Positions 1 through 64,000 of a DNA stretch of 64,000 bases are shown here, in pieces. Origin of the DNA: a virus; the IMG/VR virus record IMGVR_UViG_3300027747_002638; one strand, written 5' to 3'. Below the pieces are notes generated by a model that worked only from the letters and a program-made list of their open reading frames with translations, was not told the DNA's origin and searched no databases. Made by a program: the position numbers and the translations under genes. Positions within the stretch are counted from its first letter, which is position 1, and each line of letters begins with the position of its first letter.

Positions 1-1062
1 AATAAGAAAATATCTTCTTACTCAGAAAATGATGTGCCAGTTAATATCTTTGAAGGAGTCGAAGATTTAATTGAGGAAATAGGTAATTCTCCAAAAGAAG
101 AAACTGGACTAATTACTCCTTATCCAGAGTTTAATAGAATGTATGGTGGTTTAAAAAATGGAAATATTTATGCTATTGCGAGTAGGCCAGGTCAAGGAAA
201 AAGTACTTGGTTAAATGATATCTGTTTTAAAACAGCAACTAATCCAAAAAATAAAACTAAAACTCTAATTCTTGATACAGAAATGCAAACAGTAGACATT
301 CAATTAAGAATGGTTGCCTCTTTAAGTGGAGTACCAGTTTGGTATCTTGAAACTGGTAATTGGAGAAAAAATGAAGAGATGACGAAAAAAGTAAGAGATT
401 CTTGGGCTAAAGTTAAGAACTATGAATACTTTCATTATCACGTTGGAAATAAAAACATAGATCAAATTTGCTCTTTAATTAGAAGATGGTATTTATCAAA
501 AGTAGGAAGAGGAAATCAAGCCATGATAGCTTATGATTACATCAAATTAACTGGAGAAAAGGTTGGGCAAAATTGGGCAGAGCATCAAGCTATTGGTGAC
601 AAGATCGATAAACTAAAAAGAATTTCAGAAGAAATACATTGTCCAATCATAACAGCGATGCAATTAAATAGAACTGGCGAAAGCTTTAACAGAAAAGGTG
701 CAGAAGTGGTAGATGATAGCTCGGTAATTTCTCTTTCAGATAGACTTCAATGGTTTGCTTCATTCGTAGCAATCTTCAGAAGAAAAACTTTAGATGAGTT
801 AACCTTAGACGGCCAAGCATTTGGAACACATAAACTAATTCCAACTAAAACTAGATTTCAAGGAAAAGACGCAGCGGGTCATCAAGATTTAGTTAGAAGA
901 CTAGATTGCACTGGTAAAGAAGTATGGTCTCAAAATTATTTAAATTATAATGTTCAAAATTTTAACATTGAAGAAAGAGGATCACTAATTGATGTTGCCG
1001 AAAGACAAAGAGAGCAATATGAATTAAATGATGCAAACGCTAATGATGGAGAACTATTATGA
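1..1062 (+). CDS. dnaB: Replicative DNA helicase, DnaB family (5'-partial; frame is open from base 1)
   Basis: Walker A ASRPGQGKST, DTEM motif, Walker B IAYDYI, AMQLNR motif; no stop upstream of the GTG at 34. Confidence 0.93.
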   Translation, partial: NKKISSYSENDVPVNIFEGVEDLIEEIGNSPKEETGLITPYPEFNRMYGGLKNGNIYAIASRPGQGKSTWLNDICFKTATNPKNKTKTLILDTEMQTVDIQLRMVASLSGVPVWYLETGNWRKNEEMTKKVRDSWAKVKNYEYFHYHVGNKNIDQICSLIRRWYLSKVGRGNQAMIAYDYIKLTGEKVGQNWAEHQAIGDKIDKLKRISEEIHCPIITAMQLNRTGESFNRKGAEVVDDSSVISLSDRLQWFASFVAIFRRKTLDELTLDGQAFGTHKLIPTKTRFQGKDAAGHQDLVRRLDCTGKEVWSQNYLNYNVQNFNIEERGSLIDVAERQREQYELNDANANDGELL

Positions 1063-1715
1063 ATGTAGAATTAATATCAGTAACAAATCCTAAAATGAAT
1101 CGAATTAAAAATGCAGAAGATTTAGTTGCATTTTGCGCTAGAGTTAGCAATCCTTCAAATCAAATGAATGTTGAAACTGCACCAAAGCTTTTAAAATTTT
1201 TAATAAAACACAAACATTGGAGTCCATTTGAATTAGTTGATATGTGCGTTGAAATTAAAACTAGTAGAGGTATTGCAGCGCAAATTCTTAGACATAGATC
1301 ATTTAGTTTTCAAGAATTTAGTCAAAGATATAGTATCGCCAATGAATTTGAAGACATAGAGCTTCGTATGCAGGGAGATAAAAATAGGCAAGTTGGAGAG
1401 AAACTATTACCAGTTAATACGGACGCATACGATAAAATCAATGAACTTTTAATAGAATCCCTATCTATTTCACAACATTGTTACGATACAATGATTGAAA
1501 ATGGCGTAGCTAAAGAAGTAGCTAGAATGGTTTTGCCATTAACAACTCAAACTACAATGTACATGAAAGGATCATTAAGAAGCTGGATTCACTACATCGA
1601 GTTAAGAACAGAGCAGAATACTCAAAAAGAACATAGAATTATCGCAGAAAAATGTAAAAAAATCTTTATTAAACAATTTCCAGTTATAAGCGAGGCTTTA
1701 GAATGGAAGAGTTAA
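1059..1715 (+). CDS. thyX: FAD-dependent thymidylate synthase ThyX
   Basis: Signature RHRSFSFQEFSQRY, HKHWSPFE, KEVARMVLP, TQKEHR. Confidence 0.96.
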   Translation: MNVELISVTNPKMNRIKNAEDLVAFCARVSNPSNQMNVETAPKLLKFLIKHKHWSPFELVDMCVEIKTSRGIAAQILRHRSFSFQEFSQRYSIANEFEDIELRMQGDKNRQVGEKLLPVNTDAYDKINELLIESLSISQHCYDTMIENGVAKEVARMVLPLTTQTTMYMKGSLRSWIHYIELRTEQNTQKEHRIIAEKCKKIFIKQFPVISEALEWKS

Positions 1716-2608
1716 ACGTTTACCAAGTCCTAACAGATCTTGGATATCAATTAAAAGATTATGGTAAAGAGTTTAGAACAAAGCCTTTATACAGAGAAAG
1801 TGATAATGATACAGTATTAAGAATATATAAAGATACTGGCAAATGGTTTGATTTTAAACAAAATATAAGTGGCGATATAAATTCTCTAGTTAAATTAACC
1901 TTAAAACTAGAAGATATGAGCCAAGCTCAACAATGGTTGAAAAATAAAAATTTTGTTTCAAATAATGCTACTGAAATTAATAAACCACTTATAAAGTCTT
2001 CGAAAAAATTTGATACAGAAATCTTATCTAGATTAGAAGACAATCAAGATTATTGGATCAATAGAGGAGTCGATATCGAAACGTTAAAGACCTTTAAAGG
2101 TGGAGTTGCAAAAATGGGAAAGATGAAAAATCGATATGTGTTTCCAATATTCAATTCAAAAAATAACATTATAGGATTTTCTGGCAGAGATATTACAAAT
2201 TTATCTAAAATAAAATGGAAACATCTCGGTGAAAAAACAGAGTTTCTTTATCCATTATTTCTTAATTCAGAAATAATACAAGAACAAAGAGAATTAATTT
2301 TAGTTGAAAGCATTGGAGACATGCTGAGTCTTTGGCAAGCTGGAATTAAAAATACCTTAGTTACATTCGGAACGAGCTTAAGTTTAGCGATTTTAAATTA
2401 TTGTTTAAAAATTGATCCCAAGAAAATTTATATCAGTTTAAATAATGATTCAAATAAGAATAACGCTGGAAATATTGCAGCAGAAAAAACTCAAGCTAGA
2501 TTAAGTAGGTATTTTGATAAAAGTCAATTAAAAATATCCTTACCACCCAAAAAAGATTTTGGTGAAATGATAAAAGAAGAAATAGTTCAATGGAAAAACA
2601 ATCTTTAA
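1703..2608 (+). CDS. dnaG: DNA primase, DnaG type (TOPRIM), with a degenerate zinc-binding domain
   Basis: RYVFPI..IIGFSGR, LILVESIGD, SLNND, KDFGE motifs; sits beside the helicase. Confidence 0.9.
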   Translation: MEELNVYQVLTDLGYQLKDYGKEFRTKPLYRESDNDTVLRIYKDTGKWFDFKQNISGDINSLVKLTLKLEDMSQAQQWLKNKNFVSNNATEINKPLIKSSKKFDTEILSRLEDNQDYWINRGVDIETLKTFKGGVAKMGKMKNRYVFPIFNSKNNIIGFSGRDITNLSKIKWKHLGEKTEFLYPLFLNSEIIQEQRELILVESIGDMLSLWQAGIKNTLVTFGTSLSLAILNYCLKIDPKKIYISLNNDSNKNNAGNIAAEKTQARLSRYFDKSQLKISLPPKKDFGEMIKEEIVQWKNNL

Positions 2609-3555
2609 AAGTATTATCTGCTTCTAGAATTAAAACTCTTGAGACTTGTTCTTGGGTTTATTGGAATAACTATCATACGAAAGTTCCTCAAAGTCAAAAC
2701 GATGGAGCTTTAAGAGGAACAATATGTCATACAATTTTTGAATTACTATTAAAGAAAAGACATCTTAAAAATTACAAAAGAATAATAAAAAAGAACGCTA
2801 TAAATGGAGATGAAGGAGTAGATAGGTTAGTTAAAAAATTATCAGCAAAAGTTAAACTTGATGAAAGCAATTACAAACTATTAAATGACATGATTTTAGT
2901 TGGTCTTAAAAACGACTTTTTTGGAGAAGGCGGGGAAATCGTTAAACCAGAGTATGATTTTGAAATTAAAAATGACGAGCCCAAATACCATATTCGTGGT
3001 TTTATAGATAAGCCTATTAAAATCAAAAAAGAAATGCATATAATAGACTACAAAAGCTCCAAATACAAGTTTAGGGGTGATGACCTTGAAGCTAATATTC
3101 AAGCTATGATGTATAGTCTAGCGAGTAAAAAATTATGGCCAAAATTAAAGCCAATAGTAAAATTCTTATTTCTTAGATTCCCAAAGCAACCTATTCAAGA
3201 ACTAGTATTTGATGATGATCAAATTAAGGGATTCGAGCATTATCTTGAGCATATTAATAACTACGTTAATAAATTTGACGAAGAATCTGCTAGATCAAAC
3301 TTCGCTGTAGATAATGTTAAGAATAAATGGATGTGTCAAGTCGGTGGATGGAAATGTCCATATAAAGATCCATATAAATATTATGTTAAACTAAATGATA
3401 AAGGCGAAGTAGTAGAAACTAGTCTAGAAGATAACTTTAAAGATATCAAAGGATTTAAAGTAGAAACTCGAACATATCAAGGATGTCCAAAGTTCCAAAC
3501 TAGTTTAGCTAAAGACGACTTTTTAGATGATTCAAAAGACGAATTTTTAGATTGA
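2590..3555 (+). CDS. PD-(D/E)XK exonuclease (RecB/AddB/Cas4-like, probable Fe-S cluster)
   Basis: LSASRIKTLETC, RGTICH, RGFIDK, IIDYKS, Q..MY, and C-terminal C..(x6)..CPY and GCP cysteines. Confidence 0.88.
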   Translation: MEKQSLKVLSASRIKTLETCSWVYWNNYHTKVPQSQNDGALRGTICHTIFELLLKKRHLKNYKRIIKKNAINGDEGVDRLVKKLSAKVKLDESNYKLLNDMILVGLKNDFFGEGGEIVKPEYDFEIKNDEPKYHIRGFIDKPIKIKKEMHIIDYKSSKYKFRGDDLEANIQAMMYSLASKKLWPKLKPIVKFLFLRFPKQPIQELVFDDDQIKGFEHYLEHINNYVNKFDEESARSNFAVDNVKNKWMCQVGGWKCPYKDPYKYYVKLNDKGEVVETSLEDNFKDIKGFKVETRTYQGCPKFQTSLAKDDFLDDSKDEFLD

Positions 3556-3580
3556 TATATTTATAAATTCTTGTTATATT
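3552..3580 (+). promoter_or_regulatory. sigma70-type promoter, leaderless transcript
   Basis: TTGATA-17 nt-TATATT with extended TG; ATG at 3588 lies 7 nt downstream; the -35 overlaps the upstream TGA stop. Confidence 0.6.
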
Positions 3581-3587
3581 GGTAAAA

Positions 3588-4325
3588 ATGATACCTTTAT
3601 TTAAATCTCATTATTCTTTAGGAAGATCCATTCTTACATTAGAAGATAAACTTGAAAGAGATGAATATCCAGACTCTATTATTCAAATCGCAAAAGAGAA
3701 CAAATTAAGTGAAATATTTTTAGTTGAAGATAATATGTCTTCTTTTCTAGAAGCCTATACAAACACAAAGAACAATAATATTAAATTAAATTATGGGTTA
3801 AGAGTTTCCGTAACGGAAAATATAAGTGATAAAACAGATGAATCTAGACTTAAAAATTCAAAATTTATTTTATTTTTTAAAAATAAAAAAGGATATGAGC
3901 TACTCACTAAACTATTCAGTATAGCTGCAAAAGATGGTTTTTATTATGAACCAAGACTTGATTATTCAACTATAGAAAAAAATTGGACAGAAGATTTAAT
4001 ACTGGCGATTCCATTTTATGATTCTTTTATATTTAATAATACATTAAAAAATACCATATGCGTACCTCAACTTAATTTTACAAAACCTATAGCATTTATT
4101 GAAGATAATGATTTACCTTTTGATTTAATAGTTAAAGAAAAAATGCTATCTTTCGCAGAGAAAAATGATTTAGAAGTTTTTAACACAAAGAGTATTTATT
4201 ACAATAGTAAAAAAGATTTTAAAACATATTTAACTTTTAGATGTATTAATAATCGTAGTATCCTAAATAAACCAGAGTTAGATCATATGACAAGCAATGA
4301 ATTTTGCTTTGAGAGCATAAAATGA
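3588..4325 (+). CDS. Stand-alone PHP domain of DNA polymerase III alpha (N-terminal part of DnaE)
   Basis: FKSHYSL, KNKKGYELLTKLFS and GFYYEPRLD match the DnaE N-terminal PHP pattern; metal ligands appear partly lost; start moved to ATG 3588. Confidence 0.85.
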   Translation: MIPLFKSHYSLGRSILTLEDKLERDEYPDSIIQIAKENKLSEIFLVEDNMSSFLEAYTNTKNNNIKLNYGLRVSVTENISDKTDESRLKNSKFILFFKNKKGYELLTKLFSIAAKDGFYYEPRLDYSTIEKNWTEDLILAIPFYDSFIFNNTLKNTICVPQLNFTKPIAFIEDNDLPFDLIVKEKMLSFAEKNDLEVFNTKSIYYNSKKDFKTYLTFRCINNRSILNKPELDHMTSNEFCFESIK

Positions 4326-4861
4326 TAACAGAAGATTATCAAGTAATTCAAGACCCTATTGTTATCGTTAATAAATACAACGGCAAAACAAGACAACTAT
4401 CTTCAAATGAAGATAGAACTCACGATTACAGAACTATGTTAATGGAAGAAAATCGTCTATATGCTATAGATTTAGATTTAATTTGTCTTAAGTATGTTGA
4501 AAATAAAGCAGTTTATGTTGCAGGATTAGAATTAACAAGGATAGGCGATCATCATTCTGGAGATCCAGATATTAATTTTTTTATAAAAGTTGTCAACAGA
4601 TATAGAGCTCAAGGGCAAAAAAAATTAAGCGTTGATATAACTAGCAAATTACATTGCCCATCAATTATCGTTGCGTTTTCTAGAGATTTAATGGACTTCT
4701 ATCTTTACAACTTGACAAAGGATGATAACAAATGGTATTATCAAAATAGATTGAAACACCTAGAATGGCATTACCTAATAAGAGATAGAGAAATTCCAAA
4801 AGAACTTTATGAAGATAAAAAAAATGATATGAAATCAATTCAAGGATCATTTACAATATAG
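4322..4861 (+). CDS. Hypothetical protein, weak restriction-endonuclease-like (IDLD...LELT) pattern
   Basis: 179-aa ORF with an ATGA overlap to the PHP gene. Confidence 0.6.
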   Translation: MITEDYQVIQDPIVIVNKYNGKTRQLSSNEDRTHDYRTMLMEENRLYAIDLDLICLKYVENKAVYVAGLELTRIGDHHSGDPDINFFIKVVNRYRAQGQKKLSVDITSKLHCPSIIVAFSRDLMDFYLYNLTKDDNKWYYQNRLKHLEWHYLIRDREIPKELYEDKKNDMKSIQGSFTI

Positions 4862-4863
4862 TT

Positions 4864-5502
4864 ATGGACGAGCATTTATTAAGATATAATAAAGATAAAA
4901 CTTTGGTATTCATAGATTGTGAAACATTTAATTTATGTTTAAATTTTTGTCATAATATTCCTTGGCAAATAGCTATGCTAAAAGTAAAAGGAGATAAAAA
5001 AATTGATCAAAAGAACTTTTATTTAAAATGGCAAACAGATTTAAAAATAAGTCAAGATGCGGCTAGAATTACAAGGTATGATCACAAAAAAGTTCAAAAA
5101 GAAGGTTACGATCCAAAGGAAGTATTCCCAACAATTAAGGATTGGCTAGATCATGCTGATTATATTGTAGGGCATAATACTTTAGGTTTTGACATTTATC
5201 TTATTAAAGAGTATTATAAATATATGGGATGTAGTTGGCATCATTTAATTAATAAATTTATCGACACTAATACTATGGCTAGAGGAATTAAATATGGCAT
5301 GCCATATAATCCAAAAGAAAGTTTAATAGAATATCAATATAAAATATATCATACAAGGAAAAAAAATGTTAAAAGTTCTCTTACTTTCTTAGGAAAAGAA
5401 AATGGAATAGATCATGATTATGAAAAATTACATGATGCTATTAATGATCTTGACTTAAACTTAAAAGTATGGAATAAATTAAAGTGGCAGGTTGAAATTT
5501 AA
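4864..5502 (+). CDS. DEDDh 3'-5' exonuclease (DnaQ/Pol III epsilon-like)
   Basis: ExoI FIDCET, ExoII GHNTLGFD, ExoIII HDAINDL. Confidence 0.92.
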   Translation: MDEHLLRYNKDKTLVFIDCETFNLCLNFCHNIPWQIAMLKVKGDKKIDQKNFYLKWQTDLKISQDAARITRYDHKKVQKEGYDPKEVFPTIKDWLDHADYIVGHNTLGFDIYLIKEYYKYMGCSWHHLINKFIDTNTMARGIKYGMPYNPKESLIEYQYKIYHTRKKNVKSSLTFLGKENGIDHDYEKLHDAINDLDLNLKVWNKLKWQVEI

Positions 5503-5503
5503 T

Positions 5504-5734
5504 ATGGCATCATTAGACGATATTTACGATATGCTTCAAAAGCTAGATGACTCTAATATAGAGTATTTGCTTATTACTGTTCAAAAAGGTAAGAAAAATG
5601 GTAAAGCAGACGTATTCTTTTCGTTAAAAAATGATGATTCCATGAGGATTCTCTCTAGTGGTCTTAAGGAATTTAATAAAGAAATAGATAAAATAAAAAG
5701 AGACGAAGATAAAGACGAAGAAGATGAAGAGTAA
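5504..5734 (+). CDS. Small acidic-tailed hypothetical protein
   Basis: ATG 1 nt after the exonuclease stop; overlaps the dnaE start. Confidence 0.65.
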   Translation: MASLDDIYDMLQKLDDSNIEYLLITVQKGKKNGKADVFFSLKNDDSMRILSSGLKEFNKEIDKIKRDEDKDEEDEE

Positions 5735-8309
5735 TCTATTACAAGATAAAGTATTTTCATCAAAATTCCAAAGTACAGATTTGGGATTGCATGGCGTTAG
5801 ACTACCAGAGTTTAATATAGAGCTTTCGTCAAAAAGACATTTAAACATAAGTGAAGATTCTAGTAATTATGATTTCTTAAGAGCATTAGCCTTAAATGGT
5901 TTTAAAGAATTAAAGATTAATAAAGAAAATAAAGATTACAAAAAATATACAGATCGGGCAAAATACGAACTTGAAACTTTAAAGGAATTAGGTTTTATAG
6001 ATTATATTCTATTGGTTTGGGATGTTATTAACTTTTGTAAAACTAATAATATTCCAGTAGGCTTAGGTCGAGGATCTGCTGCTGGATCATTAATATTATA
6101 TCTTATTGGGGTGACTAGGATTGACCCAGTAAAATATGATCTTTATTTCGAAAGATTTATATCCAAGATTCGTGCTAAAAAGCAGGTTGTTGATGGAATA
6201 ACGTATTTGGATGGTAGTTTGATGTGCGATGTTGATTTGGATATTTGTTATTATAATAGACAAAAAGTTCTTCAGTACTTAGAAAATAAGTTTAGGGGTA
6301 AAACTAGTAAAATTTTAACCTTAAATACTTTAAGTGGAAAGCTTTTGATCAAGGAATGTGGAAAAATTATCGGTGAAAAAACAGAAGAAGAAATGACGAT
6401 GATATCTTCGCTAATACCAAAAGTTTATGGTCAAGTAAAAGATATTAATCAAGCTTATGAAGAAGTTGAGAAATTTAAAGAATGGTGCGATGAAAATAAA
6501 GAGACTTATCAAATAGCTTTAAAATTAAGAGATTTAATTAAAAACAAGGGAGTCCATCCATCTGGCGTATTACTTTCTTATTACGACTTAGAAACCATTT
6601 GCCCAACTGAATTATCATCTGATAAAGAACCAGTTTCAAGTTTCGATATGAATTGGGTTAGCATGTTTAATATTAAACTTGATATTCTTGGCCTAAGAAG
6701 TGTTTCTGTAGTAGATGATGTTTGTAAGAATATTGGAATCAAAGTAGAAGATATCGATTTAAATCATGAATCTATTTATAGAAATCTGCAAGAGTTGAAA
6801 TCACCACATGGACTTTTTCAAATCGAAGCAGACACCAATTTTAGAGTTTGTCAAAAAGTTAAACCTAAAAACTTAGAAGAACTAAGTGGCGTATTAGCTC
6901 TTGCAAGACCTGGAGCATTACAATTCGTAGATAAATATGCTGCTCATACAAATTATCAGCAATCCGAAAGTATTCATCCATTTTTTGACGATATTCTAAA
7001 AGAAACTGGCGGAGTAGCTCTTTATCAAGAACAGTTAATGAAAATGGCTCATAAGATTGGTTTTACTCTTGATGAAGCAGAAATTTTAAGAAGAATTGTA
7101 GGAAAGAAGAAGATTGAAGAGATTAAAGCTTGGAAAAAGAAGATTGAATCAAAGATCAAAGAAAATAAAATACCAAAAGAAGTAGGAGAAATTCTATGGA
7201 AGATTCTAGAGGACTCTGCGAATTACTCATTCAATAAGAGCCATTCGCTTGCTTATGCAGCTTTAGCCGCAGTTACAATTTATTTAAAATTTAATTATCC
7301 TCAACAATTCTTTTTATCGTTATTAAAAATGAGCAGAAATGAACCAGATCCAATTGGTGAAATTTCTAAGATTCAAAAAGAAATGCATGAATTCGATATT
7401 AAACTACTTCCTCCACATATCATTAAGTCAGAGATGGATTTCTCAACAGAAGATAAAGATATCAGATTCGGTTTATTATCAATCAAAGGAATTAGTGATA
7501 AATCTATTGAGAAACTAAACAGCTTTAGAAACAAGTATTCTAATAAGTTCGAAATCTTTCAAGCAGCAGAAGAAGCTAATCTTAACATTGGAGTTTTATC
7601 TTCTTTAATTCAAGCTGGAGCATTAAGTGGTTTTAATCAATCTAGAAGTAAAATTGTATTAGAAGCTCAATTATGGAATATTTTAACTTCTAAAGAAAAG
7701 AAATATTCAATTTCATTTGCAGATCAATTTGATTATGATCTTATTAAGATTATAAAACATTTGAATAAATTCACAGATGAAAAGAATCATGTAATCATTA
7801 AAGATACTAGATTGAATACTATTAAAACTAAATATACTCCATATCTAGAAATTTATAATCAGAATAGTAAAAGTGAAAGTTTTGCTAATTGGTATTACGA
7901 AAAGAAGCTTCTAGGATATACTTACAATAAGAATCTAAGAGATATTTTTGCGGAAAAGAGAGAAAACCTTAAATATATAAGCGATATTATTGATGAGCAA
8001 GTTAATACCAAAGTAGCTTTGGTAGGTCAAATCGAAGAAGTTTATACTGGCGTATCTAAAAATGAAAAGAAAACTAGATATGTAAGATTAAAAATAGCAG
8101 ATGAAACATCTTCAATTAGCGTGTTAATATTTAATGATAATATTGAAAATAATAAACTATTAAATAATAAAGCTTTTGAAGAAGGCAATATTGTTATAGC
8201 AAAAGGCTCAAAAAGAGATGATTGTATATTTGGAGATTTAATAGCAATTCAAGATCATCAAATTTACATGAAATTAAATGATTTAAAAAAGATAGATAAA
8301 AATAATTGA
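5724..8309 (+). CDS. dnaE: DNA polymerase III alpha catalytic core lacking the PHP domain
   Basis: GRGSAAGSL, FERF, catalytic CDVDLD, HPSGV, KLDILGL, YQEQLM, YSFNKSH, IRFGLLSIKG; C-terminal OB fold. Confidence 0.96.
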   Translation: MKSNLLQDKVFSSKFQSTDLGLHGVRLPEFNIELSSKRHLNISEDSSNYDFLRALALNGFKELKINKENKDYKKYTDRAKYELETLKELGFIDYILLVWDVINFCKTNNIPVGLGRGSAAGSLILYLIGVTRIDPVKYDLYFERFISKIRAKKQVVDGITYLDGSLMCDVDLDICYYNRQKVLQYLENKFRGKTSKILTLNTLSGKLLIKECGKIIGEKTEEEMTMISSLIPKVYGQVKDINQAYEEVEKFKEWCDENKETYQIALKLRDLIKNKGVHPSGVLLSYYDLETICPTELSSDKEPVSSFDMNWVSMFNIKLDILGLRSVSVVDDVCKNIGIKVEDIDLNHESIYRNLQELKSPHGLFQIEADTNFRVCQKVKPKNLEELSGVLALARPGALQFVDKYAAHTNYQQSESIHPFFDDILKETGGVALYQEQLMKMAHKIGFTLDEAEILRRIVGKKKIEEIKAWKKKIESKIKENKIPKEVGEILWKILEDSANYSFNKSHSLAYAALAAVTIYLKFNYPQQFFLSLLKMSRNEPDPIGEISKIQKEMHEFDIKLLPPHIIKSEMDFSTEDKDIRFGLLSIKGISDKSIEKLNSFRNKYSNKFEIFQAAEEANLNIGVLSSLIQAGALSGFNQSRSKIVLEAQLWNILTSKEKKYSISFADQFDYDLIKIIKHLNKFTDEKNHVIIKDTRLNTIKTKYTPYLEIYNQNSKSESFANWYYEKKLLGYTYNKNLRDIFAEKRENLKYISDIIDEQVNTKVALVGQIEEVYTGVSKNEKKTRYVRLKIADETSSISVLIFNDNIENNKLLNNKAFEEGNIVIAKGSKRDDCIFGDLIAIQDHQIYMKLNDLKKIDKNN

Positions 8310-8334
8310 CATTTATTATCATTAATGATAATAT
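8306..8334 (+). promoter_or_regulatory. sigma70-type promoter, leaderless transcript
   Basis: TTGACA-17 nt-TAATAT with extended TG; ATG at 8342 lies 7 nt downstream. Confidence 0.7.
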
Positions 8335-8341
8335 AAGTAAT

Positions 8342-8881
8342 ATGATATCTTTTTATAAACCAAATAGCAAAAATACAGGCACAGCTTGTAGTTTTAGCGT
8401 AAATTCAAAAGACGGCTCCATTTGGAGTTCATTAATTAAGCAAAGCGCTTGGAACGAAGGCACAAAGACTGGATCATTTTCAGACAATAGAGATAATCCT
8501 CAAAAAAGTGCAAAAATTAAATTCTCTATTACAGAAACCGCAGGTTTAATAGACGCTCTAGAAAGAAATACAGAGTTTTCAGCATACCATTCATCTGACA
8601 AGCAAATAACAAAAATCAAACTATCACCATATATTAGAGATGATAAACAAGTTGGATTTTCTTATAGCGTTAATAAAGAGAACAAAGATAATATTGAAAA
8701 CAAGCAATCCTATTTAATTGGATTTTATTTCAATGAGGCTAGACTTTTAAGAGAATTTTTGATTCATTCTCTACATTCAGTCTTCAAGTCTCAAGAATTA
8801 GAAAATATTAAAAAATATAAAAATTCAAAACAAACGCAAAGTAATAATACAAATACAGACACTGATGGAGAAATTTGGTAA
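8342..8881 (+). CDS. Putative ssDNA-binding protein, Whirly/PC4-like fold
   Basis: KFSITETAGLI..FSAYH..GFSYSV..IGFYFNEARLL resembles the Whirly pattern; acidic-aromatic tail DTDGEIW; next to the polymerase. Confidence 0.55.
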   Translation: MISFYKPNSKNTGTACSFSVNSKDGSIWSSLIKQSAWNEGTKTGSFSDNRDNPQKSAKIKFSITETAGLIDALERNTEFSAYHSSDKQITKIKLSPYIRDDKQVGFSYSVNKENKDNIENKQSYLIGFYFNEARLLREFLIHSLHSVFKSQELENIKKYKNSKQTQSNNTNTDTDGEIW

Positions 8882-8887
8882 TAAATT

Positions 8888-10807
8888 GTGAGAAGAAAAA
8901 AGGTTTTAATACAAACTGACTTTTCTTTGGCTAAGACTGGTTTTGGAAGAAATGCCAAAGCTATTTTAAAAGCTTTATATTCAAAAGATAAATATGATAT
9001 TGTACATTATTGCTGTGGACTAAACTGGAGTAATCCAGAAACTTTAAAAGTTCCTTGGAAATGCTTTGGATCTCTTCCTGACGATCAAAAACAATTAGAA
9101 CAATTAAATAAAGATCCTCTTGCTGCAAGAAACGCTAGTTATGGGGCGCTTCTTTTAGATAGAGTTATCGAACAAGAAAAACCAGATGTTTATATTGCTA
9201 TCCAAGATATTTGGGGAGTAGATTTTGCAATAGAAAAACCTTGGTTTGAGAAGATATCTTCTGTAATTTGGACGACTTTAGATTCTTTGCCAATTTTAGA
9301 ATCAGCAATTAAGTATGCTCCAAAAATTAAAAACTATTGGATATGGAGTAACTTCGCTACAAAGGCTTTACATAAATTGGGTTATAAACATGTAAAAACT
9401 TTGCATGGAGCATTAGAGGATTCATTCTTTTATAAATTATCAGATTTTGATAGAAGCCAATTAAGAAAAAGACATGGTATACCTCAAGATGCTTTTATTA
9501 TTGGCTTTGTATTTAGAAATCAATTAAGAAAAAGCGTTCCTAACCTTTTAGAAGGATATGCTCTTTGGAAAAAGCAAAATCCAAATATAAAAAATACATT
9601 CCTACTTTTGCATACTCATTGGGCAGAAGGGTGGAACATATATAAATTAGCAGATGAATATGGCGTACCAAAAAATGAAATTTTGACCACATACATTTGC
9701 AAAAATTGTCATAATTATGAAATCAAGCCTTTTCAAGGACATGATATAGACTGTAGATTGTGTGGAGCACAAAAGAGTCAAATTACAACTGGAGTTGGTC
9801 TTGGAATTAATGAAGTTCAACTTAATGAAGTATATAATTTAATGGATGTTTATTGTCATCCATTTACTAGCGGTGGACAAGAAATACCCATTCAAGAAGC
9901 TAAACTTACAGAATTAATCACTTTAGTTACTAATTACTCATGTGGAGAAGAAATGTGTGAGCCAGAAGCTTATTCATTACCTTTGGAATGGGCAGAGTAC
10001 AGAGAGCATGGCACAGAATTTAAAAAGGCTTCAACATTACCGACTTCTATCGCTCAACAATTAAACGCAGTTCATAAGATGCCAAAAGATAAAAAGATTT
10101 TAATGGGTAAAAACGCTAGAGAATGGACTATTAAAAACTTTGGCGTTACTTATGTAAGCAGTATTTTGGAAAAATTTATTGATGATCAACCGTACATAGA
10201 TCAAGATACTTTAACTATTACTCATCAAGAAAAAGATCCAAACTACATAGTTCCAGATATTAAAAACGATGCAGAATGGATAAAATTTTTATACGCAAAT
10301 ATCTTAAAACGTCCAGAAGTAGATGAAAGAGACGAAGGATTTAAATATTGGATGCAAGAAATTTCAAAAGGAATGAAAAGACCAGATATTGAAAACTACT
10401 TCAGAAACGTAGCTCTTCAAGAAAACTCAAAGACTAAGAAGTTTAATTTCGAAGATTTATTAGATCAAAAAGATAATAATAGCAAAATATTATTTGTAAT
10501 GCCTGAATCAGAAGTAGATTTATTTTTATCAACTTCCTTATTTAAATCTATAAAAGATACTTACCCAAATCATTCTCTATACGTTGCAACAAAATCAGAG
10601 TATCATGAAATTCTTGATGGCAATCCATACATTAAAAAAGTAATACAATATATTCCGCAAATGGATGACATCTTATGGCTAGAAGGAGTCTCAGATCATA
10701 ATGGTTATTTTGATATAGCTTTCTTACCATATGTAAATTCTCAAAGAATTGTGAATTTCTTGCACAATGGTAAAACTAAAATTAACTATTACTTAAAGGA
10801 CAAATAA
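8888..10807 (+). CDS. Multidomain glycosyltransferase: GT4-like + Zn ribbon + DUF4214-like + N-terminal half of a GT9-like enzyme
   Basis: KTGFG, FRNQLRK, GGQEIPIQEA (GT4); CKNC..CRLC; FLYANILKR..EGFKYW; KILFVMPESEVD..YPNHSLYVAT..GNPYIKKVI (GT9 N-domain). Confidence 0.85.
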   Translation: MRRKKVLIQTDFSLAKTGFGRNAKAILKALYSKDKYDIVHYCCGLNWSNPETLKVPWKCFGSLPDDQKQLEQLNKDPLAARNASYGALLLDRVIEQEKPDVYIAIQDIWGVDFAIEKPWFEKISSVIWTTLDSLPILESAIKYAPKIKNYWIWSNFATKALHKLGYKHVKTLHGALEDSFFYKLSDFDRSQLRKRHGIPQDAFIIGFVFRNQLRKSVPNLLEGYALWKKQNPNIKNTFLLLHTHWAEGWNIYKLADEYGVPKNEILTTYICKNCHNYEIKPFQGHDIDCRLCGAQKSQITTGVGLGINEVQLNEVYNLMDVYCHPFTSGGQEIPIQEAKLTELITLVTNYSCGEEMCEPEAYSLPLEWAEYREHGTEFKKASTLPTSIAQQLNAVHKMPKDKKILMGKNAREWTIKNFGVTYVSSILEKFIDDQPYIDQDTLTITHQEKDPNYIVPDIKNDAEWIKFLYANILKRPEVDERDEGFKYWMQEISKGMKRPDIENYFRNVALQENSKTKKFNFEDLLDQKDNNSKILFVMPESEVDLFLSTSLFKSIKDTYPNHSLYVATKSEYHEILDGNPYIKKVIQYIPQMDDILWLEGVSDHNGYFDIAFLPYVNSQRIVNFLHNGKTKINYYLKDK

Positions 10808-10809
10808 AA

Positions 10810-11976
10810 ATGCATTTATTAGAATCTTACGCTTTAAATTGTGGTCTTAAAATAAATCAACCATTTATATATGAAAAAATAGTACCACTTCCATTTAATG
10901 ATTATATCGTATTAAACTCTGGAGGAAGTTCTGATCCTAAAAATTATACCTACTGGCAAGAAGTTATACTTCTTATTAAGCCATATTTAGATAATAAAAA
11001 TATTAAAATAATACAATTACTAGAAAAGAACGAAGCTCAATCACTGGATACTCATGGATTAAACGATTTGTCTTTTAATCAAAAAGCTTTTGTTATAAAA
11101 AATTCATTACTATATGCTGGCAATGAATCAATGAGTATGCATTTGGCATCGCATTATGATAAAGATATTGTAGTTTTATATTCAAATACAAACCCAAAAA
11201 ATACTGGACCATTCTTTAATATTAAAAGTAGTCCAGAGATAATAGAAAGTCCTAAAAATAAACCTTCTTATTCAAATGTAGAAATACCTAAAACAATAAA
11301 TAGAATTAAACCAGAGGATATTGCTAAAGCTATACTCAAAAAATTAAATATAAAGAACAATATAAATATAAATACTTTATACATTGGTGAGGCTTTTCAA
11401 ACCTCTATACTTGAAATGGTTCCTGATACGTTAATTGATTTAAAAGCGTTTAATACTCAATTTATTAATGTTCGAATGGATTATCTTTTTAACGAACAAA
11501 TATTAATGAATCAATTACAATTATGTAAATGCGCAATTCTAACAGATAAACCTATAAACCTTGCTATTTATAAGAATTTCAAACAAAACATAGTTCAAAC
11601 ATATTTTATATTATCAAAAGATACAGATTTCGATTATTTAAAAGAATTAAATAAATTAAATGTTAATTTTAATATGATATCATTTTTGGATAAAGAAGAA
11701 ACTAACAAACTTAAGATAAATACTCTTGAATATGGAATAATATCCGAGGTTCCCTTGAAAAGCAAAATTGATATTTATAATAAATTTAAAGATTTACCAA
11801 ATTTAAAAATAAGATCAAATAAACTACTTTTAAGCAATAATAAAGTATATCCAACTTTTTGTCATTACAAAAATAATATGAGCTATATTTCTAGTAATCT
11901 AGAGTCCATGGATTTCATATATGATCCTCTTATGGCCTACGATATAGATTATTTTTCAATATTTCAAACTACTTGA
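10810..11976 (+). CDS. C-terminal half of a GT9/heptosyltransferase-like enzyme plus an unknown domain
   Basis: HLLESY linker, KNYTYWQEV, YAGNESMSMHLAS..IVVLYSNTNPKNTGP. Confidence 0.78.
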   Translation: MHLLESYALNCGLKINQPFIYEKIVPLPFNDYIVLNSGGSSDPKNYTYWQEVILLIKPYLDNKNIKIIQLLEKNEAQSLDTHGLNDLSFNQKAFVIKNSLLYAGNESMSMHLASHYDKDIVVLYSNTNPKNTGPFFNIKSSPEIIESPKNKPSYSNVEIPKTINRIKPEDIAKAILKKLNIKNNININTLYIGEAFQTSILEMVPDTLIDLKAFNTQFINVRMDYLFNEQILMNQLQLCKCAILTDKPINLAIYKNFKQNIVQTYFILSKDTDFDYLKELNKLNVNFNMISFLDKEETNKLKINTLEYGIISEVPLKSKIDIYNKFKDLPNLKIRSNKLLLSNNKVYPTFCHYKNNMSYISSNLESMDFIYDPLMAYDIDYFSIFQTT

Positions 11977-12001
11977 CAAAGACTAAAAGATATAGTATCA
12001 T
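11973..12001 (+). promoter_or_regulatory. sigma70-type promoter, leaderless transcript
   Basis: TTGACA-17 nt-TATCAT; ATG at 12008 lies 6 nt downstream. Confidence 0.7.
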
Positions 12002-12007
12002 TATTAG

Positions 12008-12820
12008 ATGAGTCCAAAAATTAAAAAAGAAGAAGATACAATTTCAATTGGTAGTTCTGAATTATTTGAGTCAGTTATTGTTCAAGAACAAAAGCAGCAA
12101 GTTGCAGGAGTAGTTCCACCTAATCTAATAACAAGAAATCAATATGGTCTTGTTGAAGACAAAAGTCTTAATTATATCTTTAATGAAGATGGAAGTATTA
12201 ATTGGCGTAAAATGGTAAAAACTGAACATCTTGTACCAAATAGACAAAAAACTCAAGAAACAGATGTTTCTAAACTCCAAGATAAAGATCTACTTATTCT
12301 TCTTGGTGGTATTAAAGAATTAGCTCAAATTCGTGGATATACAAGCGTAGAATATAAAGTCGTCGCAGCTTCAGAAAATTATTTTGCAACTAGCTGTAGA
12401 ATTACTTGGCTACCAAATTATGAAACTGGTGGTAAAGAAATAGTTTTTGAATCACTAGCGGATGCAAGCATAAATAATACAAAAAGTTTTGCTAGATTCT
12501 TTTTAGCTGCAATTGCAGAAAATAGAGCCTTTGTAAGGTGTGTGCGTAATTTTCTTAAAATAAATATTGTAAGTCAAGAAGAATTAGGAGATGCGAAATT
12601 ACTAGACGATGCAGTAACTACTCAAGATAATCCTACCTCTCCACACGTTCTATTAGAAAAAGTAATTAAAGAAAAAAATATATCTTTTGATGTCTTAAAA
12701 AAGAAATTAATTAAAGAAAAATTTGAAAATGCCGAAAATTTAAATTCAATCTCAGATATACCTAAAGTAAAAATATTTGAATTAATTGAAAGAATTAAAA
12801 ATATTAAAATTAACAGTTAA
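12008..12820 (+). CDS. Putative single-strand annealing protein, Rad52/Sak-like
   Basis: ADAS..N...AIAENRAFVRCVRNFLKINIVSQEEL resembles the AETRA..RALR..EE motif; an exonuclease partner lies upstream. Confidence 0.6.
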   Translation: MSPKIKKEEDTISIGSSELFESVIVQEQKQQVAGVVPPNLITRNQYGLVEDKSLNYIFNEDGSINWRKMVKTEHLVPNRQKTQETDVSKLQDKDLLILLGGIKELAQIRGYTSVEYKVVAASENYFATSCRITWLPNYETGGKEIVFESLADASINNTKSFARFFLAAIAENRAFVRCVRNFLKINIVSQEELGDAKLLDDAVTTQDNPTSPHVLLEKVIKEKNISFDVLKKKLIKEKFENAENLNSISDIPKVKIFELIERIKNIKINS

Positions 12821-13070
12821 TGCAAGTTCCACCGCATAATGGATTTCCATCTGGCGCAGCATACAGGACTCCACTCATAAATCGATAACAATTATAATTC
12901 AAAGTATAGGCTACTTCTCTGAACTGAATATAAGTTCCAGTTTTTAGATTAACATCTATACTTCCAAGGTAATCTGCAACATCGATTAATGGTAAACTTG
13001 AACCAAGTCTGTTTCCAGCTAGGTCATAAATTACAGCATGATTACTTACAAATAATGGAAGATTTGCCAT
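12810..13070 (-). CDS. Small hypothetical late protein
   Basis: 86-aa ORF preceded by the GTGTAA element 8 nt upstream. Confidence 0.7.
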   Translation of the reverse strand: MANLPLFVSNHAVIYDLAGNRLGSSLPLIDVADYLGSIDVNLKTGTYIQFREVAYTLNYNCYRFMSGVLYAAPDGNPLCGGTCINC

Positions 13071-13078
13071 ACTAATAA

Positions 13079-13084
13079 TTACAC
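13079..13084 (-). promoter_or_regulatory. GTGTAA putative late promoter element
   Basis: TTACAC on the + strand, 8 nt from ATG 13070. Confidence 0.75.
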
Positions 13085-13090
13085 ATATTT

Positions 13091-13858
13091 TTAATTAAAA
13101 TCTTCTATTTCTATTCTTCGATCTTCAAATCCTTTTAATTTTAAAGCATAAGCTAGTTTGTTATCTATAATAGAACTTTTATATAAACTTTCTCCATTTT
13201 TATTCAATAGTTCTTTTTCAATACGTTTTTCATCTGTATTATAAATATAAGATTTATATATAGGTAATTTATTTGTGCGTGATCTGGGTTTTTTATCTAA
13301 TCCAGTTACTATTAATTTATTTTGTTTGAATATTGAGTTTACTCTAGTAATACTTTCAAAGTCAAATAAATCACTACTTATAGAATCTAATAAATTTTTA
13401 TTTAAAAGATCTTCTATTAAAATAGTTTTACCAATTTGATGCTCCAATGAATAAATTTTATTATTTACTACGCAACCACTAAATACATTAGTTTTTAAAA
13501 TTATAAAATTTTTTATTTTATTAAAATCTAAATCTGGAACTTCATATTGCACCAAGTGGTATTTTAAGGTTGGTTCAAGTACACCTTTAATATAAGTTAA
13601 AAAGAATTTACCATCCAATTCATATAAGCTAGGATTACATTCTATAATTGCTTCATTTTTATTTATTTTAATTTTATTAAATGGCGTATTTATTTTTAAA
13701 ATCTCTCCAGAGTCTAAATCTTTAAGGAAGATTTTCCAGGGTCTAGAGTATGTAATCGTATCTTCTTGTTCAGACTGACAATGTAATAATTTTATTTTAT
13801 TATCTTTTTTGAATAAAAAAGGTTGATGAGTATAAGTTATTTTATTTGTATCATTCAC
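13091..13858 (-). CDS. Hypothetical protein (possible beta-propeller)
   Basis: 255-aa ORF with phage-like composition; HQPFL and ECNPS motifs. Confidence 0.7.
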   Translation of the reverse strand: MNDTNKITYTHQPFLFKKDNKIKLLHCQSEQEDTITYSRPWKIFLKDLDSGEILKINTPFNKIKINKNEAIIECNPSLYELDGKFFLTYIKGVLEPTLKYHLVQYEVPDLDFNKIKNFIILKTNVFSGCVVNNKIYSLEHQIGKTILIEDLLNKNLLDSISSDLFDFESITRVNSIFKQNKLIVTGLDKKPRSRTNKLPIYKSYIYNTDEKRIEKELLNKNGESLYKSSIIDNKLAYALKLKGFEDRRIEIEDFN

Positions 13859-13881
13859 TTAACGATACTATATCTATTAAT

Positions 13882-14220
13882 TTATAAAATAACACCACCC
13901 CATCCGCCAGGATAGCCTGCATATGGTGGACAATCACATTTTGAAGTGCATCCGCAACAATCTTCTGGTTTAGCGCATTCTGCATCTGGATTATAACAAT
14001 CATCGCAACTGTCTGTACAACCACCCTGCGTGCATACATCGCATGCTGGCCCATTTAAAGTTGCATCTGCATCATAGTTACAAGCGTTAGAATCTGTACA
14101 TCCACAAGTGGCGCATTCATCACAAGCATCACAGCAACAAAATGTTTGTTTAATGCCAGAATTACATTGACAATCCGTAGAACAAGCGCACTCGTCTGTT
14201 TCGTTTGGTACATTGGGCAT
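13882..14220 (-). CDS. Cysteine-rich small protein (23 Cys in 112 aa)
   Basis: CxC, CxxC and CCC clusters, GCTDSNACNYD motif; GTGTAA element 9 nt upstream. Confidence 0.75.
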   Translation of the reverse strand: MPNVPNETDECACSTDCQCNSGIKQTFCCCDACDECATCGCTDSNACNYDADATLNGPACDVCTQGGCTDSCDDCYNPDAECAKPEDCCGCTSKCDCPPYAGYPGGWGGVIL

Positions 14221-14229
14221 ATATCAATA

Positions 14230-14235
14230 TTACAC
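14230..14235 (-). promoter_or_regulatory. GTGTAA putative late promoter element
   Basis: 9 nt from ATG 14220. Confidence 0.75.
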
Positions 14236-14241
14236 TAAAAT

Positions 14242-14529
14242 TTAATCTTTAAATGGTATTAATTTTCTTCTTATAAATACTAAGTTAATAAAAAATCCAG
14301 AAAAAGCACTTAATATATTAGAAACATAATCTAAAGTATACTCTTGAAATGGGTTTAAAAATAAAGTTAAAAATAAACAAATCCAAAAACTACTACATTC
14401 ATGACAAAGCAATGGCTTTCTGATATAAGGTATTCTAGCTACAAAATTTCTAAAAGGTCTGGAAGCTTCTGTATCAGACCAAGCGTAACTTACTCCAAGA
14501 CAAACAAACAAGTATAGTAAAAATATCAT
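14242..14529 (-). CDS. Small membrane protein with CxxC (DUF1360-like)
   Basis: Three hydrophobic segments; LLCHECSSFW motif. Confidence 0.65.
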   Translation of the reverse strand: MIFLLYLFVCLGVSYAWSDTEASRPFRNFVARIPYIRKPLLCHECSSFWICLFLTLFLNPFQEYTLDYVSNILSAFSGFFINLVFIRRKLIPFKD

Positions 14530-14940
14530 TTACAAAAAGTAAACATGAATAGAGTCTTCTTTTTCTATAGCCGAAAAACTCCTAAAAACTTTTCCAGATG
14601 TTACTCTCCATAAATTAGCCCAATCTTCTTCACTTTTACCAATTTTTATAATTTTACCGCTTAATATTTTTTCTGAATGCAAGGAGCTTGCTAAAGTTAT
14701 GTCTTTAATTAAATCTGGTCTATGATCTACATATTTATCAAAAATTGATTCATTTCCTGCAACTATTTTTTCGTTAAAAAATTTAGTAACCCTTCCTCTA
14801 CATGAGCAATTTGGATTCTCTCTAAAAGTCGTTAGGTCCGCTAAAATTTCTGGAAAATCGCGTTTAAGCTCTTCAAATGCGTCTTTATTTTGAAGAATTA
14901 TATTAATTATATTAGCTAGGTTATTTTTATCAATTTTCAT
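14530..14940 (-). CDS. Hypothetical protein with NPNCSC motif
   Basis: 136-aa ORF abutting the next gene. Confidence 0.7.
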   Translation of the reverse strand: MKIDKNNLANIINIILQNKDAFEELKRDFPEILADLTTFRENPNCSCRGRVTKFFNEKIVAGNESIFDKYVDHRPDLIKDITLASSLHSEKILSGKIIKIGKSEEDWANLWRVTSGKVFRSFSAIEKEDSIHVYFL

Positions 14941-14947
14941 ATATTAT

Positions 14948-14975
14948 ATTATATATGAATATCAATATATTTCTA
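14948..14975 (-). promoter_or_regulatory. Possible sigma70-type promoter, leaderless
   Basis: TAGAAA-16 nt-TATAAT, 7 nt before ATG 14940; very AT-rich context lowers certainty. Confidence 0.4.
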
Positions 14976-14982
14976 TTATTTT

Positions 14983-15783
14983 TTAAGAATTTATATATCC
15001 TTGAAAATTCAAATCAAACTTGCCATATTCATTAACTGAGAAATTATAATTTTTATTAGAGTAAATCATTTTATTTAAATTAAAACTTTTAACAATTGCA
15101 GAATTATTAATATTTTTAAAATTAACCTGTAAGTCTTTGGTCTGCAAATTAGAAAAGAAACTATAAGGAGAAGAAATAGATTCATCGCTTATTTCAAAAT
15201 TAAATCTACAAGAAACCTCTATAGGATATTCGCTAGTTACCGCAGAAGGTACATAATTACCAATTGTATATATTGGTAACTTTTTACAAGAATAAGAGAT
15301 TCCACAATTGCTTACTCTGTTTAAATTTGTTTCAGCCAAGTTAAAATCAATATAACAATAATTAATAGGCGAAATTTCATAATTAATAGCAGAATTATTA
15401 GTATTTATACCAGTCAGATAGCTTAATTCTCCCAATACTCTGCCTTGAACAGACACTTCTACTGGTCTATCAAGTTGAGCGTCTATAGAATAACTATCTA
15501 TAAAACCACTAGAAAAATACAAATATTTGTCACCATATTCAATTTTTCCTGTAAAAAAAGAATTACCAGTATAATCAATAAATGGCTCTGAAGTTCCAGG
15601 TATATAATTTAAATTAAAATTAGCAATAATTGGTTGATTTATTATATAATTCATACCAGTATTAGATATAGCAAATGAAGGAGTTATATTCGTATCATAA
15701 TTTAAGCTTAAACTTTGTATACCAGATATAAAAGTATTATTTAGGTAAAATTTTTGATTTTGAATCTGAGAAACATTAAACAT
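14983..15783 (-). CDS. Tail-tube paralog (baseplate-proximal tube protein)
   Basis: Aligns by eye with 32961..34076, e.g. GFIDSYSIDA vs GFMTSYSTEA, and LPIYTIG..EYPIEV vs TPIERLG..DFPLTV. Confidence 0.7.
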   Translation of the reverse strand: MFNVSQIQNQKFYLNNTFISGIQSLSLNYDTNITPSFAISNTGMNYIINQPIIANFNLNYIPGTSEPFIDYTGNSFFTGKIEYGDKYLYFSSGFIDSYSIDAQLDRPVEVSVQGRVLGELSYLTGINTNNSAINYEISPINYCYIDFNLAETNLNRVSNCGISYSCKKLPIYTIGNYVPSAVTSEYPIEVSCRFNFEISDESISSPYSFFSNLQTKDLQVNFKNINNSAIVKSFNLNKMIYSNKNYNFSVNEYGKFDLNFQGYINS

Positions 15784-15792
15784 TAAATATAA

Positions 15793-15813
15793 TTACACCC
15801 TTTTTAAGTGTAA
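15793..15813. promoter_or_regulatory. Back-to-back GTGTAA elements (divergent late promoters)
   Basis: TTACAC(15793-15798)-9 nt-GTGTAA(15808-15813) between divergent genes starting at 15783 (-) and 15835 (+). Confidence 0.8.
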
Positions 15814-15834
15814 ATTTATAGAGGTTAAAGGTAT

Positions 15835-16371
15835 ATGGCAAGCGTTTACGACACAGTATATGGTTGGGCTGTAGGTACTACTTATAGTAAGTACAATATT
15901 GTATCTGGATCTAATAGCAAATATTATTATTCTTTAATAGATAATAATCTTGGAAACAATCCAACTACAATTGCTTATTTACAATCTGGATGGGATGGTT
16001 ATAAATTATTTAATTCTAGTTATATACCAAACTTTTTCTGGCAACCATCTTATCAATCAAGTGCAAAAATTGAACCAAGAGTTAAAAAAATTCAATTTGG
16101 AAACGGATACCAACAAAGAATACCAGACGGTATAAATTTTGAACTTAAAAATTTAACTTTAACTTTTGAAAATAGATCAGAAACAGAAACAGTTTCAATT
16201 TTACATTTCTTAGAACAAAGAGGCGGACAACAATCTTTCGCTTATAATGTTCCAACTATTTATGCAAAACCTTCTGGAGTTAGTAAATTTATTGCACCCA
16301 ACTGGGAAACTAATTATAATTTTTACAACAATTATAGTATTAAAACAGTATTTGAAGAAGTCCCAAATTAA
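15835..16371 (+). CDS. Minor tail / distal tail protein, lambda gpM-like
   Basis: EPRVKKIQFGNGYQQRIPDGIN, FLEQRGG..F, FEEV. Confidence 0.88.
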   Translation: MASVYDTVYGWAVGTTYSKYNIVSGSNSKYYYSLIDNNLGNNPTTIAYLQSGWDGYKLFNSSYIPNFFWQPSYQSSAKIEPRVKKIQFGNGYQQRIPDGINFELKNLTLTFENRSETETVSILHFLEQRGGQQSFAYNVPTIYAKPSGVSKFIAPNWETNYNFYNNYSIKTVFEEVPN

Positions 16372-16377
16372 AATAAT

Positions 16378-17760
16378 ATGCCAACCTCTTTAGAAGTTTA
16401 CAATCAAATAGTAAGTGGATATAAATCCATAAATACAGAAACAAATAAATTAGAACCATCTGTACCAGTAGTTTTTTATGAAATAGATTTAACTCAAATT
16501 TATCCACAGATTAGAAATACCACTACGTTAACAAATCAACCATTACAAAACGGTATTTTAAGAATATATAATGATTACAATTTATACAATTTATCAAGCC
16601 AACCGTATGGTACAATAACTTGGAAAAATAATCAGTATTTTCCAATGCCTGTACATGCAGACGGATTTGAAATGAATAGTGCTGGAACTCTTCCAACTCC
16701 AAGAATTTTTATTGCAAATAGTAGTCCAGATACTTCAACAAATTCTTTTTATAAATATATAAGATTACAAATTCAATCTTTAGGAGATATTGTTGGCGCA
16801 AAATTTACAAGAATTAAAACTTTTTTAAAATATTTAAATGGTGTTAATTTTTCTGGAGGATTTAATCCATATACAGATGATCCATCTATATCTGAAATTG
16901 AGTTACCAAAAGACATTTACTATATTGATCGAAAATCTCAAGAAGATAATTTAATTTTAGAATATTCTTTAGGTTCTATTCTAGATGTTGAAGGAGTATT
17001 TTTACCTTCAAGAACAATTTTTTCTAATAAATGTCCATTTGAGTATAGAGGCGAAGGATGTTTGTATGAATATGATAGTAGAAGATCTATAGTCCATAGC
17101 GGAGTTTATGGAGGAATTGTCAACTCGAGTGGAGTTAATATAAGATTACTACAAACTGCACCACCAGTTGCAACAGAAAATGATCAGCTTTTCTTGGGAT
17201 CATCTGGTTCAGTTTTTGTTACTGGAGTTAATACTTATGCTGTAAATAGAATTACTGGCGGAGCTGGTGATTTAGGAGCATGGAATACTGGACAAAGTTA
17301 TACAAGTGGAGATTTTATATATTTACAAAATACAAGTAAATTAAATTATTATTTTGTATGTATTAATAATCATACGTCTTCTTTAGAAAATTCTCCACCA
17401 AATACAACATTTTGGTTAGCAGATTCTTGTTCTAAAAGTATTTCTTCATGCAGACTAAGATGGTTAAAAAATCCAGCTTTTAGACCTGTTATTTGGCCAA
17501 CGGATAGAGGTGGTTGGGATTTAAATTATTATAAATTAGCTGATAGAATGCTTAGAACAGCAATAGAAGCAACTAGTCAGTTAAGTCCACCAGCTTTTGT
17601 TGATACAGGTATAAATTCTCCATTTCCAAGAAGACCAGCATGTTGGAATCCAAACTCTGATATTTCGCATGGAATACCAAAAGATTATTTAGGAAATTAT
17701 TTAAATGGATTTCTTCCATTTGGAGGTTTTCCAGGAACAGATCAACCAAACAATCAATAA
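16378..17760 (+). CDS. Minor tail protein, lambda gpL-like
   Basis: GFEMNSAGTLPTP, YYIDRK, and Fe-S cysteines CPFEYRGEGC...DSCSKSISSCRLR. Confidence 0.9.
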   Translation: MPTSLEVYNQIVSGYKSINTETNKLEPSVPVVFYEIDLTQIYPQIRNTTTLTNQPLQNGILRIYNDYNLYNLSSQPYGTITWKNNQYFPMPVHADGFEMNSAGTLPTPRIFIANSSPDTSTNSFYKYIRLQIQSLGDIVGAKFTRIKTFLKYLNGVNFSGGFNPYTDDPSISEIELPKDIYYIDRKSQEDNLILEYSLGSILDVEGVFLPSRTIFSNKCPFEYRGEGCLYEYDSRRSIVHSGVYGGIVNSSGVNIRLLQTAPPVATENDQLFLGSSGSVFVTGVNTYAVNRITGGAGDLGAWNTGQSYTSGDFIYLQNTSKLNYYFVCINNHTSSLENSPPNTTFWLADSCSKSISSCRLRWLKNPAFRPVIWPTDRGGWDLNYYKLADRMLRTAIEATSQLSPPAFVDTGINSPFPRRPACWNPNSDISHGIPKDYLGNYLNGFLPFGGFPGTDQPNNQ

Positions 17761-18485
17761 TGAATACTAAAATTAAAAATAAAATAAGAAATCATGCGAT
17801 AGAAGAATCTCCGCAGGAATGTTGTGGTTTTGTTATTGAACATAATGGGATTATAGACGTTTTGAAATGTAAAAATATATCTAAAGACCCAATTAATAAT
17901 TTTAAAATATCTGCTCTAGAATTTTTAAAAATAAAAAATTCATACAATCCACTTTATATTTATCACAGTCATTTAGATGAAGAAAACTTCTCGATGATGG
18001 ATAAAAATTGCGCAGAAGAATCATCTATAGATTTAATACTTTATATATTAAAAAGCGATACTTTCAAGTATTACAGTTCTAATAATTCAGAAAGTTTAAA
18101 ATATATTGGAAGAAATATTAATTTTCAACAAACAAATTGTTTTGATTTAGTAAAATTATACTATAAAAATGAATTTAATGTAGATTTAAAATTTCCAGAA
18201 AATTTTATAAATGACCATATGCTAAAAGTAAATCAAGAAAATCTTGATCTAGTATTAGAATATGCAAAAATAAATAATCTAGAATTAGATTATACTGATG
18301 AATTCATAAACCACGATATATTACTATTTAATAGTGATGGTTATTTTCATTTAGCTATTTATTTAGGAAATGACAAGATTTTAGAACAACCTAGAAATGG
18401 GTTTTCAAAAATAACAAATTACTGTAATTACTATAAGAGAAATAAAATAGCTAGACTAAGGAGATCAAAAAATGGTAACAGTTAA
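17760..18485 (+). CDS. Tail assembly protein, lambda gpK-like (JAB/MPN + NlpC/P60)
   Basis: PQECCG, YHSH..FS..D; NCFDLV...HLAIYLG. Confidence 0.9.
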   Translation: MNTKIKNKIRNHAIEESPQECCGFVIEHNGIIDVLKCKNISKDPINNFKISALEFLKIKNSYNPLYIYHSHLDEENFSMMDKNCAEESSIDLILYILKSDTFKYYSSNNSESLKYIGRNINFQQTNCFDLVKLYYKNEFNVDLKFPENFINDHMLKVNQENLDLVLEYAKINNLELDYTDEFINHDILLFNSDGYFHLAIYLGNDKILEQPRNGFSKITNYCNYYKRNKIARLRRSKNGNS

Positions 18486-19224
18486 TTTACACGGTAGATT
18501 AGGGGAAGAGATAGGAGAAACATGGCATTTAAATGTTACTTCTGTATCAGAAGCTATGAGAGCAATAGAAGCAAATACTAGAACTTTTAGAAAGTGGCTA
18601 CTAGATAACTCTAAAACAAAAGGTTATTCTTCATACGCAATACTTATAAACAATAAACCAGTAGAAATTAAAAATCAAGAAAATATAAATGAATTTAAAA
18701 ATTCAGAAGTATTTATGGAATATGGAGAAAAACTTCAAACAATAGATCTTATACCAGAAGTAATGGGATCTCGTAGCGCTATAATGTTTGTTGTTGCAAC
18801 AGTTTTAATTATTACAGCAATTTTTGTTCCACCATTAGCTCCAGTTTTAATATTAGGCGCAATTGGATTAATAGCTGCTGGTGTTACTAGTTTATTAAGT
18901 AAACCACCACCACTTATTCCATATAATGCGCAACAAGCAGATCCTATAAGCACTTCTGCAGGAGAAGTTGGAGGCCCAAGTTCTTATCTTTTTAATGGCC
19001 CAGTAAATACAGTTGGTGAAGGAGGACCAGTCCCAGTAGGATATGGTACTTTATTAATTGGATCAAATAATGTATTTGCATCTTATGATGTTCAATATAA
19101 AACATCTAGAAGAGGAATTACTGCTGCTGGAAATACAGTATCTTCTGGATCTTATACATATTTATTTGATTCTAATTGTAGATTAATGGGTCAAAAACCA
19201 ACAATAAACGAAATAAATTTCTAA
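18472..19224 (+). CDS. Tail assembly protein, lambda gpI-like
   Basis: VNLHGRLG..SVSEAMRAI, hydrophobic segment, SYLFNGPVNTVGEGGPVPVGYG. Confidence 0.9.
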   Translation: MVTVNLHGRLGEEIGETWHLNVTSVSEAMRAIEANTRTFRKWLLDNSKTKGYSSYAILINNKPVEIKNQENINEFKNSEVFMEYGEKLQTIDLIPEVMGSRSAIMFVVATVLIITAIFVPPLAPVLILGAIGLIAAGVTSLLSKPPPLIPYNAQQADPISTSAGEVGGPSSYLFNGPVNTVGEGGPVPVGYGTLLIGSNNVFASYDVQYKTSRRGITAAGNTVSSGSYTYLFDSNCRLMGQKPTINEINF

Positions 19225-19225
19225 T

Positions 19226-22200
19226 ATGGCAGGAGCAACAAATCTTAGCGCAGAAGGACTAGAATACCTTTGGTATCCAGGAACCATAGGATTAACTTTT
19301 GCTGGAATGACTTTCCCAGAAAGTGAATGCATAGATAGCGCTCCAGGAGTTAGTTCACTTAGTTTTAGTGGTTATGATCCTATGGGAGCTTTTGATTTTT
19401 ATTTTAATAATGGAATAAGTGGATATAAAACTTACTCTAGTCAAATTATGACATTTGATGGCTTAAGTAATCTTTGGCAATTTAATTCTGCTGTTGATTC
19501 TGTAGTAAATATTAGTTATCTTCGAGGTGCCCCAAATTTCAATAGCTTATATTCAATTGTTTATGGCGGAAGCGCTTTTGATCCAGTAAATTACGGTAAA
19601 ACTACTTTAATAAGTGGTACGACTGGAAATGTTGCAATAACTAGCATAAATAAAATAGGAGTATTAGATTTAATTTGCGAAGGGCCAATAGAAGGTTTTG
19701 TAACAGGAACTTATTTTTATAGTTATTCTGGAAAAAATACTGGAGATATTGGATATACTTCATATTCTTTTATTCCATTTAATAGTTCTGGTTTTTATGG
19801 CGGATCAGAAGATGGAAATCAATATCTTGAAACTCCACCAGAATCTCGTTCAATTTTTTGGAATGATATTCCAATTGTTCAAAAGAATGGAGCGTATAAT
19901 TTTAAATCAGTAAACTATAAATATACTATAGGTGATCCTAATTTGCATACTCAAATGAGTCCCACAATAAATTTATTTGAAGATAGATATAGCTATTTTG
20001 GAAATCAAATAGATAAATTTAAATATCCTCTTGTAACTTCAAGAACAAAATCAATAAATGAAAGACTTTTTGGATCAATTATAACTACTGGTATTACTGA
20101 CGTTGGATTTCCTAAATCTTATAATGTATATAATACAGATGTTTCTGCTATAAAATTAAATTTTAAAATTAATGGATTAAGTGAAACGATTGTTTCAGTT
20201 GGATCTGGAAATCAAGGGGATGTTTATAAACAAACTCTTAAAATTAATTTTTTGTTATTTAGACTTTTTAGAGATGGTAGTACCGCATTAATAGATGCTT
20301 CTCAATTTTATCCATATAAAAGTCAATATTATTTTAACCATAGTATTTTACTTAGAGGAAAAGTAAGCAGCCCAATGTTAAGTTCTTATCAATATTGTTT
20401 TCGACCATTTGCAGAAAATTTTCCAGCTTTTCAAATCATGCAAAATCAAATTGGATGGTCGGTTACAGTAACTAAAATAACTCAAGAAGGTTTACCTCCA
20501 GGAGTGACAAACTCTTGTTCAGTTGATAGCATAACAGAAATTTATAGTGATAGATTTGTTTATCCTAATGTTGCAATGGTTTACAATGAATTTGATGCTA
20601 GATATTTTAATAGCGTTCCAACAAGAAGTTATAAAATGAGACTTTTAAAAGTTAAAATCCCAAATAATTATGATCCAATTACAAGAAGTTATAACGGTTA
20701 TTGGGATGGTACATTTAAATTAGCATGGACAGATAATCCTGCCTGGTGTTATTATGATTTAATTACCAATAATAGATATGGGTTAGGTAAGTATATTGAT
20801 TCATCCTTAGTTGATAAATGGAATCTTTATGAAATTGCACAATACTGCGATCAATTAGTTCCAGATGGTAATGGTGGTTTAGAACCAAGATTTACTTGTA
20901 ATTTAATGATTTCAGCAAAAGATGAAGCTTATAAAGTTTTGAATGATATGGCTTCAATATTTCGAGGGATAACTTATTATTCTGCTGGATTAGTTTTTGC
21001 AAATCAAGATAGACCCAAAAATATTATTTATTCATTTAATAACGCAAATGTTGTAGATGGTAAATTTACATATTCAGATAGTTCAAGAAGAGTTAGAAAA
21101 ACCGTAGCAACTATTAGATACAACAATGAAGATGATAATTATAAACCAGCAATAGAATATGTAGAATATAGACCTGGAATATTAAAATATGGAATAAGAG
21201 AAATTGCAGTTACTGCATTTGGTTGTACAAGCAAAAACCAAGCAAGAAGATTAGGAAAATGGTATTTGATTACAGAAAATTTAGAAACGGAAACAGTAGT
21301 TTTTGATGCAGGATTAGATGCTGGATATCTTATTCCAGGAGATTTAGTTCAAATTTATGATCAAAATAGAAAAAATGTAAATTTTGCTGGAAGAACGAAA
21401 GAATTATCTACAGGATCTGCGACTCTTGATTTACCATATAATACTGGAATATTAAATAATTTAACTGGATTTAAGAGTAATTTTGATATTTTCTTCTTAA
21501 CTCCTACTTACAATTTAAATTACGGAACAGACCTAGGTAATGATTATATAACTGGTTACAATATAACCTCAAGCGGTGCGACAGGATTAAACTCGGATTT
21601 CTTTAGAAGAAGCGCTGTTCAAAAAATGACTATACCATTACCAACTCAAAACTATATAACAAGAGGAACTGGAGTTTATTCAGACAATATTAGAATAATA
21701 TTTCCTTCTGGTTTGAACGGATCAGGATATAGTTTATTGGAAAATGCTGTATGGAATATAGATGTAAATACTAGTGGATATACTGGCATAGATATTATAT
21801 CGCCAATAAATAATCCTTCTAGTTTAACATATCCAGGCGCATTATATGATGGATATTTAAATGAACCACAAATTTATAGAATTTTAAATATAAAAGAAGA
21901 TCCAGAAAATAAAACATATAATGTATCAGCTATGCAATATGTACCAGCAAAATATGGAGAAATAGATTTAGACGCGCAATTAATAAATGTACCTAATAAA
22001 CCTTTACTTCCTGGCGCTCCAAATGTAATTTTAAGCGGTTTATATAGAGATGCAGCTGGTAATTTAACAGGATCAAATAGATTATTGTATCAAGGAGTTC
22101 AAACTGCGATTGGAATTAATAGCGTAGCTTATTCTATATCTCCATCTACAAATGGTTCTTATATTAGTCAATATTTAATTTATATGAGAACAGGTACAGC

Positions 22201-22471
22201 TTTTACTAGTTTAACAAATGATCAAACAGACCTAATAGATATACAACCAGCCAATGTTAATACTGGATTTTATCCAACTGATCTTATTAATGGAAGAGAG
22301 TTAGGATTATATCCTCCATATTTTACTCCTCAATATTCTGGAACTTTTTACTTTAAAATTTATGCACAAAATTCATTAAACGAAGCATCAAGTCCAACAT
22401 TAGGCTCTTTCACTTTAACGAGTCAAGCTCCTTTAGATAGAGTTCAGGCTTCTGGAGTTAACATATTATGA
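19226..22471 (+). CDS. Central tail fibre / tip protein, lambda gpJ-like
   Basis: DLICEGPIEG, YNGYWDGTFKLAWTDNPAWC, QYCDQLVPDG, EPRFTCN, AFGCTSKNQARRLGKW. Confidence 0.93.
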   Translation: MAGATNLSAEGLEYLWYPGTIGLTFAGMTFPESECIDSAPGVSSLSFSGYDPMGAFDFYFNNGISGYKTYSSQIMTFDGLSNLWQFNSAVDSVVNISYLRGAPNFNSLYSIVYGGSAFDPVNYGKTTLISGTTGNVAITSINKIGVLDLICEGPIEGFVTGTYFYSYSGKNTGDIGYTSYSFIPFNSSGFYGGSEDGNQYLETPPESRSIFWNDIPIVQKNGAYNFKSVNYKYTIGDPNLHTQMSPTINLFEDRYSYFGNQIDKFKYPLVTSRTKSINERLFGSIITTGITDVGFPKSYNVYNTDVSAIKLNFKINGLSETIVSVGSGNQGDVYKQTLKINFLLFRLFRDGSTALIDASQFYPYKSQYYFNHSILLRGKVSSPMLSSYQYCFRPFAENFPAFQIMQNQIGWSVTVTKITQEGLPPGVTNSCSVDSITEIYSDRFVYPNVAMVYNEFDARYFNSVPTRSYKMRLLKVKIPNNYDPITRSYNGYWDGTFKLAWTDNPAWCYYDLITNNRYGLGKYIDSSLVDKWNLYEIAQYCDQLVPDGNGGLEPRFTCNLMISAKDEAYKVLNDMASIFRGITYYSAGLVFANQDRPKNIIYSFNNANVVDGKFTYSDSSRRVRKTVATIRYNNEDDNYKPAIEYVEYRPGILKYGIREIAVTAFGCTSKNQARRLGKWYLITENLETETVVFDAGLDAGYLIPGDLVQIYDQNRKNVNFAGRTKELSTGSATLDLPYNTGILNNLTGFKSNFDIFFLTPTYNLNYGTDLGNDYITGYNITSSGATGLNSDFFRRSAVQKMTIPLPTQNYITRGTGVYSDNIRIIFPSGLNGSGYSLLENAVWNIDVNTSGYTGIDIISPINNPSSLTYPGALYDGYLNEPQIYRILNIKEDPENKTYNVSAMQYVPAKYGEIDLDAQLINVPNKPLLPGAPNVILSGLYRDAAGNLTGSNRLLYQGVQTAIGINSVAYSISPSTNGSYISQYLIYMRTGTAFTSLTNDQTDLIDIQPANVNTGFYPTDLINGRELGLYPPYFTPQYSGTFYFKIYAQNSLNEASSPTLGSFTLTSQAPLDRVQASGVNIL

Positions 22472-23904
22472 AGCTTTTAGCTAAAAATTTAAATTTAAAA
22501 TTAACTTGGGAATTATCATCAGCTCTTCCAGCATTATATGCTAATAAATTAATACCAACTAAATATTTTCCAAATTTTAATGTAGATATTTATGATAAAG
22601 AAAATAATCTTTTACAAAGTTTTAAAAATATTGATTCAAAAAAAGAAATAGAAAAATATATTGTACCAAACGAAATTTTATATCCATCCAAAGAATCCAT
22701 AGAAGGCACAAGAATTCAGAAAGATCTTCAATCAGAGAAAAATATTCAAAAAGTTTTAGAAAATTATTTTGAATATCCTTTCCTTTCTAATTATAAAAAA
22801 TATAAACAAATAAAAAATAAAATAGGATTTTTTGATAATTTAAAATTTGATATTACTTTTAATTCAAAAGAACCATCTTATTTAAATTTTGAAGTCGAAT
22901 ATCCAAAACTTAATACTTTAAAAATAGATTCTATTTTTAATAAAATTTACAGAAGTAATGATTATTATTCAATTAAATTTTTAATAAATACAGAAAATTG
23001 GAATGAAAGCCAAGCCTATTCATTATTAATATTCCCTTCTTATAAGGATACGAAATTAAATAAAATTTTAATAGAAAATGTAAGTAGTTTATGGCTTAAT
23101 TCAATAGATGAATTAAAACTATTAACCGTTCCATTTGTTGAAACTGGATTAGTTGAAAATTTGAACTCTTTAGATCTTAAAATATATGTTTTAAATAAAA
23201 TTCAATTAGACTTATATAAATTCCTTGGTGATTTTGAATTTCCAGAAGATATAGAAAACTTTTTTTCAAGTACTTATTCTGACCAAATTATAAATGTTTC
23301 TTTGGACCAAAATAATAATAAAAATGGATTCTTTCAAGGAAGTTTATATTCATTTAATGATGAAAATTTTAATGCATTATCTTGGCCTAAAAATGAACTA
23401 TTAATTAATAATTTAAACTATAAAAATTACTTTCCAATTTCTAATTATAACAGTAAAGATACTATTTTAATAGAAGAGCAAGCAATTATTAACAATGTAT
23501 TATCTATATTCAATTCTCAAGATATGGAATCAAATCAAATAGGATTATATTATAATAATATATATGAGTCCTGTGCTCAAGATATACCATTCTTTAATTT
23601 TTTAAATTTAAATAGCCTAGAAATCGTTGAAGTCAGAAACTTAAATGGTAATATTCAGATATTTTTAGAAGCAACAACTAATATAGAAAATATAGAAAAC
23701 ATATATATAGAAAGTTCTTCTAATTTAATATTACAAAATAAATACTTAAAAAATATAAATGGTAAAGCTTATACGGCTATATTATTTTTATACGAATATT
23801 CAAAATTAGAAGTAATAAATAAATCTTTACAAGATAACTTACAAGTAGATCAAATAATTTATAAAAAAGTGCCAATTAGTTTTTCTTGGAAAATTATAAA
23901 TTAA
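22468..23904 (+). CDS. Hypothetical N/K/I-rich protein
   Basis: 478-aa ORF with an ATGA overlap to gpJ; its stop overlaps the tape measure stop (TTAA). Confidence 0.65.
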   Translation: MKLLAKNLNLKLTWELSSALPALYANKLIPTKYFPNFNVDIYDKENNLLQSFKNIDSKKEIEKYIVPNEILYPSKESIEGTRIQKDLQSEKNIQKVLENYFEYPFLSNYKKYKQIKNKIGFFDNLKFDITFNSKEPSYLNFEVEYPKLNTLKIDSIFNKIYRSNDYYSIKFLINTENWNESQAYSLLIFPSYKDTKLNKILIENVSSLWLNSIDELKLLTVPFVETGLVENLNSLDLKIYVLNKIQLDLYKFLGDFEFPEDIENFFSSTYSDQIINVSLDQNNNKNGFFQGSLYSFNDENFNALSWPKNELLINNLNYKNYFPISNYNSKDTILIEEQAIINNVLSIFNSQDMESNQIGLYYNNIYESCAQDIPFFNFLNLNSLEIVEVRNLNGNIQIFLEATTNIENIENIYIESSSNLILQNKYLKNINGKAYTAILFLYEYSKLEVINKSLQDNLQVDQIIYKKVPISFSWKIIN

Positions 23905-26900
23905 TTTTTCATTGTATACTTGCTACTACTTAACATTCCGCCTGGTCTTTGCTCGGTATTTAGAACTTTAATAACTTCAGATTTAATTCTATCTGATAAT
24001 TTTCTATTTTTCTCTAATTCATCTCTTCGGTCTTGATCAGTTGTAATTTTATCGTTTGATTGACTATTTGCGGTACTAGTTTCAACAGATGAACTCTTAT
24101 CTATATTTACTGTTATATTAATATTATTAGTATTTGATACAGAAGATTGAGTTTCTGATTGATTTAATCCTGCATTTTGATTTCCTACCGATCCTCCATC
24201 TGCAAATTTATTTATTCTTCCAGAATTTAATGAATCAAAAAATCCTTTACCATACCTATTAACCGTATCTTTATTAACGACATATTCTCCATCCATTAAT
24301 AATGCTGGCACATTATCTTTATATGGAGAACCACCTTTAGCATACCCTTTTCTAATAGTTGGAACAGTTCCTCTTAATCCATAATTATTTGCTTGAACTG
24401 GTGGGCCGAATTTCATGCTTCCAGCAGAATAATCTCCACCTCTCCAATTTGCCCATCCTTTGTTAGATGTTCCTCCAAAAGCTTCTGATAAAACTTGTTT
24501 AATCGCTGGAACACCATATTGACTAAGTGCACCACCACCCACAGTCATTCCTGCTTGTAATAATGAACCCCAGAATAAATTATTTTGTTGTTTATTATAA
24601 GCGTCTCTATTTTGTTTATTTAATTGATCTACCCTAGCTTTTTCTTGTCGATTTCTTTCTGCAAGATCTGCAAGATATTGATCATAATTAGAAACTTCAT
24701 TTTGAAATGTTAATAATCTTTGAACTTTTTCATTTCTTAATTGATTCATTGGATTATTTTCATCTAATATTGCTTGAGGAGATAATCTTGGATCAAAGAA
24801 ATATGATCCTTCTGTTGGTAATCCATATTTAGTTGCACCAGTAGTATAAAAATCATTTAATAAATCTGAAGAAAATGCTCCGCCAGTATCTGTTCTTTGA
24901 GATGAAACATCTGAACCAACCGATGTCATAGCTATTGGCCAATTATTTACTTTTATCCATTCGTTAGGATCTCCTATTTTTGATCCTACTCCAAACCCTC
25001 CTCCGTCAGCTTTTTTAACTGTTCTTCCACTATTTAAACTATCTAAGAAATCTTTTCCATATTTTTCTACAGCAGCTTTTTTAACTACATATTCTCCTTT
25101 ACTTAAATATGCTGGAATATCATCTCTTACTCCTGATCCACCAGTAACATGTCCACCAATTGCATATCCTTTAATAAAACCACCATTTTTTCTTCCTAAT
25201 GGGCTTTTTAATAGATCACTAATTCCACCTACAGAGCTAAATACGCTATTAAATATAAGATTAGTTGACATTTCTAATGCTAACTGTTGAATTCTTCTTG
25301 ATATATTTAAAGCCATTGTAGTAAATGCATCACCTACTGTTTGCGTTCCTTCTATAACAGACTGAAATGCATTATTAAATTCTGATTTAATAGTTCTTGC
25401 TGTATCAGAAGCTGTATTATTTAAATCTCTCATTACATCTTGAGTTCCATATGCAAATTCATCTTGGAAACTTTGTAATGTATCCATTGGTGTATAATCA
25501 CCACCTCGGATTGCTTTTTCTCTTGCGGCTGCTCTAGCTTGTTTAAATTCATCGCTAAAAGCTGTACCTTCTCTAAATTTAGCTTCTGCTATTAAACTTT
25601 CTACGGTTGCTTCTATTGCAAAATTTAATTTTGTGATATTATCACCTAAAGTTTTTGTTAATTCTGCTTCTTTTTCTTTATATGTATTTAAAGCTTCTTG
25701 TCTTAATGATGTATCAGATATAGAAGAACTCATCGCTATTAAACTTTTTTGTGTCATAGCGGCAGAAGTATTTATATCATTAATTGTTGTTTGTAATTGT
25801 ACAAAAGCCTCATCTGTAAGTTTACCACCATTAGCTACAACGGACGCGCTTGTTTCTTTTAAAGCCTCACCTAATTGTTTTGTATATTTTAATCTTTTCT
25901 CTTCGTCAACTGTACCGCCGAAAACTCCAGCCATACCTTGACTGAAGGCGCCACCTACTACTGCATTAGGTCTAAATTGCTTACCAGTTGTTTGTAAGAA
26001 GTCTTCTACTAAACTACCAAAATCTGCTTGTTGTAAAAGTTTATTTCCAGTATCCCTTACGTTATTATCTTTGTTAAATAAATCAATTAATCTATCTTCT
26101 AATTGTAAAAGATTAAATGCTGTTTTTAATCTTCTCTTTTCTGCAACCGCTAAAGCATCAGATGCATTTGCTAAATTTTTATATATTTTTTCTAATTCTG
26201 CACCCTTTGTTCCAATATCTAATGAAGATTTTAAAACATTTGTTATCTGATCTTTTAAATCTTTTCCAGTTTGAGGTAAAATTTCTCCAGAAGAAATTAA
26301 ATTATCTATAAAAGAACTTAAATTTTTACTAAAATTATCAATCGCAGTTTGACTTCTGGATTCTACTATATTACTTATAGCTCTATTTCTTCGTACTTCA
26401 AATGGTTGAGCGCGTCCAGTTGATATTCTTGCTATTTCTTTTTTAAGTTCTTCATCTGATATTGCTAATTTAGAAGCTGGACCTTTTGCTGTAAGTGTTG
26501 CAGATGAATTTCTTGCATCGTCTAGAGCTGATTTACTATTAATTAAAATTTCAGTTAATTTGTCAAAACTTGACATTACATCTTTATTTTTTGCAATTAA
26601 AGCTCCGAGTGATTCACCACTTCTAGTAGTCAAAACATTAAATTGTTTAAATACTTCACTAAATTTTTCTGCACTTTTAATATTTTCTGGTTTTAAAGTA
26701 TTTACGGAATCAATAAATTCTCTAATCTGTTTAGTAGAAGTTAATGCTGAAGATGCTTTTCCTAGGGCTTTTTGTAATTCATTCTCTGATCCACTTGCAA
26801 TAGCATCTACAATAGATTTTCCAATATCTGAATCTGAACTAGCGATTATTCTACTTAAAGCCTCATCTCTTGCTTTTGATGCAGCTTCAAGATTACCTTT

Positions 26901-29900
26901 TGATTCTCCAGTTCTAATTCCTCTTGCTGTTTCTCTATTTGTTAAGAATGCTTGTACGTCTTCAGAAAATCTTGCTAAATTAGATGTAGCTTGTTCAGTT
27001 AATTTTCGGTACTCTTCTGTTTTGTCTTTTAACTGCGCAAAAGCTTTAGTAAGCCCTATTGTTAACCCTATTAGACCTCCTACGGCTGCTCCATATTGGC
27101 CAAATATTGCTCCTGTTCCAGCGAAAGTTGCTGTATCGCTTGCTACTGTTGCTCCAAATCTTACCGCTTTATTTTCTGGTGCAAATTGCTCCGCTGTTTG
27201 AGCAACGATTGGAACAGCAATACTAGCCAATAATCCTGCATTTTGTAATCTACCTGCCGCTGCAGTTCTTCTTTGAGTTACTCTATCTAATGTCCCTCTG
27301 GCTGCTTCTCCATATCTTCCTTCTTGACTAGCTAATCTTTCTAATCTTGCTCGAGCTTTTCCTCCTCCAAAGACTCCAAATGCTCCAGCTGCTTCTTTTT
27401 CTAACCCAGATAAATACGTAGCAAATCTTTCGCTAGATGTTGAAACTCTTGTAAATAAACTTTTTACTTTTTGGGTACTTTGAGCTGTTAATTGATATGA
27501 TTGAGCAATTATTCCAGCTTCTTTTTCTGCTGTAGCGAGATCAATTTCTTGAGCTTTTAATCTCTTAGAAATTTTAGCTAAATCCTTAGCAACCTCACTA
27601 GATAATATATTAATATCTTTTACAGACATTCCAGCGACCGCTGTTTGCTCAAATTGAATGTTTTGTCCTGCAAAATTAGGTACAAATCCAAAAGCTGCTC
27701 CAGCTTTTCTTGCAGAAGATATTGATGAATATCTTGAAATTCCTTGATTTAATCCTTGTGGTTCATCTTGAGTATTATAAACTCCTAAACCTAATGGATT
27801 ACTTGACGCCATTAATTTGCCACTTTGACCGACTCTAATCTTTGAGTTTGGTACACCAGCTGAAATTTCTCTAGATACAGCCTGTTCTAGTGCTGAAAAA
27901 TTAGGTATAAATCCTGAAGCTGCTGTTCTTGGCTTTGGCAATAAAGGCCTAGTAGTAGCATCTCTATATGCTTTATCAATTATCTCTCTAGCTTGTTCAG
28001 CTGTTATTGTTCTTTTTGCGTCCGCTCTTAAAACTGGTGGAGAAAATCCAAATTTACTATTAAATGCATTTGTAGGTGGACTTGATTCTTCAAAATCAAA
28101 AGGTTTTTGAGCTGTATTTTGGTCAAAAGCTTTTTGTAAAGCTCCTCCGCGTTTTGTGCCTAAATTTACAGCTGCTTCAAAAATTGATCCCTCAGTTCCT
28201 GCTGGGAAAAGATTAACTCCAGCTTTTCTATTATTAGATGCAAGTAAAGATTTAAATTTTGGATCTGGACTTAATGGGCCAAAAATATCATTTGCAAGTT
28301 GAGCAAGTGGATCAACAAATAATTTATTAATTGCTGTAGAAAAAGAATTTTTATCTTGAATTTCGCTATTTTTTAAATCTTCAAGAGTTCTAGCTTGTAT
28401 TCCTTCAAATTTTACAGATCTTGGATCTTTTGTATAGCCTAATGTACTAAATGCAGTTTGAGCATCTATAGATCCTCTTCTTCCACCAACTCCAACTATT
28501 CCAAACTCACTCGCAGGTACAACAACTACTTCGCCTTGGCTAGTTTTTGCTCCAGACATTTTACCACTTTTAATTGCATCAATTTCTTTTTGAACTTCTG
28601 GAGTTATTTTATAACCTCTAGATTTTATAAAAGCATCTATATTTTGTCCCTTAGCTTCAGTAAATAAACTTTGTGCAATTTGTAAACTATTTTTAGCAAA
28701 ATTAGGTATAAATCCACTACTAGCATATGGATTAAATCCATGAATAGAAGAGAATTGATTTTGGTAATTTTTTCCAGCTTTGCTTTGTGATGGAGGCATA
28801 ATTGCTGGTTGAGATAATCCTGGAAATTTTTTAACAGTTTCTGCTGAATTATAAACAGTTTTTCCTACGCCAGAGATATTCATTTCTTTTATTTTTCCTG
28901 GTTTGTATCCACCAGATAATGCACCAGAAATTTCTGACATAGCATATGATGGTATAAATCCAGAGTTTGCCGTGGTAACTTGTCCACCTTTTACAGAAAC
29001 TCCTCTTCTTACTAATCCACCTGTGATAGTAGATGATAAACTAGAAGCTTGTGCTCTTATGGCGTTTTGTTCTTTTAATATTTGTAATATTTTATTTTCT
29101 ACGCTCAAAACTCCAATTTGTTTGCTTGCAATTGCTGCTAATAAAGTTGGTTCCTGGGTTAAGACTTGATTAATTTTATTTTGTAATTGTAATCTGCTGT
29201 CTGCTGCTTGATTTATTCCTAATAAAGTTTTAACAGAAGCTGCTGCGAATTGTCCTAAGTTTAGCAATAATTTTCCTAGAACTGCTGTAATTAAAACTAC
29301 TCCTGGTCCAGAGATGAAAGAAGAAATTCCATTCAATATTCCTTGTCCAATTTTAGATCCAACACTCTCAGTATCTTGATTGTTAATCATCTCTAAAAGA
29401 CCATTAACATTTTTTAGTGTTCCTTCTATCGCTGGTTGAAATGCTCCTGCTCCAACAGTTGCGCCTAATTGAGCTACATTATTTATAGTTCTATTAAATA
29501 AAGCGGCTAATGTTTCATTTAATGCTTGATTTCTTTTAAGAGCCTGATCTGTTGCAGATGTAGCGGTATTTAAAGCATTTTGATAAATTGAATATTCTTT
29601 ACCTAAATCTCCCAATGCTGCTTTCAAAATATTTATTTGGAAAACTCCACCAACAGTTTCTGCTACTTGAGATTTTTGTGCATCAGATAAAGTATCAAAT
29701 GTTGTACTTAATTGTTTTAAAATTTGTATTGCTGGTAAAGTATTACCTTCTAAATCTCTTACTCCAATTCCTAAAGCTTGTAATTGAGATAATACTTCTG
29801 GTCTTTCTATTCTCGTAAAGATAGTTTTAAGTGAATTACCTATTACAGCTCCACCTCTAGCAGTAGTTTGTTGAACGCTTGTAACGACAGCTAATAATTC

Positions 29901-30578
29901 ATCAAATCCAACTCCTGCGTCTTGAGCAGAAGTTCCTACTCGTTTGATGGCTTCAGCCAAATCAGCAGAACTAACTGCGAAAGATGAGTCAACATTAGCT
30001 AATTTATTAACAATAGTTGTAGAATCTAGCGCTGTTTTATTAAAACTGTTTATTGTAGCCGTTAAAGCTTCAACGCTACTAATGGTATCTAATCCACTTA
30101 ATCTAGTAAGAATAAGAGCATCTCTTGTTCTTTTTAAAGTCTCTTCTACTCCTAAACCTTGACGAGCTAATTCTGTAGCTGCTGCAGCTACTTCATTAAA
30201 CCCTTGTCCAGTGCTTTTAGCTATATCAAATAAATCGGCTCCAAATTTAGCTAGACCGCTAGTTGTTGTATTTAAAATAACATTAATATCAGTTAATGAT
30301 TTTTGTACATTAACTGTAGTTTTAATTAATTCTACAAAAGCTTTTTCTACAGTATATATTAATCCTGCACTAGCGCCGAATGCAATAACACGAGCATTTG
30401 ATGCATCTAATGATTTTTGGAATTCATTTGCTGCACCAGTGATTCTACCAAGAGGTTGAGTAAAGGCCTTTTCATTCAATCCTTTGAATTTAAAATCTCT
30501 CGATAAGGCGCTCTGAATATCTCTTTCGAGTTGCCTTGTATCTGCACCTACTGAAATTGTAGCGGAAGTCCTAGCCAT
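23901..30578 (-). CDS. Tape measure protein (TP901-type core) with internal repeat modules
   Basis: ELARQGL, AVSSADLAEAIKRVG, TARGGAVIGNSLKTIFTR core; Ala/Gly-rich; two D.[IV]PA.L..GEYVV modules; lies downstream of the tube and chaperone genes. Confidence 0.93.
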   Translation of the reverse strand: MARTSATISVGADTRQLERDIQSALSRDFKFKGLNEKAFTQPLGRITGAANEFQKSLDASNARVIAFGASAGLIYTVEKAFVELIKTTVNVQKSLTDINVILNTTTSGLAKFGADLFDIAKSTGQGFNEVAAAATELARQGLGVEETLKRTRDALILTRLSGLDTISSVEALTATINSFNKTALDSTTIVNKLANVDSSFAVSSADLAEAIKRVGTSAQDAGVGFDELLAVVTSVQQTTARGGAVIGNSLKTIFTRIERPEVLSQLQALGIGVRDLEGNTLPAIQILKQLSTTFDTLSDAQKSQVAETVGGVFQINILKAALGDLGKEYSIYQNALNTATSATDQALKRNQALNETLAALFNRTINNVAQLGATVGAGAFQPAIEGTLKNVNGLLEMINNQDTESVGSKIGQGILNGISSFISGPGVVLITAVLGKLLLNLGQFAAASVKTLLGINQAADSRLQLQNKINQVLTQEPTLLAAIASKQIGVLSVENKILQILKEQNAIRAQASSLSSTITGGLVRRGVSVKGGQVTTANSGFIPSYAMSEISGALSGGYKPGKIKEMNISGVGKTVYNSAETVKKFPGLSQPAIMPPSQSKAGKNYQNQFSSIHGFNPYASSGFIPNFAKNSLQIAQSLFTEAKGQNIDAFIKSRGYKITPEVQKEIDAIKSGKMSGAKTSQGEVVVVPASEFGIVGVGGRRGSIDAQTAFSTLGYTKDPRSVKFEGIQARTLEDLKNSEIQDKNSFSTAINKLFVDPLAQLANDIFGPLSPDPKFKSLLASNNRKAGVNLFPAGTEGSIFEAAVNLGTKRGGALQKAFDQNTAQKPFDFEESSPPTNAFNSKFGFSPPVLRADAKRTITAEQAREIIDKAYRDATTRPLLPKPRTAASGFIPNFSALEQAVSREISAGVPNSKIRVGQSGKLMASSNPLGLGVYNTQDEPQGLNQGISRYSSISSARKAGAAFGFVPNFAGQNIQFEQTAVAGMSVKDINILSSEVAKDLAKISKRLKAQEIDLATAEKEAGIIAQSYQLTAQSTQKVKSLFTRVSTSSERFATYLSGLEKEAAGAFGVFGGGKARARLERLASQEGRYGEAARGTLDRVTQRRTAAAGRLQNAGLLASIAVPIVAQTAEQFAPENKAVRFGATVASDTATFAGTGAIFGQYGAAVGGLIGLTIGLTKAFAQLKDKTEEYRKLTEQATSNLARFSEDVQAFLTNRETARGIRTGESKGNLEAASKARDEALSRIIASSDSDIGKSIVDAIASGSENELQKALGKASSALTSTKQIREFIDSVNTLKPENIKSAEKFSEVFKQFNVLTTRSGESLGALIAKNKDVMSSFDKLTEILINSKSALDDARNSSATLTAKGPASKLAISDEELKKEIARISTGRAQPFEVRRNRAISNIVESRSQTAIDNFSKNLSSFIDNLISSGEILPQTGKDLKDQITNVLKSSLDIGTKGAELEKIYKNLANASDALAVAEKRRLKTAFNLLQLEDRLIDLFNKDNNVRDTGNKLLQQADFGSLVEDFLQTTGKQFRPNAVVGGAFSQGMAGVFGGTVDEEKRLKYTKQLGEALKETSASVVANGGKLTDEAFVQLQTTINDINTSAAMTQKSLIAMSSSISDTSLRQEALNTYKEKEAELTKTLGDNITKLNFAIEATVESLIAEAKFREGTAFSDEFKQARAAAREKAIRGGDYTPMDTLQSFQDEFAYGTQDVMRDLNNTASDTARTIKSEFNNAFQSVIEGTQTVGDAFTTMALNISRRIQQLALEMSTNLIFNSVFSSVGGISDLLKSPLGRKNGGFIKGYAIGGHVTGGSGVRDDIPAYLSKGEYVVKKAAVEKYGKDFLDSLNSGRTVKKADGGGFGVGSKIGDPNEWIKVNNWPIAMTSVGSDVSSQRTDTGGAFSSDLLNDFYTTGATKYGLPTEGSYFFDPRLSPQAILDENNPMNQLRNEKVQRLLTFQNEVSNYDQYLADLAERNRQEKARVDQLNKQNRDAYNKQQNNLFWGSLLQAGMTVGGGALSQYGVPAIKQVLSEAFGGTSNKGWANWRGGDYSAGSMKFGPPVQANNYGLRGTVPTIRKGYAKGGSPYKDNVPALLMDGEYVVNKDTVNRYGKGFFDSLNSGRINKFADGGSVGNQNAGLNQSETQSSVSNTNNINITVNIDKSSSVETSTANSQSNDKITTDQDRRDELEKNRKLSDRIKSEVIKVLNTEQRPGGMLSSSKYTMKN
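24192..25169 (-). repeat. Two copies of a GYAxGG...D[IV]PAxLxxGEYVV...DSLNSGR...ADGG module in the tape measure
   Basis: Copies at about 24999-25169 and 24192-24347. Confidence 0.85.
27669..28970 (-). repeat. Four AxxGF[IV]P[NS][FY] motifs in the tape measure
   Basis: At 28941-28970, 28695-28724, 27894-27923 and 27669-27698. Confidence 0.85.
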
Positions 30579-30602
30579 GCCTTATTCCTTTACTACAATA
30601 TA

Positions 30603-30608
30603 TTACAC
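30603..30608 (-). promoter_or_regulatory. GTGTAA putative late promoter element (tape measure)
   Basis: 24 nt from ATG 30578; the leader carries an AAGGA SD. Confidence 0.75.
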
Positions 30609-30630
30609 AAATATTAACTATTATAGTATA

Positions 30631-31629
30631 TTATATCCCATGTAATTTCATTAAATCTTGCATACTTAAATTTCCACCACGTTTCTTAGCCTCTTCTATT
30701 AAACTTATTCCACCTTCTTGCTTTACCCCTGCTTTTTCAAGGTCTTCTTTTGAAGCGCCAACGATTGATGTGGCCATTACTCCATCGTTTTTAGATACAT
30801 TTTTAGATGTTTTATCTAATAATTCTTCTATATTTTTAGCACTTTCCAACCATTCAATTAGCTTATCTGGATCTTCAAAATATTCATCTGGTGGTTTATT
30901 CTTAGCATTTTCAAGTTGATTTTTGAAATATCTTGCATATCCATATATATCAATTTGATATAAAGTTAAATATATTACTGGCTTACCAAATAAATTATAA
31001 ATATTATCTCCACCTAAATTAAATAAACTTAAGAAAGTAGGAGAAAGGGCTATTTTTCGTAAATTTAATTCAGAAAAATTATCAGTTACTATATTATATA
31101 TACCGATAATATCAGAAATATCTGTATTTTCTAAATCTTCAAATTCTTCATTGGAAAAAAAGCTTCCATTTAAGTCTTTATCTTTAAATAAAGATATAAA
31201 CATGCAATATTCATTTATTTTTTTATTAGCATAGTCTTCTGCGGTAAATCCAATTAGATCTTTCTTTTCAGCTTTTAATTTTAATAAATTTAATTCATTT
31301 TGATTTATTTGATTATTTATATTTTTTAAATCTTCGTTTTTGAACATTTTAGACTTGTTCTTTTTTAGAGTTTTAATATATGTCGTTATAGACTGTATTT
31401 CTTTATTACGGTCTTCAGACCATAAATTTTCTTTTAATATATACTTTTCTTGCTCTTCTAACGAGGGAAGTTTTTGATTAATTGCTTTTTGGTAGATTTC
31501 TTCTTTTTTTAAGTTTATATTACCGATGCTTAAGTTATCAAAATGTTTTATATAAACTGGTTGTTTTTTATAATACGCTTTTGAATAACCATTTAAAATA
31601 TCTGTTAATGTATTTGTATTCTTAAGCAC
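30631..31629 (-). CDS. Putative tail assembly chaperone
   Basis: Helical, charged protein immediately upstream of the tape measure. Confidence 0.55.
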   Translation of the reverse strand: MLKNTNTLTDILNGYSKAYYKKQPVYIKHFDNLSIGNINLKKEEIYQKAINQKLPSLEEQEKYILKENLWSEDRNKEIQSITTYIKTLKKNKSKMFKNEDLKNINNQINQNELNLLKLKAEKKDLIGFTAEDYANKKINEYCMFISLFKDKDLNGSFFSNEEFEDLENTDISDIIGIYNIVTDNFSELNLRKIALSPTFLSLFNLGGDNIYNLFGKPVIYLTLYQIDIYGYARYFKNQLENAKNKPPDEYFEDPDKLIEWLESAKNIEELLDKTSKNVSKNDGVMATSIVGASKEDLEKAGVKQEGGISLIEEAKKRGGNLSMQDLMKLHGI

Positions 31630-32374
31630 CGTTTTCTTTATTTTCTATTTCAAATAGTTTTTCAAATTCTTCTACAGTAGAGGCTCTTCCCATATACCAA
31701 AAACTAACAAAAAGAACTAATTTTTTAATTAATTTTTCAAAAAAACTATCAGTCATTTCTTCTAATTTGTCATATACCATAATTCTATCTTCAAAAGATC
31801 CTTCTCCGAATATAGGAACTAGATTTCCATTTTCGTCTTCTTGATGACTCAAATTCAATACCCACCACATGATAGTCTTATTTCTAGCTCTATTTTCTGC
31901 TGTTTGATCAAATAAACTAGCTTGTGCAAATTCATAATCTTGAATTTTTTCTCTTATTTCGGTAATTTGTTTTATTAAAACTTTGTATTCAGCATTTTCT
32001 TCTTCAGAACGATCCTTTTCTTCTTTTAAAGAAATCTTTTGAAAATCATTTTGAAGTTCAAATATTTTTATATAGAGTTTTGTGTATTCTTCTTTATCAA
32101 TTTCACTAAATACTCCACCATCATTAGTAAATCTCTTTGATAAAAGTGCTCTAGTTAATAATCCAGCTTTAATACCTTCAGATAATCTAACGCCATAAAA
32201 TAATTCAGCTTCATCAAATAACAGTCTTGTTGGTTTTTTAATAACAATTTTTTGAGGTATTTGTTTTTTTACAGTTTTTGTAACTGATATTTCTTCACCA
32301 CTTTCATTCTTTTCACTTATAGTTTCTTTAAGTTCTATTTCTTTATTTAATGTGAATTCGTATAATTTTTTCAT
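31622..32374 (-). CDS. Putative tail assembly chaperone
   Basis: IKKPTR motif, coiled coil; lies between tube and tape measure. Confidence 0.55.
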   Translation of the reverse strand: MKKLYEFTLNKEIELKETISEKNESGEEISVTKTVKKQIPQKIVIKKPTRLLFDEAELFYGVRLSEGIKAGLLTRALLSKRFTNDGGVFSEIDKEEYTKLYIKIFELQNDFQKISLKEEKDRSEEENAEYKVLIKQITEIREKIQDYEFAQASLFDQTAENRARNKTIMWWVLNLSHQEDENGNLVPIFGEGSFEDRIMVYDKLEEMTDSFFEKLIKKLVLFVSFWYMGRASTVEEFEKLFEIENKENGA

Positions 32375-32640
32375 ATAGTTTCCTTATTTTCTATTTTTTC
32401 TAAAAAACTTTTAATCTTTTTATAACTAGCAGGACCACCTATAGTTTTAATAAACTTGTTCTTTTTGTTTTCATCCCAGCATTGATAATTTTTAACAAAA
32501 TTGGGATTTGAGAATATTTTTAATGTAGGATTTAAAATACCAAAATCATTTTTTAATGATCTTTGTATTGATTGAAGATTCAAATTACTTTCAATAATTT
32601 GTTCTGCAGAGAAAACAAAGCTTAATTTTGTGGATTTCAT
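32371..32640 (-). CDS. Hypothetical protein
   Basis: ATGA overlaps on both sides. Confidence 0.7.
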   Translation of the reverse strand: MKSTKLSFVFSAEQIIESNLNLQSIQRSLKNDFGILNPTLKIFSNPNFVKNYQCWDENKKNKFIKTIGGPASYKKIKSFLEKIENKETI

Positions 32641-32864
32641 TTTAATGTAATATTTAATTTGCTGAAATTTTCTTCTAGTTCTCTTACTGCATCGTTAGCA
32701 TTATCAAGCACTCTTTTTCTGATCTTTTGATAAGCTTCATCACTTATATTATATCCAGAATCCGATAAATCTTCAAGAATAAAAAAGAAATTCTTATATA
32801 TACTTGTAATTTTCCTCTTTATCTGAAAAAGAGTCATGTCTTTAATAGCCTTATCTGAATCCAT
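32637..32864 (-). CDS. Hypothetical protein
   Basis: Start moved to ATG 32864 (MDSDK), which has an AAGGA SD. Confidence 0.65.
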   Translation of the reverse strand: MDSDKAIKDMTLFQIKRKITSIYKNFFFILEDLSDSGYNISDEAYQKIRKRVLDNANDAVRELEENFSKLNITLK

Positions 32865-32899
32865 AAAATTCCTTTGTATCACCTTTTACCTACTAGCAT

Positions 32900-32905
32900 T
32901 TACAC
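32900..32905 (-). promoter_or_regulatory. GTGTAA putative late promoter element
   Basis: Directly follows the terminator U-tract. Confidence 0.7.
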
Positions 32906-32938
32906 AAAAAAATAACCCCCGAGAACGGGGGTTATTTT
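32906..32938 (-). terminator. Rho-independent terminator after the major tail tube gene
   Basis: - strand AAAATAACCCCCG-TTCT-CGGGGGTTATTTTTTT. Confidence 0.9.
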
Positions 32939-32960
32939 AATTTAATAATTTAATTATTTA

Positions 32961-34076
32961 TTAATATATGCCACTAATAAACAATCCATTAACTGTATCT
33001 TGTGGTCCACCAACTTGTGAACTAAAGTTCAATGTAACGGATTTGTTTGAGCCGATATCAGAACTAAATTCTTGACTATCTAATTTAGCTCTTCTTAAAT
33101 CAAATTGAGCGACTGTTACGGTTGAATCTAGTGGACTTTTGATAGTAATAATTGGATTATAGAATGTTGTACTATCATTTACTACTAGACTTTGTAATGT
33201 TCCAGTTGAGATATCTGTTACTTGTGCGTCTACGCTCAAATTAACAGTAAGTGGGAAGTCGATTTCACGAGCAAATGCGAATTTACTTCCTAATCTTTCA
33301 ATTGGAGTACGAGCCAAGTCAAAGTTTAATGTGTAGCTTTGAATGTTAAATGTTGAACTATCTGCTCCTGGAGTTGTTGGTAAGCTTAGAGTAATATCTC
33401 CTGGGCGAAGAGCACTAATTCCAGTTGCGTTTGCTGCAGTAGCGGTATTCTGAGTAGCAACATCTAGAGCATAAAACGTACCAGTAATAGCTGTTCCAAG
33501 ACTAGGATTGATAGCTGGAATATAATTTCCAGTTGTTCCTTGTTGGAAAGTCATATTTAAACCTTCAACATTAATTGTTGTGGTTGGGAAATTACCAACA
33601 CTAGCTTCGGTTGAGTAAGAAGTCATGAAGCCGTTTCCAATTCCAATTACTCCGATAGTTGAACCTGTAGCTGTATTTCCAACTGCATCTGTTCCTTCTG
33701 GAGTTGTTTTGATAAAATAATTTTTCTCGTCTTGAGTCTTATTTAAAATTCCAGATATAGCAGAAACTGCTGCTGTTGAACCAGTTGTTGATACGGTGAG
33801 TCCTAAATCGTTTTCATTAGATAAATTAGCTAGGATGTAACTAAAATCAAGAGCTACAGTTGGTGATGTTAAAATAACACGATCAATTGCTGCCAATTGA
33901 CCAAATTGATTAACATCTGTGCGGTCTACTGTAAAGCTATAATTAGCTGTTTGTACTCTTTGAAGTTGTTGAACTAGGTTATTTCCACTATTTCCTGAAC
34001 TAAAGTGGTTTCCTGTTGCTGGGGAAGGTCCAACGTAAAGAGCTTCTGATTGATAAATTATACGATTTCTTGCCAT
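32961..34076 (-). CDS. Major tail tube protein
   Basis: Thr/Ser/Gly-rich beta protein with an internal two-fold repeat; strong SD, own promoter element and terminator; canonical gene position. Confidence 0.8.
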   Translation of the reverse strand: MARNRIIYQSEALYVGPSPATGNHFSSGNSGNNLVQQLQRVQTANYSFTVDRTDVNQFGQLAAIDRVILTSPTVALDFSYILANLSNENDLGLTVSTTGSTAAVSAISGILNKTQDEKNYFIKTTPEGTDAVGNTATGSTIGVIGIGNGFMTSYSTEASVGNFPTTTINVEGLNMTFQQGTTGNYIPAINPSLGTAITGTFYALDVATQNTATAANATGISALRPGDITLSLPTTPGADSSTFNIQSYTLNFDLARTPIERLGSKFAFAREIDFPLTVNLSVDAQVTDISTGTLQSLVVNDSTTFYNPIITIKSPLDSTVTVAQFDLRRAKLDSQEFSSDIGSNKSVTLNFSSQVGGPQDTVNGLFISGIY

Positions 34077-34101
34077 ATTATTGTTTCTCCATTTTCTGTT
34101 A

Positions 34102-34107
34102 TTACAC
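34102..34107 (-). promoter_or_regulatory. GTGTAA putative late promoter element (tail tube)
   Basis: 25 nt from ATG 34076; GGAG SD in the leader. Confidence 0.75.
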
Positions 34108-34133
34108 CTATTTTTTAACTTTTTTTCTAATTT

Positions 34134-34997
34134 TTATTGATTTGGATATCTATTTTTACCTAGTTCAAAATCAACAAAAGCTGAATATACGTTACGATTT
34201 AGGCTGTTTGTAGCATTTAATAATTTAGTATCAGTTTTAGTAACATTAACTTCGTTAATATATACATATTCACTATCTACTACTTTATTTTTTATTAAAT
34301 TAATATAGTTAAATGAACTACCAGTTACAGACCCTAGGGAATTAAAGGGCATTTCATCTGGATATATTAATGGTATTAATTGACGACTTGTATCTCTCAT
34401 TATGCTTGTAACAGCGTCTAAAGCAAATACGCTATCTGCTAATATTACTGCTCTTACAAAACTAATAGTTTGATCAAAGCCACCGAAAGCTAAAGGTTTA
34501 TTTTTACCACCCTGATATTTTAAATATATAACAGGATAAGTTTCTGCTCCTATAGGTAAGCCTGTAGGATTTTGATATGTTTTAGGATTTATTTGATATT
34601 GTGTTTCAAATAATAAACTTTCTTCAGTTTTACTAGTTAAATACATATTAAAATCTTTAACAGCATAATTTCCACTTAAAGCTGTTGTAGGATTAGATAT
34701 TGGTGAAGTAAAATATAATTGACCATTTGCAGCATCAATTCCACTTAATGTTCCTTGGCCTGGAACAGTGAAAACCCCACTTACATAAACTCCACTTATA
34801 ATATTTGCGCCAGTTATTGAACTATCAATTACCATTTGTTTAAATGGTGCACCATAAGTATAATATCCATAATACATATTAGGAAGCGGATAAAATGTAC
34901 TTTGATAATTTGAATAAGCTTCACCTTTTGTCATTATTTTATTATCTAACCAAAGTAAGATGCTGGTCATTATAATATTATCAAATTGTGGTAACAT
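34134..34997 (-). CDS. Putative tail terminator / neck protein
   Basis: Directly upstream of the tube gene; YPVIYL motif. Confidence 0.5.
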   Translation of the reverse strand: MLPQFDNIIMTSILLWLDNKIMTKGEAYSNYQSTFYPLPNMYYGYYTYGAPFKQMVIDSSITGANIISGVYVSGVFTVPGQGTLSGIDAANGQLYFTSPISNPTTALSGNYAVKDFNMYLTSKTEESLLFETQYQINPKTYQNPTGLPIGAETYPVIYLKYQGGKNKPLAFGGFDQTISFVRAVILADSVFALDAVTSIMRDTSRQLIPLIYPDEMPFNSLGSVTGSSFNYINLIKNKVVDSEYVYINEVNVTKTDTKLLNATNSLNRNVYSAFVDFELGKNRYPNQ

Positions 34998-34998
34998 A

Positions 34999-35589
34999 TT
35001 ATTTTAAACTCCTTATAAAATTTTGATATAATTCAGACATATATTTTACTGGTTTATAGGTTATACTTCTAACTTTATTTTTTGATTGAATACCTTTTCC
35101 AGACCTACTATTTGGAAATAATAATCCATAAACATAATATCCAAATCCAGGAATACCATCTTCTACTCCTTTAACCCAGCTTCTACCACCTTCAAAAGGT
35201 AGTGGAGTTTTAGTTTTAATTTCGTCTGGAGATGGAGTAAAAACATTAAATTTTAATTGAAGATTTTTAGTATCAAATGTTGATTTTTTATCTAAAAAAG
35301 TATTTTGTTTTACCAAATCTTTTAGATCATCTATAGGTTTAGATTCCGCTTCAAAACCAATGAATGCAAATAAATTCTCTACGCCATTTAAAGTGCGACT
35401 TAAATTTTCTCCTTCTGGACCTTGAGAAAGTTCTTGAGAAACTGGATGTTGATCGATTTGTTCAATATAATCATTAAGATTTTCATTTAAAATTTCTTTA
35501 GCTAAATTTGTAGCTTCTTTTTTAAGAGAAGATTGGTATGCTTCACTTAGTTCTGATTTAATTTGATTAAAATTAATTTTAGTTGCCAT
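34999..35589 (-). CDS. Putative tail completion / neck protein (HK97 gp10-like position)
   Basis: Gene order; basic C-terminus. Confidence 0.45.
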   Translation of the reverse strand: MATKINFNQIKSELSEAYQSSLKKEATNLAKEILNENLNDYIEQIDQHPVSQELSQGPEGENLSRTLNGVENLFAFIGFEAESKPIDDLKDLVKQNTFLDKKSTFDTKNLQLKFNVFTPSPDEIKTKTPLPFEGGRSWVKGVEDGIPGFGYYVYGLLFPNSRSGKGIQSKNKVRSITYKPVKYMSELYQNFIRSLK

Positions 35590-36029
35590 TATTTTGTTTG
35601 TTCTAATCCATAAACATAATACGAATTAGTTAAATACCTTTTAATTGTATCTTCTGTTATTACGTTCCATGTTTTTCCGTCAAATTCAAGTTTGATAGTT
35701 TTGCCGTTATTCATAAAATCTCTTGCATCTTGTCTAACTTTTAAAGTAACATCGCCACGAGCAAATACTAATTTTAAATCACTATTTACAGCATCAACAT
35801 CTCTTGAATTATTATAATATATTCTTCCATTAAAAATTCCAGTAACAGGTTGATATGTATAATTTATAGCATCTGAGGCTTGGCCGTATCCATACATTGG
35901 GGCGCTTTGTAGTTGTTGAATAATTTTTATTGGTTCTTTATGAACCACGAAAGGCCTTGAGAAATAAGTAAAAAAATTATCGTATTCTTGAGCAAACCCA
36001 GAAACTGTTGAAGAATCTATATAGCTCAT
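35589..36029 (-). CDS. Putative head closure protein
   Basis: Size, beta-rich pattern (LEFDGKTWNV) and gene order. Confidence 0.5.
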   Translation of the reverse strand: MSYIDSSTVSGFAQEYDNFFTYFSRPFVVHKEPIKIIQQLQSAPMYGYGQASDAINYTYQPVTGIFNGRIYYNNSRDVDAVNSDLKLVFARGDVTLKVRQDARDFMNNGKTIKLEFDGKTWNVITEDTIKRYLTNSYYVYGLEQTK

Positions 36030-36034
36030 AATTA

Positions 36035-36544
36035 TTATCCATTGTAACTAGTTCTTATATTATATAATGCATCTCTATAGAAATAATCATAACTTCCAGG
36101 AATTGTATCGTCTCCAGCTACTTGTAATGGGGTAGCGCCATTGTTCTTATAATCTGTACTTAGTTGTTTTAATTCGGTATATTCTTGTTGTCTTATATTA
36201 TAAAAATTTCTTAAAACTTCGTTTTTATTTAATTTTTGAACACTAGCAATATCATCTTTGATTACAGTATAATCATTAATCGCTAAACTTCCAGTACTTT
36301 TAATTTTAAGATCAAAAAAGTATATAGAATACATTTTCTTAAAAATATACTTTTCAACATCAGAAAGATTAGGAGAAATTTCATATGTTTGGTCATTTAT
36401 AGAAAAAGATGTATTTAGCATATTATTCAAACCACCTATATTTCTTCTTACCCACGCAGCTATAACTGCTATGCTAAAATCAGAAGGTTCACCCATTTCT
36501 TCGTATATTTCCTGTGCAATAGATGTAACTGTATTTATTATCAT
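36035..36544 (-). CDS. Putative head-tail adaptor
   Basis: Helical protein, first gene of the connector operon; start moved to ATG 36544. Confidence 0.5.
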   Translation of the reverse strand: MIINTVTSIAQEIYEEMGEPSDFSIAVIAAWVRRNIGGLNNMLNTSFSINDQTYEISPNLSDVEKYIFKKMYSIYFFDLKIKSTGSLAINDYTVIKDDIASVQKLNKNEVLRNFYNIRQQEYTELKQLSTDYKNNGATPLQVAGDDTIPGSYDYFYRDALYNIRTSYNG

Positions 36545-36554
36545 ATAATACAAA

Positions 36555-36560
36555 TTACAC
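36555..36560 (-). promoter_or_regulatory. GTGTAA putative late promoter element
   Basis: 10 nt from ATG 36544. Confidence 0.75.
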
Positions 36561-36582
36561 CTTAGAATATTTTTTTTATCTA

Positions 36583-39474
36583 TTAATAATATACTGGAAT
36601 AAATCCACCTGGAGTCCAGTTGTAACCATCTAATGGAGTATTTATATTTATATATCTCATTCTTTTGCTACTAACTACGGGTTCAAGACTTGGTATATTT
36701 TCTATTGTGACTTGAGGTAATGAATTAATTGATCTTAAGCTAGAAACTAAAGCTGGATTAGTATCGGTCCAATTTCCAGAACTATACCAATTAGCTAATG
36801 GAATTGTATCAGGAGCAATTGCTTGTCCTGAGTGATAGTTATTTAGTAGTAATATTTTATATTGACTTGGAAGTTGACCAACTGCTCCTGTATAGAGCGT
36901 CCAAATTCCTCTGTTATCATGAGTATTTTTTACTGCATTGTAAGATATAACAGAAAAATTATCGCCTTGATATCTTGCATAAAAATAATAATATGGACTA
37001 TTTTCAGTATTATTCTGAGAAATAGCAGATGCTCTAAAAAATTCAGCTTCTCCAGAACTACCATAAGCATAAGTTGGTAATGGAAGAGATGCTAATCTAT
37101 TCGTTGCTTTTTGAAATCCATAATCCATTCCAACATTTTGTAAAAGTCCAACGTATAAATCATATGTTCCAGTTACTATTGTTCTTCCATAAGCTCCTCT
37201 TCCAATTGTGTTAGGGACTTGAATTGTTGAAGGTATTTTAATTGGGCAATATAATTCTTCATTTTCAGTATTAGAAGTTATGACTTCTTTATTTAAAGAA
37301 TAAATAAGTTCTCCATTTAACCCAGTTCTTTCAAGTGTTGTTGTTGAAAAATGCCAAGATTGATTTGTAATATAGCCTAATGCTTTTTGATTATCTATAT
37401 TCGCTAAATTAAATGGTTCACTTGTTGATCCAGTAAATATAGTTGATCCACTTAAATATATACTGTTTGCTCTTAAACTTTTAGATCCTAAATTTAAACC
37501 ACTTGAATTAAACGTAAAATTATTTGATCCTAAATTAACTTTTAATGTATTTGATTCATTATTAAATATGTTTCCATTACCTAAAGCTACATTATTAGAG
37601 CTATTTGTAAATGTATTTGATAATCCTAAAGCAGAATTATTATTTGACAAACTTCCAGTTGATAAATTACTGTTTCCAACAATAACAGAACTATTAGTAT
37701 TAAAAAGTTTATTATTATTTCCTATAGAAATATTTGAAATATTATTTCCAGTTCCATAAATATTTGTAAAGTTTCCTAATACTAAATTATTTGAACCAGA
37801 TGAAAAATTAGTATCCCCAATTAAAATAGAATTTGCGCCAGTTGAATTTCGTGCTAGTACTGATGTACTATTATTTCCAACTAATATTGAACGATTAATA
37901 TAATTATAACTATTATTACCAACTAAAACATTTTGTTGTAAAATTGAGTTTGAATCTGGAATTATATTAGTTCCATCTAATGTATAATTACCATTTCCAA
38001 GAGTATTCGAATTTCCAACGAGTACAGAATTATTTGTATTAAAGAATGTATTTAAATTACCTAAAGAAATAGATGTATTTAAAGTTTTATTTATATTACT
38101 ATTTCCTACAATAGTAACCCCACTTATAGATCTGTTTGAAATATTATTTCCAAGTGAATTGACATTTGAAGAAACTGCCATTTCATTATCTTGTCCAATA
38201 TTATTGATTGATTTTAATCCGCTAGCAAAATAATTATTCGTACCAAAAGAATTGATATCAGCAATAGTATTTTTTGCATCTACTAATGCATTTGTATTTC
38301 CAGCAACATTTATATTGTTAAAATTATTAGAAAAAATTGTATTTCCTTTACCAATTAGATTAACATTAGAGCCAGTGCTATTCCTCATTAATTGTCCAAC
38401 TCTATCTTGATTTATACTGTTATCTCTACCTACTATCATACTAGTTTCTATAGATGTTACTCCAGTACTTACTGTATTAGTTGCTCCTAAATAAATTGAA
38501 GAGTTTGAGTTATTGAGAGTTGTAGCGTTTCCAATTACTATGTTGCCAGTAGATGAATTTATTATTGAATCTGATCCTACCAATAAAAGATCAGATCCAG
38601 TGCTTATTACTGAAGAATTGCCAAGTAGAACTATTTTATCACTATTAAAAATAGTATTTAAATTACCATTAACTATTGAATAAATTGATGGACTATTTAT
38701 ATTTCCACTGTTAAATAATGCATTACTTGCGCCAAAAACATAATTGTTTTGTTGATATAAACCACCTACTCCAGTATAATCAGAGTCTATATAATTAAAT
38801 TGTCCAATTGAAACATTTGGCCCTGCAAATGTACCATTTGCTATTGCTCCAGTAGGACTACTAGATCTAATTTCAATTCCAACAGGATAGAGTGCGTTTT
38901 CAATTTTAATGTAAGCTTCTTGATTGTCTGATCTAAATAATAAATTTCCATTGATATTTACTTTTTCCGCAGTTACTCCTTGATCTATTCTTCCAAAATT
39001 TATATAATCATCATAACCTACAGCAAATGTTCCACTATTATATAATTTATTTATTTTACCATTTAAATCTAACGGTAGAATTTGAGCTTTAAAAAAACAA
39101 GTACTAGGGAAAACTGCTCGATTTATACTCAACCCAGTAGAATTAACTTGAAGTCCTTCAAATCCAGTATATCTTGAAAATGATCCAGTTTGAGTTCTGC
39201 CAGTCATTAATAACCAGTATTGGTTTTGATAATGATACTTTAAATCGTTTATATTATTAAAGACTAGCCCTACATTAAGTCCAGTTCCATAAGCAACTCT
39301 TAAAGTGTCGCCACTTGGTATGAAAAAAATATCATCATATAGCCCAGTTCTTACAGAAGATGGAGTTACTATGCTTGAAGTATATAAATTTGGAACTATT
39401 CCTGTACCTTGAAAAATTTCAAAGACCCCCGAATTTAATCGTAAATTACCCTGTAAATTGCTAATAGTTGGCAT
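36583..39474 (-). CDS. Fibre/adhesin with YadA-head-like beta-roll repeats
   Basis: Many roughly 14-aa units of the type S[IV]x[ILV]GNxN in the central part. Confidence 0.75.
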   Translation of the reverse strand: MPTISNLQGNLRLNSGVFEIFQGTGIVPNLYTSSIVTPSSVRTGLYDDIFFIPSGDTLRVAYGTGLNVGLVFNNINDLKYHYQNQYWLLMTGRTQTGSFSRYTGFEGLQVNSTGLSINRAVFPSTCFFKAQILPLDLNGKINKLYNSGTFAVGYDDYINFGRIDQGVTAEKVNINGNLLFRSDNQEAYIKIENALYPVGIEIRSSSPTGAIANGTFAGPNVSIGQFNYIDSDYTGVGGLYQQNNYVFGASNALFNSGNINSPSIYSIVNGNLNTIFNSDKIVLLGNSSVISTGSDLLLVGSDSIINSSTGNIVIGNATTLNNSNSSIYLGATNTVSTGVTSIETSMIVGRDNSINQDRVGQLMRNSTGSNVNLIGKGNTIFSNNFNNINVAGNTNALVDAKNTIADINSFGTNNYFASGLKSINNIGQDNEMAVSSNVNSLGNNISNRSISGVTIVGNSNINKTLNTSISLGNLNTFFNTNNSVLVGNSNTLGNGNYTLDGTNIIPDSNSILQQNVLVGNNSYNYINRSILVGNNSTSVLARNSTGANSILIGDTNFSSGSNNLVLGNFTNIYGTGNNISNISIGNNNKLFNTNSSVIVGNSNLSTGSLSNNNSALGLSNTFTNSSNNVALGNGNIFNNESNTLKVNLGSNNFTFNSSGLNLGSKSLRANSIYLSGSTIFTGSTSEPFNLANIDNQKALGYITNQSWHFSTTTLERTGLNGELIYSLNKEVITSNTENEELYCPIKIPSTIQVPNTIGRGAYGRTIVTGTYDLYVGLLQNVGMDYGFQKATNRLASLPLPTYAYGSSGEAEFFRASAISQNNTENSPYYYFYARYQGDNFSVISYNAVKNTHDNRGIWTLYTGAVGQLPSQYKILLLNNYHSGQAIAPDTIPLANWYSSGNWTDTNPALVSSLRSINSLPQVTIENIPSLEPVVSSKRMRYININTPLDGYNWTPGGFIPVYY

Positions 39475-39484
39475 ATATAATTAT

Positions 39485-39499
39485 ATACACAAATTACAC
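39485..39499 (-). promoter_or_regulatory. Tandem GTGTAA / GTGTAT elements
   Basis: TTACAC 39494-39499 and the variant ATACAC 39485-39490, the latter 10 nt from ATG 39474. Confidence 0.7.
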
Positions 39500-39722
39500 C
39501 AAATTTTTAATTAATAAATCTTTATTATAGATCTTGTTGATATCTATATCGCATTGATGAGGTAAACCTACGAATTCTTTCTCTATTTAAAAAAACTTCT
39601 GGATATGGACATATTACTATTAATTTTCTATCTGGATAATTTTTATTTATATTCTCTACTACAGCAGTAGCTGCGATATGCTTACCTATTCCACCCTGCA
39701 AGAAAAATATTACAGTTTTCAC
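39494..39722 (-). pseudogene. Internally deleted GT9-like glycosyltransferase relic
   Basis: N-terminus QGGIGKHIAATAVV..YPDRKLIVICPYPEVFLN is joined out of frame to a protein-like C-terminus IEKEFVGLPHQCDIDINKIYNKDLLIKNLV* (39586-39494). Confidence 0.7.
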
Positions 39723-39729
39723 TTATGAT

Positions 39730-39758
39730 ATTATAAAGTTAATATAATTAAATTTCAA
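39730..39758 (-). promoter_or_regulatory. sigma70-type promoter, leaderless
   Basis: TTGAAA-17 nt-TATAAT, 7 nt before GTG 39722. Confidence 0.65.
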
Positions 39759-39777
39759 AATTAAATGAGTAGTTAAA

Positions 39778-40227
39778 TTACACTGGGATTTCTATCTCTT
39801 GATTTTTGTTGTAACTGCCTATTTTATTTAATTTTTTGATATCTAATTGAGAGGCTAGTTGCTGTAAATCTGGTATATTAATTGCATCTGTTATAAAATC
39901 ATAATCACTATATTTAACTTTTATATTAAATTTAGAAGCAAGTTCGTCTGCTTCAGCGTCTTGTCTCCATTTTCCAGTAACTCTTGAGCCAGTTGCTATT
40001 AGTTTAAAATTTTGATCTGGATTGAGTTTTTTAAGTTCTGAAGCTATTGTAAGATATATATTTTTAGTTTGGTCATCAAATTCTTCGAATTTTGTAATTT
40101 TAGGCTTATTATATTTTCTAGATTCTTTGATTGCTTCTAAAGAGTTAACGAAAGCTTGAACTTCTGGTGATTGATCTTTCATTTCAATCAATTCTTTTAA
40201 AGTATAATTTTTACCTATTTCTATCAT
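39778..40227 (-). CDS. Minimal nucleotidyltransferase (Pol beta superfamily)
   Basis: IATGSRVTG...SDYDF motif. Confidence 0.7.
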   Translation of the reverse strand: MIEIGKNYTLKELIEMKDQSPEVQAFVNSLEAIKESRKYNKPKITKFEEFDDQTKNIYLTIASELKKLNPDQNFKLIATGSRVTGKWRQDAEADELASKFNIKVKYSDYDFITDAINIPDLQQLASQLDIKKLNKIGSYNKNQEIEIPV

Positions 40228-40230
40228 AAA

Positions 40231-40836
40231 TTAACCCCATCCAATAAAACCACCGATTGAATCAAAATAAGATGTATAACCATTCCAAGATGGATTAATG
40301 AAATCAACCGTTTCTATCATACTAGGTGTTTGATCAGTAATATCGTATGGATAATTAATATAAAAAGTCCAAGGAATAGCTCTCTCTTCTACAGCATTTC
40401 CATCATACTCCATATATACATAACTATAAATTGTTAATATCATTTTTCTGCCAATTGAACTTTTTAAAACCACTCCCACTTGTCCTCCAGGATAAAATGT
40501 AAAATCATTGATTTTATAAATATTTTTAAGATAAGAATTAAGTTGATCTATACATCCAACTGGTCCAAATCCGTATCCATCATTTCTATAATAAGCATAC
40601 TGTAAAAAATCATCTTGAGTAAAAATATAATTATATTGATTATTTACAATAACTTTATTATCAACTTTTAAATAATATAAATATACATCTGAATAAAAAT
40701 AAGCAAGAGCTGGATCATCGCCATAAGAACCCATATTATATCCATAGTTAAAACTATAACCATATGAAGAACGAAATTTTTTTTCTATTCCGTAAGAAGA
40801 TCTTGTGCCAGCATTAACAGATGGCAGTACTATCAT
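40231..40836 (-). CDS. Tyr-rich hypothetical virion/adhesin protein
   Basis: ATGA overlap with the upstream fibre adaptor gene. Confidence 0.6.
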   Translation of the reverse strand: MIVLPSVNAGTRSSYGIEKKFRSSYGYSFNYGYNMGSYGDDPALAYFYSDVYLYYLKVDNKVIVNNQYNYIFTQDDFLQYAYYRNDGYGFGPVGCIDQLNSYLKNIYKINDFTFYPGGQVGVVLKSSIGRKMILTIYSYVYMEYDGNAVEERAIPWTFYINYPYDITDQTPSMIETVDFINPSWNGYTSYFDSIGGFIGWG

Positions 40837-41291
40837 AATGTTGTATTTCCATACATTATATATCCATTACTTCCTGTATGTAATATTGAAGCTGTTGCAA
40901 ATTGACCCGCAGTTCTATATTGATTATTAAATGAATCAATTCTAATTCCAATTCCAGAACCTGTGATTTGAATTTGTCCTATGCCAACTTGCATTACCGT
41001 TATATTAAAACCAAGAGCATTACCGCTAACTATTCGTCCTATTACTTCAGTTGCTGAATTTACCATAATCATTCTACTGTTGTAATTCCCAGAGATATTA
41101 AAATTAGCTGAGAGATTAATTATCTGAGGAGTTGCGTTAATTAAATTAGAATTATTTAAATCTATTCCAGAGGTAAAAATTCCAGAATTGGCAAAAGTTT
41201 TAACTCCACTTATATTTTGATTATTTAGTGTGTTAACATATCTAATATCTGCATCAGTTTGATTGATGTAAATTGGATTGTTTAGTTGCAT
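40833..41291 (-). CDS. Short fibre / adaptor protein
   Basis: NQNISGVKTF shaft motif; C-terminal GFNITVMQVGIGQI..RTAGQFATASI..YIMYGNT domain. Confidence 0.65.
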   Translation of the reverse strand: MQLNNPIYINQTDADIRYVNTLNNQNISGVKTFANSGIFTSGIDLNNSNLINATPQIINLSANFNISGNYNSRMIMVNSATEVIGRIVSGNALGFNITVMQVGIGQIQITGSGIGIRIDSFNNQYRTAGQFATASILHTGSNGYIMYGNTTL

Positions 41292-41300
41292 ATAGGTATA

Positions 41301-41306
41301 TTACAC
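41301..41306 (-). promoter_or_regulatory. GTGTAA putative late promoter element
   Basis: 9 nt from ATG 41291. Confidence 0.75.
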
Positions 41307-41311
41307 TTTGT

Positions 41312-42166
41312 TTATGGTAGAGCTAAACCTTCGCCTACTGTTCTTTTTATTAAATTATTAAGATCTGTGTGCTCTCCATCAGATAAGGTTTTATAAAAAG
41401 CGCCAAAAAAGTGAAGTTTAGTATCACTTGGATAATACCATCCTCCTAATTTAAGTCTACTTGGTCCAGGGTAAGGTCCAGATGGAAGATAAACTGGAAG
41501 AGTCATAGCAGATGTTGCTGTTGTTGTTACTAGATTTCCATTTTTATAAACCTTAAGAAATCCATTAGTTGTTGCAGAGTCATAGTAAGCTGTATATGAT
41601 ACGCTGTTAAATCCCATACCAGCTTTAACTTGAGCATTCGTTGATGTGTCATATATATTTCCATAAGCAATTTCTGTGCTACTATACAATGCATCAACCC
41701 AAAGTCTCATTGCTCTCTGACCATCTTCTTCCGTACTTTGCGTAGCAAAATAAACTGCTTGATTTCTACCAATTCCTTTTCCAATAGCAAAATAAGATAT
41801 ATTCCCTGTATAAACTTGAAGAGGTGGACATACAACTGTTGAGGTATCACCATTTCCAAAAGTGTAAAAATTCATTCCATTTGTAGACCATTCAATATTA
41901 TTATATCCATTTGATGTTATAAGAAAGGTTCCATCATTGTTAGGTTTTAAACCATATACTGTTGTGCCAGCTCCTGCATTTTGATTGGAAGATAATAAAA
42001 ATATATTAGCGGCCAGATCCCAAAGCTTCATTTTCTTTAAACCAATAACAAATTGATTAACTTGTCTCATACCAACTGGAGTTAATCCTTGATTTCCACC
42101 AGCTATTATTCTTGCATTATAAGCAAGAACATCAGCATCAATTCCATATGTTCTATTAGTTATCAT
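41312..42166 (-). CDS. Adhesin paralog 5 of 5 (LamG/ConA-like)
   Basis: Shared N-terminus (D.D..AY..RI; QNAGAGTTVY) and C-terminus (K.TVGEGLALP). Confidence 0.75.
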   Translation of the reverse strand: MITNRTYGIDADVLAYNARIIAGGNQGLTPVGMRQVNQFVIGLKKMKLWDLAANIFLLSSNQNAGAGTTVYGLKPNNDGTFLITSNGYNNIEWSTNGMNFYTFGNGDTSTVVCPPLQVYTGNISYFAIGKGIGRNQAVYFATQSTEEDGQRAMRLWVDALYSSTEIAYGNIYDTSTNAQVKAGMGFNSVSYTAYYDSATTNGFLKVYKNGNLVTTTATSAMTLPVYLPSGPYPGPSRLKLGGWYYPSDTKLHFFGAFYKTLSDGEHTDLNNLIKRTVGEGLALP

Positions 42167-43023
42167 GGTAAAGCTAATCCTTTGGCTATGGTATCTTTTG
42201 CTATAGAATATGTACTGCTCCAGTCGCTATCTATATTTGGTGCAAATAAAAATATTGCAGAATAAGTTGTATTAATATTATTATTAGCTGAATAACTCGT
42301 TCCATCGAATCTTCCAGGTGCATACATTTTATTTTTAACAGCATATCTTGGTCCATAAGCAGATGGAGAAACAAGATTAGTTGAAATTATTCCATTACCT
42401 CTTCTGTATCTGCCAAAATTTTCTTCAAGACTCCAAGATACATTTATGCCTTGAAAAGTTTTACTATTTGTACCATAACTAAGATCCGCGCTTGTACCAA
42501 CTATATTATTCGCGTTAACAAAATAATTATAATTAGCCATATAAATTCTAATTGTAGTTGTTGTTCTATAAGTTATACAAACGCTATCATAGAAATAATT
42601 AGCATTATTTTGAAACATTAAAATTGGAAACCCTAAATTACTAGTAACATTTGATAATCCTGCTCCAATATATCCAAAACTAAAATTATCTAAAATAGCA
42701 GGAGTATCTAAACTCAAATAAGAAGAGCTCGCCGCAGATGGAATATCATAACCAGCATTAATACCATTTGAAGTTTGAACTGGACCATTTACAAGAGTAC
42801 AAAGATTATTACCATCTTTAAAAGGATATCTTATAGCTCCAGAACTTGCATTTTGATTATCTCTTAAAAACCAAATCTCTCGTAATCTTCCATATACTCC
42901 AATATCTTTTAAGCCTCTTATAAATTGATCAACAGAATAAATATCAGTTGGAGTTTTTACTCCATTGTAATTTAATCTTTTTACATATTTTTTTGTATCG
43001 TTGTCTAGTTGATAAGATTTCAT
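42163..43023 (-). CDS. Adhesin paralog 4 of 5
   Basis: Same N- and C-terminal motifs; ATGA overlap. Confidence 0.75.
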   Translation of the reverse strand: MKSYQLDNDTKKYVKRLNYNGVKTPTDIYSVDQFIRGLKDIGVYGRLREIWFLRDNQNASSGAIRYPFKDGNNLCTLVNGPVQTSNGINAGYDIPSAASSSYLSLDTPAILDNFSFGYIGAGLSNVTSNLGFPILMFQNNANYFYDSVCITYRTTTTIRIYMANYNYFVNANNIVGTSADLSYGTNSKTFQGINVSWSLEENFGRYRRGNGIISTNLVSPSAYGPRYAVKNKMYAPGRFDGTSYSANNNINTTYSAIFLFAPNIDSDWSSTYSIAKDTIAKGLALP

Positions 43024-43808
43024 GCTAGTCCGAGTCCTTTGCCAATTGTAGCTTTATATAGACTATAGTAATTCAAATATTTTGAAGTAATGCTTTCATT
43101 GAATATTATAATAGAAGATGTTGTTGGAATTGGATTAGATCCATCTCCAAATGCATATGAGTATGTAAAATCTTGAAGGGTAGTTCCATCTTTGTCCCAA
43201 TTAAAATTTGCATTTGTTGTTGCGGTTTTATATGTTGTGCCATAATAACCTTCTAAAGTATTTGATGATACTAAAGATAAAAGAGTGCTTTTAAAATCTC
43301 TAGAATTATTTTGACTTCCAAGATTAAGTTGTGCTCCATCGCTGTCTCTATATGCAAGAAATTCTCTATTTCCTCCTGGAGCATAAAAAAATCTATTATT
43401 TCCACCATAAGATATTTCGTTTCCAAAAGTAAATCCTGAACTAGAATAATTATTATTTTGAGTATTATCTATTAAATGGCAACTAAATGGACTAGTTTTA
43501 AATTTATATGCAGACATTGTTATTTTTGATCCATTAACTCCAAAAAATAAACCATTAAATGTCCAAACTGCACTGGTTATAACTGCATTATAAATATTAT
43601 TTTTAAAAGCATAAACTGTAGATCCAGTTCCAACGTTTTGGCTACTTCTTAATAACCACATTTCTTCAACAGAAGAATATAAGCTTAAATCTTTTAATCC
43701 AACAATAAAATCATTAACAGAATAAATATCTGATGGAGTTTTAATTCCGTTTATATTCATTCTTTTTAAATAGGCCTTTGTGTCTCTGTCTAGTTTATAA
43801 TATTTCAT
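43020..43808 (-). CDS. Adhesin paralog 3 of 5
   Basis: Same N- and C-terminal motifs; ATGA overlap. Confidence 0.75.
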   Translation of the reverse strand: MKYYKLDRDTKAYLKRMNINGIKTPSDIYSVNDFIVGLKDLSLYSSVEEMWLLRSSQNVGTGSTVYAFKNNIYNAVITSAVWTFNGLFFGVNGSKITMSAYKFKTSPFSCHLIDNTQNNNYSSSGFTFGNEISYGGNNRFFYAPGGNREFLAYRDSDGAQLNLGSQNNSRDFKSTLLSLVSSNTLEGYYGTTYKTATTNANFNWDKDGTTLQDFTYSYAFGDGSNPIPTTSSIIIFNESITSKYLNYYSLYKATIGKGLGLA

Positions 43809-44569
43809 GGTAAGTTTAATCCTTTGCCAAGAGTAGATTTATATAAAGAATAAACAGATGATGTATCTGAATCTGAAAGAGCTAAATTAAAAAGTATACT
43901 TGTAGATATTGTTCCTTTAAAAAAACGATTTGTTCCAGCTGAATTTGCGCCAATTGTAACATTAGCATTTCCTTGGGTTAAAATACCAGTAGTCCCTGGC
44001 GAGTTTGATTCATTATTTCTTGTAAATTTAAATATAGATGAACTTGCTCTTAAGCATAGCATTTTATAAGTAGTTGTAACTGCAGGACCAGTATAATTTC
44101 TAAGTGTTGGATTCCATACATACGCCTGATTATATCCACCTAGCTCTCCAAAAATATCCCATTCTCTATTTGATCCTTCGTCATCTTTTGCAAGCTCTAT
44201 CATAATATTACTAAAAATATCTTTTGCTGAGATTGAAAATGCTGAAAATTCAGAAAGTCCAGTCGTAAATCTAGTTGTAATATAGTCATCTATACCATCA
44301 AAATTAATACCATTTGCAGTCCAAATAGGTCCATTTGTTAGTATTCCATTATAAATTCCTAATCCACCAAAAGAATATGCTGTAGTTCCAGCTCCAGCGT
44401 TTTGATTTGATCTTAATGGCCAACAAATCATGTTTCCCCATAAATTTAAAATTTTTAATCCTTTTGCAAAATCACTAACGCTATTAATGTCAGTTGGACA
44501 TTTATATCCAGCGTCGATTATGCGTTTTGCATAATTTTTAACATCAATATCAAGATCGTAAAATCTCAT
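43805..44569 (-). CDS. Adhesin paralog 2 of 5 (clearest LamG features)
   Basis: GILTNGPIW..FDGIDDYI; IGA..FFKGTI..FNLALS. Confidence 0.78.
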   Translation of the reverse strand: MRFYDLDIDVKNYAKRIIDAGYKCPTDINSVSDFAKGLKILNLWGNMICWPLRSNQNAGAGTTAYSFGGLGIYNGILTNGPIWTANGINFDGIDDYITTRFTTGLSEFSAFSISAKDIFSNIMIELAKDDEGSNREWDIFGELGGYNQAYVWNPTLRNYTGPAVTTTYKMLCLRASSSIFKFTRNNESNSPGTTGILTQGNANVTIGANSAGTNRFFKGTISTSILFNLALSDSDTSSVYSLYKSTLGKGLNLP

Positions 44570-45342
44570 GGCAAATCTAAACCCCTTCCTATTGTATTTT
44601 TCATTATAGAATAAAAAGTATCAATCTGTGCTGATGAAAAAGCTCTATCTGAAATTAATCCAAAAGATGTCGTGCTTAATCCAACTGAAATTTGACTTGG
44701 ATCCCATCCACCAAAAAATATTAAAGATGAAGGCGCAAAACTCATTGATATATTTGATGTTGTTGCTGTTAAATTATTAGCTTTAAAAAGTAAAGTATTA
44801 GTATCATAACTTGCAGCAAGTTGATTAAAATTAGCTGTAATATTTGTACTTCCAAAACTATCATTTATTGATCCATTATAAGCGTCTAATCTAACTTTAT
44901 CTACTGCAACGTCAACTCTTAAAGCGAATCTTACTGCTGAAATAGTTCCATAAGATATAACTTCATGATTTGCCGAGGCTTTTTTTGAAACTCCAATTAT
45001 ACTTCTATTAACTCTTCCTCCTGTAGAAACTAGTGGAACAGAAAGATATTGTGTAGATACATTTTTTATAATTCCAGTATTATCCCAAACCATAGAAGCA
45101 GAAGACATTGTGGCGTTATATCTATCATTTTTAAGAGCATATACAGTTGTTCCAGTTCCAATATTATGGTCTTTTCTCATTAACCAAACATCTAAAATAT
45201 CAATCCAAAGATTATTAATCTTTAATTTTTTTATAAAATCACTAACACTACCTATATCAGACGGTATTCTTCCGCCAGCTTTTACGATTCTGTTTGCGTA
45301 AGCTTTTGCATCAACATCAATATCATAGTATCTTTTATACAT
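44566..45342 (-). CDS. Adhesin paralog 1 of 5
   Basis: Start moved to ATG 45342 (TAATG overlap); same motifs. Confidence 0.75.
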   Translation of the reverse strand: MYKRYYDIDVDAKAYANRIVKAGGRIPSDIGSVSDFIKKLKINNLWIDILDVWLMRKDHNIGTGTTVYALKNDRYNATMSSASMVWDNTGIIKNVSTQYLSVPLVSTGGRVNRSIIGVSKKASANHEVISYGTISAVRFALRVDVAVDKVRLDAYNGSINDSFGSTNITANFNQLAASYDTNTLLFKANNLTATTSNISMSFAPSSLIFFGGWDPSQISVGLSTTSFGLISDRAFSSAQIDTFYSIMKNTIGRGLDLP

Positions 45343-46205
45343 TAAACTAGTTCCCAAGAAATATATTTAATATTAACATTAGGATATTGAGCCACACTAA
45401 CTGGACCATTATACTTTGGGGTAAAATCAAGGAAGTTTCCGCCGTTATTATCAAATTCAGTATTTCCACCTTTTAATATAAGATTAAAACTACTACCAGT
45501 TATAACAGATCCAGTTACATTAAAACTAACGCCAGTTGTTACTGTTGCTCCTGCACCAAATTTAAGATAAATATTTCCTGTGCCATAGTTAGTAATGCCC
45601 CAAGCGAGTCTAGAGTTATTGCCACTTAGTATTGTACCAACTCCAGTTTGAATAGAATAATTACTAGCATAACCACCAACTGGAGGAAATGCTGTGACAC
45701 TATCAATATCTTTATCAAGATCTGCTTGAAGTGTTATTGCGCCACCACCTTGAGAATCAATATTTAATACTGCATTTGCATTTCTGCCGTATTGAGGAAA
45801 AAATCCAGAAGCAACATCAACTGCTCGTCCTCCAACTGCTCCAAATTCAACTGGAACTTGTGCTGAATATAGTCCAGTACTTGTGCCAGATCCAGTAATA
45901 TATCCAGTTAAATATCCAGAACAAAAATCATATTCTTCTGCTGGAACATCATAGAATATTTGTAGTTTGTCATTATTAGACATTGAGGTTGTATTATAAC
46001 CTAATAAAAATCCACTAGTTGAATTAACTGCTCCAGTAGCTGTTGAATCTGCGAAATTGTATATTATTTGTCCTCTTGTTACATTTGTAATTAATAATAA
46101 ACTCTCAAGATTTACTGGATTTTGAGGTCCATAAAGAGATGGTGGAAAATTAACAATTCTGCTACTAGCTAAAAATTGATATCCTGAAGGTATTAGTTTT
46201 TTCAT
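45342..46205 (-). CDS. Virion structural / fibre platform protein
   Basis: LLLITNVTRGQIIYNFAD motif; heads the paralog operon. Confidence 0.6.
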   Translation of the reverse strand: MKKLIPSGYQFLASSRIVNFPPSLYGPQNPVNLESLLLITNVTRGQIIYNFADSTATGAVNSTSGFLLGYNTTSMSNNDKLQIFYDVPAEEYDFCSGYLTGYITGSGTSTGLYSAQVPVEFGAVGGRAVDVASGFFPQYGRNANAVLNIDSQGGGAITLQADLDKDIDSVTAFPPVGGYASNYSIQTGVGTILSGNNSRLAWGITNYGTGNIYLKFGAGATVTTGVSFNVTGSVITGSSFNLILKGGNTEFDNNGGNFLDFTPKYNGPVSVAQYPNVNIKYISWELV

Positions 46206-46220
46206 ATATATTTAAGTATA

Positions 46221-46226
46221 TTACAC
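46221..46226 (-). promoter_or_regulatory. GTGTAA putative late promoter element
   Basis: 15 nt from ATG 46205. Confidence 0.7.
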
Positions 46227-46234
46227 CTTTTATA

Positions 46235-46744
46235 TTATAGTGCTATAGCATATGCTAATGCTAATTTTTTTGAGTTCTCTATTTGAGAGTAAAGATCATA
46301 ATTACCACTAATATTAATAGCTCCACTAACAAGTACATTTCCACTAACATATAATTTAGTAGTTCCAGTATTTGGTAACCCACCAAGACCAAGAGAATTT
46401 CCAGTTAATACAAAATCATTTCTATTAAAAGCGCCCATGATAACAGTATTGTCATCAAAAGCTTCTATGATTGGAAGCCCAGCTATATCATTAACGCTAA
46501 AAAGAGATCCAGAAAGATTATCTGTTACAGAAAACAATCTGCCATTAACTCCATCTACAGAGAATCGGTCTATACCAGAAACTCCAGTAGAATAATTAGC
46601 TATATTTAGACCTCCAAAATTATCATAGCCGAATCTTACAGCACTAGCGCCACCTGTGAAATTAGTATTAAAAGTATTTCCACCAGCTATTCCTGTTGAA
46701 AACTCCATTATTCCAGAGCTAGGATTAATAAATATGTTAGGCAT
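46235..46744 (-). CDS. Short fibre protein
   Basis: GRLFSVTDNLSGSLFSVNDIAGLP segment; C-terminal ALAYAIAL. Confidence 0.65.
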   Translation of the reverse strand: MPNIFINPSSGIMEFSTGIAGGNTFNTNFTGGASAVRFGYDNFGGLNIANYSTGVSGIDRFSVDGVNGRLFSVTDNLSGSLFSVNDIAGLPIIEAFDDNTVIMGAFNRNDFVLTGNSLGLGGLPNTGTTKLYVSGNVLVSGAINISGNYDLYSQIENSKKLALAYAIAL

Positions 46745-46753
46745 ATAGGTAAA

Positions 46754-46759
46754 TTACAC
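46754..46759 (-). promoter_or_regulatory. GTGTAA putative late promoter element
   Basis: 9 nt from ATG 46744. Confidence 0.75.
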
Positions 46760-47446
46760 TTATGTTAATAAGAACCTTCCTTTTAAAGATTTATAGTTCT
46801 GCAAGATTTCTGGTACTGATAATGCTCGGTTATATACGCAAAATCCATTTAACTTACCATAGAAATAACTACTCCCACCATCCCAATTACCACCACCAAT
46901 GACAGTACCTCCATCTCCAAGATTTACCAGATTTGCATCACTTACACTGTTGTTTAATATGCCATTTATAAACATATAAAAAACTCCACCTCTTCTGAAA
47001 ATGACCACATGATACCATGTATTAGGCACAAGCTCAAAGGTACTGGTAAAAGAGCTACCACCATTGTGTTCAAACCCTACTCTCTGATTATCTCCTGCAA
47101 CCATACATATTTTAAATGTATTTAAATACCATCCAGATGATGCTGAGAAAATGGCTGGATAATTTGCATATTGACCAAACGAATTGATCCAAAAAGAAAC
47201 TGAGAAATCACCTGTGCCAAAATTAAGAATGGGTTTAGATTGAAGATATGCATAATTACCGTTGAAGAAGAAGCTACCCATGTTCGAGCTATCAAATACA
47301 GGGCCATCTAATAGTGTAAAATTGTTTTTATTATTAGATGAATCATACCAAACATTTCCGCTTCTGGGATAACTCTTCTTACTAGCTGCATCAAGGCAAA
47401 GAATTAAGCCATCTTGAACTAAATCTGGTCCACCTGATGCGCTCAT
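46760..47446 (-). CDS. LamG/concanavalin A-like lectin domain protein
   Basis: DGLILCLDAA..SY..SGNVWYD, FSVSFWI, NTWYHVV, YNRALS..EILQNY. Confidence 0.85.
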   Translation of the reverse strand: MSASGGPDLVQDGLILCLDAASKKSYPRSGNVWYDSSNNKNNFTLLDGPVFDSSNMGSFFFNGNYAYLQSKPILNFGTGDFSVSFWINSFGQYANYPAIFSASSGWYLNTFKICMVAGDNQRVGFEHNGGSSFTSTFELVPNTWYHVVIFRRGGVFYMFINGILNNSVSDANLVNLGDGGTVIGGGNWDGGSSYFYGKLNGFCVYNRALSVPEILQNYKSLKGRFLLT

Positions 47447-48141
47447 AATTTAAATCTTCCTTTTAAAGCATTATAATTTTGAAGAATTTCTGTTTGTAAT
47501 AAGGTTTTTCTATAAAAAGAAAAATTACTTATAGAACCTATCATGCCAGTAGCTGGATCATTTGGCCAACCTGATGCAGCACCTGCTCCTAATATTAAAT
47601 AGAAAGTACTTGAATAACTTGCTTGAGAACCAACAATAGTACTAACTAATATACCATCTATATAAACTCTACGGTTATTTGAACTATCAAAAGTGTGAAC
47701 TATATTATACCATTTGTTATAGATTACATCATTTGAACTTACATAACCTCCACCAGTACCAACACCCCAAAAACATGTAATTCTTAATTTATTGTTTGAG
47801 TCAATATATACTGCTGGTACCCAGCCACCATTTGTTCCATTATTAGGTGCTGTTGTTTGATGTAAAATAACTCCATTAGCTGTAGCTTTAAACCATAAAT
47901 TAATACTAAAAACACTATTATCTTGAGAGTATATATTTAAAGGAGTTGTTATATAATTATTACCTGTAAAATTAAAAACATTATCTGTAAAGCTTGGGCT
48001 ATTTACTAAGTTTCCATTATTGTCATTTCCGCTCAAATCACGCCAAGTATTTCCACTTCCAGAATAGCTTTTTTTATTAGCAGCATCCAAGCACAATACT
48101 AATCCATCAGTAACTATTTTAGGAGAATGATGAAAGCTCAT
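47443..48141 (-). CDS. LamG/concanavalin A-like lectin domain protein (paralog of the previous gene)
   Basis: DGLVLCLDAA..SYSGSGNTWRDLSGN, WYNIV, YIDG, EILQNYNALKGRF. Confidence 0.85.
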   Translation of the reverse strand: MSFHHSPKIVTDGLVLCLDAANKKSYSGSGNTWRDLSGNDNNGNLVNSPSFTDNVFNFTGNNYITTPLNIYSQDNSVFSINLWFKATANGVILHQTTAPNNGTNGGWVPAVYIDSNNKLRITCFWGVGTGGGYVSSNDVIYNKWYNIVHTFDSSNNRRVYIDGILVSTIVGSQASYSSTFYLILGAGAASGWPNDPATGMIGSISNFSFYRKTLLQTEILQNYNALKGRFKL

Positions 48142-48974
48142 ATAGATAAAATTGTAACTATGGCTAATCCATCTCCATTTGTGCTTGTGCCATAGAATGT
48201 TGAAGTTGGGGTATTTATTCCTGCTTGAACACTTATGTTTGTTAATGCAGCATCAACATAGCTAGATCCACCTTGGGCTGGCTGGGCATCATCATCACAA
48301 GTAGATCCGCCACCATAATAGCCACCGCCACCGCCACCATTATCTGCACAATAGCCATCAACAGAACCATAGTATGCATCTTGACCTTGATATATAGCAC
48401 TACTAATACACGATCCTGGTATATTATTATTAGAGTATGCATTTCCTGCTGAATATGATCCAGTTTGATAGGAGTTACCACCTCCACCTCCTCCTCCTGC
48501 AACTGCTAATCTTGTATTGTATGAATTTGAATTATAAATTGGATCAACCACAGAGGTTCTAATATCTGTTGCTCCGCCTCCTCCACTGCTAGAACTTCCG
48601 CCAGCTCTGCCTCCTCCATTATATCCTCCGAGCCCAGTGGAACTTTGACCACAATTTGCATCAATATAGTTTGCCTCAGATCTACCTCCTCTGCCTCCAA
48701 CTATCAAATAAATATTTACATATGCTCGAGGATCAAAAGAAACTGATGTATAGCCGCCATAACCACCTAAAGCATTACTATATTGTTTATAACCTCCATT
48801 GGCGCCATAAAGTTCAGTTTTTACAGATTTAGAATTGTTGTATAAAAATTGTTGAATATTAGAGGTAAAAGAAAATAATATAATATCTCCACGAACAAAT
48901 TTAGTAGATGAATTTATATTTGAAGCTAAGAATATCTGTGAAGCTCTACTTCTGTAACCATATATCACAGCCAT
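48138..48974 (-). CDS. Glycine-rich domain adhesin
   Basis: YGANGG, GGYNGGG, GGGGATDIR, RLAVAGGGGG, GGGGGYYGG polyglycine motifs. Confidence 0.8.
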   Translation of the reverse strand: MAVIYGYRSRASQIFLASNINSSTKFVRGDIILFSFTSNIQQFLYNNSKSVKTELYGANGGYKQYSNALGGYGGYTSVSFDPRAYVNIYLIVGGRGGRSEANYIDANCGQSSTGLGGYNGGGRAGGSSSSGGGGATDIRTSVVDPIYNSNSYNTRLAVAGGGGGGGNSYQTGSYSAGNAYSNNNIPGSCISSAIYQGQDAYYGSVDGYCADNGGGGGGYYGGGSTCDDDAQPAQGGSSYVDAALTNISVQAGINTPTSTFYGTSTNGDGLAIVTILSI

Positions 48975-48975
48975 A

Positions 48976-51900
48976 TTAAAACTCCACAGTTAATTTTGGA
49001 ATATCTTTTCGTTCTGCCGTGAAACTCCAATAAAATTCATATTCATTTTTATCAAACCAGCCGCGATTCATACCTACTGTGAAATTATTTTCATTAACAT
49101 CAACTTCTTTAACAAATAAAGCTTTATCATGATTAATGTTTGTGAGTTGTATGTTTACTTTATCTTCATTAACTAATGATGAGATATATTCTGGAAGATA
49201 TACTTTAACTACCTCGGCGCGGATTTTATTTTTATCTGTTAATCTAATTCCGTGATAAGGAGATTCCAAACTTCCATATTGAAGTTTTTTGCCAACTTGA
49301 GTTGGATGGTCTATCAAGAATGATTTAGAAGCCGCAGAAAGGTGACCAGTTATTGTTGTATTACCACTTACTGTAACATTGCCTTGTAATATGCTATTTC
49401 CACTAACATAAAATCTACTTGGCGCAGAAGATATACCACTACCAATACCAAAATTACCATTTGAATCTAATATAAGATTCTTATTATAAGATGATCCATT
49501 GTATCCTTGAAGTATAAAAGATTTTGTGCCACCTCCACCATAAGTAATAGTAAAATCATCATTATCTCTACTGCCAACATTAGAAGAATAAAGATAATTA
49601 GAAAATAAAGCTCCAGCACCTCCATTTTGTGTTGGATTAAAAAATACGCTATTATTACCATTTTGCTCTTTTAATATAAAGCTACTATTATTGGGTGGAT
49701 TTGGATTACTTATTATTACTGCACCAGATGGATTAATATTTATATTATTGCCAGTTAATGTGACATCTCTTAATATACCAGAAGTTGTTCTTTGAGAACC
49801 AATTACAAATTGATTGTTTCTCCATCCAATTAATCCAAATTCACCAGAATTAACTCCAGTTGCGTTATAAGAATAAAAATCACCAGAAGGTAACGTTAAA
49901 TTATTATTGATTGTTAAATTACCATCTATTAGTTCATCTGTTTTAAATATATGAATTGGAGTAGAGGTATTTGAAGAAACACCGATTACATATTTTGCAT
50001 TACTAGACATAGCGACTGTCCATACTCCTGAACTAGGAGTTATTAATTTCCATGTGTTTCCATAATCGCTAGAAAAATAAATTCCACCAGTGCTAACAAA
50101 GTATCCTCCAATTCCAGCAACCATATATTTTCCATTATCTGATATTGCAACGCTAAAATAAGTTGCAGCAGTTGATTTTGCAATAAATGTATTTCCGTAA
50201 TCATTAGAAATATAAACATTTGTTGCAGAGCTGTTTCTACAATATATCACATATTTTCCATCTGCAGATGTTGCAATAGAAGTATAAGAATTGTACGAGC
50301 CACTCTGAATGGTAACCCAAGTATTACCATAATCCGAAGATTTATATATATTACCATTACCGCCAAAATTTTCTGTTGCATATTGATATTTTCCATCACT
50401 ACTCATTGCAACTGAAGTGTAAATTGTAGTCGTACCTTTAGGTATCCAAGTATTGCCATAGTCACTCGAAATATATATTTGAAGACTTTGTGTTCCATAA
50501 GCTCCACCAGTAGCAGTTTGATATTTTCCATCGCTACTCATAGCAACTGCTGTCCAATATCTTACAGAATCTTTTGCTGTCCAAGTATTGCCATAATCAT
50601 TAGATATATAAATATAACCATTATGATGACATGCAGTTTGATATTTACCATCCGCAGATATTGCAACTCCTCGCCATAGTCTAGTAGCATCTGTTATTCT
50701 TGGTGTCCATGTATTACCATGATCATTAGATACATAAACATATCCATTGCTAGGACCATAATCTCCAACTGCAGTAATTTGATATCTTCCATCACTAGAA
50801 ACTGCTGCACTTCTAAAAATTTGATTAGGTGCAGTTGTGCTTTTTCTAACATAATTATTTCCAAAACTAGATTCAACTAATTGAACTGTATTTTGACTTA
50901 ATTTTGTTCTACCTAAGAAATATCCACCTTCGTAGTTTCCTGTATAATTTCCAGTAAATCCAAGACCAGTTATATATCCAGTTATATTTCCAGAGCATTG
51001 ACTTGTTTGTAATAAGTGATCATTTAAACTAGAAGTTCCATTTATATAAAGTCTTCCACTTCTAGGAGATAAAGCAATATTCTCACCAGTAATTATAACA
51101 TCTCGTAGTACGCCAGAATTTGAAGTTTGAGCTCCAATCAAAAGAGCATTTGATCCAGTAGATACTATTCCTAGATTAGGTTGCCAACCAATTAGTGCGA
51201 ATTCGCCGCTATTAGTTCCTGTGCTATTAAATATTCTTAAACTTTGAGGACTTGTACCACTATAAATATCTATACCAGATGTGAATGTTTTTAAACCATT
51301 TATTGTTTGATTGCTGGTTGTATTAACATATAAACTTGGAGTTACATTTACTCCACTAACTTGTAAAACCATTCCATTATTAACATCAACTTTATTATTA
51401 TCAATAACAACACCAACAAATGCATATGGAAATGCACCAATATTTCCACTTCTATATATATTTATTGTTTTATTTATAGAATACGAATTATTTATATCAA
51501 TATTACCAAAAACAGTATTTGTACCAGCATAATTTGGACTAGCTCCAGCGTAAATATTAATTCCACCAGCACTATTATTTGTGCCTGTACCTGCTGTTAG
51601 ATTTATATTTGATGTATTAGCACTAAAAAAAGCACTATTTCCAGCATTTATATTGATTGCTCCACCACCAACAGGAATCGTAGTTCCTCCATGACCAGCT
51701 TGTATATTAATTGCACGATTTAGTTGACTAACTACTTCTCCACTAAAACCAATAATATCTAAACTACTTCCTGATACTCCAGAAATATATTTTGTGCTTA
51801 ATCCAGTATTAAAAGTTTTAAGTCCAGAGATAGTTTGATTTCCTGTTGTAAAAACAATATTGCTGTTTGGAGAATTAATATAACCACTTAAATTATTAAT

Positions 51901-54900
51901 TTTAGTATCAAGAGTAGAGCCTGTGCTTGCAAGGTTAACTGTTGTTGCATACAAAGTTGAAGATCCAGTAAGCACTGGATTTCTATTAACAAAAAGTCCA
52001 CTAGTAAAATTACCACTTCCATAAACTGTAAAATTATTACCAGAAATAACTAGAAAATCACCTTGCGCCGAGTCGCCAAATGTTGTATCATTTATGAAAT
52101 TTTTGGTTCCAGATATTGTTTCATTTCCAGTTTTATGAACAACTTCGGAATTTAAGGCTATATAATCAGTTTTACCACTTGGAATATACAATCGAGTGCC
52201 GATTGGATCTTGAGATTGCACACTATTTAATGTATTTTCGCCTAATGGCCCAGCATTAAACCAAAATCCTACATTTCTAAAATCGCCGTCATAATTATTA
52301 TTAAAATATAATTCATTATCTCCCCATTGTAAAGCATTATTCGCACCATTTGCCGAATCATACATATAAATCTTACTTCCATCTAATTTTAAATCTCCAT
52401 TAACATGTAATTTTTCAGAGGGACTAGTTGTACCAATGCCAACATTTGTATCATACCAGTATAACATACTTTGGCTATTTGCATCAAGTAATTGTCTATT
52501 ATTCCATAAAACAGATTGAACTTGACTACCGTCAGTTAATGTATATTCTTCTGTGCTTAATATATCATTACCACCACCATCTTTTAGGAACACAAAACTT
52601 TCATCAGTACTAAGATAATGGTTTTTTCCTATTCTATTATTAATTCCTGTTAAATTTATATTATCAGTGAAATTTTTATTTCCAGCTATAGTTTGATTTC
52701 CAGTAGTAAAAACAATATTACTAGATGTGGAATTTATATAACCGCTAAGATTATCTATTTTTGTATTTAAAGTCGATCCAGTAGAAGCAAGATTGGTTAT
52801 TGTACCAAATTTAGCATCTGCAACTCCACTATAAGCTACAAGTTGTTGAACTGAAGCTATATCAGGCAAAGGCGAAAGATCGCTATTTCTTGTGCTAATT
52901 CCAAATTTAAATTTATTAGAATGATCAAAACCAATAATTGGACCAGTATCATTTACTCCAGTTAATCCACTTCCAGTAACAAAAAATATTCCACCATCAA
53001 CTGCTCCACCAGTAATATTTAACAATAAATAATTACTTGCAAGATTAACTTGAGAAGTATTAACAATTGTTTCTGTTCCAGTAACATAAAGATTATTAAT
53101 ATAAACATTATCTCTAAAAGTTTTAACTCCACCAATACTTTGATTTCCATAAAGTAATACTGAACTACCACTTAGTGAATCTATTTTATTACTTAAAGTA
53201 GATCCTGTAGTATTTAAATTAGTCGATAAAGTTGATCCAGTACTTGCAAGATTGGTTGCTAATGTACTTCCAGTAGACGCAAGATTAGCTGAAGTAGCAT
53301 AAAGAGCTGGAGTTACTTGTACGCCACTTACTTGTAGTCCCATTCCATTTTGAAAATTAACATTATTATTATCTATTGAAACAGCAAGTCTTTGAGATGG
53401 ACTGCCAAAAAAATCGCCTCTTCTGTATATGTTTATATTTTTTGATGATAACGCTGTTCCAGCATCTGATGTGCCATTAATATTTATATCACCAAACATA
53501 TTAATTTTACCGTTATAAGTTGTAGATACTCCTGCTTCAAGAACAATATTTCCAGCAGTCCCATTCTGATCAATTGAAGGTCTTATAGTTATATCTGCAG
53601 TAGATGGACTAGATATAGTAGTCTTTGCGCCGCCAATAGTAATACTTGCACCAGTTTTTAATATATTTGGTGCAACTCCACTCAAACTACCACCCATTAA
53701 AATGAGATCACTCGCATTAATGTTTGATCCGCCCACGCCTGAACCTGCTATAATATTTAAAGTTGAGCCAAAAATACCAGAAATATACGAAGTACTTAAT
53801 CCATTATTAAAAGTTTTAATTCCAGAAATATTCTGATTGCCAAATGTTAATACTGAAACGCCACTCAGATTATTTATTTTATTATCAAGAGTCGAACCAG
53901 TACTTGCAAGATTTATAATTGTAGCGTAAGTAGAACTAGCGGTAGAAGAAGTAAGATAAGAACTTAAATCTACTCCAGTAATTAATGGATTTCCGCTAAG
54001 TATTGGAGCAACAGCGAAAGTTTTAATTCCAGAAATAGTTTGATCACCTATACTATAAACTACTGGATCATATGAATTAATTAAATTTTTATTAACATTA
54101 TTTCCAATTTTTGATTCTGTGCTTCCGCCAGTTGCATCTATACTAAAATAAAGATTTTTATAAAAAAGATAAGAATAATCTACTCCATTTATAGCATAAC
54201 TATTAGCGTTTGCTGGAACAGAAATTGCTGAACCAACTACTACTGCTGTAGAAGATGGATCTTTTAAAAATATTCCAGTCGAAGGATTCGCTGTATTTGT
54301 TAGCACGCTATTTAATAAAGTTAATCTAGCAGCGTTTTCAACTTGAAAAGCTTTTGCTCCAGTTGTTTCTATTTGAGAGTTACTTATATTTAAAGTACTA
54401 TTATTTCTAACGTAAGCTAAAACACTTGCAGAACTACTAGTCTCAGCAAAAGAAATCGAAGATGTTCCACTTACTATATCAATTGCTGTTGTATTTACTC
54501 CTTCTGGACTAAGTTTTAATATATCTCCTTGCAATCTTGAAGTTGTATTTGTATTATTTGAATATAAACAAGTTCCATTATCTTTTGCTATCAACCAACA
54601 ATCTTGAATAAACAGTCTTTGAGGGTGATTTCCAGAAAATAATATACATTTATTATTTGAAGTGGCCGTTATTCCTAACCCAGCTATTGAAAAATTATTA
54701 TCTGTTGCGGTTCCACCTGTGGCTGCAAAAACTAATGAGCCAGTTATTCTAATTGGATCATTTTTATTTGTATTATTTCCTACTAAATTAATATATCCTT
54801 TATCTATAGTTAAATTTTCAGCTATTGGGCTAAGAAGCGTTATATAAGTTGGATTGTGAAAATATGCAATATTTTTTGCTGCATTGTAAGCGCCACTTAA

Positions 54901-55227
54901 AGTTTTATATGGATATAAAATATTTCCATTTTCAATATATGAATCTGTTCTAGTGGCATCAACATAGAAATATGAATTGGTTTGAACATATGGAATATCT
55001 CCACTTAATAAAACTCCAGTTCCATTTACTGTTGGTCGAGATGCAAAAGTTTTAACTCCACTAATAGTTTGATTGCCAGTATTATAAACCAAATTAGAAG
55101 CAACTACTGGAAAGTTACTATCTATATTAAGATTTCTTACAAATATACCAGAAACATCATCTTTAAGATAAAATCTTTGACCAGATGATATTCCTGTATT
55201 TGAGAAATGAAATATTTGATTGCTCAT
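48976..55227 (-). CDS. Long modular fibre (2083 aa): beta-helix, shaft repeats, Asp-box beta-propeller, C-terminal chaperone-like domain
   Basis: GNQTISGxKTF and NLASTGSTL repeats; six SxD[YH]GNT[WF] Asp boxes; C-terminal KSFLIDHP..LQYGSLESP..AERKD. Confidence 0.88.
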   Translation of the reverse strand: MSNQIFHFSNTGISSGQRFYLKDDVSGIFVRNLNIDSNFPVVASNLVYNTGNQTISGVKTFASRPTVNGTGVLLSGDIPYVQTNSYFYVDATRTDSYIENGNILYPYKTLSGAYNAAKNIAYFHNPTYITLLSPIAENLTIDKGYINLVGNNTNKNDPIRITGSLVFAATGGTATDNNFSIAGLGITATSNNKCILFSGNHPQRLFIQDCWLIAKDNGTCLYSNNTNTTSRLQGDILKLSPEGVNTTAIDIVSGTSSISFAETSSSASVLAYVRNNSTLNISNSQIETTGAKAFQVENAARLTLLNSVLTNTANPSTGIFLKDPSSTAVVVGSAISVPANANSYAINGVDYSYLFYKNLYFSIDATGGSTESKIGNNVNKNLINSYDPVVYSIGDQTISGIKTFAVAPILSGNPLITGVDLSSYLTSSTASSTYATIINLASTGSTLDNKINNLSGVSVLTFGNQNISGIKTFNNGLSTSYISGIFGSTLNIIAGSGVGGSNINASDLILMGGSLSGVAPNILKTGASITIGGAKTTISSPSTADITIRPSIDQNGTAGNIVLEAGVSTTYNGKINMFGDININGTSDAGTALSSKNINIYRRGDFFGSPSQRLAVSIDNNNVNFQNGMGLQVSGVQVTPALYATSANLASTGSTLATNLASTGSTLSTNLNTTGSTLSNKIDSLSGSSVLLYGNQSIGGVKTFRDNVYINNLYVTGTETIVNTSQVNLASNYLLLNITGGAVDGGIFFVTGSGLTGVNDTGPIIGFDHSNKFKFGISTRNSDLSPLPDIASVQQLVAYSGVADAKFGTITNLASTGSTLNTKIDNLSGYINSTSSNIVFTTGNQTIAGNKNFTDNINLTGINNRIGKNHYLSTDESFVFLKDGGGNDILSTEEYTLTDGSQVQSVLWNNRQLLDANSQSMLYWYDTNVGIGTTSPSEKLHVNGDLKLDGSKIYMYDSANGANNALQWGDNELYFNNNYDGDFRNVGFWFNAGPLGENTLNSVQSQDPIGTRLYIPSGKTDYIALNSEVVHKTGNETISGTKNFINDTTFGDSAQGDFLVISGNNFTVYGSGNFTSGLFVNRNPVLTGSSTLYATTVNLASTGSTLDTKINNLSGYINSPNSNIVFTTGNQTISGLKTFNTGLSTKYISGVSGSSLDIIGFSGEVVSQLNRAINIQAGHGGTTIPVGGGAININAGNSAFFSANTSNINLTAGTGTNNSAGGINIYAGASPNYAGTNTVFGNIDINNSYSINKTINIYRSGNIGAFPYAFVGVVIDNNKVDVNNGMVLQVSGVNVTPSLYVNTTSNQTINGLKTFTSGIDIYSGTSPQSLRIFNSTGTNSGEFALIGWQPNLGIVSTGSNALLIGAQTSNSGVLRDVIITGENIALSPRSGRLYINGTSSLNDHLLQTSQCSGNITGYITGLGFTGNYTGNYEGGYFLGRTKLSQNTVQLVESSFGNNYVRKSTTAPNQIFRSAAVSSDGRYQITAVGDYGPSNGYVYVSNDHGNTWTPRITDATRLWRGVAISADGKYQTACHHNGYIYISNDYGNTWTAKDSVRYWTAVAMSSDGKYQTATGGAYGTQSLQIYISSDYGNTWIPKGTTTIYTSVAMSSDGKYQYATENFGGNGNIYKSSDYGNTWVTIQSGSYNSYTSIATSADGKYVIYCRNSSATNVYISNDYGNTFIAKSTAATYFSVAISDNGKYMVAGIGGYFVSTGGIYFSSDYGNTWKLITPSSGVWTVAMSSNAKYVIGVSSNTSTPIHIFKTDELIDGNLTINNNLTLPSGDFYSYNATGVNSGEFGLIGWRNNQFVIGSQRTTSGILRDVTLTGNNININPSGAVIISNPNPPNNSSFILKEQNGNNSVFFNPTQNGGAGALFSNYLYSSNVGSRDNDDFTITYGGGGTKSFILQGYNGSSYNKNLILDSNGNFGIGSGISSAPSRFYVSGNSILQGNVTVSGNTTITGHLSAASKSFLIDHPTQVGKKLQYGSLESPYHGIRLTDKNKIRAEVVKVYLPEYISSLVNEDKVNIQLTNINHDKALFVKEVDVNENNFTVGMNRGWFDKNEYEFYWSFTAERKDIPKLTVEF

Positions 55228-55228
55228 C

Positions 55229-55492
55229 TTAATATCTTATTTGTTTATGTTCTCCGCTTTTGTCTCTATAGTTTAAAATGCCATTAAGAGAAGTTAAATT
55301 ATAAACATCAAAGCTAATTAAAGTTTCATAATCTTTTAGGTTTGCTGTTATACTATTATAATGGTTTTCTAAAGTAGTTGATTCTTCAGCAGAGGGCTCA
55401 ATTTCTTCTCTTTTGGGTTTATTATCTTCGCCTTTAATAACAGTAATTTTCTTAAAGGGTTGATTTTTTTGTGTTTTTGTATATGTTATCAT
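55229..55492 (-). CDS. Small hypothetical protein (possible fibre assembly factor)
   Basis: SD AAAGGA; lies between two fibre genes. Confidence 0.65.
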   Translation of the reverse strand: MITYTKTQKNQPFKKITVIKGEDNKPKREEIEPSAEESTTLENHYNSITANLKDYETLISFDVYNLTSLNGILNYRDKSGEHKQIRY

Positions 55493-55510
55493 ATGTTTTT
55501 CCTTTGTATA

Positions 55511-56887
55511 TTATAATCCAAATGATCCAATTCCTCCATTACAATTTGTAAAAGTCCCACTTGGTCTTCCGCGGACGATGATGCCTAAATAGTTAGGCAA
55601 ACCATCACCACCAAATGAACGACTTCCTGCAGTACAATCTTTAAAAGTTCCACTTGCAGTTCCACCACCCCCGCCAAATGAAGCTAATCCACCAGTGCAA
55701 TTTATAAAAGTCCCACTTGCAAGGCCAGGCCCATCGCCTTTTCCACCAAATGAATAGTCTCCACCAGTACAATCTTTAAAAGTTCCAGTTGCGGTTCCAT
55801 TATAACCACCAAATGAAGATGCTCCACCAGAGCAATTTGTGAAAGTTCCACTTGCACTTCCAGCATTTCCGCCAAATGAAACAATTCCACCAGTGCAATC
55901 TTTAAAAATTCCAGTTGTGGTTGAGTTAAGGCCAAATGAACCAAATCCACTAGAGCAATTTGTGAAAGTTCCACTTATCGTTCCATAAAAGACAAATGAA
56001 TAGTTTCCACCAATGCAATCTTTAAAAATTCCACTAGCAATTCCAATGTAACCACCAAATGAAAAATCTCCTGCAGTGCAATTTATAAAAGTTCCACTAT
56101 ATTCTATTCCTGATCTCATACTAAAAACCCAAATAAGATCGAAATCAGAATTAGAACTAAATAATACATTTTCTATATATGTTAAATTTAAATTAGAATC
56201 AGGAAAATAAGCTGATGGATTATCAATATTCGGTTCCTGCGCTGGATATGTTGTATTACTATTTTCTATTGTTAGATTATATAATTTAACATCATTTGCT
56301 GTTTGTTGCACTGTTCCTCTGTTTGCTTCACCAACATCACTTGTTATATAATGTTTGCTTCTATCTGAAGTGGAACCAATTATATCAATATATTCAGTAT
56401 CAAGAATTAAACTTTGTGTTCCAAGATCATATCTTGCTGGTGGTAAAATAACAGCTAATCTATTAGAAGTTGATAAAGCGGCGCCGTTAGGAGTTACAGT
56501 TTTTGCAAGATCATAAGCTGCTAAAAGATTATTACCATTAACTATAGCATTATCTGTTACTTTAACAGTAACATAATTGGCGCTATTTAACTTTGCAGCT
56601 TCACCACTTAAAAGAACGCCAGTACCATTTACAGTTGGTCGATTTGTTAAACCAACTTCACCGTTTATAATACTTATATCTACTCCAGAAATAGTTAGAG
56701 TATCAATATTATTTAAATCAAGAGCATTAAAAATTCCACTTCCAGAAACATTAATATTATCAACAAAAAATTTATTACCAGATATAATTTGGTCGCCAGT
56801 ATTATAAACTAAATTAGGCGCAGTAGCCTCATAAGAAAATCTTCCAGTACTGCTTACTAATGTTTTAGCTTTAAAAATCTGTGCCAT
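55511..56887 (-). CDS. Fibre/spike with a C-terminal Cys-ladder repeat solenoid
   Basis: Shares LVYNTG.Q.ISG.K and RPTVNGTGVLLSG with the 2083-aa fibre; nine G[TI]FxxCxxGxxSF repeats. Confidence 0.8.
   Translation of the reverse strand: MAQIFKAKTLVSSTGRFSYEATAPNLVYNTGDQIISGNKFFVDNINVSGSGIFNALDLNNIDTLTISGVDISIINGEVGLTNRPTVNGTGVLLSGEAAKLNSANYVTVKVTDNAIVNGNNLLAAYDLAKTVTPNGAALSTSNRLAVILPPARYDLGTQSLILDTEYIDIIGSTSDRSKHYITSDVGEANRGTVQQTANDVKLYNLTIENSNTTYPAQEPNIDNPSAYFPDSNLNLTYIENVLFSSNSDFDLIWVFSMRSGIEYSGTFINCTAGDFSFGGYIGIASGIFKDCIGGNYSFVFYGTISGTFTNCSSGFGSFGLNSTTTGIFKDCTGGIVSFGGNAGSASGTFTNCSGGASSFGGYNGTATGTFKDCTGGDYSFGGKGDGPGLASGTFINCTGGLASFGGGGGTASGTFKDCTAGSRSFGGDGLPNYLGIIVRGRPSGTFTNCNGGIGSFGL
55514..56100 (-). 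repeat. Nine roughly 20-aa repeats, alternating F[TI]NC and FKDC types
   Basis: Visible in both protein and DNA (caatttgtgaaagttccact / caatctttaaaa). Confidence 0.85.
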
Positions 56888-56904
56888 TTTCTTTTTATTC
56901 CTTT

Positions 56905-56944
56905 TGTTGGTTTTTAGGCCAATCTGTCGCTTTTTAAGGCGAAC
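56905..56944 (-). promoter_or_regulatory. Twin-hairpin cis-regulatory RNA candidate in a 5' leader
   Basis: 2 x 20 nt: GTTCGC-CTTAAAAA-GCGACA and GATTGG-CCTAAAAA-CCAACA; the stems covary and the loops are conserved; abuts the SD. Confidence 0.55.
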
Positions 56945-56986
56945 TAAAGAGTAAAAGAATTATTAATTCTATTATTCTAGTGAATA

Positions 56987-56992
56987 TTACAC
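56987..56992 (-). promoter_or_regulatory. GTGTAA putative late promoter element
   Basis: 99 nt upstream of ATG 56887. Confidence 0.7.
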
Positions 56993-57000
56993 TAGATAAC

Positions 57001-57813
57001 TTATTGTGTAGAAGCAAAAGTATGGATTTTTACATTACTTTCTAAAACATTGTCAGAAAGTAACCCTGTATATCCAGTGAAACCAACTGATCGTACAGAT
57101 AAATTATACATTACATCCCCAGAAACTTCAAGAGTTGCTTGTACTTTTGGTGGTGTTACACCGCCAAATGGTACTGGATAATTAATTGAATATGCATCTG
57201 CTCCAGGAGTTAAATTTGTTGTAAATACTTGATTACTTGTTTTTGCGACGAATGTTGCATTTGCGTAACCACTTAAAGTATTAATATTTGTTTGTAAAGT
57301 ACTTCCAGTAGAAGCTAGGTTAGTTGCTAGCGTACTTCCAGTACTAGCTAGATTTGTGGCTAATGTGCTACCAGTTGAAGCAAGATTGGTAGCTAGTGTG
57401 CTACCAGTAGAAGCTAGGTTCGTTGCTAATGTACTACCAGTTGAAGCAAGGTTTTGACTTAAAGTAGTTCCTGTTAAATTAAGGTTTGTAGTTAAAGTAT
57501 TAATTAAACCTTGAAAATATCCACTATTTCCTACTATTGTAATTTCGTTAGTTCCAGTATTTACTTGGATAGTAATTCCATCTGAACCAGTTATATTAAC
57601 ATTTCCTGATAAACCATTTATACTATTTACGTCTGCTGCTGCTGTATTAATTAAAGTTTGTAAATAACCGCTAATTCCAGTAAGTTCGCTGTAGTAAGCT
57701 AAACCACTATTTCCGAAGCCAAGTCTTAGTGAAGAACTGCCGTCCCAAACTGCACTTTGAACTGGAGTTAAATTATTTCCACTTAGTCTGATATGTTTAA
57801 ATGCGCTTATCAT
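57001..57813 (-). CDS. Coiled-coil fibre protein with 11-residue repeats
   Basis: Five NLASTGSTL units at 11-aa spacing; VNSINGLSGNVNI; small C-terminal beta domain. Confidence 0.8.
   Translation of the reverse strand: MISAFKHIRLSGNNLTPVQSAVWDGSSSLRLGFGNSGLAYYSELTGISGYLQTLINTAAADVNSINGLSGNVNITGSDGITIQVNTGTNEITIVGNSGYFQGLINTLTTNLNLTGTTLSQNLASTGSTLATNLASTGSTLATNLASTGSTLATNLASTGSTLATNLASTGSTLQTNINTLSGYANATFVAKTSNQVFTTNLTPGADAYSINYPVPFGGVTPPKVQATLEVSGDVMYNLSVRSVGFTGYTGLLSDNVLESNVKIHTFASTQ
57295..57486 (-). repeat. 33-bp / 11-aa tandem repeat (five exact NLASTGSTL copies plus one degenerate)
   Basis: Amino acids are identical while synonymous codons have diverged. Confidence 0.9.
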
Positions 57814-57837
57814 AAATTAATATTTCCTTTCATACTA

Positions 57838-57843
57838 TTACAC
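57838..57843 (-). promoter_or_regulatory. GTGTAA putative late promoter element
   Basis: 24 nt from ATG 57813; AAAGGA SD. Confidence 0.75.
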
Positions 57844-57850
57844 AGATATT

Positions 57851-58402
57851 TTATTTTTTAACTTGAATATTTAAGTAATAACCATTATTTAATAGATTAT
57901 CACTAAAGTTTATATAAAAACCAGTAGAATTTATATTGCCCATGTTAAAATAGTAGGCCATATCATCTACTGTATTCTGAAAAGTACAAACTACGGATTT
58001 TGGAGTAGAAGGTAATACTTGAGGAAATTGAACATAATAACTATCAGATCCTTGAGGTGTTAAATTAGCTCTATATCCAATTACATTTTCTGCTTCAAAA
58101 TAACCACTTAATGGTGATGCATCAATTTTTATTGATTTATAAGGATTTAAATTTGGATTAGTTAATATTGAAATTCCTGTACCAGCAATAAATTGTAAAG
58201 TTTCTATACCAGTTGGAATTAAAGTTGGTTGTCCAGTTACGTTTATTATTTTAAAAAGATCAGCCGCGCCAGATGGTCCTGGAGGGCCTTGTGGACCATC
58301 GGCACCAGGAATAAACACATTAGCATTTTCAGGAAAACTTGGAGAAGTTACATCCGTTGTGATTGCGTTTGGCAAAATTACGTCTACGATTACATCTGCC
58401 AT
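57851..58402 (-). CDS. Short collagen-containing fibre protein
   Basis: GADGPQGPPGPSGAA; C-terminal domain resembles that of 57001..57813. Confidence 0.75.
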   Translation of the reverse strand: MADVIVDVILPNAITTDVTSPSFPENANVFIPGADGPQGPPGPSGAADLFKIINVTGQPTLIPTGIETLQFIAGTGISILTNPNLNPYKSIKIDASPLSGYFEAENVIGYRANLTPQGSDSYYVQFPQVLPSTPKSVVCTFQNTVDDMAYYFNMGNINSTGFYINFSDNLLNNGYYLNIQVKK

Positions 58403-58406
58403 AAAA

Positions 58407-58805
58407 TTAAAAAGATGTTACTTCTGGACTTACAATAAACTTGCCTCGAATTAATTTTATAGAATTACCAGTTGGTACTCCATAAGGAAATCTTTCTATA
58501 TCGTAAACAAATGTTCCAACTGGAACACTTGCCATAGTATATGAAGATACATCTACATTAATTAATCCAGAAGCATAAAGATTGCCACTAACTCCACTAT
58601 TAATTACTGGATTTAAATTCAATATATATCCAGATATATAATTCCCAGATGCATCTAATGCTGGTGATGCAAAATAAGCATATTTGACTACGCCTCTAAC
58701 ATCATATCCACTTAAATTTATTGGGGTATAATTTGGATCTTTTACAGCAAGAGTTAATTGTAAGTGATCACCTTGAATTGTATTTATATTATACGAAGTA
58801 GCCAT
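58407..58805 (-). CDS. Ig-like fibre-anchoring adaptor (BppU-N-like)
   Basis: IQGD..PINLSGY..GTFVYDIE..LIRGKFIVSPEVT; start moved to ATG 58805. Confidence 0.65.
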   Translation of the reverse strand: MATSYNINTIQGDHLQLTLAVKDPNYTPINLSGYDVRGVVKYAYFASPALDASGNYISGYILNLNPVINSGVSGNLYASGLINVDVSSYTMASVPVGTFVYDIERFPYGVPTGNSIKLIRGKFIVSPEVTSF

Positions 58806-58814
58806 ATAATACAA

Positions 58815-58820
58815 TTACAC
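58815..58820 (-). promoter_or_regulatory. GTGTAA putative late promoter element
   Basis: 9 nt from ATG 58805. Confidence 0.75.
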
Positions 58821-58842
58821 TTCAATTATAATTTATTATTAA

Positions 58843-59190
58843 TTATCTACCTTCAGACAGAATATCTTTTGTTTTTTTATCTATTTTAGCTTCAGATTTC
58901 TCTGTTTTTGGTATTCTGTATGTTGATACGTATTTCTTAAATTCTGATATTAATCTTTTTGTAAGCATTTCTCGATCATCAATTGGCACTAGATCTAACT
59001 TTGCTGCATGAGCTTGTAAATCAGTTTTATTTAATTCATATAAATAGCTAACGTACTCTTTCTCGTCTAAAGTCTTGTATCGAGCTAAACCGTTATCGCC
59101 CCATACTTGATCTAATGTTTTGTACTCAAAACCCTCTAATTTTCCATGGGTTTGAGATAAGTTTTGTAGTTTAGTTTTGCCTTTTTTCAT
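58843..59190 (-). CDS. Hypothetical basic protein
   Basis: AAGGA SD; 115 aa. Confidence 0.7.
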   Translation of the reverse strand: MKKGKTKLQNLSQTHGKLEGFEYKTLDQVWGDNGLARYKTLDEKEYVSYLYELNKTDLQAHAAKLDLVPIDDREMLTKRLISEFKKYVSTYRIPKTEKSEAKIDKKTKDILSEGR

Positions 59191-59206
59191 ATTTATTCCT
59201 TACTAT

Positions 59207-59234
59207 ATTATACTGTATTAATAGGAAATTTCTA
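59207..59234 (-). promoter_or_regulatory. Possible sigma70-type promoter
   Basis: TAGAAA-16 nt-TATAAT upstream of 59190. Confidence 0.45.
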
Positions 59235-59252
59235 ATTTAATATAAAATATAA

Positions 59253-59924
59253 TTATGGAAGGGAAACTTTGCCACCCTCCCCAAGTTTCTCAGTATATGG
59301 TTGTCGTAAATCTAAATCACCGAATTTCAAATGTCCATCTTGTATTAATTCTCCCTCAGCATCTGGCGCAAGAATTATTACTTGTTGTAGATTTACGATT
59401 TGATACTCAGCTTGTGGAAAAAAATTATATTGCATCCATTCTGTGAAAAGATTAAATTTTTGCTCAAAAATTTTGCCTTGAGCATTAAAAGCGCTTGGGA
59501 GTTTAGGAACTTCAAAAAGAAATGTTTTTAAATTAACAGACCACTCAACGGTATATGGTATTTGATTTAAAACTGCTACAACTGGATCATCTGTAAGTTG
59601 ATAATAAAAAGCTGGGTAATTTATTCTCTCAAGATGAACAGTTACTGATATTGTAGCGTTATCAGGAGTATTAGAATTAAAAGTGCCAGCAAAACAAGTA
59701 AATCCTCCACCTTGAGGAACATCTCCTTGTATTAAAGGAATACTAGACCAACTTTGGATATAAATTCGTCTAACTGGTTTAACTGGACCGCTCGGATGAT
59801 CTATATTCCACTGTTGATTTATTTTTGCAAGAAAAGCATATGCTTCGTATTCTCCTATGCTTTGGCCGTAATTTTCAGAAAGACCCCACTCAGCCAAATC
59901 CTGCATTTTTCCTTTTTCTGCCAT
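59253..59924 (-). CDS. Hypothetical protein, paralog B
   Basis: Closely similar to 59970..60638; AGGAG SD. Confidence 0.8.
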   Translation of the reverse strand: MAEKGKMQDLAEWGLSENYGQSIGEYEAYAFLAKINQQWNIDHPSGPVKPVRRIYIQSWSSIPLIQGDVPQGGGFTCFAGTFNSNTPDNATISVTVHLERINYPAFYYQLTDDPVVAVLNQIPYTVEWSVNLKTFLFEVPKLPSAFNAQGKIFEQKFNLFTEWMQYNFFPQAEYQIVNLQQVIILAPDAEGELIQDGHLKFGDLDLRQPYTEKLGEGGKVSLP

Positions 59925-59969
59925 ATAATCTCCTATTTTTTGCTATCAAACTAAGCAAATATTTTTAAA

Positions 59970-60638
59970 TTATGGCAATGAGGTTTTGCCGCCATCACCA
60001 AATTGCTCAGTAAACGGTTGTTCTAGGTGTATATCTCCAAAATTAAGAGTTCCATCTTCAATTAATTCTCCCTCAGCATTTGGTGCATTAATTATTACTT
60101 GTTGTATAAAAATAATTTGATTTTGGGATTGTGGAAGAAAAGTGTTTACCATCCATTGTGTAAAAAGATTAAATTTTTGCTCAAAAATTTTACCTTGAGC
60201 ATTAAAAGCACTTGGAAGTTTGGGTGCTTCTAAAAGAAATGTTCTTAAATTAACTGACCATTCTAAAGTATATGGTATTTGATTTAGAGTTGCTACAACT
60301 GGATTGTCTGTGAATTGATAGTAAAAGGCTGGATAATTTATTCTATCAATATGAAGAGTTACTGATATTGTGGCGTTACCAACGGTATTAGAATTAAAAG
60401 TCCCTGCCATGCACATATATCCTCCTCCAGCAGGAACTTCACCTTGGGTTACAGGTATGCTTGTGAAAGCGCTGATTGAAATTTGTCTAACTGGTCTACG
60501 AGGACCACTTGGATGACTTATGTTCCAAAGTCTATCTTGCTCCATCAAAATGGCTTCTGCTGCTGCTTTACCTCTCGCTCCTGGCCACGTTTTATCTCTA
60601 ACCTCATAAGTTCTAAAATCTACCCATCCGTCTGACAT
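59970..60638 (-). CDS. Hypothetical protein, paralog A
   Basis: Shares AGTFNSNT, RINYPAFYYQ and LPSAFNAQGKIFEQKFNLFT with paralog B. Confidence 0.8.
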   Translation of the reverse strand: MSDGWVDFRTYEVRDKTWPGARGKAAAEAILMEQDRLWNISHPSGPRRPVRQISISAFTSIPVTQGEVPAGGGYMCMAGTFNSNTVGNATISVTLHIDRINYPAFYYQFTDNPVVATLNQIPYTLEWSVNLRTFLLEAPKLPSAFNAQGKIFEQKFNLFTQWMVNTFLPQSQNQIIFIQQVIINAPNAEGELIEDGTLNFGDIHLEQPFTEQFGDGGKTSLP

Positions 60639-60654
60639 ATAATTCCCTATCTCC

Positions 60655-61314
60655 TTAGCACCAAACTAAGCAAGGGTTAAAAACTGGCCCAAGTGTTTGG
60701 GCGCTAAACTCTGTTGGTTTACTTGGCATTTGCCAGAGTAAATTTCCATTTATTTCAAATTTTCCATATCCACATGGATATCCATCTGCACCATAAGAAT
60801 CACTAGTTCCTTGTTGACATCCTTCAAAACTTCCTTCTGTGTAATATGTTACTGTTGCAGTTTTAGTCCAAACTGGTTTATTATACTTCTTGCCTTTTGG
60901 TAAATAAGCTCCTTTTTCTTTTAATCCAATAGCTGCTTCAATTAAATCTTGCCAATCACTATCTGAGCACTGAGATATTACTTTAGCCAATCCGTTATCT
61001 GTGCTAGCTCCATTCAACCATCCTTCTCCATGCTCTTGAATATATTCTTTAGCTTTACTTATAACTGCTCCAGGAATGGGTTGAGTTAGGGATATGGATG
61101 GACTTACATTTACGCTTTGTACTTTACAAGTTAATCCATTTATTTTTGCTTCAACTTTATAAGTAACATCTCCAACTATTATACTAGGAGATGAAGGAGG
61201 AGATCCTTTGATGTTTTCTACTTTTTCTTCTATTGATTGCTGATTTAAATCATCGTATGTTTGAAAATTATCGCAAGAATTAGGAGAACATACATAGTTT
61301 GAACACTTTGCCAT
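60655..61314 (-). CDS. Cys-containing hypothetical late protein
   Basis: 9 Cys; GTGTAA element 9 nt upstream. Confidence 0.7.
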   Translation of the reverse strand: MAKCSNYVCSPNSCDNFQTYDDLNQQSIEEKVENIKGSPPSSPSIIVGDVTYKVEAKINGLTCKVQSVNVSPSISLTQPIPGAVISKAKEYIQEHGEGWLNGASTDNGLAKVISQCSDSDWQDLIEAAIGLKEKGAYLPKGKKYNKPVWTKTATVTYYTEGSFEGCQQGTSDSYGADGYPCGYGKFEINGNLLWQMPSKPTEFSAQTLGPVFNPCLVWC

Positions 61315-61323
61315 ATAATTATA

Positions 61324-61329
61324 TTACAC
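61324..61329 (-). promoter_or_regulatory. GTGTAA putative late promoter element
   Basis: 9 nt from ATG 61314. Confidence 0.75.
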
Positions 61330-61370
61330 TTTTTTTAAAAAGAAATCTAAAATACTTTAAAGTCGTATAT

Positions 61371-61408
61371 AAAAAAAAGAATCTGGTAGGGATAAACCTA
61401 CCAGATTC
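61371..61408 (-). terminator. Rho-independent terminator after the major capsid gene
   Basis: 12-bp perfect stem GAATCTGGTAGG/CCTACCAGATTC, 6-nt loop, T8 tract on the - strand. Confidence 0.92.
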
Positions 61409-61432
61409 CTTTATGCTAAACTTTTTTAAGAT

Positions 61433-62509
61433 TTAGACAAGAATTCCTGCAACTGCACGGCCGTCGATACAAACGCGACCCTCTTCGAGGAAACCGTAGA
61501 AACCAGTTTTCTCGTTGCGAGTTACGAATTGATCGTCAGGAAGAACTGTGAATGTTCCACCGCTTTCGGCTTGACGAGCAACAGGGCGGATGAATGATTC
61601 TTTTGTTAGATCAACTCCGACTAGAATTTGTTTGGCTGTATTAGCTACTCCGCCATTAGCTGTAACTAGAGAAGCAAATAGAGTGTTGTATTTTTGTCCA
61701 ACACCTAGTTCAACTAGTTGATGTAATGTTACGCCAAAGATTTCACCAGCACCAGCGTTACGGAAGATTTCTTCACGAACAGTGTTTGGTGCGGTTTCAT
61801 ATGCTTTTGTTCCAGCATTATTTGTTCCAATTGGATTAAATGCTAGTTCTCTAACTTGTCCCATGATCTCTGGACTTAAGAATAAATCTGTTAGTCCGTA
61901 GGTATCAGTGGTTGTGCCACCAGCATAAGAAGTATTAATTCTTTTTACTAATGTCATTAGATTGCTTAAATCAACCAATTGTAAAGTTCCAGCGGTACTC
62001 GAATTTACGATTTGAGCTGCGCCATTGGAACGAGCTTCAGCAAGAGCTTTTAGAACTACTGCCCAAGCATTGCGCTCTTGTTTAACAAGAACTTCATTGC
62101 TCATGCGCTCTACAGCTTTACTAACTACATCAAGACGGCCACGGCGAGCATAGCGTTTTAGGAAACTTACAGCGCTATCTAAACGATAGGTTGAAATTTT
62201 CATTTCGCTAAATCCTTCTACTGTGGAAGAAGGAAGTCCACCTGCGACGGTTTGACTCCAGGTAGTTACATAATCTTGACTTTGATTATAGTAAAGGTCT
62301 AGAGGTAGACTAGGATTATCATCTTCGTCATATGGTGCATCACTATAGATTGCACTGGCTGTTCCAGCTTGTAGCAAAACTTTGCTAACGACTGGGCCAA
62401 TGAAAGCTGCAAAAGCTTCAGTAGCTTCGCGAGCTACTGCAACATCTCTGCTGCCCATGGCTTTAACAAGTTCTACTTGTTCTGGTGTATTTTTTAATTT
62501 GATCTTCAT
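61433..62509 (-). CDS. Major capsid protein (HK97 fold)
   Basis: 358 aa; order protease/scaffold-cement-MCP-terminator; strong AAAGGAG SD; higher-GC codon usage; C-terminal GFYGFLEEG..DGRAVAG. Confidence 0.8.
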   Translation of the reverse strand: MKIKLKNTPEQVELVKAMGSRDVAVAREATEAFAAFIGPVVSKVLLQAGTASAIYSDAPYDEDDNPSLPLDLYYNQSQDYVTTWSQTVAGGLPSSTVEGFSEMKISTYRLDSAVSFLKRYARRGRLDVVSKAVERMSNEVLVKQERNAWAVVLKALAEARSNGAAQIVNSSTAGTLQLVDLSNLMTLVKRINTSYAGGTTTDTYGLTDLFLSPEIMGQVRELAFNPIGTNNAGTKAYETAPNTVREEIFRNAGAGEIFGVTLHQLVELGVGQKYNTLFASLVTANGGVANTAKQILVGVDLTKESFIRPVARQAESGGTFTVLPDDQFVTRNEKTGFYGFLEEGRVCIDGRAVAGILV

Positions 62510-62530
62510 TTTAAATTTTCTCCTTTAAAA

Positions 62531-63112
62531 TTAGAAGTTAACGCGAATAATGGCTTGACCATTATAAGGTCTGCTTAGTAGAGTACCTACTCTACCAGCG
62601 CCGTTATCGGTGGTAGAAAGTTCACCAGCAACTGTGCCTAGGTAAACTCCTGCTCCTGGATTTACAGGGGAGATTTGGGTTCCACTGTAACTGATAACTC
62701 CGCGAGTTAGAACTGGTACTGATTGTCCACTAACAACAACGTTCATCTCTGCAGCCTTACGAGGATGGAAAACAAGTTTTTCGCCGTTTTCATCAAGTTC
62801 GCGTACATCGAGTAGAGTGATACCAATAGCATTTTCGCCAGAAACGGCGGCTGATACTTTGGATGTTACTCCCCAACGAGTTGAAACTGTATTTGCATAT
62901 GTGGCTCCAAGACCATCAACTAGATCAACTGGGTTTGTTCCGTTGAGTCCAGAATTTGGTACGGCAACTGGCATAAAGCCACTGCCTACGATTTTAACTA
63001 CTGTTCCTCTACTGGCGATAAGACCATTTGCGTCTTGATCTCCACTATAGGAAAATAGGTTGATTACATCATGTTCGCTGTAATCTCTAAATGGTTTTAA
63101 TGTATGTGCCAT
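62531..63112 (-). CDS. Capsid decoration / cement protein
   Basis: Lies between scaffold and MCP; VPVLTRG..PGAGVYL..G.L..RVGTLL pattern; AAGGAG SD. Confidence 0.65.
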   Translation of the reverse strand: MAHTLKPFRDYSEHDVINLFSYSGDQDANGLIASRGTVVKIVGSGFMPVAVPNSGLNGTNPVDLVDGLGATYANTVSTRWGVTSKVSAAVSGENAIGITLLDVRELDENGEKLVFHPRKAAEMNVVVSGQSVPVLTRGVISYSGTQISPVNPGAGVYLGTVAGELSTTDNGAGRVGTLLSRPYNGQAIIRVNF

Positions 63113-63128
63113 TTTATTATCTCCTTAT

Positions 63129-64000
63129 TTATTTAATATCAAAACCTTCTAAACCAAAAGCGTTACTAAATTTTTCTTTTAGTGTTAGCTCTGTGGCTGT
63201 TGAAGAATTTGGGATTGAAGTTTTCTCTACTTTACTTGTTTCGAGAGCTTCGTCTACAACTTCGGTTGCAGAAAGTGTTGAAGCTTTAATGATTTTACCA
63301 TTTTTGTCTTCTTTAGATTCATCGATACCTTTATCTTTGATATCTTCTTTGTCCATTTTTGCTTTTTTAGCAGCCTTATTTTTTTCTTTCATAAGAACTG
63401 CCATCTTATTTTTATAAGCAGCAAAAGTTTCGTCATTTAAATCTTTGATGTCTGTAGCGAGAATTTGACGATCCTCGTCAGATAGATCAAACTCTTCGTC
63501 TAATGATGCCATGCGAATATTAAAAGATTCCTCTTTCTCTTTGGCAAGTTTCTCTTCTTCGAGTTTTGCTAGAGAAGCCTTGAGTTTTTCAAGTTCTTCT
63601 TTTACTTTTTCGCTTTCAACTGAAAGTGATTCGTATTTTTCTTGGGCGGCTTTAATAGCGTTATCTTTTTCACTCTTTTCGGCTACAAAAGCTTCAGAAG
63701 CTTTTTTGAGCTCATCTTGAATGAAATCGGTTATGCTAGAAGCAGTTGCTTGCTTCAAAAGCTCGTCTGTTATTTGGTTGATATTTTCTATTTTCATAAT
63801 TATTCTATTTATAACTCCTTCTTCTTTTACATTATTTTCTTCGTTTTGTGAAATGTTATTTTCACTAGTTTGAATTGCTGACTCAGATTCTTGATCATTT
63901 TGAGATAATTCTACTTGTATAGAATCATCTTTTACAGCTACTCCTTCAACATCTGCGGCTGGATTATATGTTAAACCTACGCCTAATGGAATAACATTTC
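63129..64000 (-). CDS. Prohead protease-scaffold protein (5'-partial; possible internal scaffold start at 63797)
   Basis: The frame is open from the window edge (NVIPLGVGLTYNPAADVEG..., a protease-like C-terminal motif) into the E/K-rich coiled coil. Confidence 0.7.
   Translation of the reverse strand, partial: NVIPLGVGLTYNPAADVEGVAVKDDSIQVELSQNDQESESAIQTSENNISQNEENNVKEEGVINRIIMKIENINQITDELLKQATASSITDFIQDELKKASEAFVAEKSEKDNAIKAAQEKYESLSVESEKVKEELEKLKASLAKLEEEKLAKEKEESFNIRMASLDEEFDLSDEDRQILATDIKDLNDETFAAYKNKMAVLMKEKNKAAKKAKMDKEDIKDKGIDESKEDKNGKIIKASTLSATEVVDEALETSKVEKTSIPNSSTATELTLKEKFSNAFGLEGFDIK

Follow-up and report, generated by a model that had tools for sequence, protein, structure and literature searches.

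The late promoters of phage T4 (TATAAATA) consist of a single element in the −10 region, which is read by gp55 together with gp33 and the gp45 clamp; gp55 comprises region 2 only and requires gp33 and the sliding clamp, and T4 late mRNAs carry leaders. In Bacillus phage SPO1, transcription follows a sigma cascade (gp28, then gp33/gp34) acting on bipartite promoters. Among Thermus phages, leaderless transcripts have been described: the middle and late promoters of P23-45, a large long-tailed siphovirus, are said to lack a −35 element, to carry a TGTG-type extended −10 and to give rise to many leaderless transcripts, as reportedly found by Berdygulova et al. in 2011, and their reader is said to be the host primary sigma factor, which gp39 and gp76, two small proteins of the phage, modify. 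The closest known system to the one described here is that of phiEco32, in which gp36 reads the single element tAATGTAtA and transcription starts 6–8 bp downstream (PMC8948821, PMC12276001). The late promoters of Salmonella phage 7-11 are read by gp47 and are bipartite, GTAAtg-16-aCTA (PMC8948821).

The locus studied here is a stretch of 64,000 nucleotides (the window) from an uncultured lake phage, in which the box rGTGTAATw precedes the late genes. As in phiEco32 (gp36, with its cofactor gp79), a phage sigma-70-family factor is proposed to act on the host core, and a single short element near −10, with no −35, stands before middle or late genes. The differences lie in the candidate sigma, which has a region-4-like domain and a four-cysteine zinc ribbon, in contrast to gp36, reported to be without region-4 homology, and in the leaderless layout, which is not described for phiEco32; no counterpart of gp79 was identified here. 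The arrangement resembles that of T4 in having one −10-region element without a −35 ahead of virion genes and a proposed sigma-like phage reader, but the box is different and nothing here indicates coupling to a clamp. Unlike P23-45, these phages encode sigma factors and use a far stricter box. Phage 7-11 likewise has a phage sigma for its late promoters, as proposed here, and GTAA in its upstream element, but its promoters are bipartite and the present ones have a single element. The box matches neither described consensus, tAATGTAtA nor TATAAATA, and since it has only the TGTA core in common with the phiEco32 box, its specificity is new. The original prediction was of an undescribed late transcription system whose factor lies outside the window. 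The box sequence is indeed new and a candidate sigma does lie outside, but the kind of control is already known from other phages (T4 gp55, phiEco32 gp36), so that one-box promoters read by a phage sigma represent no new principle.

Distribution of the GTGTAA box in the window

Genes in the window were called crudely as longest open reading frames, which leaves 1338 bases, or 2.1% of the window, as intergenic. GTGTAA occurs 25 times, and 16 of these copies are intergenic, against 0.65 expected from composition-preserving shuffles of the intergenic segments (Poisson p 3e-17; Fisher p 2e-21), which makes it the hexamer with the strongest intergenic enrichment. The total count is not raised (25 vs 29 expected), so the signal resides in the placement of the box and not in its abundance. 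All intergenic copies are oriented into the next gene downstream, and the box is present at the heads of operons only, being absent before internal genes. The 16 sites span 13–61 kb, and the replication block (1–13078) contains no copy on either strand. These results agree with the original prediction, which had located 16 copies, all recovered with their coordinates and strands, upstream of morphogenesis genes and none upstream of replication genes. The sites, together with two intrinsic terminators and two host-type promoters as comparators, are as follows.

13079–13084, minus strand: GTGTAA box; 8-nt gap to the ATG at 13070; gene 12810–13070
14230–14235, minus strand: GTGTAA box; 9-nt gap to the ATG at 14220; gene 13882–14220
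15793–15798, minus strand: GTGTAA box; 9-nt gap to the ATG at 15783; member of a divergent pair
15808–15813, plus strand: GTGTAA box heading a lambda-like tail-tip block M/L/K/I/J (15835–23904, plus strand); 21-nt leader with GAGG..AAGGT
30603–30608, minus strand: GTGTAA box upstream of the tape measure gene (23901–30578); 24-nt leader with AAAGGAATAAGG
32900–32905, minus strand: GTGTAA box immediately past a terminator T-run; leader with a Shine-Dalgarno
32909–32938, minus strand: intrinsic terminator; 13-bp stem, then T-run
34102–34107, minus strand: GTGTAA box; 25-nt leader with GGAG; gene 32961–34076
36555–36560, minus strand: GTGTAA box; 10-nt gap to the ATG at 36544
39494–39499, minus strand: GTGTAA box; 19-nt AT-only leader; gene 36583–39474 (963 aa)
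41301–41306, minus strand: GTGTAA box; 9-nt gap to the ATG at 41291
46221–46226, minus strand: GTGTAA box; 15-nt leader without a Shine-Dalgarno; gene 45342–46205
46754–46759, minus strand: GTGTAA box; 9-nt gap to the ATG at 46744
56987–56992, minus strand: GTGTAA box; leader of about 99 nt to gene 55511–56887; kept in the relative G001
57838–57843, minus strand: GTGTAA box; 24-nt leader with AAAGGAAA; gene 57001–57813
58815–58820, minus strand: GTGTAA box; 9-nt gap to the ATG at 58805
61324–61329, minus strand: GTGTAA box; 9-nt gap to the ATG at 61314; 46 nt past the capsid-gene terminator
61375–61412, minus strand: intrinsic terminator with a stem of 16 bp; follows the putative major capsid gene (61433–62509)
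11973–12001, plus strand: host-type promoter TTGACA-17-TATCAT (comparator); 6 nt to the ATG at 12008; non-late gene with the same leaderless geometry
39730–39758, minus strand: host-type promoter TTGAAA-17-TATAAT (comparator); 7 nt to the GTG at 39722

The boxes at 15793 (minus) and 15808 (plus) stand back to back in the gap between divergent genes at the inverted tail-tip block, and each of the strong minus-strand terminators (32938–32909 and 61412–61375) is followed by a copy; the box had been predicted both to change strand with the inverted block and to follow the two terminators. Nine of the 25 copies are not intergenic, and the intragenic copies named in advance are real.

Conservation in related phages

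The lineage to which the window belongs has no cultured relative in GenBank. The top upstream hexamer is GTGTAA not only in the window but also in two close relatives and in a set of about 90 related viral contigs; at 79 related loci, the 30-nt windows upstream contain 288 copies where 7.7 would be expected. Even among distant relatives, with a GC content of 28–43%, no hexamer ranks higher. Intergenic copies account for 22 of 37 in G001 and for 33 of 45 in a further relative, G002, and the box is the top intergenic hexamer in both. The G002 sites are concentrated in the structural region at 2–64 kb, with few elsewhere, and GTGTAATW shows a strand bias in this genome (22 forward and 2 reverse, vs 4 and 4 for a control pattern). 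In addition, capsid genes are expressed in a lake metatranscriptome (assembled contigs).

Distance between the box and the start codon

Eight boxes in the window (13079, 14230, 15793, 36555, 41301, 46754, 58815 and 61324) lie 8–10 nt from an ATG with no Shine-Dalgarno, the same number as in the original prediction, according to which distances above 20 nt would be accompanied by a Shine-Dalgarno. Leaders of at least 21 nt (15808, 30603, 32900, 34102, 57838 and 56987) do contain AGGA, GGAG or AGGT, but two mid-length leaders that had gone unmentioned, of 19 nt (39494) and 15 nt (46221), have none. Among 171 non-redundant sites, the gap between box and start peaks at 8–9 nt (70 sites), some boxes in relatives being only 6 nt from the start, and ATG is the start codon in 120 of the 134 sites with a gap of at most 13 nt. 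At the peak gap, with an AUG start, there is no space for a 5′ leader or a Shine-Dalgarno. The spacing is also compatible with transcription starting 6–9 bp past the element, as would be expected of promoters of the phiEco32 gp36 or T4 gp55 type. In the distant relative G007, GTGTAA mostly stands ahead of longer leaders carrying a Shine-Dalgarno, which indicates that the box functions independently of the ATG. The host-type TTGACA-17-TATAAT promoters of these phages are placed exactly 6 nt before an ATG in 12 of 39 cases; since these early promoters also abut start codons, the leaderless design would be a trait of the whole phage and not of its late genes only.

Strictness of the box and its avoidance within genes

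The consensus rGTGTAATw has six essentially invariant core bases, followed by T in 122 of 171 sites. The exact box was found 150 times at 7–10 nt from starts vs 1.3 expected, and its one-mismatch variants occur near background, with the sole exception of GTGTAT. No −35 element was found across 171–188 non-redundant sites, where all upstream positions carry at most 0.16 bit and no upstream k-mer passes multiple-test correction, as anticipated from the window sites.

Within genes, the box is depleted on the sense and the antisense strand alike, relative to the numbers expected from shuffles of synonymous codons: 2 vs 10.4 sense and 6 vs 13.7 antisense copies in the window, 6 vs 17.1 and 3 vs 16.7 in G001, and 5 vs 18.3 and 6 vs 22.8 in G002. 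This is expected of a promoter acting at the DNA level and not of a signal in mRNA. If the box acted in RNA, it would either enhance translation initiation in place of the Shine-Dalgarno or mark a site at which processing trims the mRNA to the start codon. Such a role would account for its constant presence on the sense strand and for its usual distance of 8–9 nt from the start, which resembles that of a Shine-Dalgarno. We regard it as highly improbable, given the depletion on the antisense strand, the restriction of the box to operon heads, its occurrence after terminators and in divergent pairs, and its position 15–100 nt ahead of starts equipped with a Shine-Dalgarno of their own, both in G007 and at six sites of the window. 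GTGTAA is not known to be complementary to the anti-Shine-Dalgarno sequence.

A promoter read by the host primary-sigma holoenzyme, perhaps modified by a small phage protein as reported for P23-45, is a further alternative, in which GTG-TAATWT would be taken as an extended −10-like element and the phage sigmas would serve other promoters. TAATAT and TAATTT retain the T at −12 and the A at −11 of the −10 hexamer, the TG just 5′ of the hexamer resembles an extended −10, and the gap between box and ATG equals that of the host-type promoters of the phage. However, the TG adjoins TAATWT without the one-base gap of the canonical form (TGnTATAAT), an extra fixed G lies one base upstream, and the position equivalent to −7 is T in just 89 of 171 sites (about 52%), so that the −10 register is itself uncertain. 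Furthermore, the six bases are essentially invariant and their one-mismatch variants unused, whereas the early −10 boxes of the same phages are degenerate; the box is also identical across phages of 28–43% GC, which probably have different hosts, and travels with phage sigma genes. A host-sigma reading is thus improbable.

Candidate sigma factors

Beyond the window, where the factor had been predicted to lie, a divergent sigma-70/ECF-like gene lies about 9.5 kb past the right end in a relative that is 91–94% identical. The zinc-ribbon sigma (228 aa; P0121 in G001), whose gene was seen in close relatives and not in the window's own assembly, is encoded beside the terminase gene, within the late/packaging block. 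A zinc ribbon with four invariant cysteines separates its regions 2 and 4. Region 2 matches Pfam Sigma70_r2 (PF04542) with 28.5 bits (cut-off 24), and a profile built from 40 members of its family matches region 2 of the ECF sigmas SigR, SigW, SigH and CnrH in the PDB; TIGR02937 is matched over residues 29–193 with an E-value of 2.6e-9 and a score below its cut-off. The match of region 4 to PF08281 (15.4 bits, cut-off 25.7) covers profile positions 6–37 only and ends ahead of the recognition helix. In the AlphaFold2 model (pLDDT 90.6), helices extend over residues 148–220, with a loop of about 13 residues (188–200) before the last helix. Almost all of the 50 best Foldseek matches in the PDB were sigma factors (sigma-32, SigH, SigL, SigE, SigB, SigA, sigma-28), with weak E-values, none better than 0.017, as the domains are oriented differently relative to each other. 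The gene is located behind a −10-like TATAAT box, which suggests that the sigma would be made earlier and then redirect the polymerase to the GTGTAA boxes.

It has to be mentioned that the zinc-ribbon sigma retains a region-4-like domain despite the absent −35, which counts against the explanation that we favour, as do the two window leaders of 15–19 nt with no Shine-Dalgarno and the gaps of 6 nt at some sites in relatives.

A second sigma-like gene (102820–103449 in G002, 209 aa) lies in the early region and gives weak matches to Sigma70_r2 and Sigma70_r4; its region 4 is the more canonical one and in G007 exceeds the Pfam cut-off. The gene is also conserved in G008, which like G007 is a distant, nearly complete relative, and in G010; all three carry GTGTAA boxes. 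As it is co-conserved with the zinc-ribbon sigma even in distant near-complete relatives, co-occurrence cannot tell which of the two reads the box. The operon of the second sigma is preceded by a host-type promoter, so that it would be available early, and it might be the reader in place of the zinc-ribbon sigma. We consider this rather unlikely: its more canonical region 4 would predict a two-part promoter with a −35, and the GTGTAA sites have none, whereas the position of the zinc-ribbon sigma in the late/packaging block and a region-4 match that stops before the recognition helix would fit −35-independent reading.

By analogy with SPO1, two phage sigma genes per genome suggest a cascade from host sigma to a first and then a second phage sigma; no second promoter class of that kind was found here. 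The lineage comprises hundreds of sigma-gene clusters. Multisubunit RNA polymerase gave no match in relatives that are 87–98% complete, and the search for a T7-like polymerase in relatives, run with no positive control, was empty.

Proposed model and implications

The explanation that we favour, and consider probable, is a one-box late promoter without a −35, read by the host's core RNA polymerase together with a sigma-70-family factor that the phage encodes, most likely the 228-aa ECF-like zinc-ribbon sigma, and giving leaderless mRNAs. R-GTGTAA-T-W would then be the single element that turns on the virion (late) operons. If TAATWT is taken as the −10 hexamer and GTG as positions −15 to −13, the hexamer would at most sites be followed by the start codon after 5–6 nt, and transcription would begin on the A of the ATG or 1–3 nt from it, yielding a leaderless mRNA with translation independent of a Shine-Dalgarno; boxes farther upstream would produce an ordinary leader carrying one. 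A more far-reaching version, which we put forward tentatively, is that of a very large aquatic uncultured phage clade with leaderless early and late programmes, in which the zinc ribbon inserted after region 2 would read the duplex GTG immediately 5′ of the −10 bases and so replace region 3.0 and the −35 contact.

With the box, promoters can be annotated in a testable way throughout a phage lineage of lakes and seas that is large, abundant and entirely uncultured; it divides the late region into transcription units and predicts exact transcript starts. As the host-type early promoters abut start codons, the host is probably good at leaderless translation, which is a clue to its identity. Together, the strict 7-bp box and the small, unusually built sigma could find use as an orthogonal expression pair. 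If the more far-reaching version were true, the sigma architecture would be new, contact of the ribbon with GTG would explain the unusually strict one-box promoter, and these phages would provide a compact orthogonal sigma/promoter pair as well as a natural case of Shine-Dalgarno-independent translation of a whole virion regulon.

Placement of the GTGTAA box

The total number of GTGTAA copies in the window (about 30% GC) was not raised (25 observed vs 29 expected), so the signal lies in their placement. Sixteen of these 25 copies fell within the 1338 intergenic bases (2.1%) defined by simple longest-ORF gene calls, as compared with 0.65 expected from composition-matched shuffles (Poisson 3e-17). 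This intergenic over coding enrichment is what the original prediction of a GTGTAA late-promoter regulon led one to expect, and GTGTAA was the most intergenic-enriched hexamer not only in the window but also in its close relatives G001 (22 of 37 copies) and G002 (33 of 45 copies). The 16 copies listed in that prediction were all found on the strands described, every intergenic box being directed into the next gene, and eight boxes were located 8-10 nt upstream of an ATG. The main landmarks of the window are the following:

1-12820, plus strand: replication set (DnaB-like helicase, thymidylate synthase, primase, exonuclease, DnaE-like polymerase)
15835-23904, plus strand: lambda-like tail tip (homologues of M, L, K, I and J)
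23901-30578, minus strand: tape measure protein (2225 aa)

The remaining minus-strand genes encode mostly virion-type proteins without annotation. As had been proposed, the replication genes are not preceded by boxes (0 copies on either strand in 1-13078), a box follows each of the two strong minus-strand terminators (32938-32909 and 61412-61375), and the boxes change strand at the inverted tail block, where back-to-back copies at 15793 (minus) and 15808 (plus) serve two diverging blocks. The expectation that leaders above 20 nt carry a Shine-Dalgarno (SD) sequence fits six leaders of at least 17 nt, which contain AGGA, GGAG or AGGT. The leaders after boxes 39494 and 46221 (15-19 nt) are AT-only. 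The structure of the 99-nt leader after box 56987 was not unusual (z = -0.9). At 39778-39783 (minus strand) the TAA of a GTGTAA copy doubles as the stop that ends gene 39778-40227; a small ORF (39525-39722), served by a separate host-type leaderless promoter (39722-39758, minus strand), follows after 55 nt.

Relatives of the phage

G001, a 74-kb IMG/VR contig, shows 91-94% identity to window positions 13699-39585 and 56596-64000, and extends 31 kb beyond the right end. G002 is a 133.6-kb relative (87% complete), and G007 a distant one (182 kb, 98% complete, 35.5% GC). No near-identity match to 20 kb of the window was found in the phage collection. The GenBank phage searches pointed to no cultured relative or host: the sigma factor described below had no match, and the terminase reached only 25-27% identity, to large Firmicutes siphoviruses.

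Among the tail-fibre genes are those for a Laminin_G_3 (concanavalin-like lectin) protein (46760-47446, minus strand) and for a protein with an ALK/LTK-type glycine-rich domain (48138-48974, minus strand). A run of six genes, probably paralogues (254-287 aa), occupies 41312-46205 (minus strand); four of their upstream regions (starts 42166, 43023, 43808 and 44569) share GGCAAAGGA/GGAAGGGG-N-ATG junctions with overlapping stop and start codons. The array looks like a translationally coupled set of fibre modules. G001 carries different genes in its place. An array of paralogous gene pairs is found at G001 60-68.4 kb (locus L012), in which the upstream gene ends in ...N-x-T-G-x-I-x-V-stop and the Val-stop codons (GTG TAA) are themselves the promoter box of the next gene, meaning that gene and promoter were duplicated as one unit.

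Strand avoidance and box anatomy

Observed copies within coding regions were compared on both strands with synonymous-codon shuffles.

GTGTAA in coding regions, observed vs expected
Window: sense 2 vs 10.4; antisense 6 vs 13.7
G001: sense 6 vs 17.1; antisense 3 vs 16.7
G002: sense 5 vs 18.3; antisense 6 vs 22.8

Within genes the box was depleted on both the sense and the antisense strands in the three sequences. Its sites are also confined to heads of gene runs, positions after terminators and divergent pairs. Avoidance on the antisense strand is predicted for a promoter, and not for a translation or RNA-processing signal. The top upstream hexamer of G007 was again GTGTAA, and in this phage the boxes mostly precede longer leaders with an SD sequence, which argues that box function is independent of contact with the start codon.

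The anatomy of the element was determined on sites pooled from the window, G001, G002 and about 90 related loci, 171-188 after removal of near-duplicates. The exact hexamer occurred 7-10 nt from start codons 150 times vs 1.3 expected, whereas one-mismatch variants at this distance were near background, except GTGTAT (6 vs 0.46). The box-to-start gap was most often 8 nt (39 sites) or 9 nt (31 sites), and the distribution had a shoulder from 10 to 12 nt. Of the 171 sites, 122 have a T directly after the box; one base further on (A 66, T 75, C 26, G 4) the information was 0.11 bit, although all 33 sites from the window and G001 had A or T there. The reported lack of a conserved -35 element was borne out by position-wise information, with no upstream position above 0.16 bit, and by gapped k-mer tests. 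After correction, the interval between -42 and -14 contained no enriched 4- to 6-mer, and the sole standout upstream k-mer was the reverse complement of the box, arising from divergent pairs.

Altogether, placement, anatomy, depletion on both strands and the existence of a candidate sigma factor indicate that the original interpretation was correct in outline. The GTGTAA finding is real and strongly supported by computation, and from it we infer the promoter role.

Leaderless geometry of late and early genes

Host-type promoters were collected from the early regions of G001 and G002, with many near starts in G002 65-132 kb (loci L096-L099), and from two places in the window, 39 cases in total:

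11973-12010, plus strand: host-type promoter 6 nt from a start codon
39722-39758, minus strand: host-type promoter 7 nt from a start codon

In 12 of the 39, exactly 6 nt separated a TTGACA-17-TATAAT promoter from the ATG, a distance that would make the A of this codon +1; in five more the distance was 7-8 nt. If TAATWT, formed by the TAA of the box and the three bases after it, is taken as a -10 hexamer, the late sites would have the same 5-6-nt gap. The leaderless geometry noted for the late genes was therefore present as described but is not exclusive to them, since host-type early promoters share it. In this phage group, early and replication genes also look leaderless, and leaderless layout appears from sequence to be a general design of these phages in which the late regulon takes part. 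The leaderless look of the early genes hints at a host that translates leaderless mRNA well.

Candidate sigma factors

The original prediction placed the transcription factor outside the window. A candidate, seen in relatives only, is encoded in G001 at a position 9.5 kb past the right end of the window, adjoining the large terminase gene. The sigma-like genes are:

G001 52613-53299 (L011:12613-13299): zinc-ribbon sigma, 228 aa
G002 102820-103449 (L098:2820-3449): second sigma-like gene, early region, weak matches to regions 2 and 4
G007 51289-51891: counterpart of the second sigma
G008 27164-27721: counterpart of the second sigma

The zinc-ribbon sigma exceeds the Pfam cut-off for Sigma70_r2 and matches TIGR02937 over residues 29-193, and a profile from 40 family members matches region 2 of ECF sigmas in the PDB. 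Its AlphaFold2 model (pLDDT 90.6) has almost exclusively sigma factors as best Foldseek matches. Four invariant cysteines (CxxC...C...C) lie just after region 2, between regions 2 and 4 of the family alignment, a pattern that suggests a zinc-ribbon-like insertion, unusual for a sigma. The region-4 match ends short of the recognition helix, where the model has a long loop, of about 13 residues, within the region-4-like helix-turn-helix. The family comprises 1869 homologues (417 clusters at 50% identity), with none in GenBank phages by tblastn. GTGTAA boxes accompany it into phages with a far-diverged sigma and 28-43% GC; the 32-44% matches of loci L100-L108 are to a family member itself only 34% identical to the G001 sigma, and are not relative to the latter.

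In the sigma operon a zinc-ribbon protein gene precedes the sigma gene. This upstream product (145 aa) has an N-terminal double CxxC zinc ribbon followed by acidic and then basic tails, and could be a cofactor. A conserved TTAGAT-18-TATAAT-7/8-ATG promoter lies ahead of the operon in 20 related loci (e.g. L017, about 9480-9551), so that the sigma would be made before the late genes. Although TTAGAT is conserved ahead of the sigma operon, it does not form a general class elsewhere and was discarded as a second (middle) promoter element; it could have a specific regulatory role.

Near-complete relatives gave no match to multisubunit RNA polymerase, and a search of relatives for a T7-like polymerase, run without a positive control, was also negative. 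The box might instead be read by the second sigma, which is the more canonical of the two, is conserved across the phage family and is kept together with the first even in the distant relatives G007, G008 and G010. This co-occurrence does not separate the two, both being present in distant near-complete genomes. The zinc-ribbon sigma is favoured because it sits in the late block and its less canonical region 4 would suit -35-less recognition, and is the likely reader of the box. The presence of two sigma genes suggests a two-step sigma cascade; no promoter class was found that pairs with the second sigma.

Expression in lakes

In lake metatranscriptome contigs the putative capsid and scaffold genes (61343-63343) were strongly represented in one run, at about 75x vs 0-10x in neighbouring genes and elsewhere. 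This coverage shows that the phage is active in lakes, and its limitation to the capsid region fits the strong terminator directly after the capsid gene.

Relation to known phage promoters

The classical case of a phage late promoter is that of T4, where gp55 reads TATAAATA. Thermus phage P23-45 reportedly combines -35-less promoters with leaderless transcripts; its reader is said to be the host sigma, whereas here a phage sigma is the likely reader. A full-text literature search for GTGTAA as a phage promoter returned nothing relevant. In phiEco32, gp36 is a sigma that recognises just one element, tAATGTAtA; there is no -35, and transcription starts lie 6-8 bp downstream (PMC8948821; PMC12276001). 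This is the nearest known system, being one-element, -35-less and dependent on a phage sigma. The late system had been called undescribed; the kind of mechanism is already known from phiEco32 and T4, but the specificity of the box is new, and the sigma has an unusual insertion.
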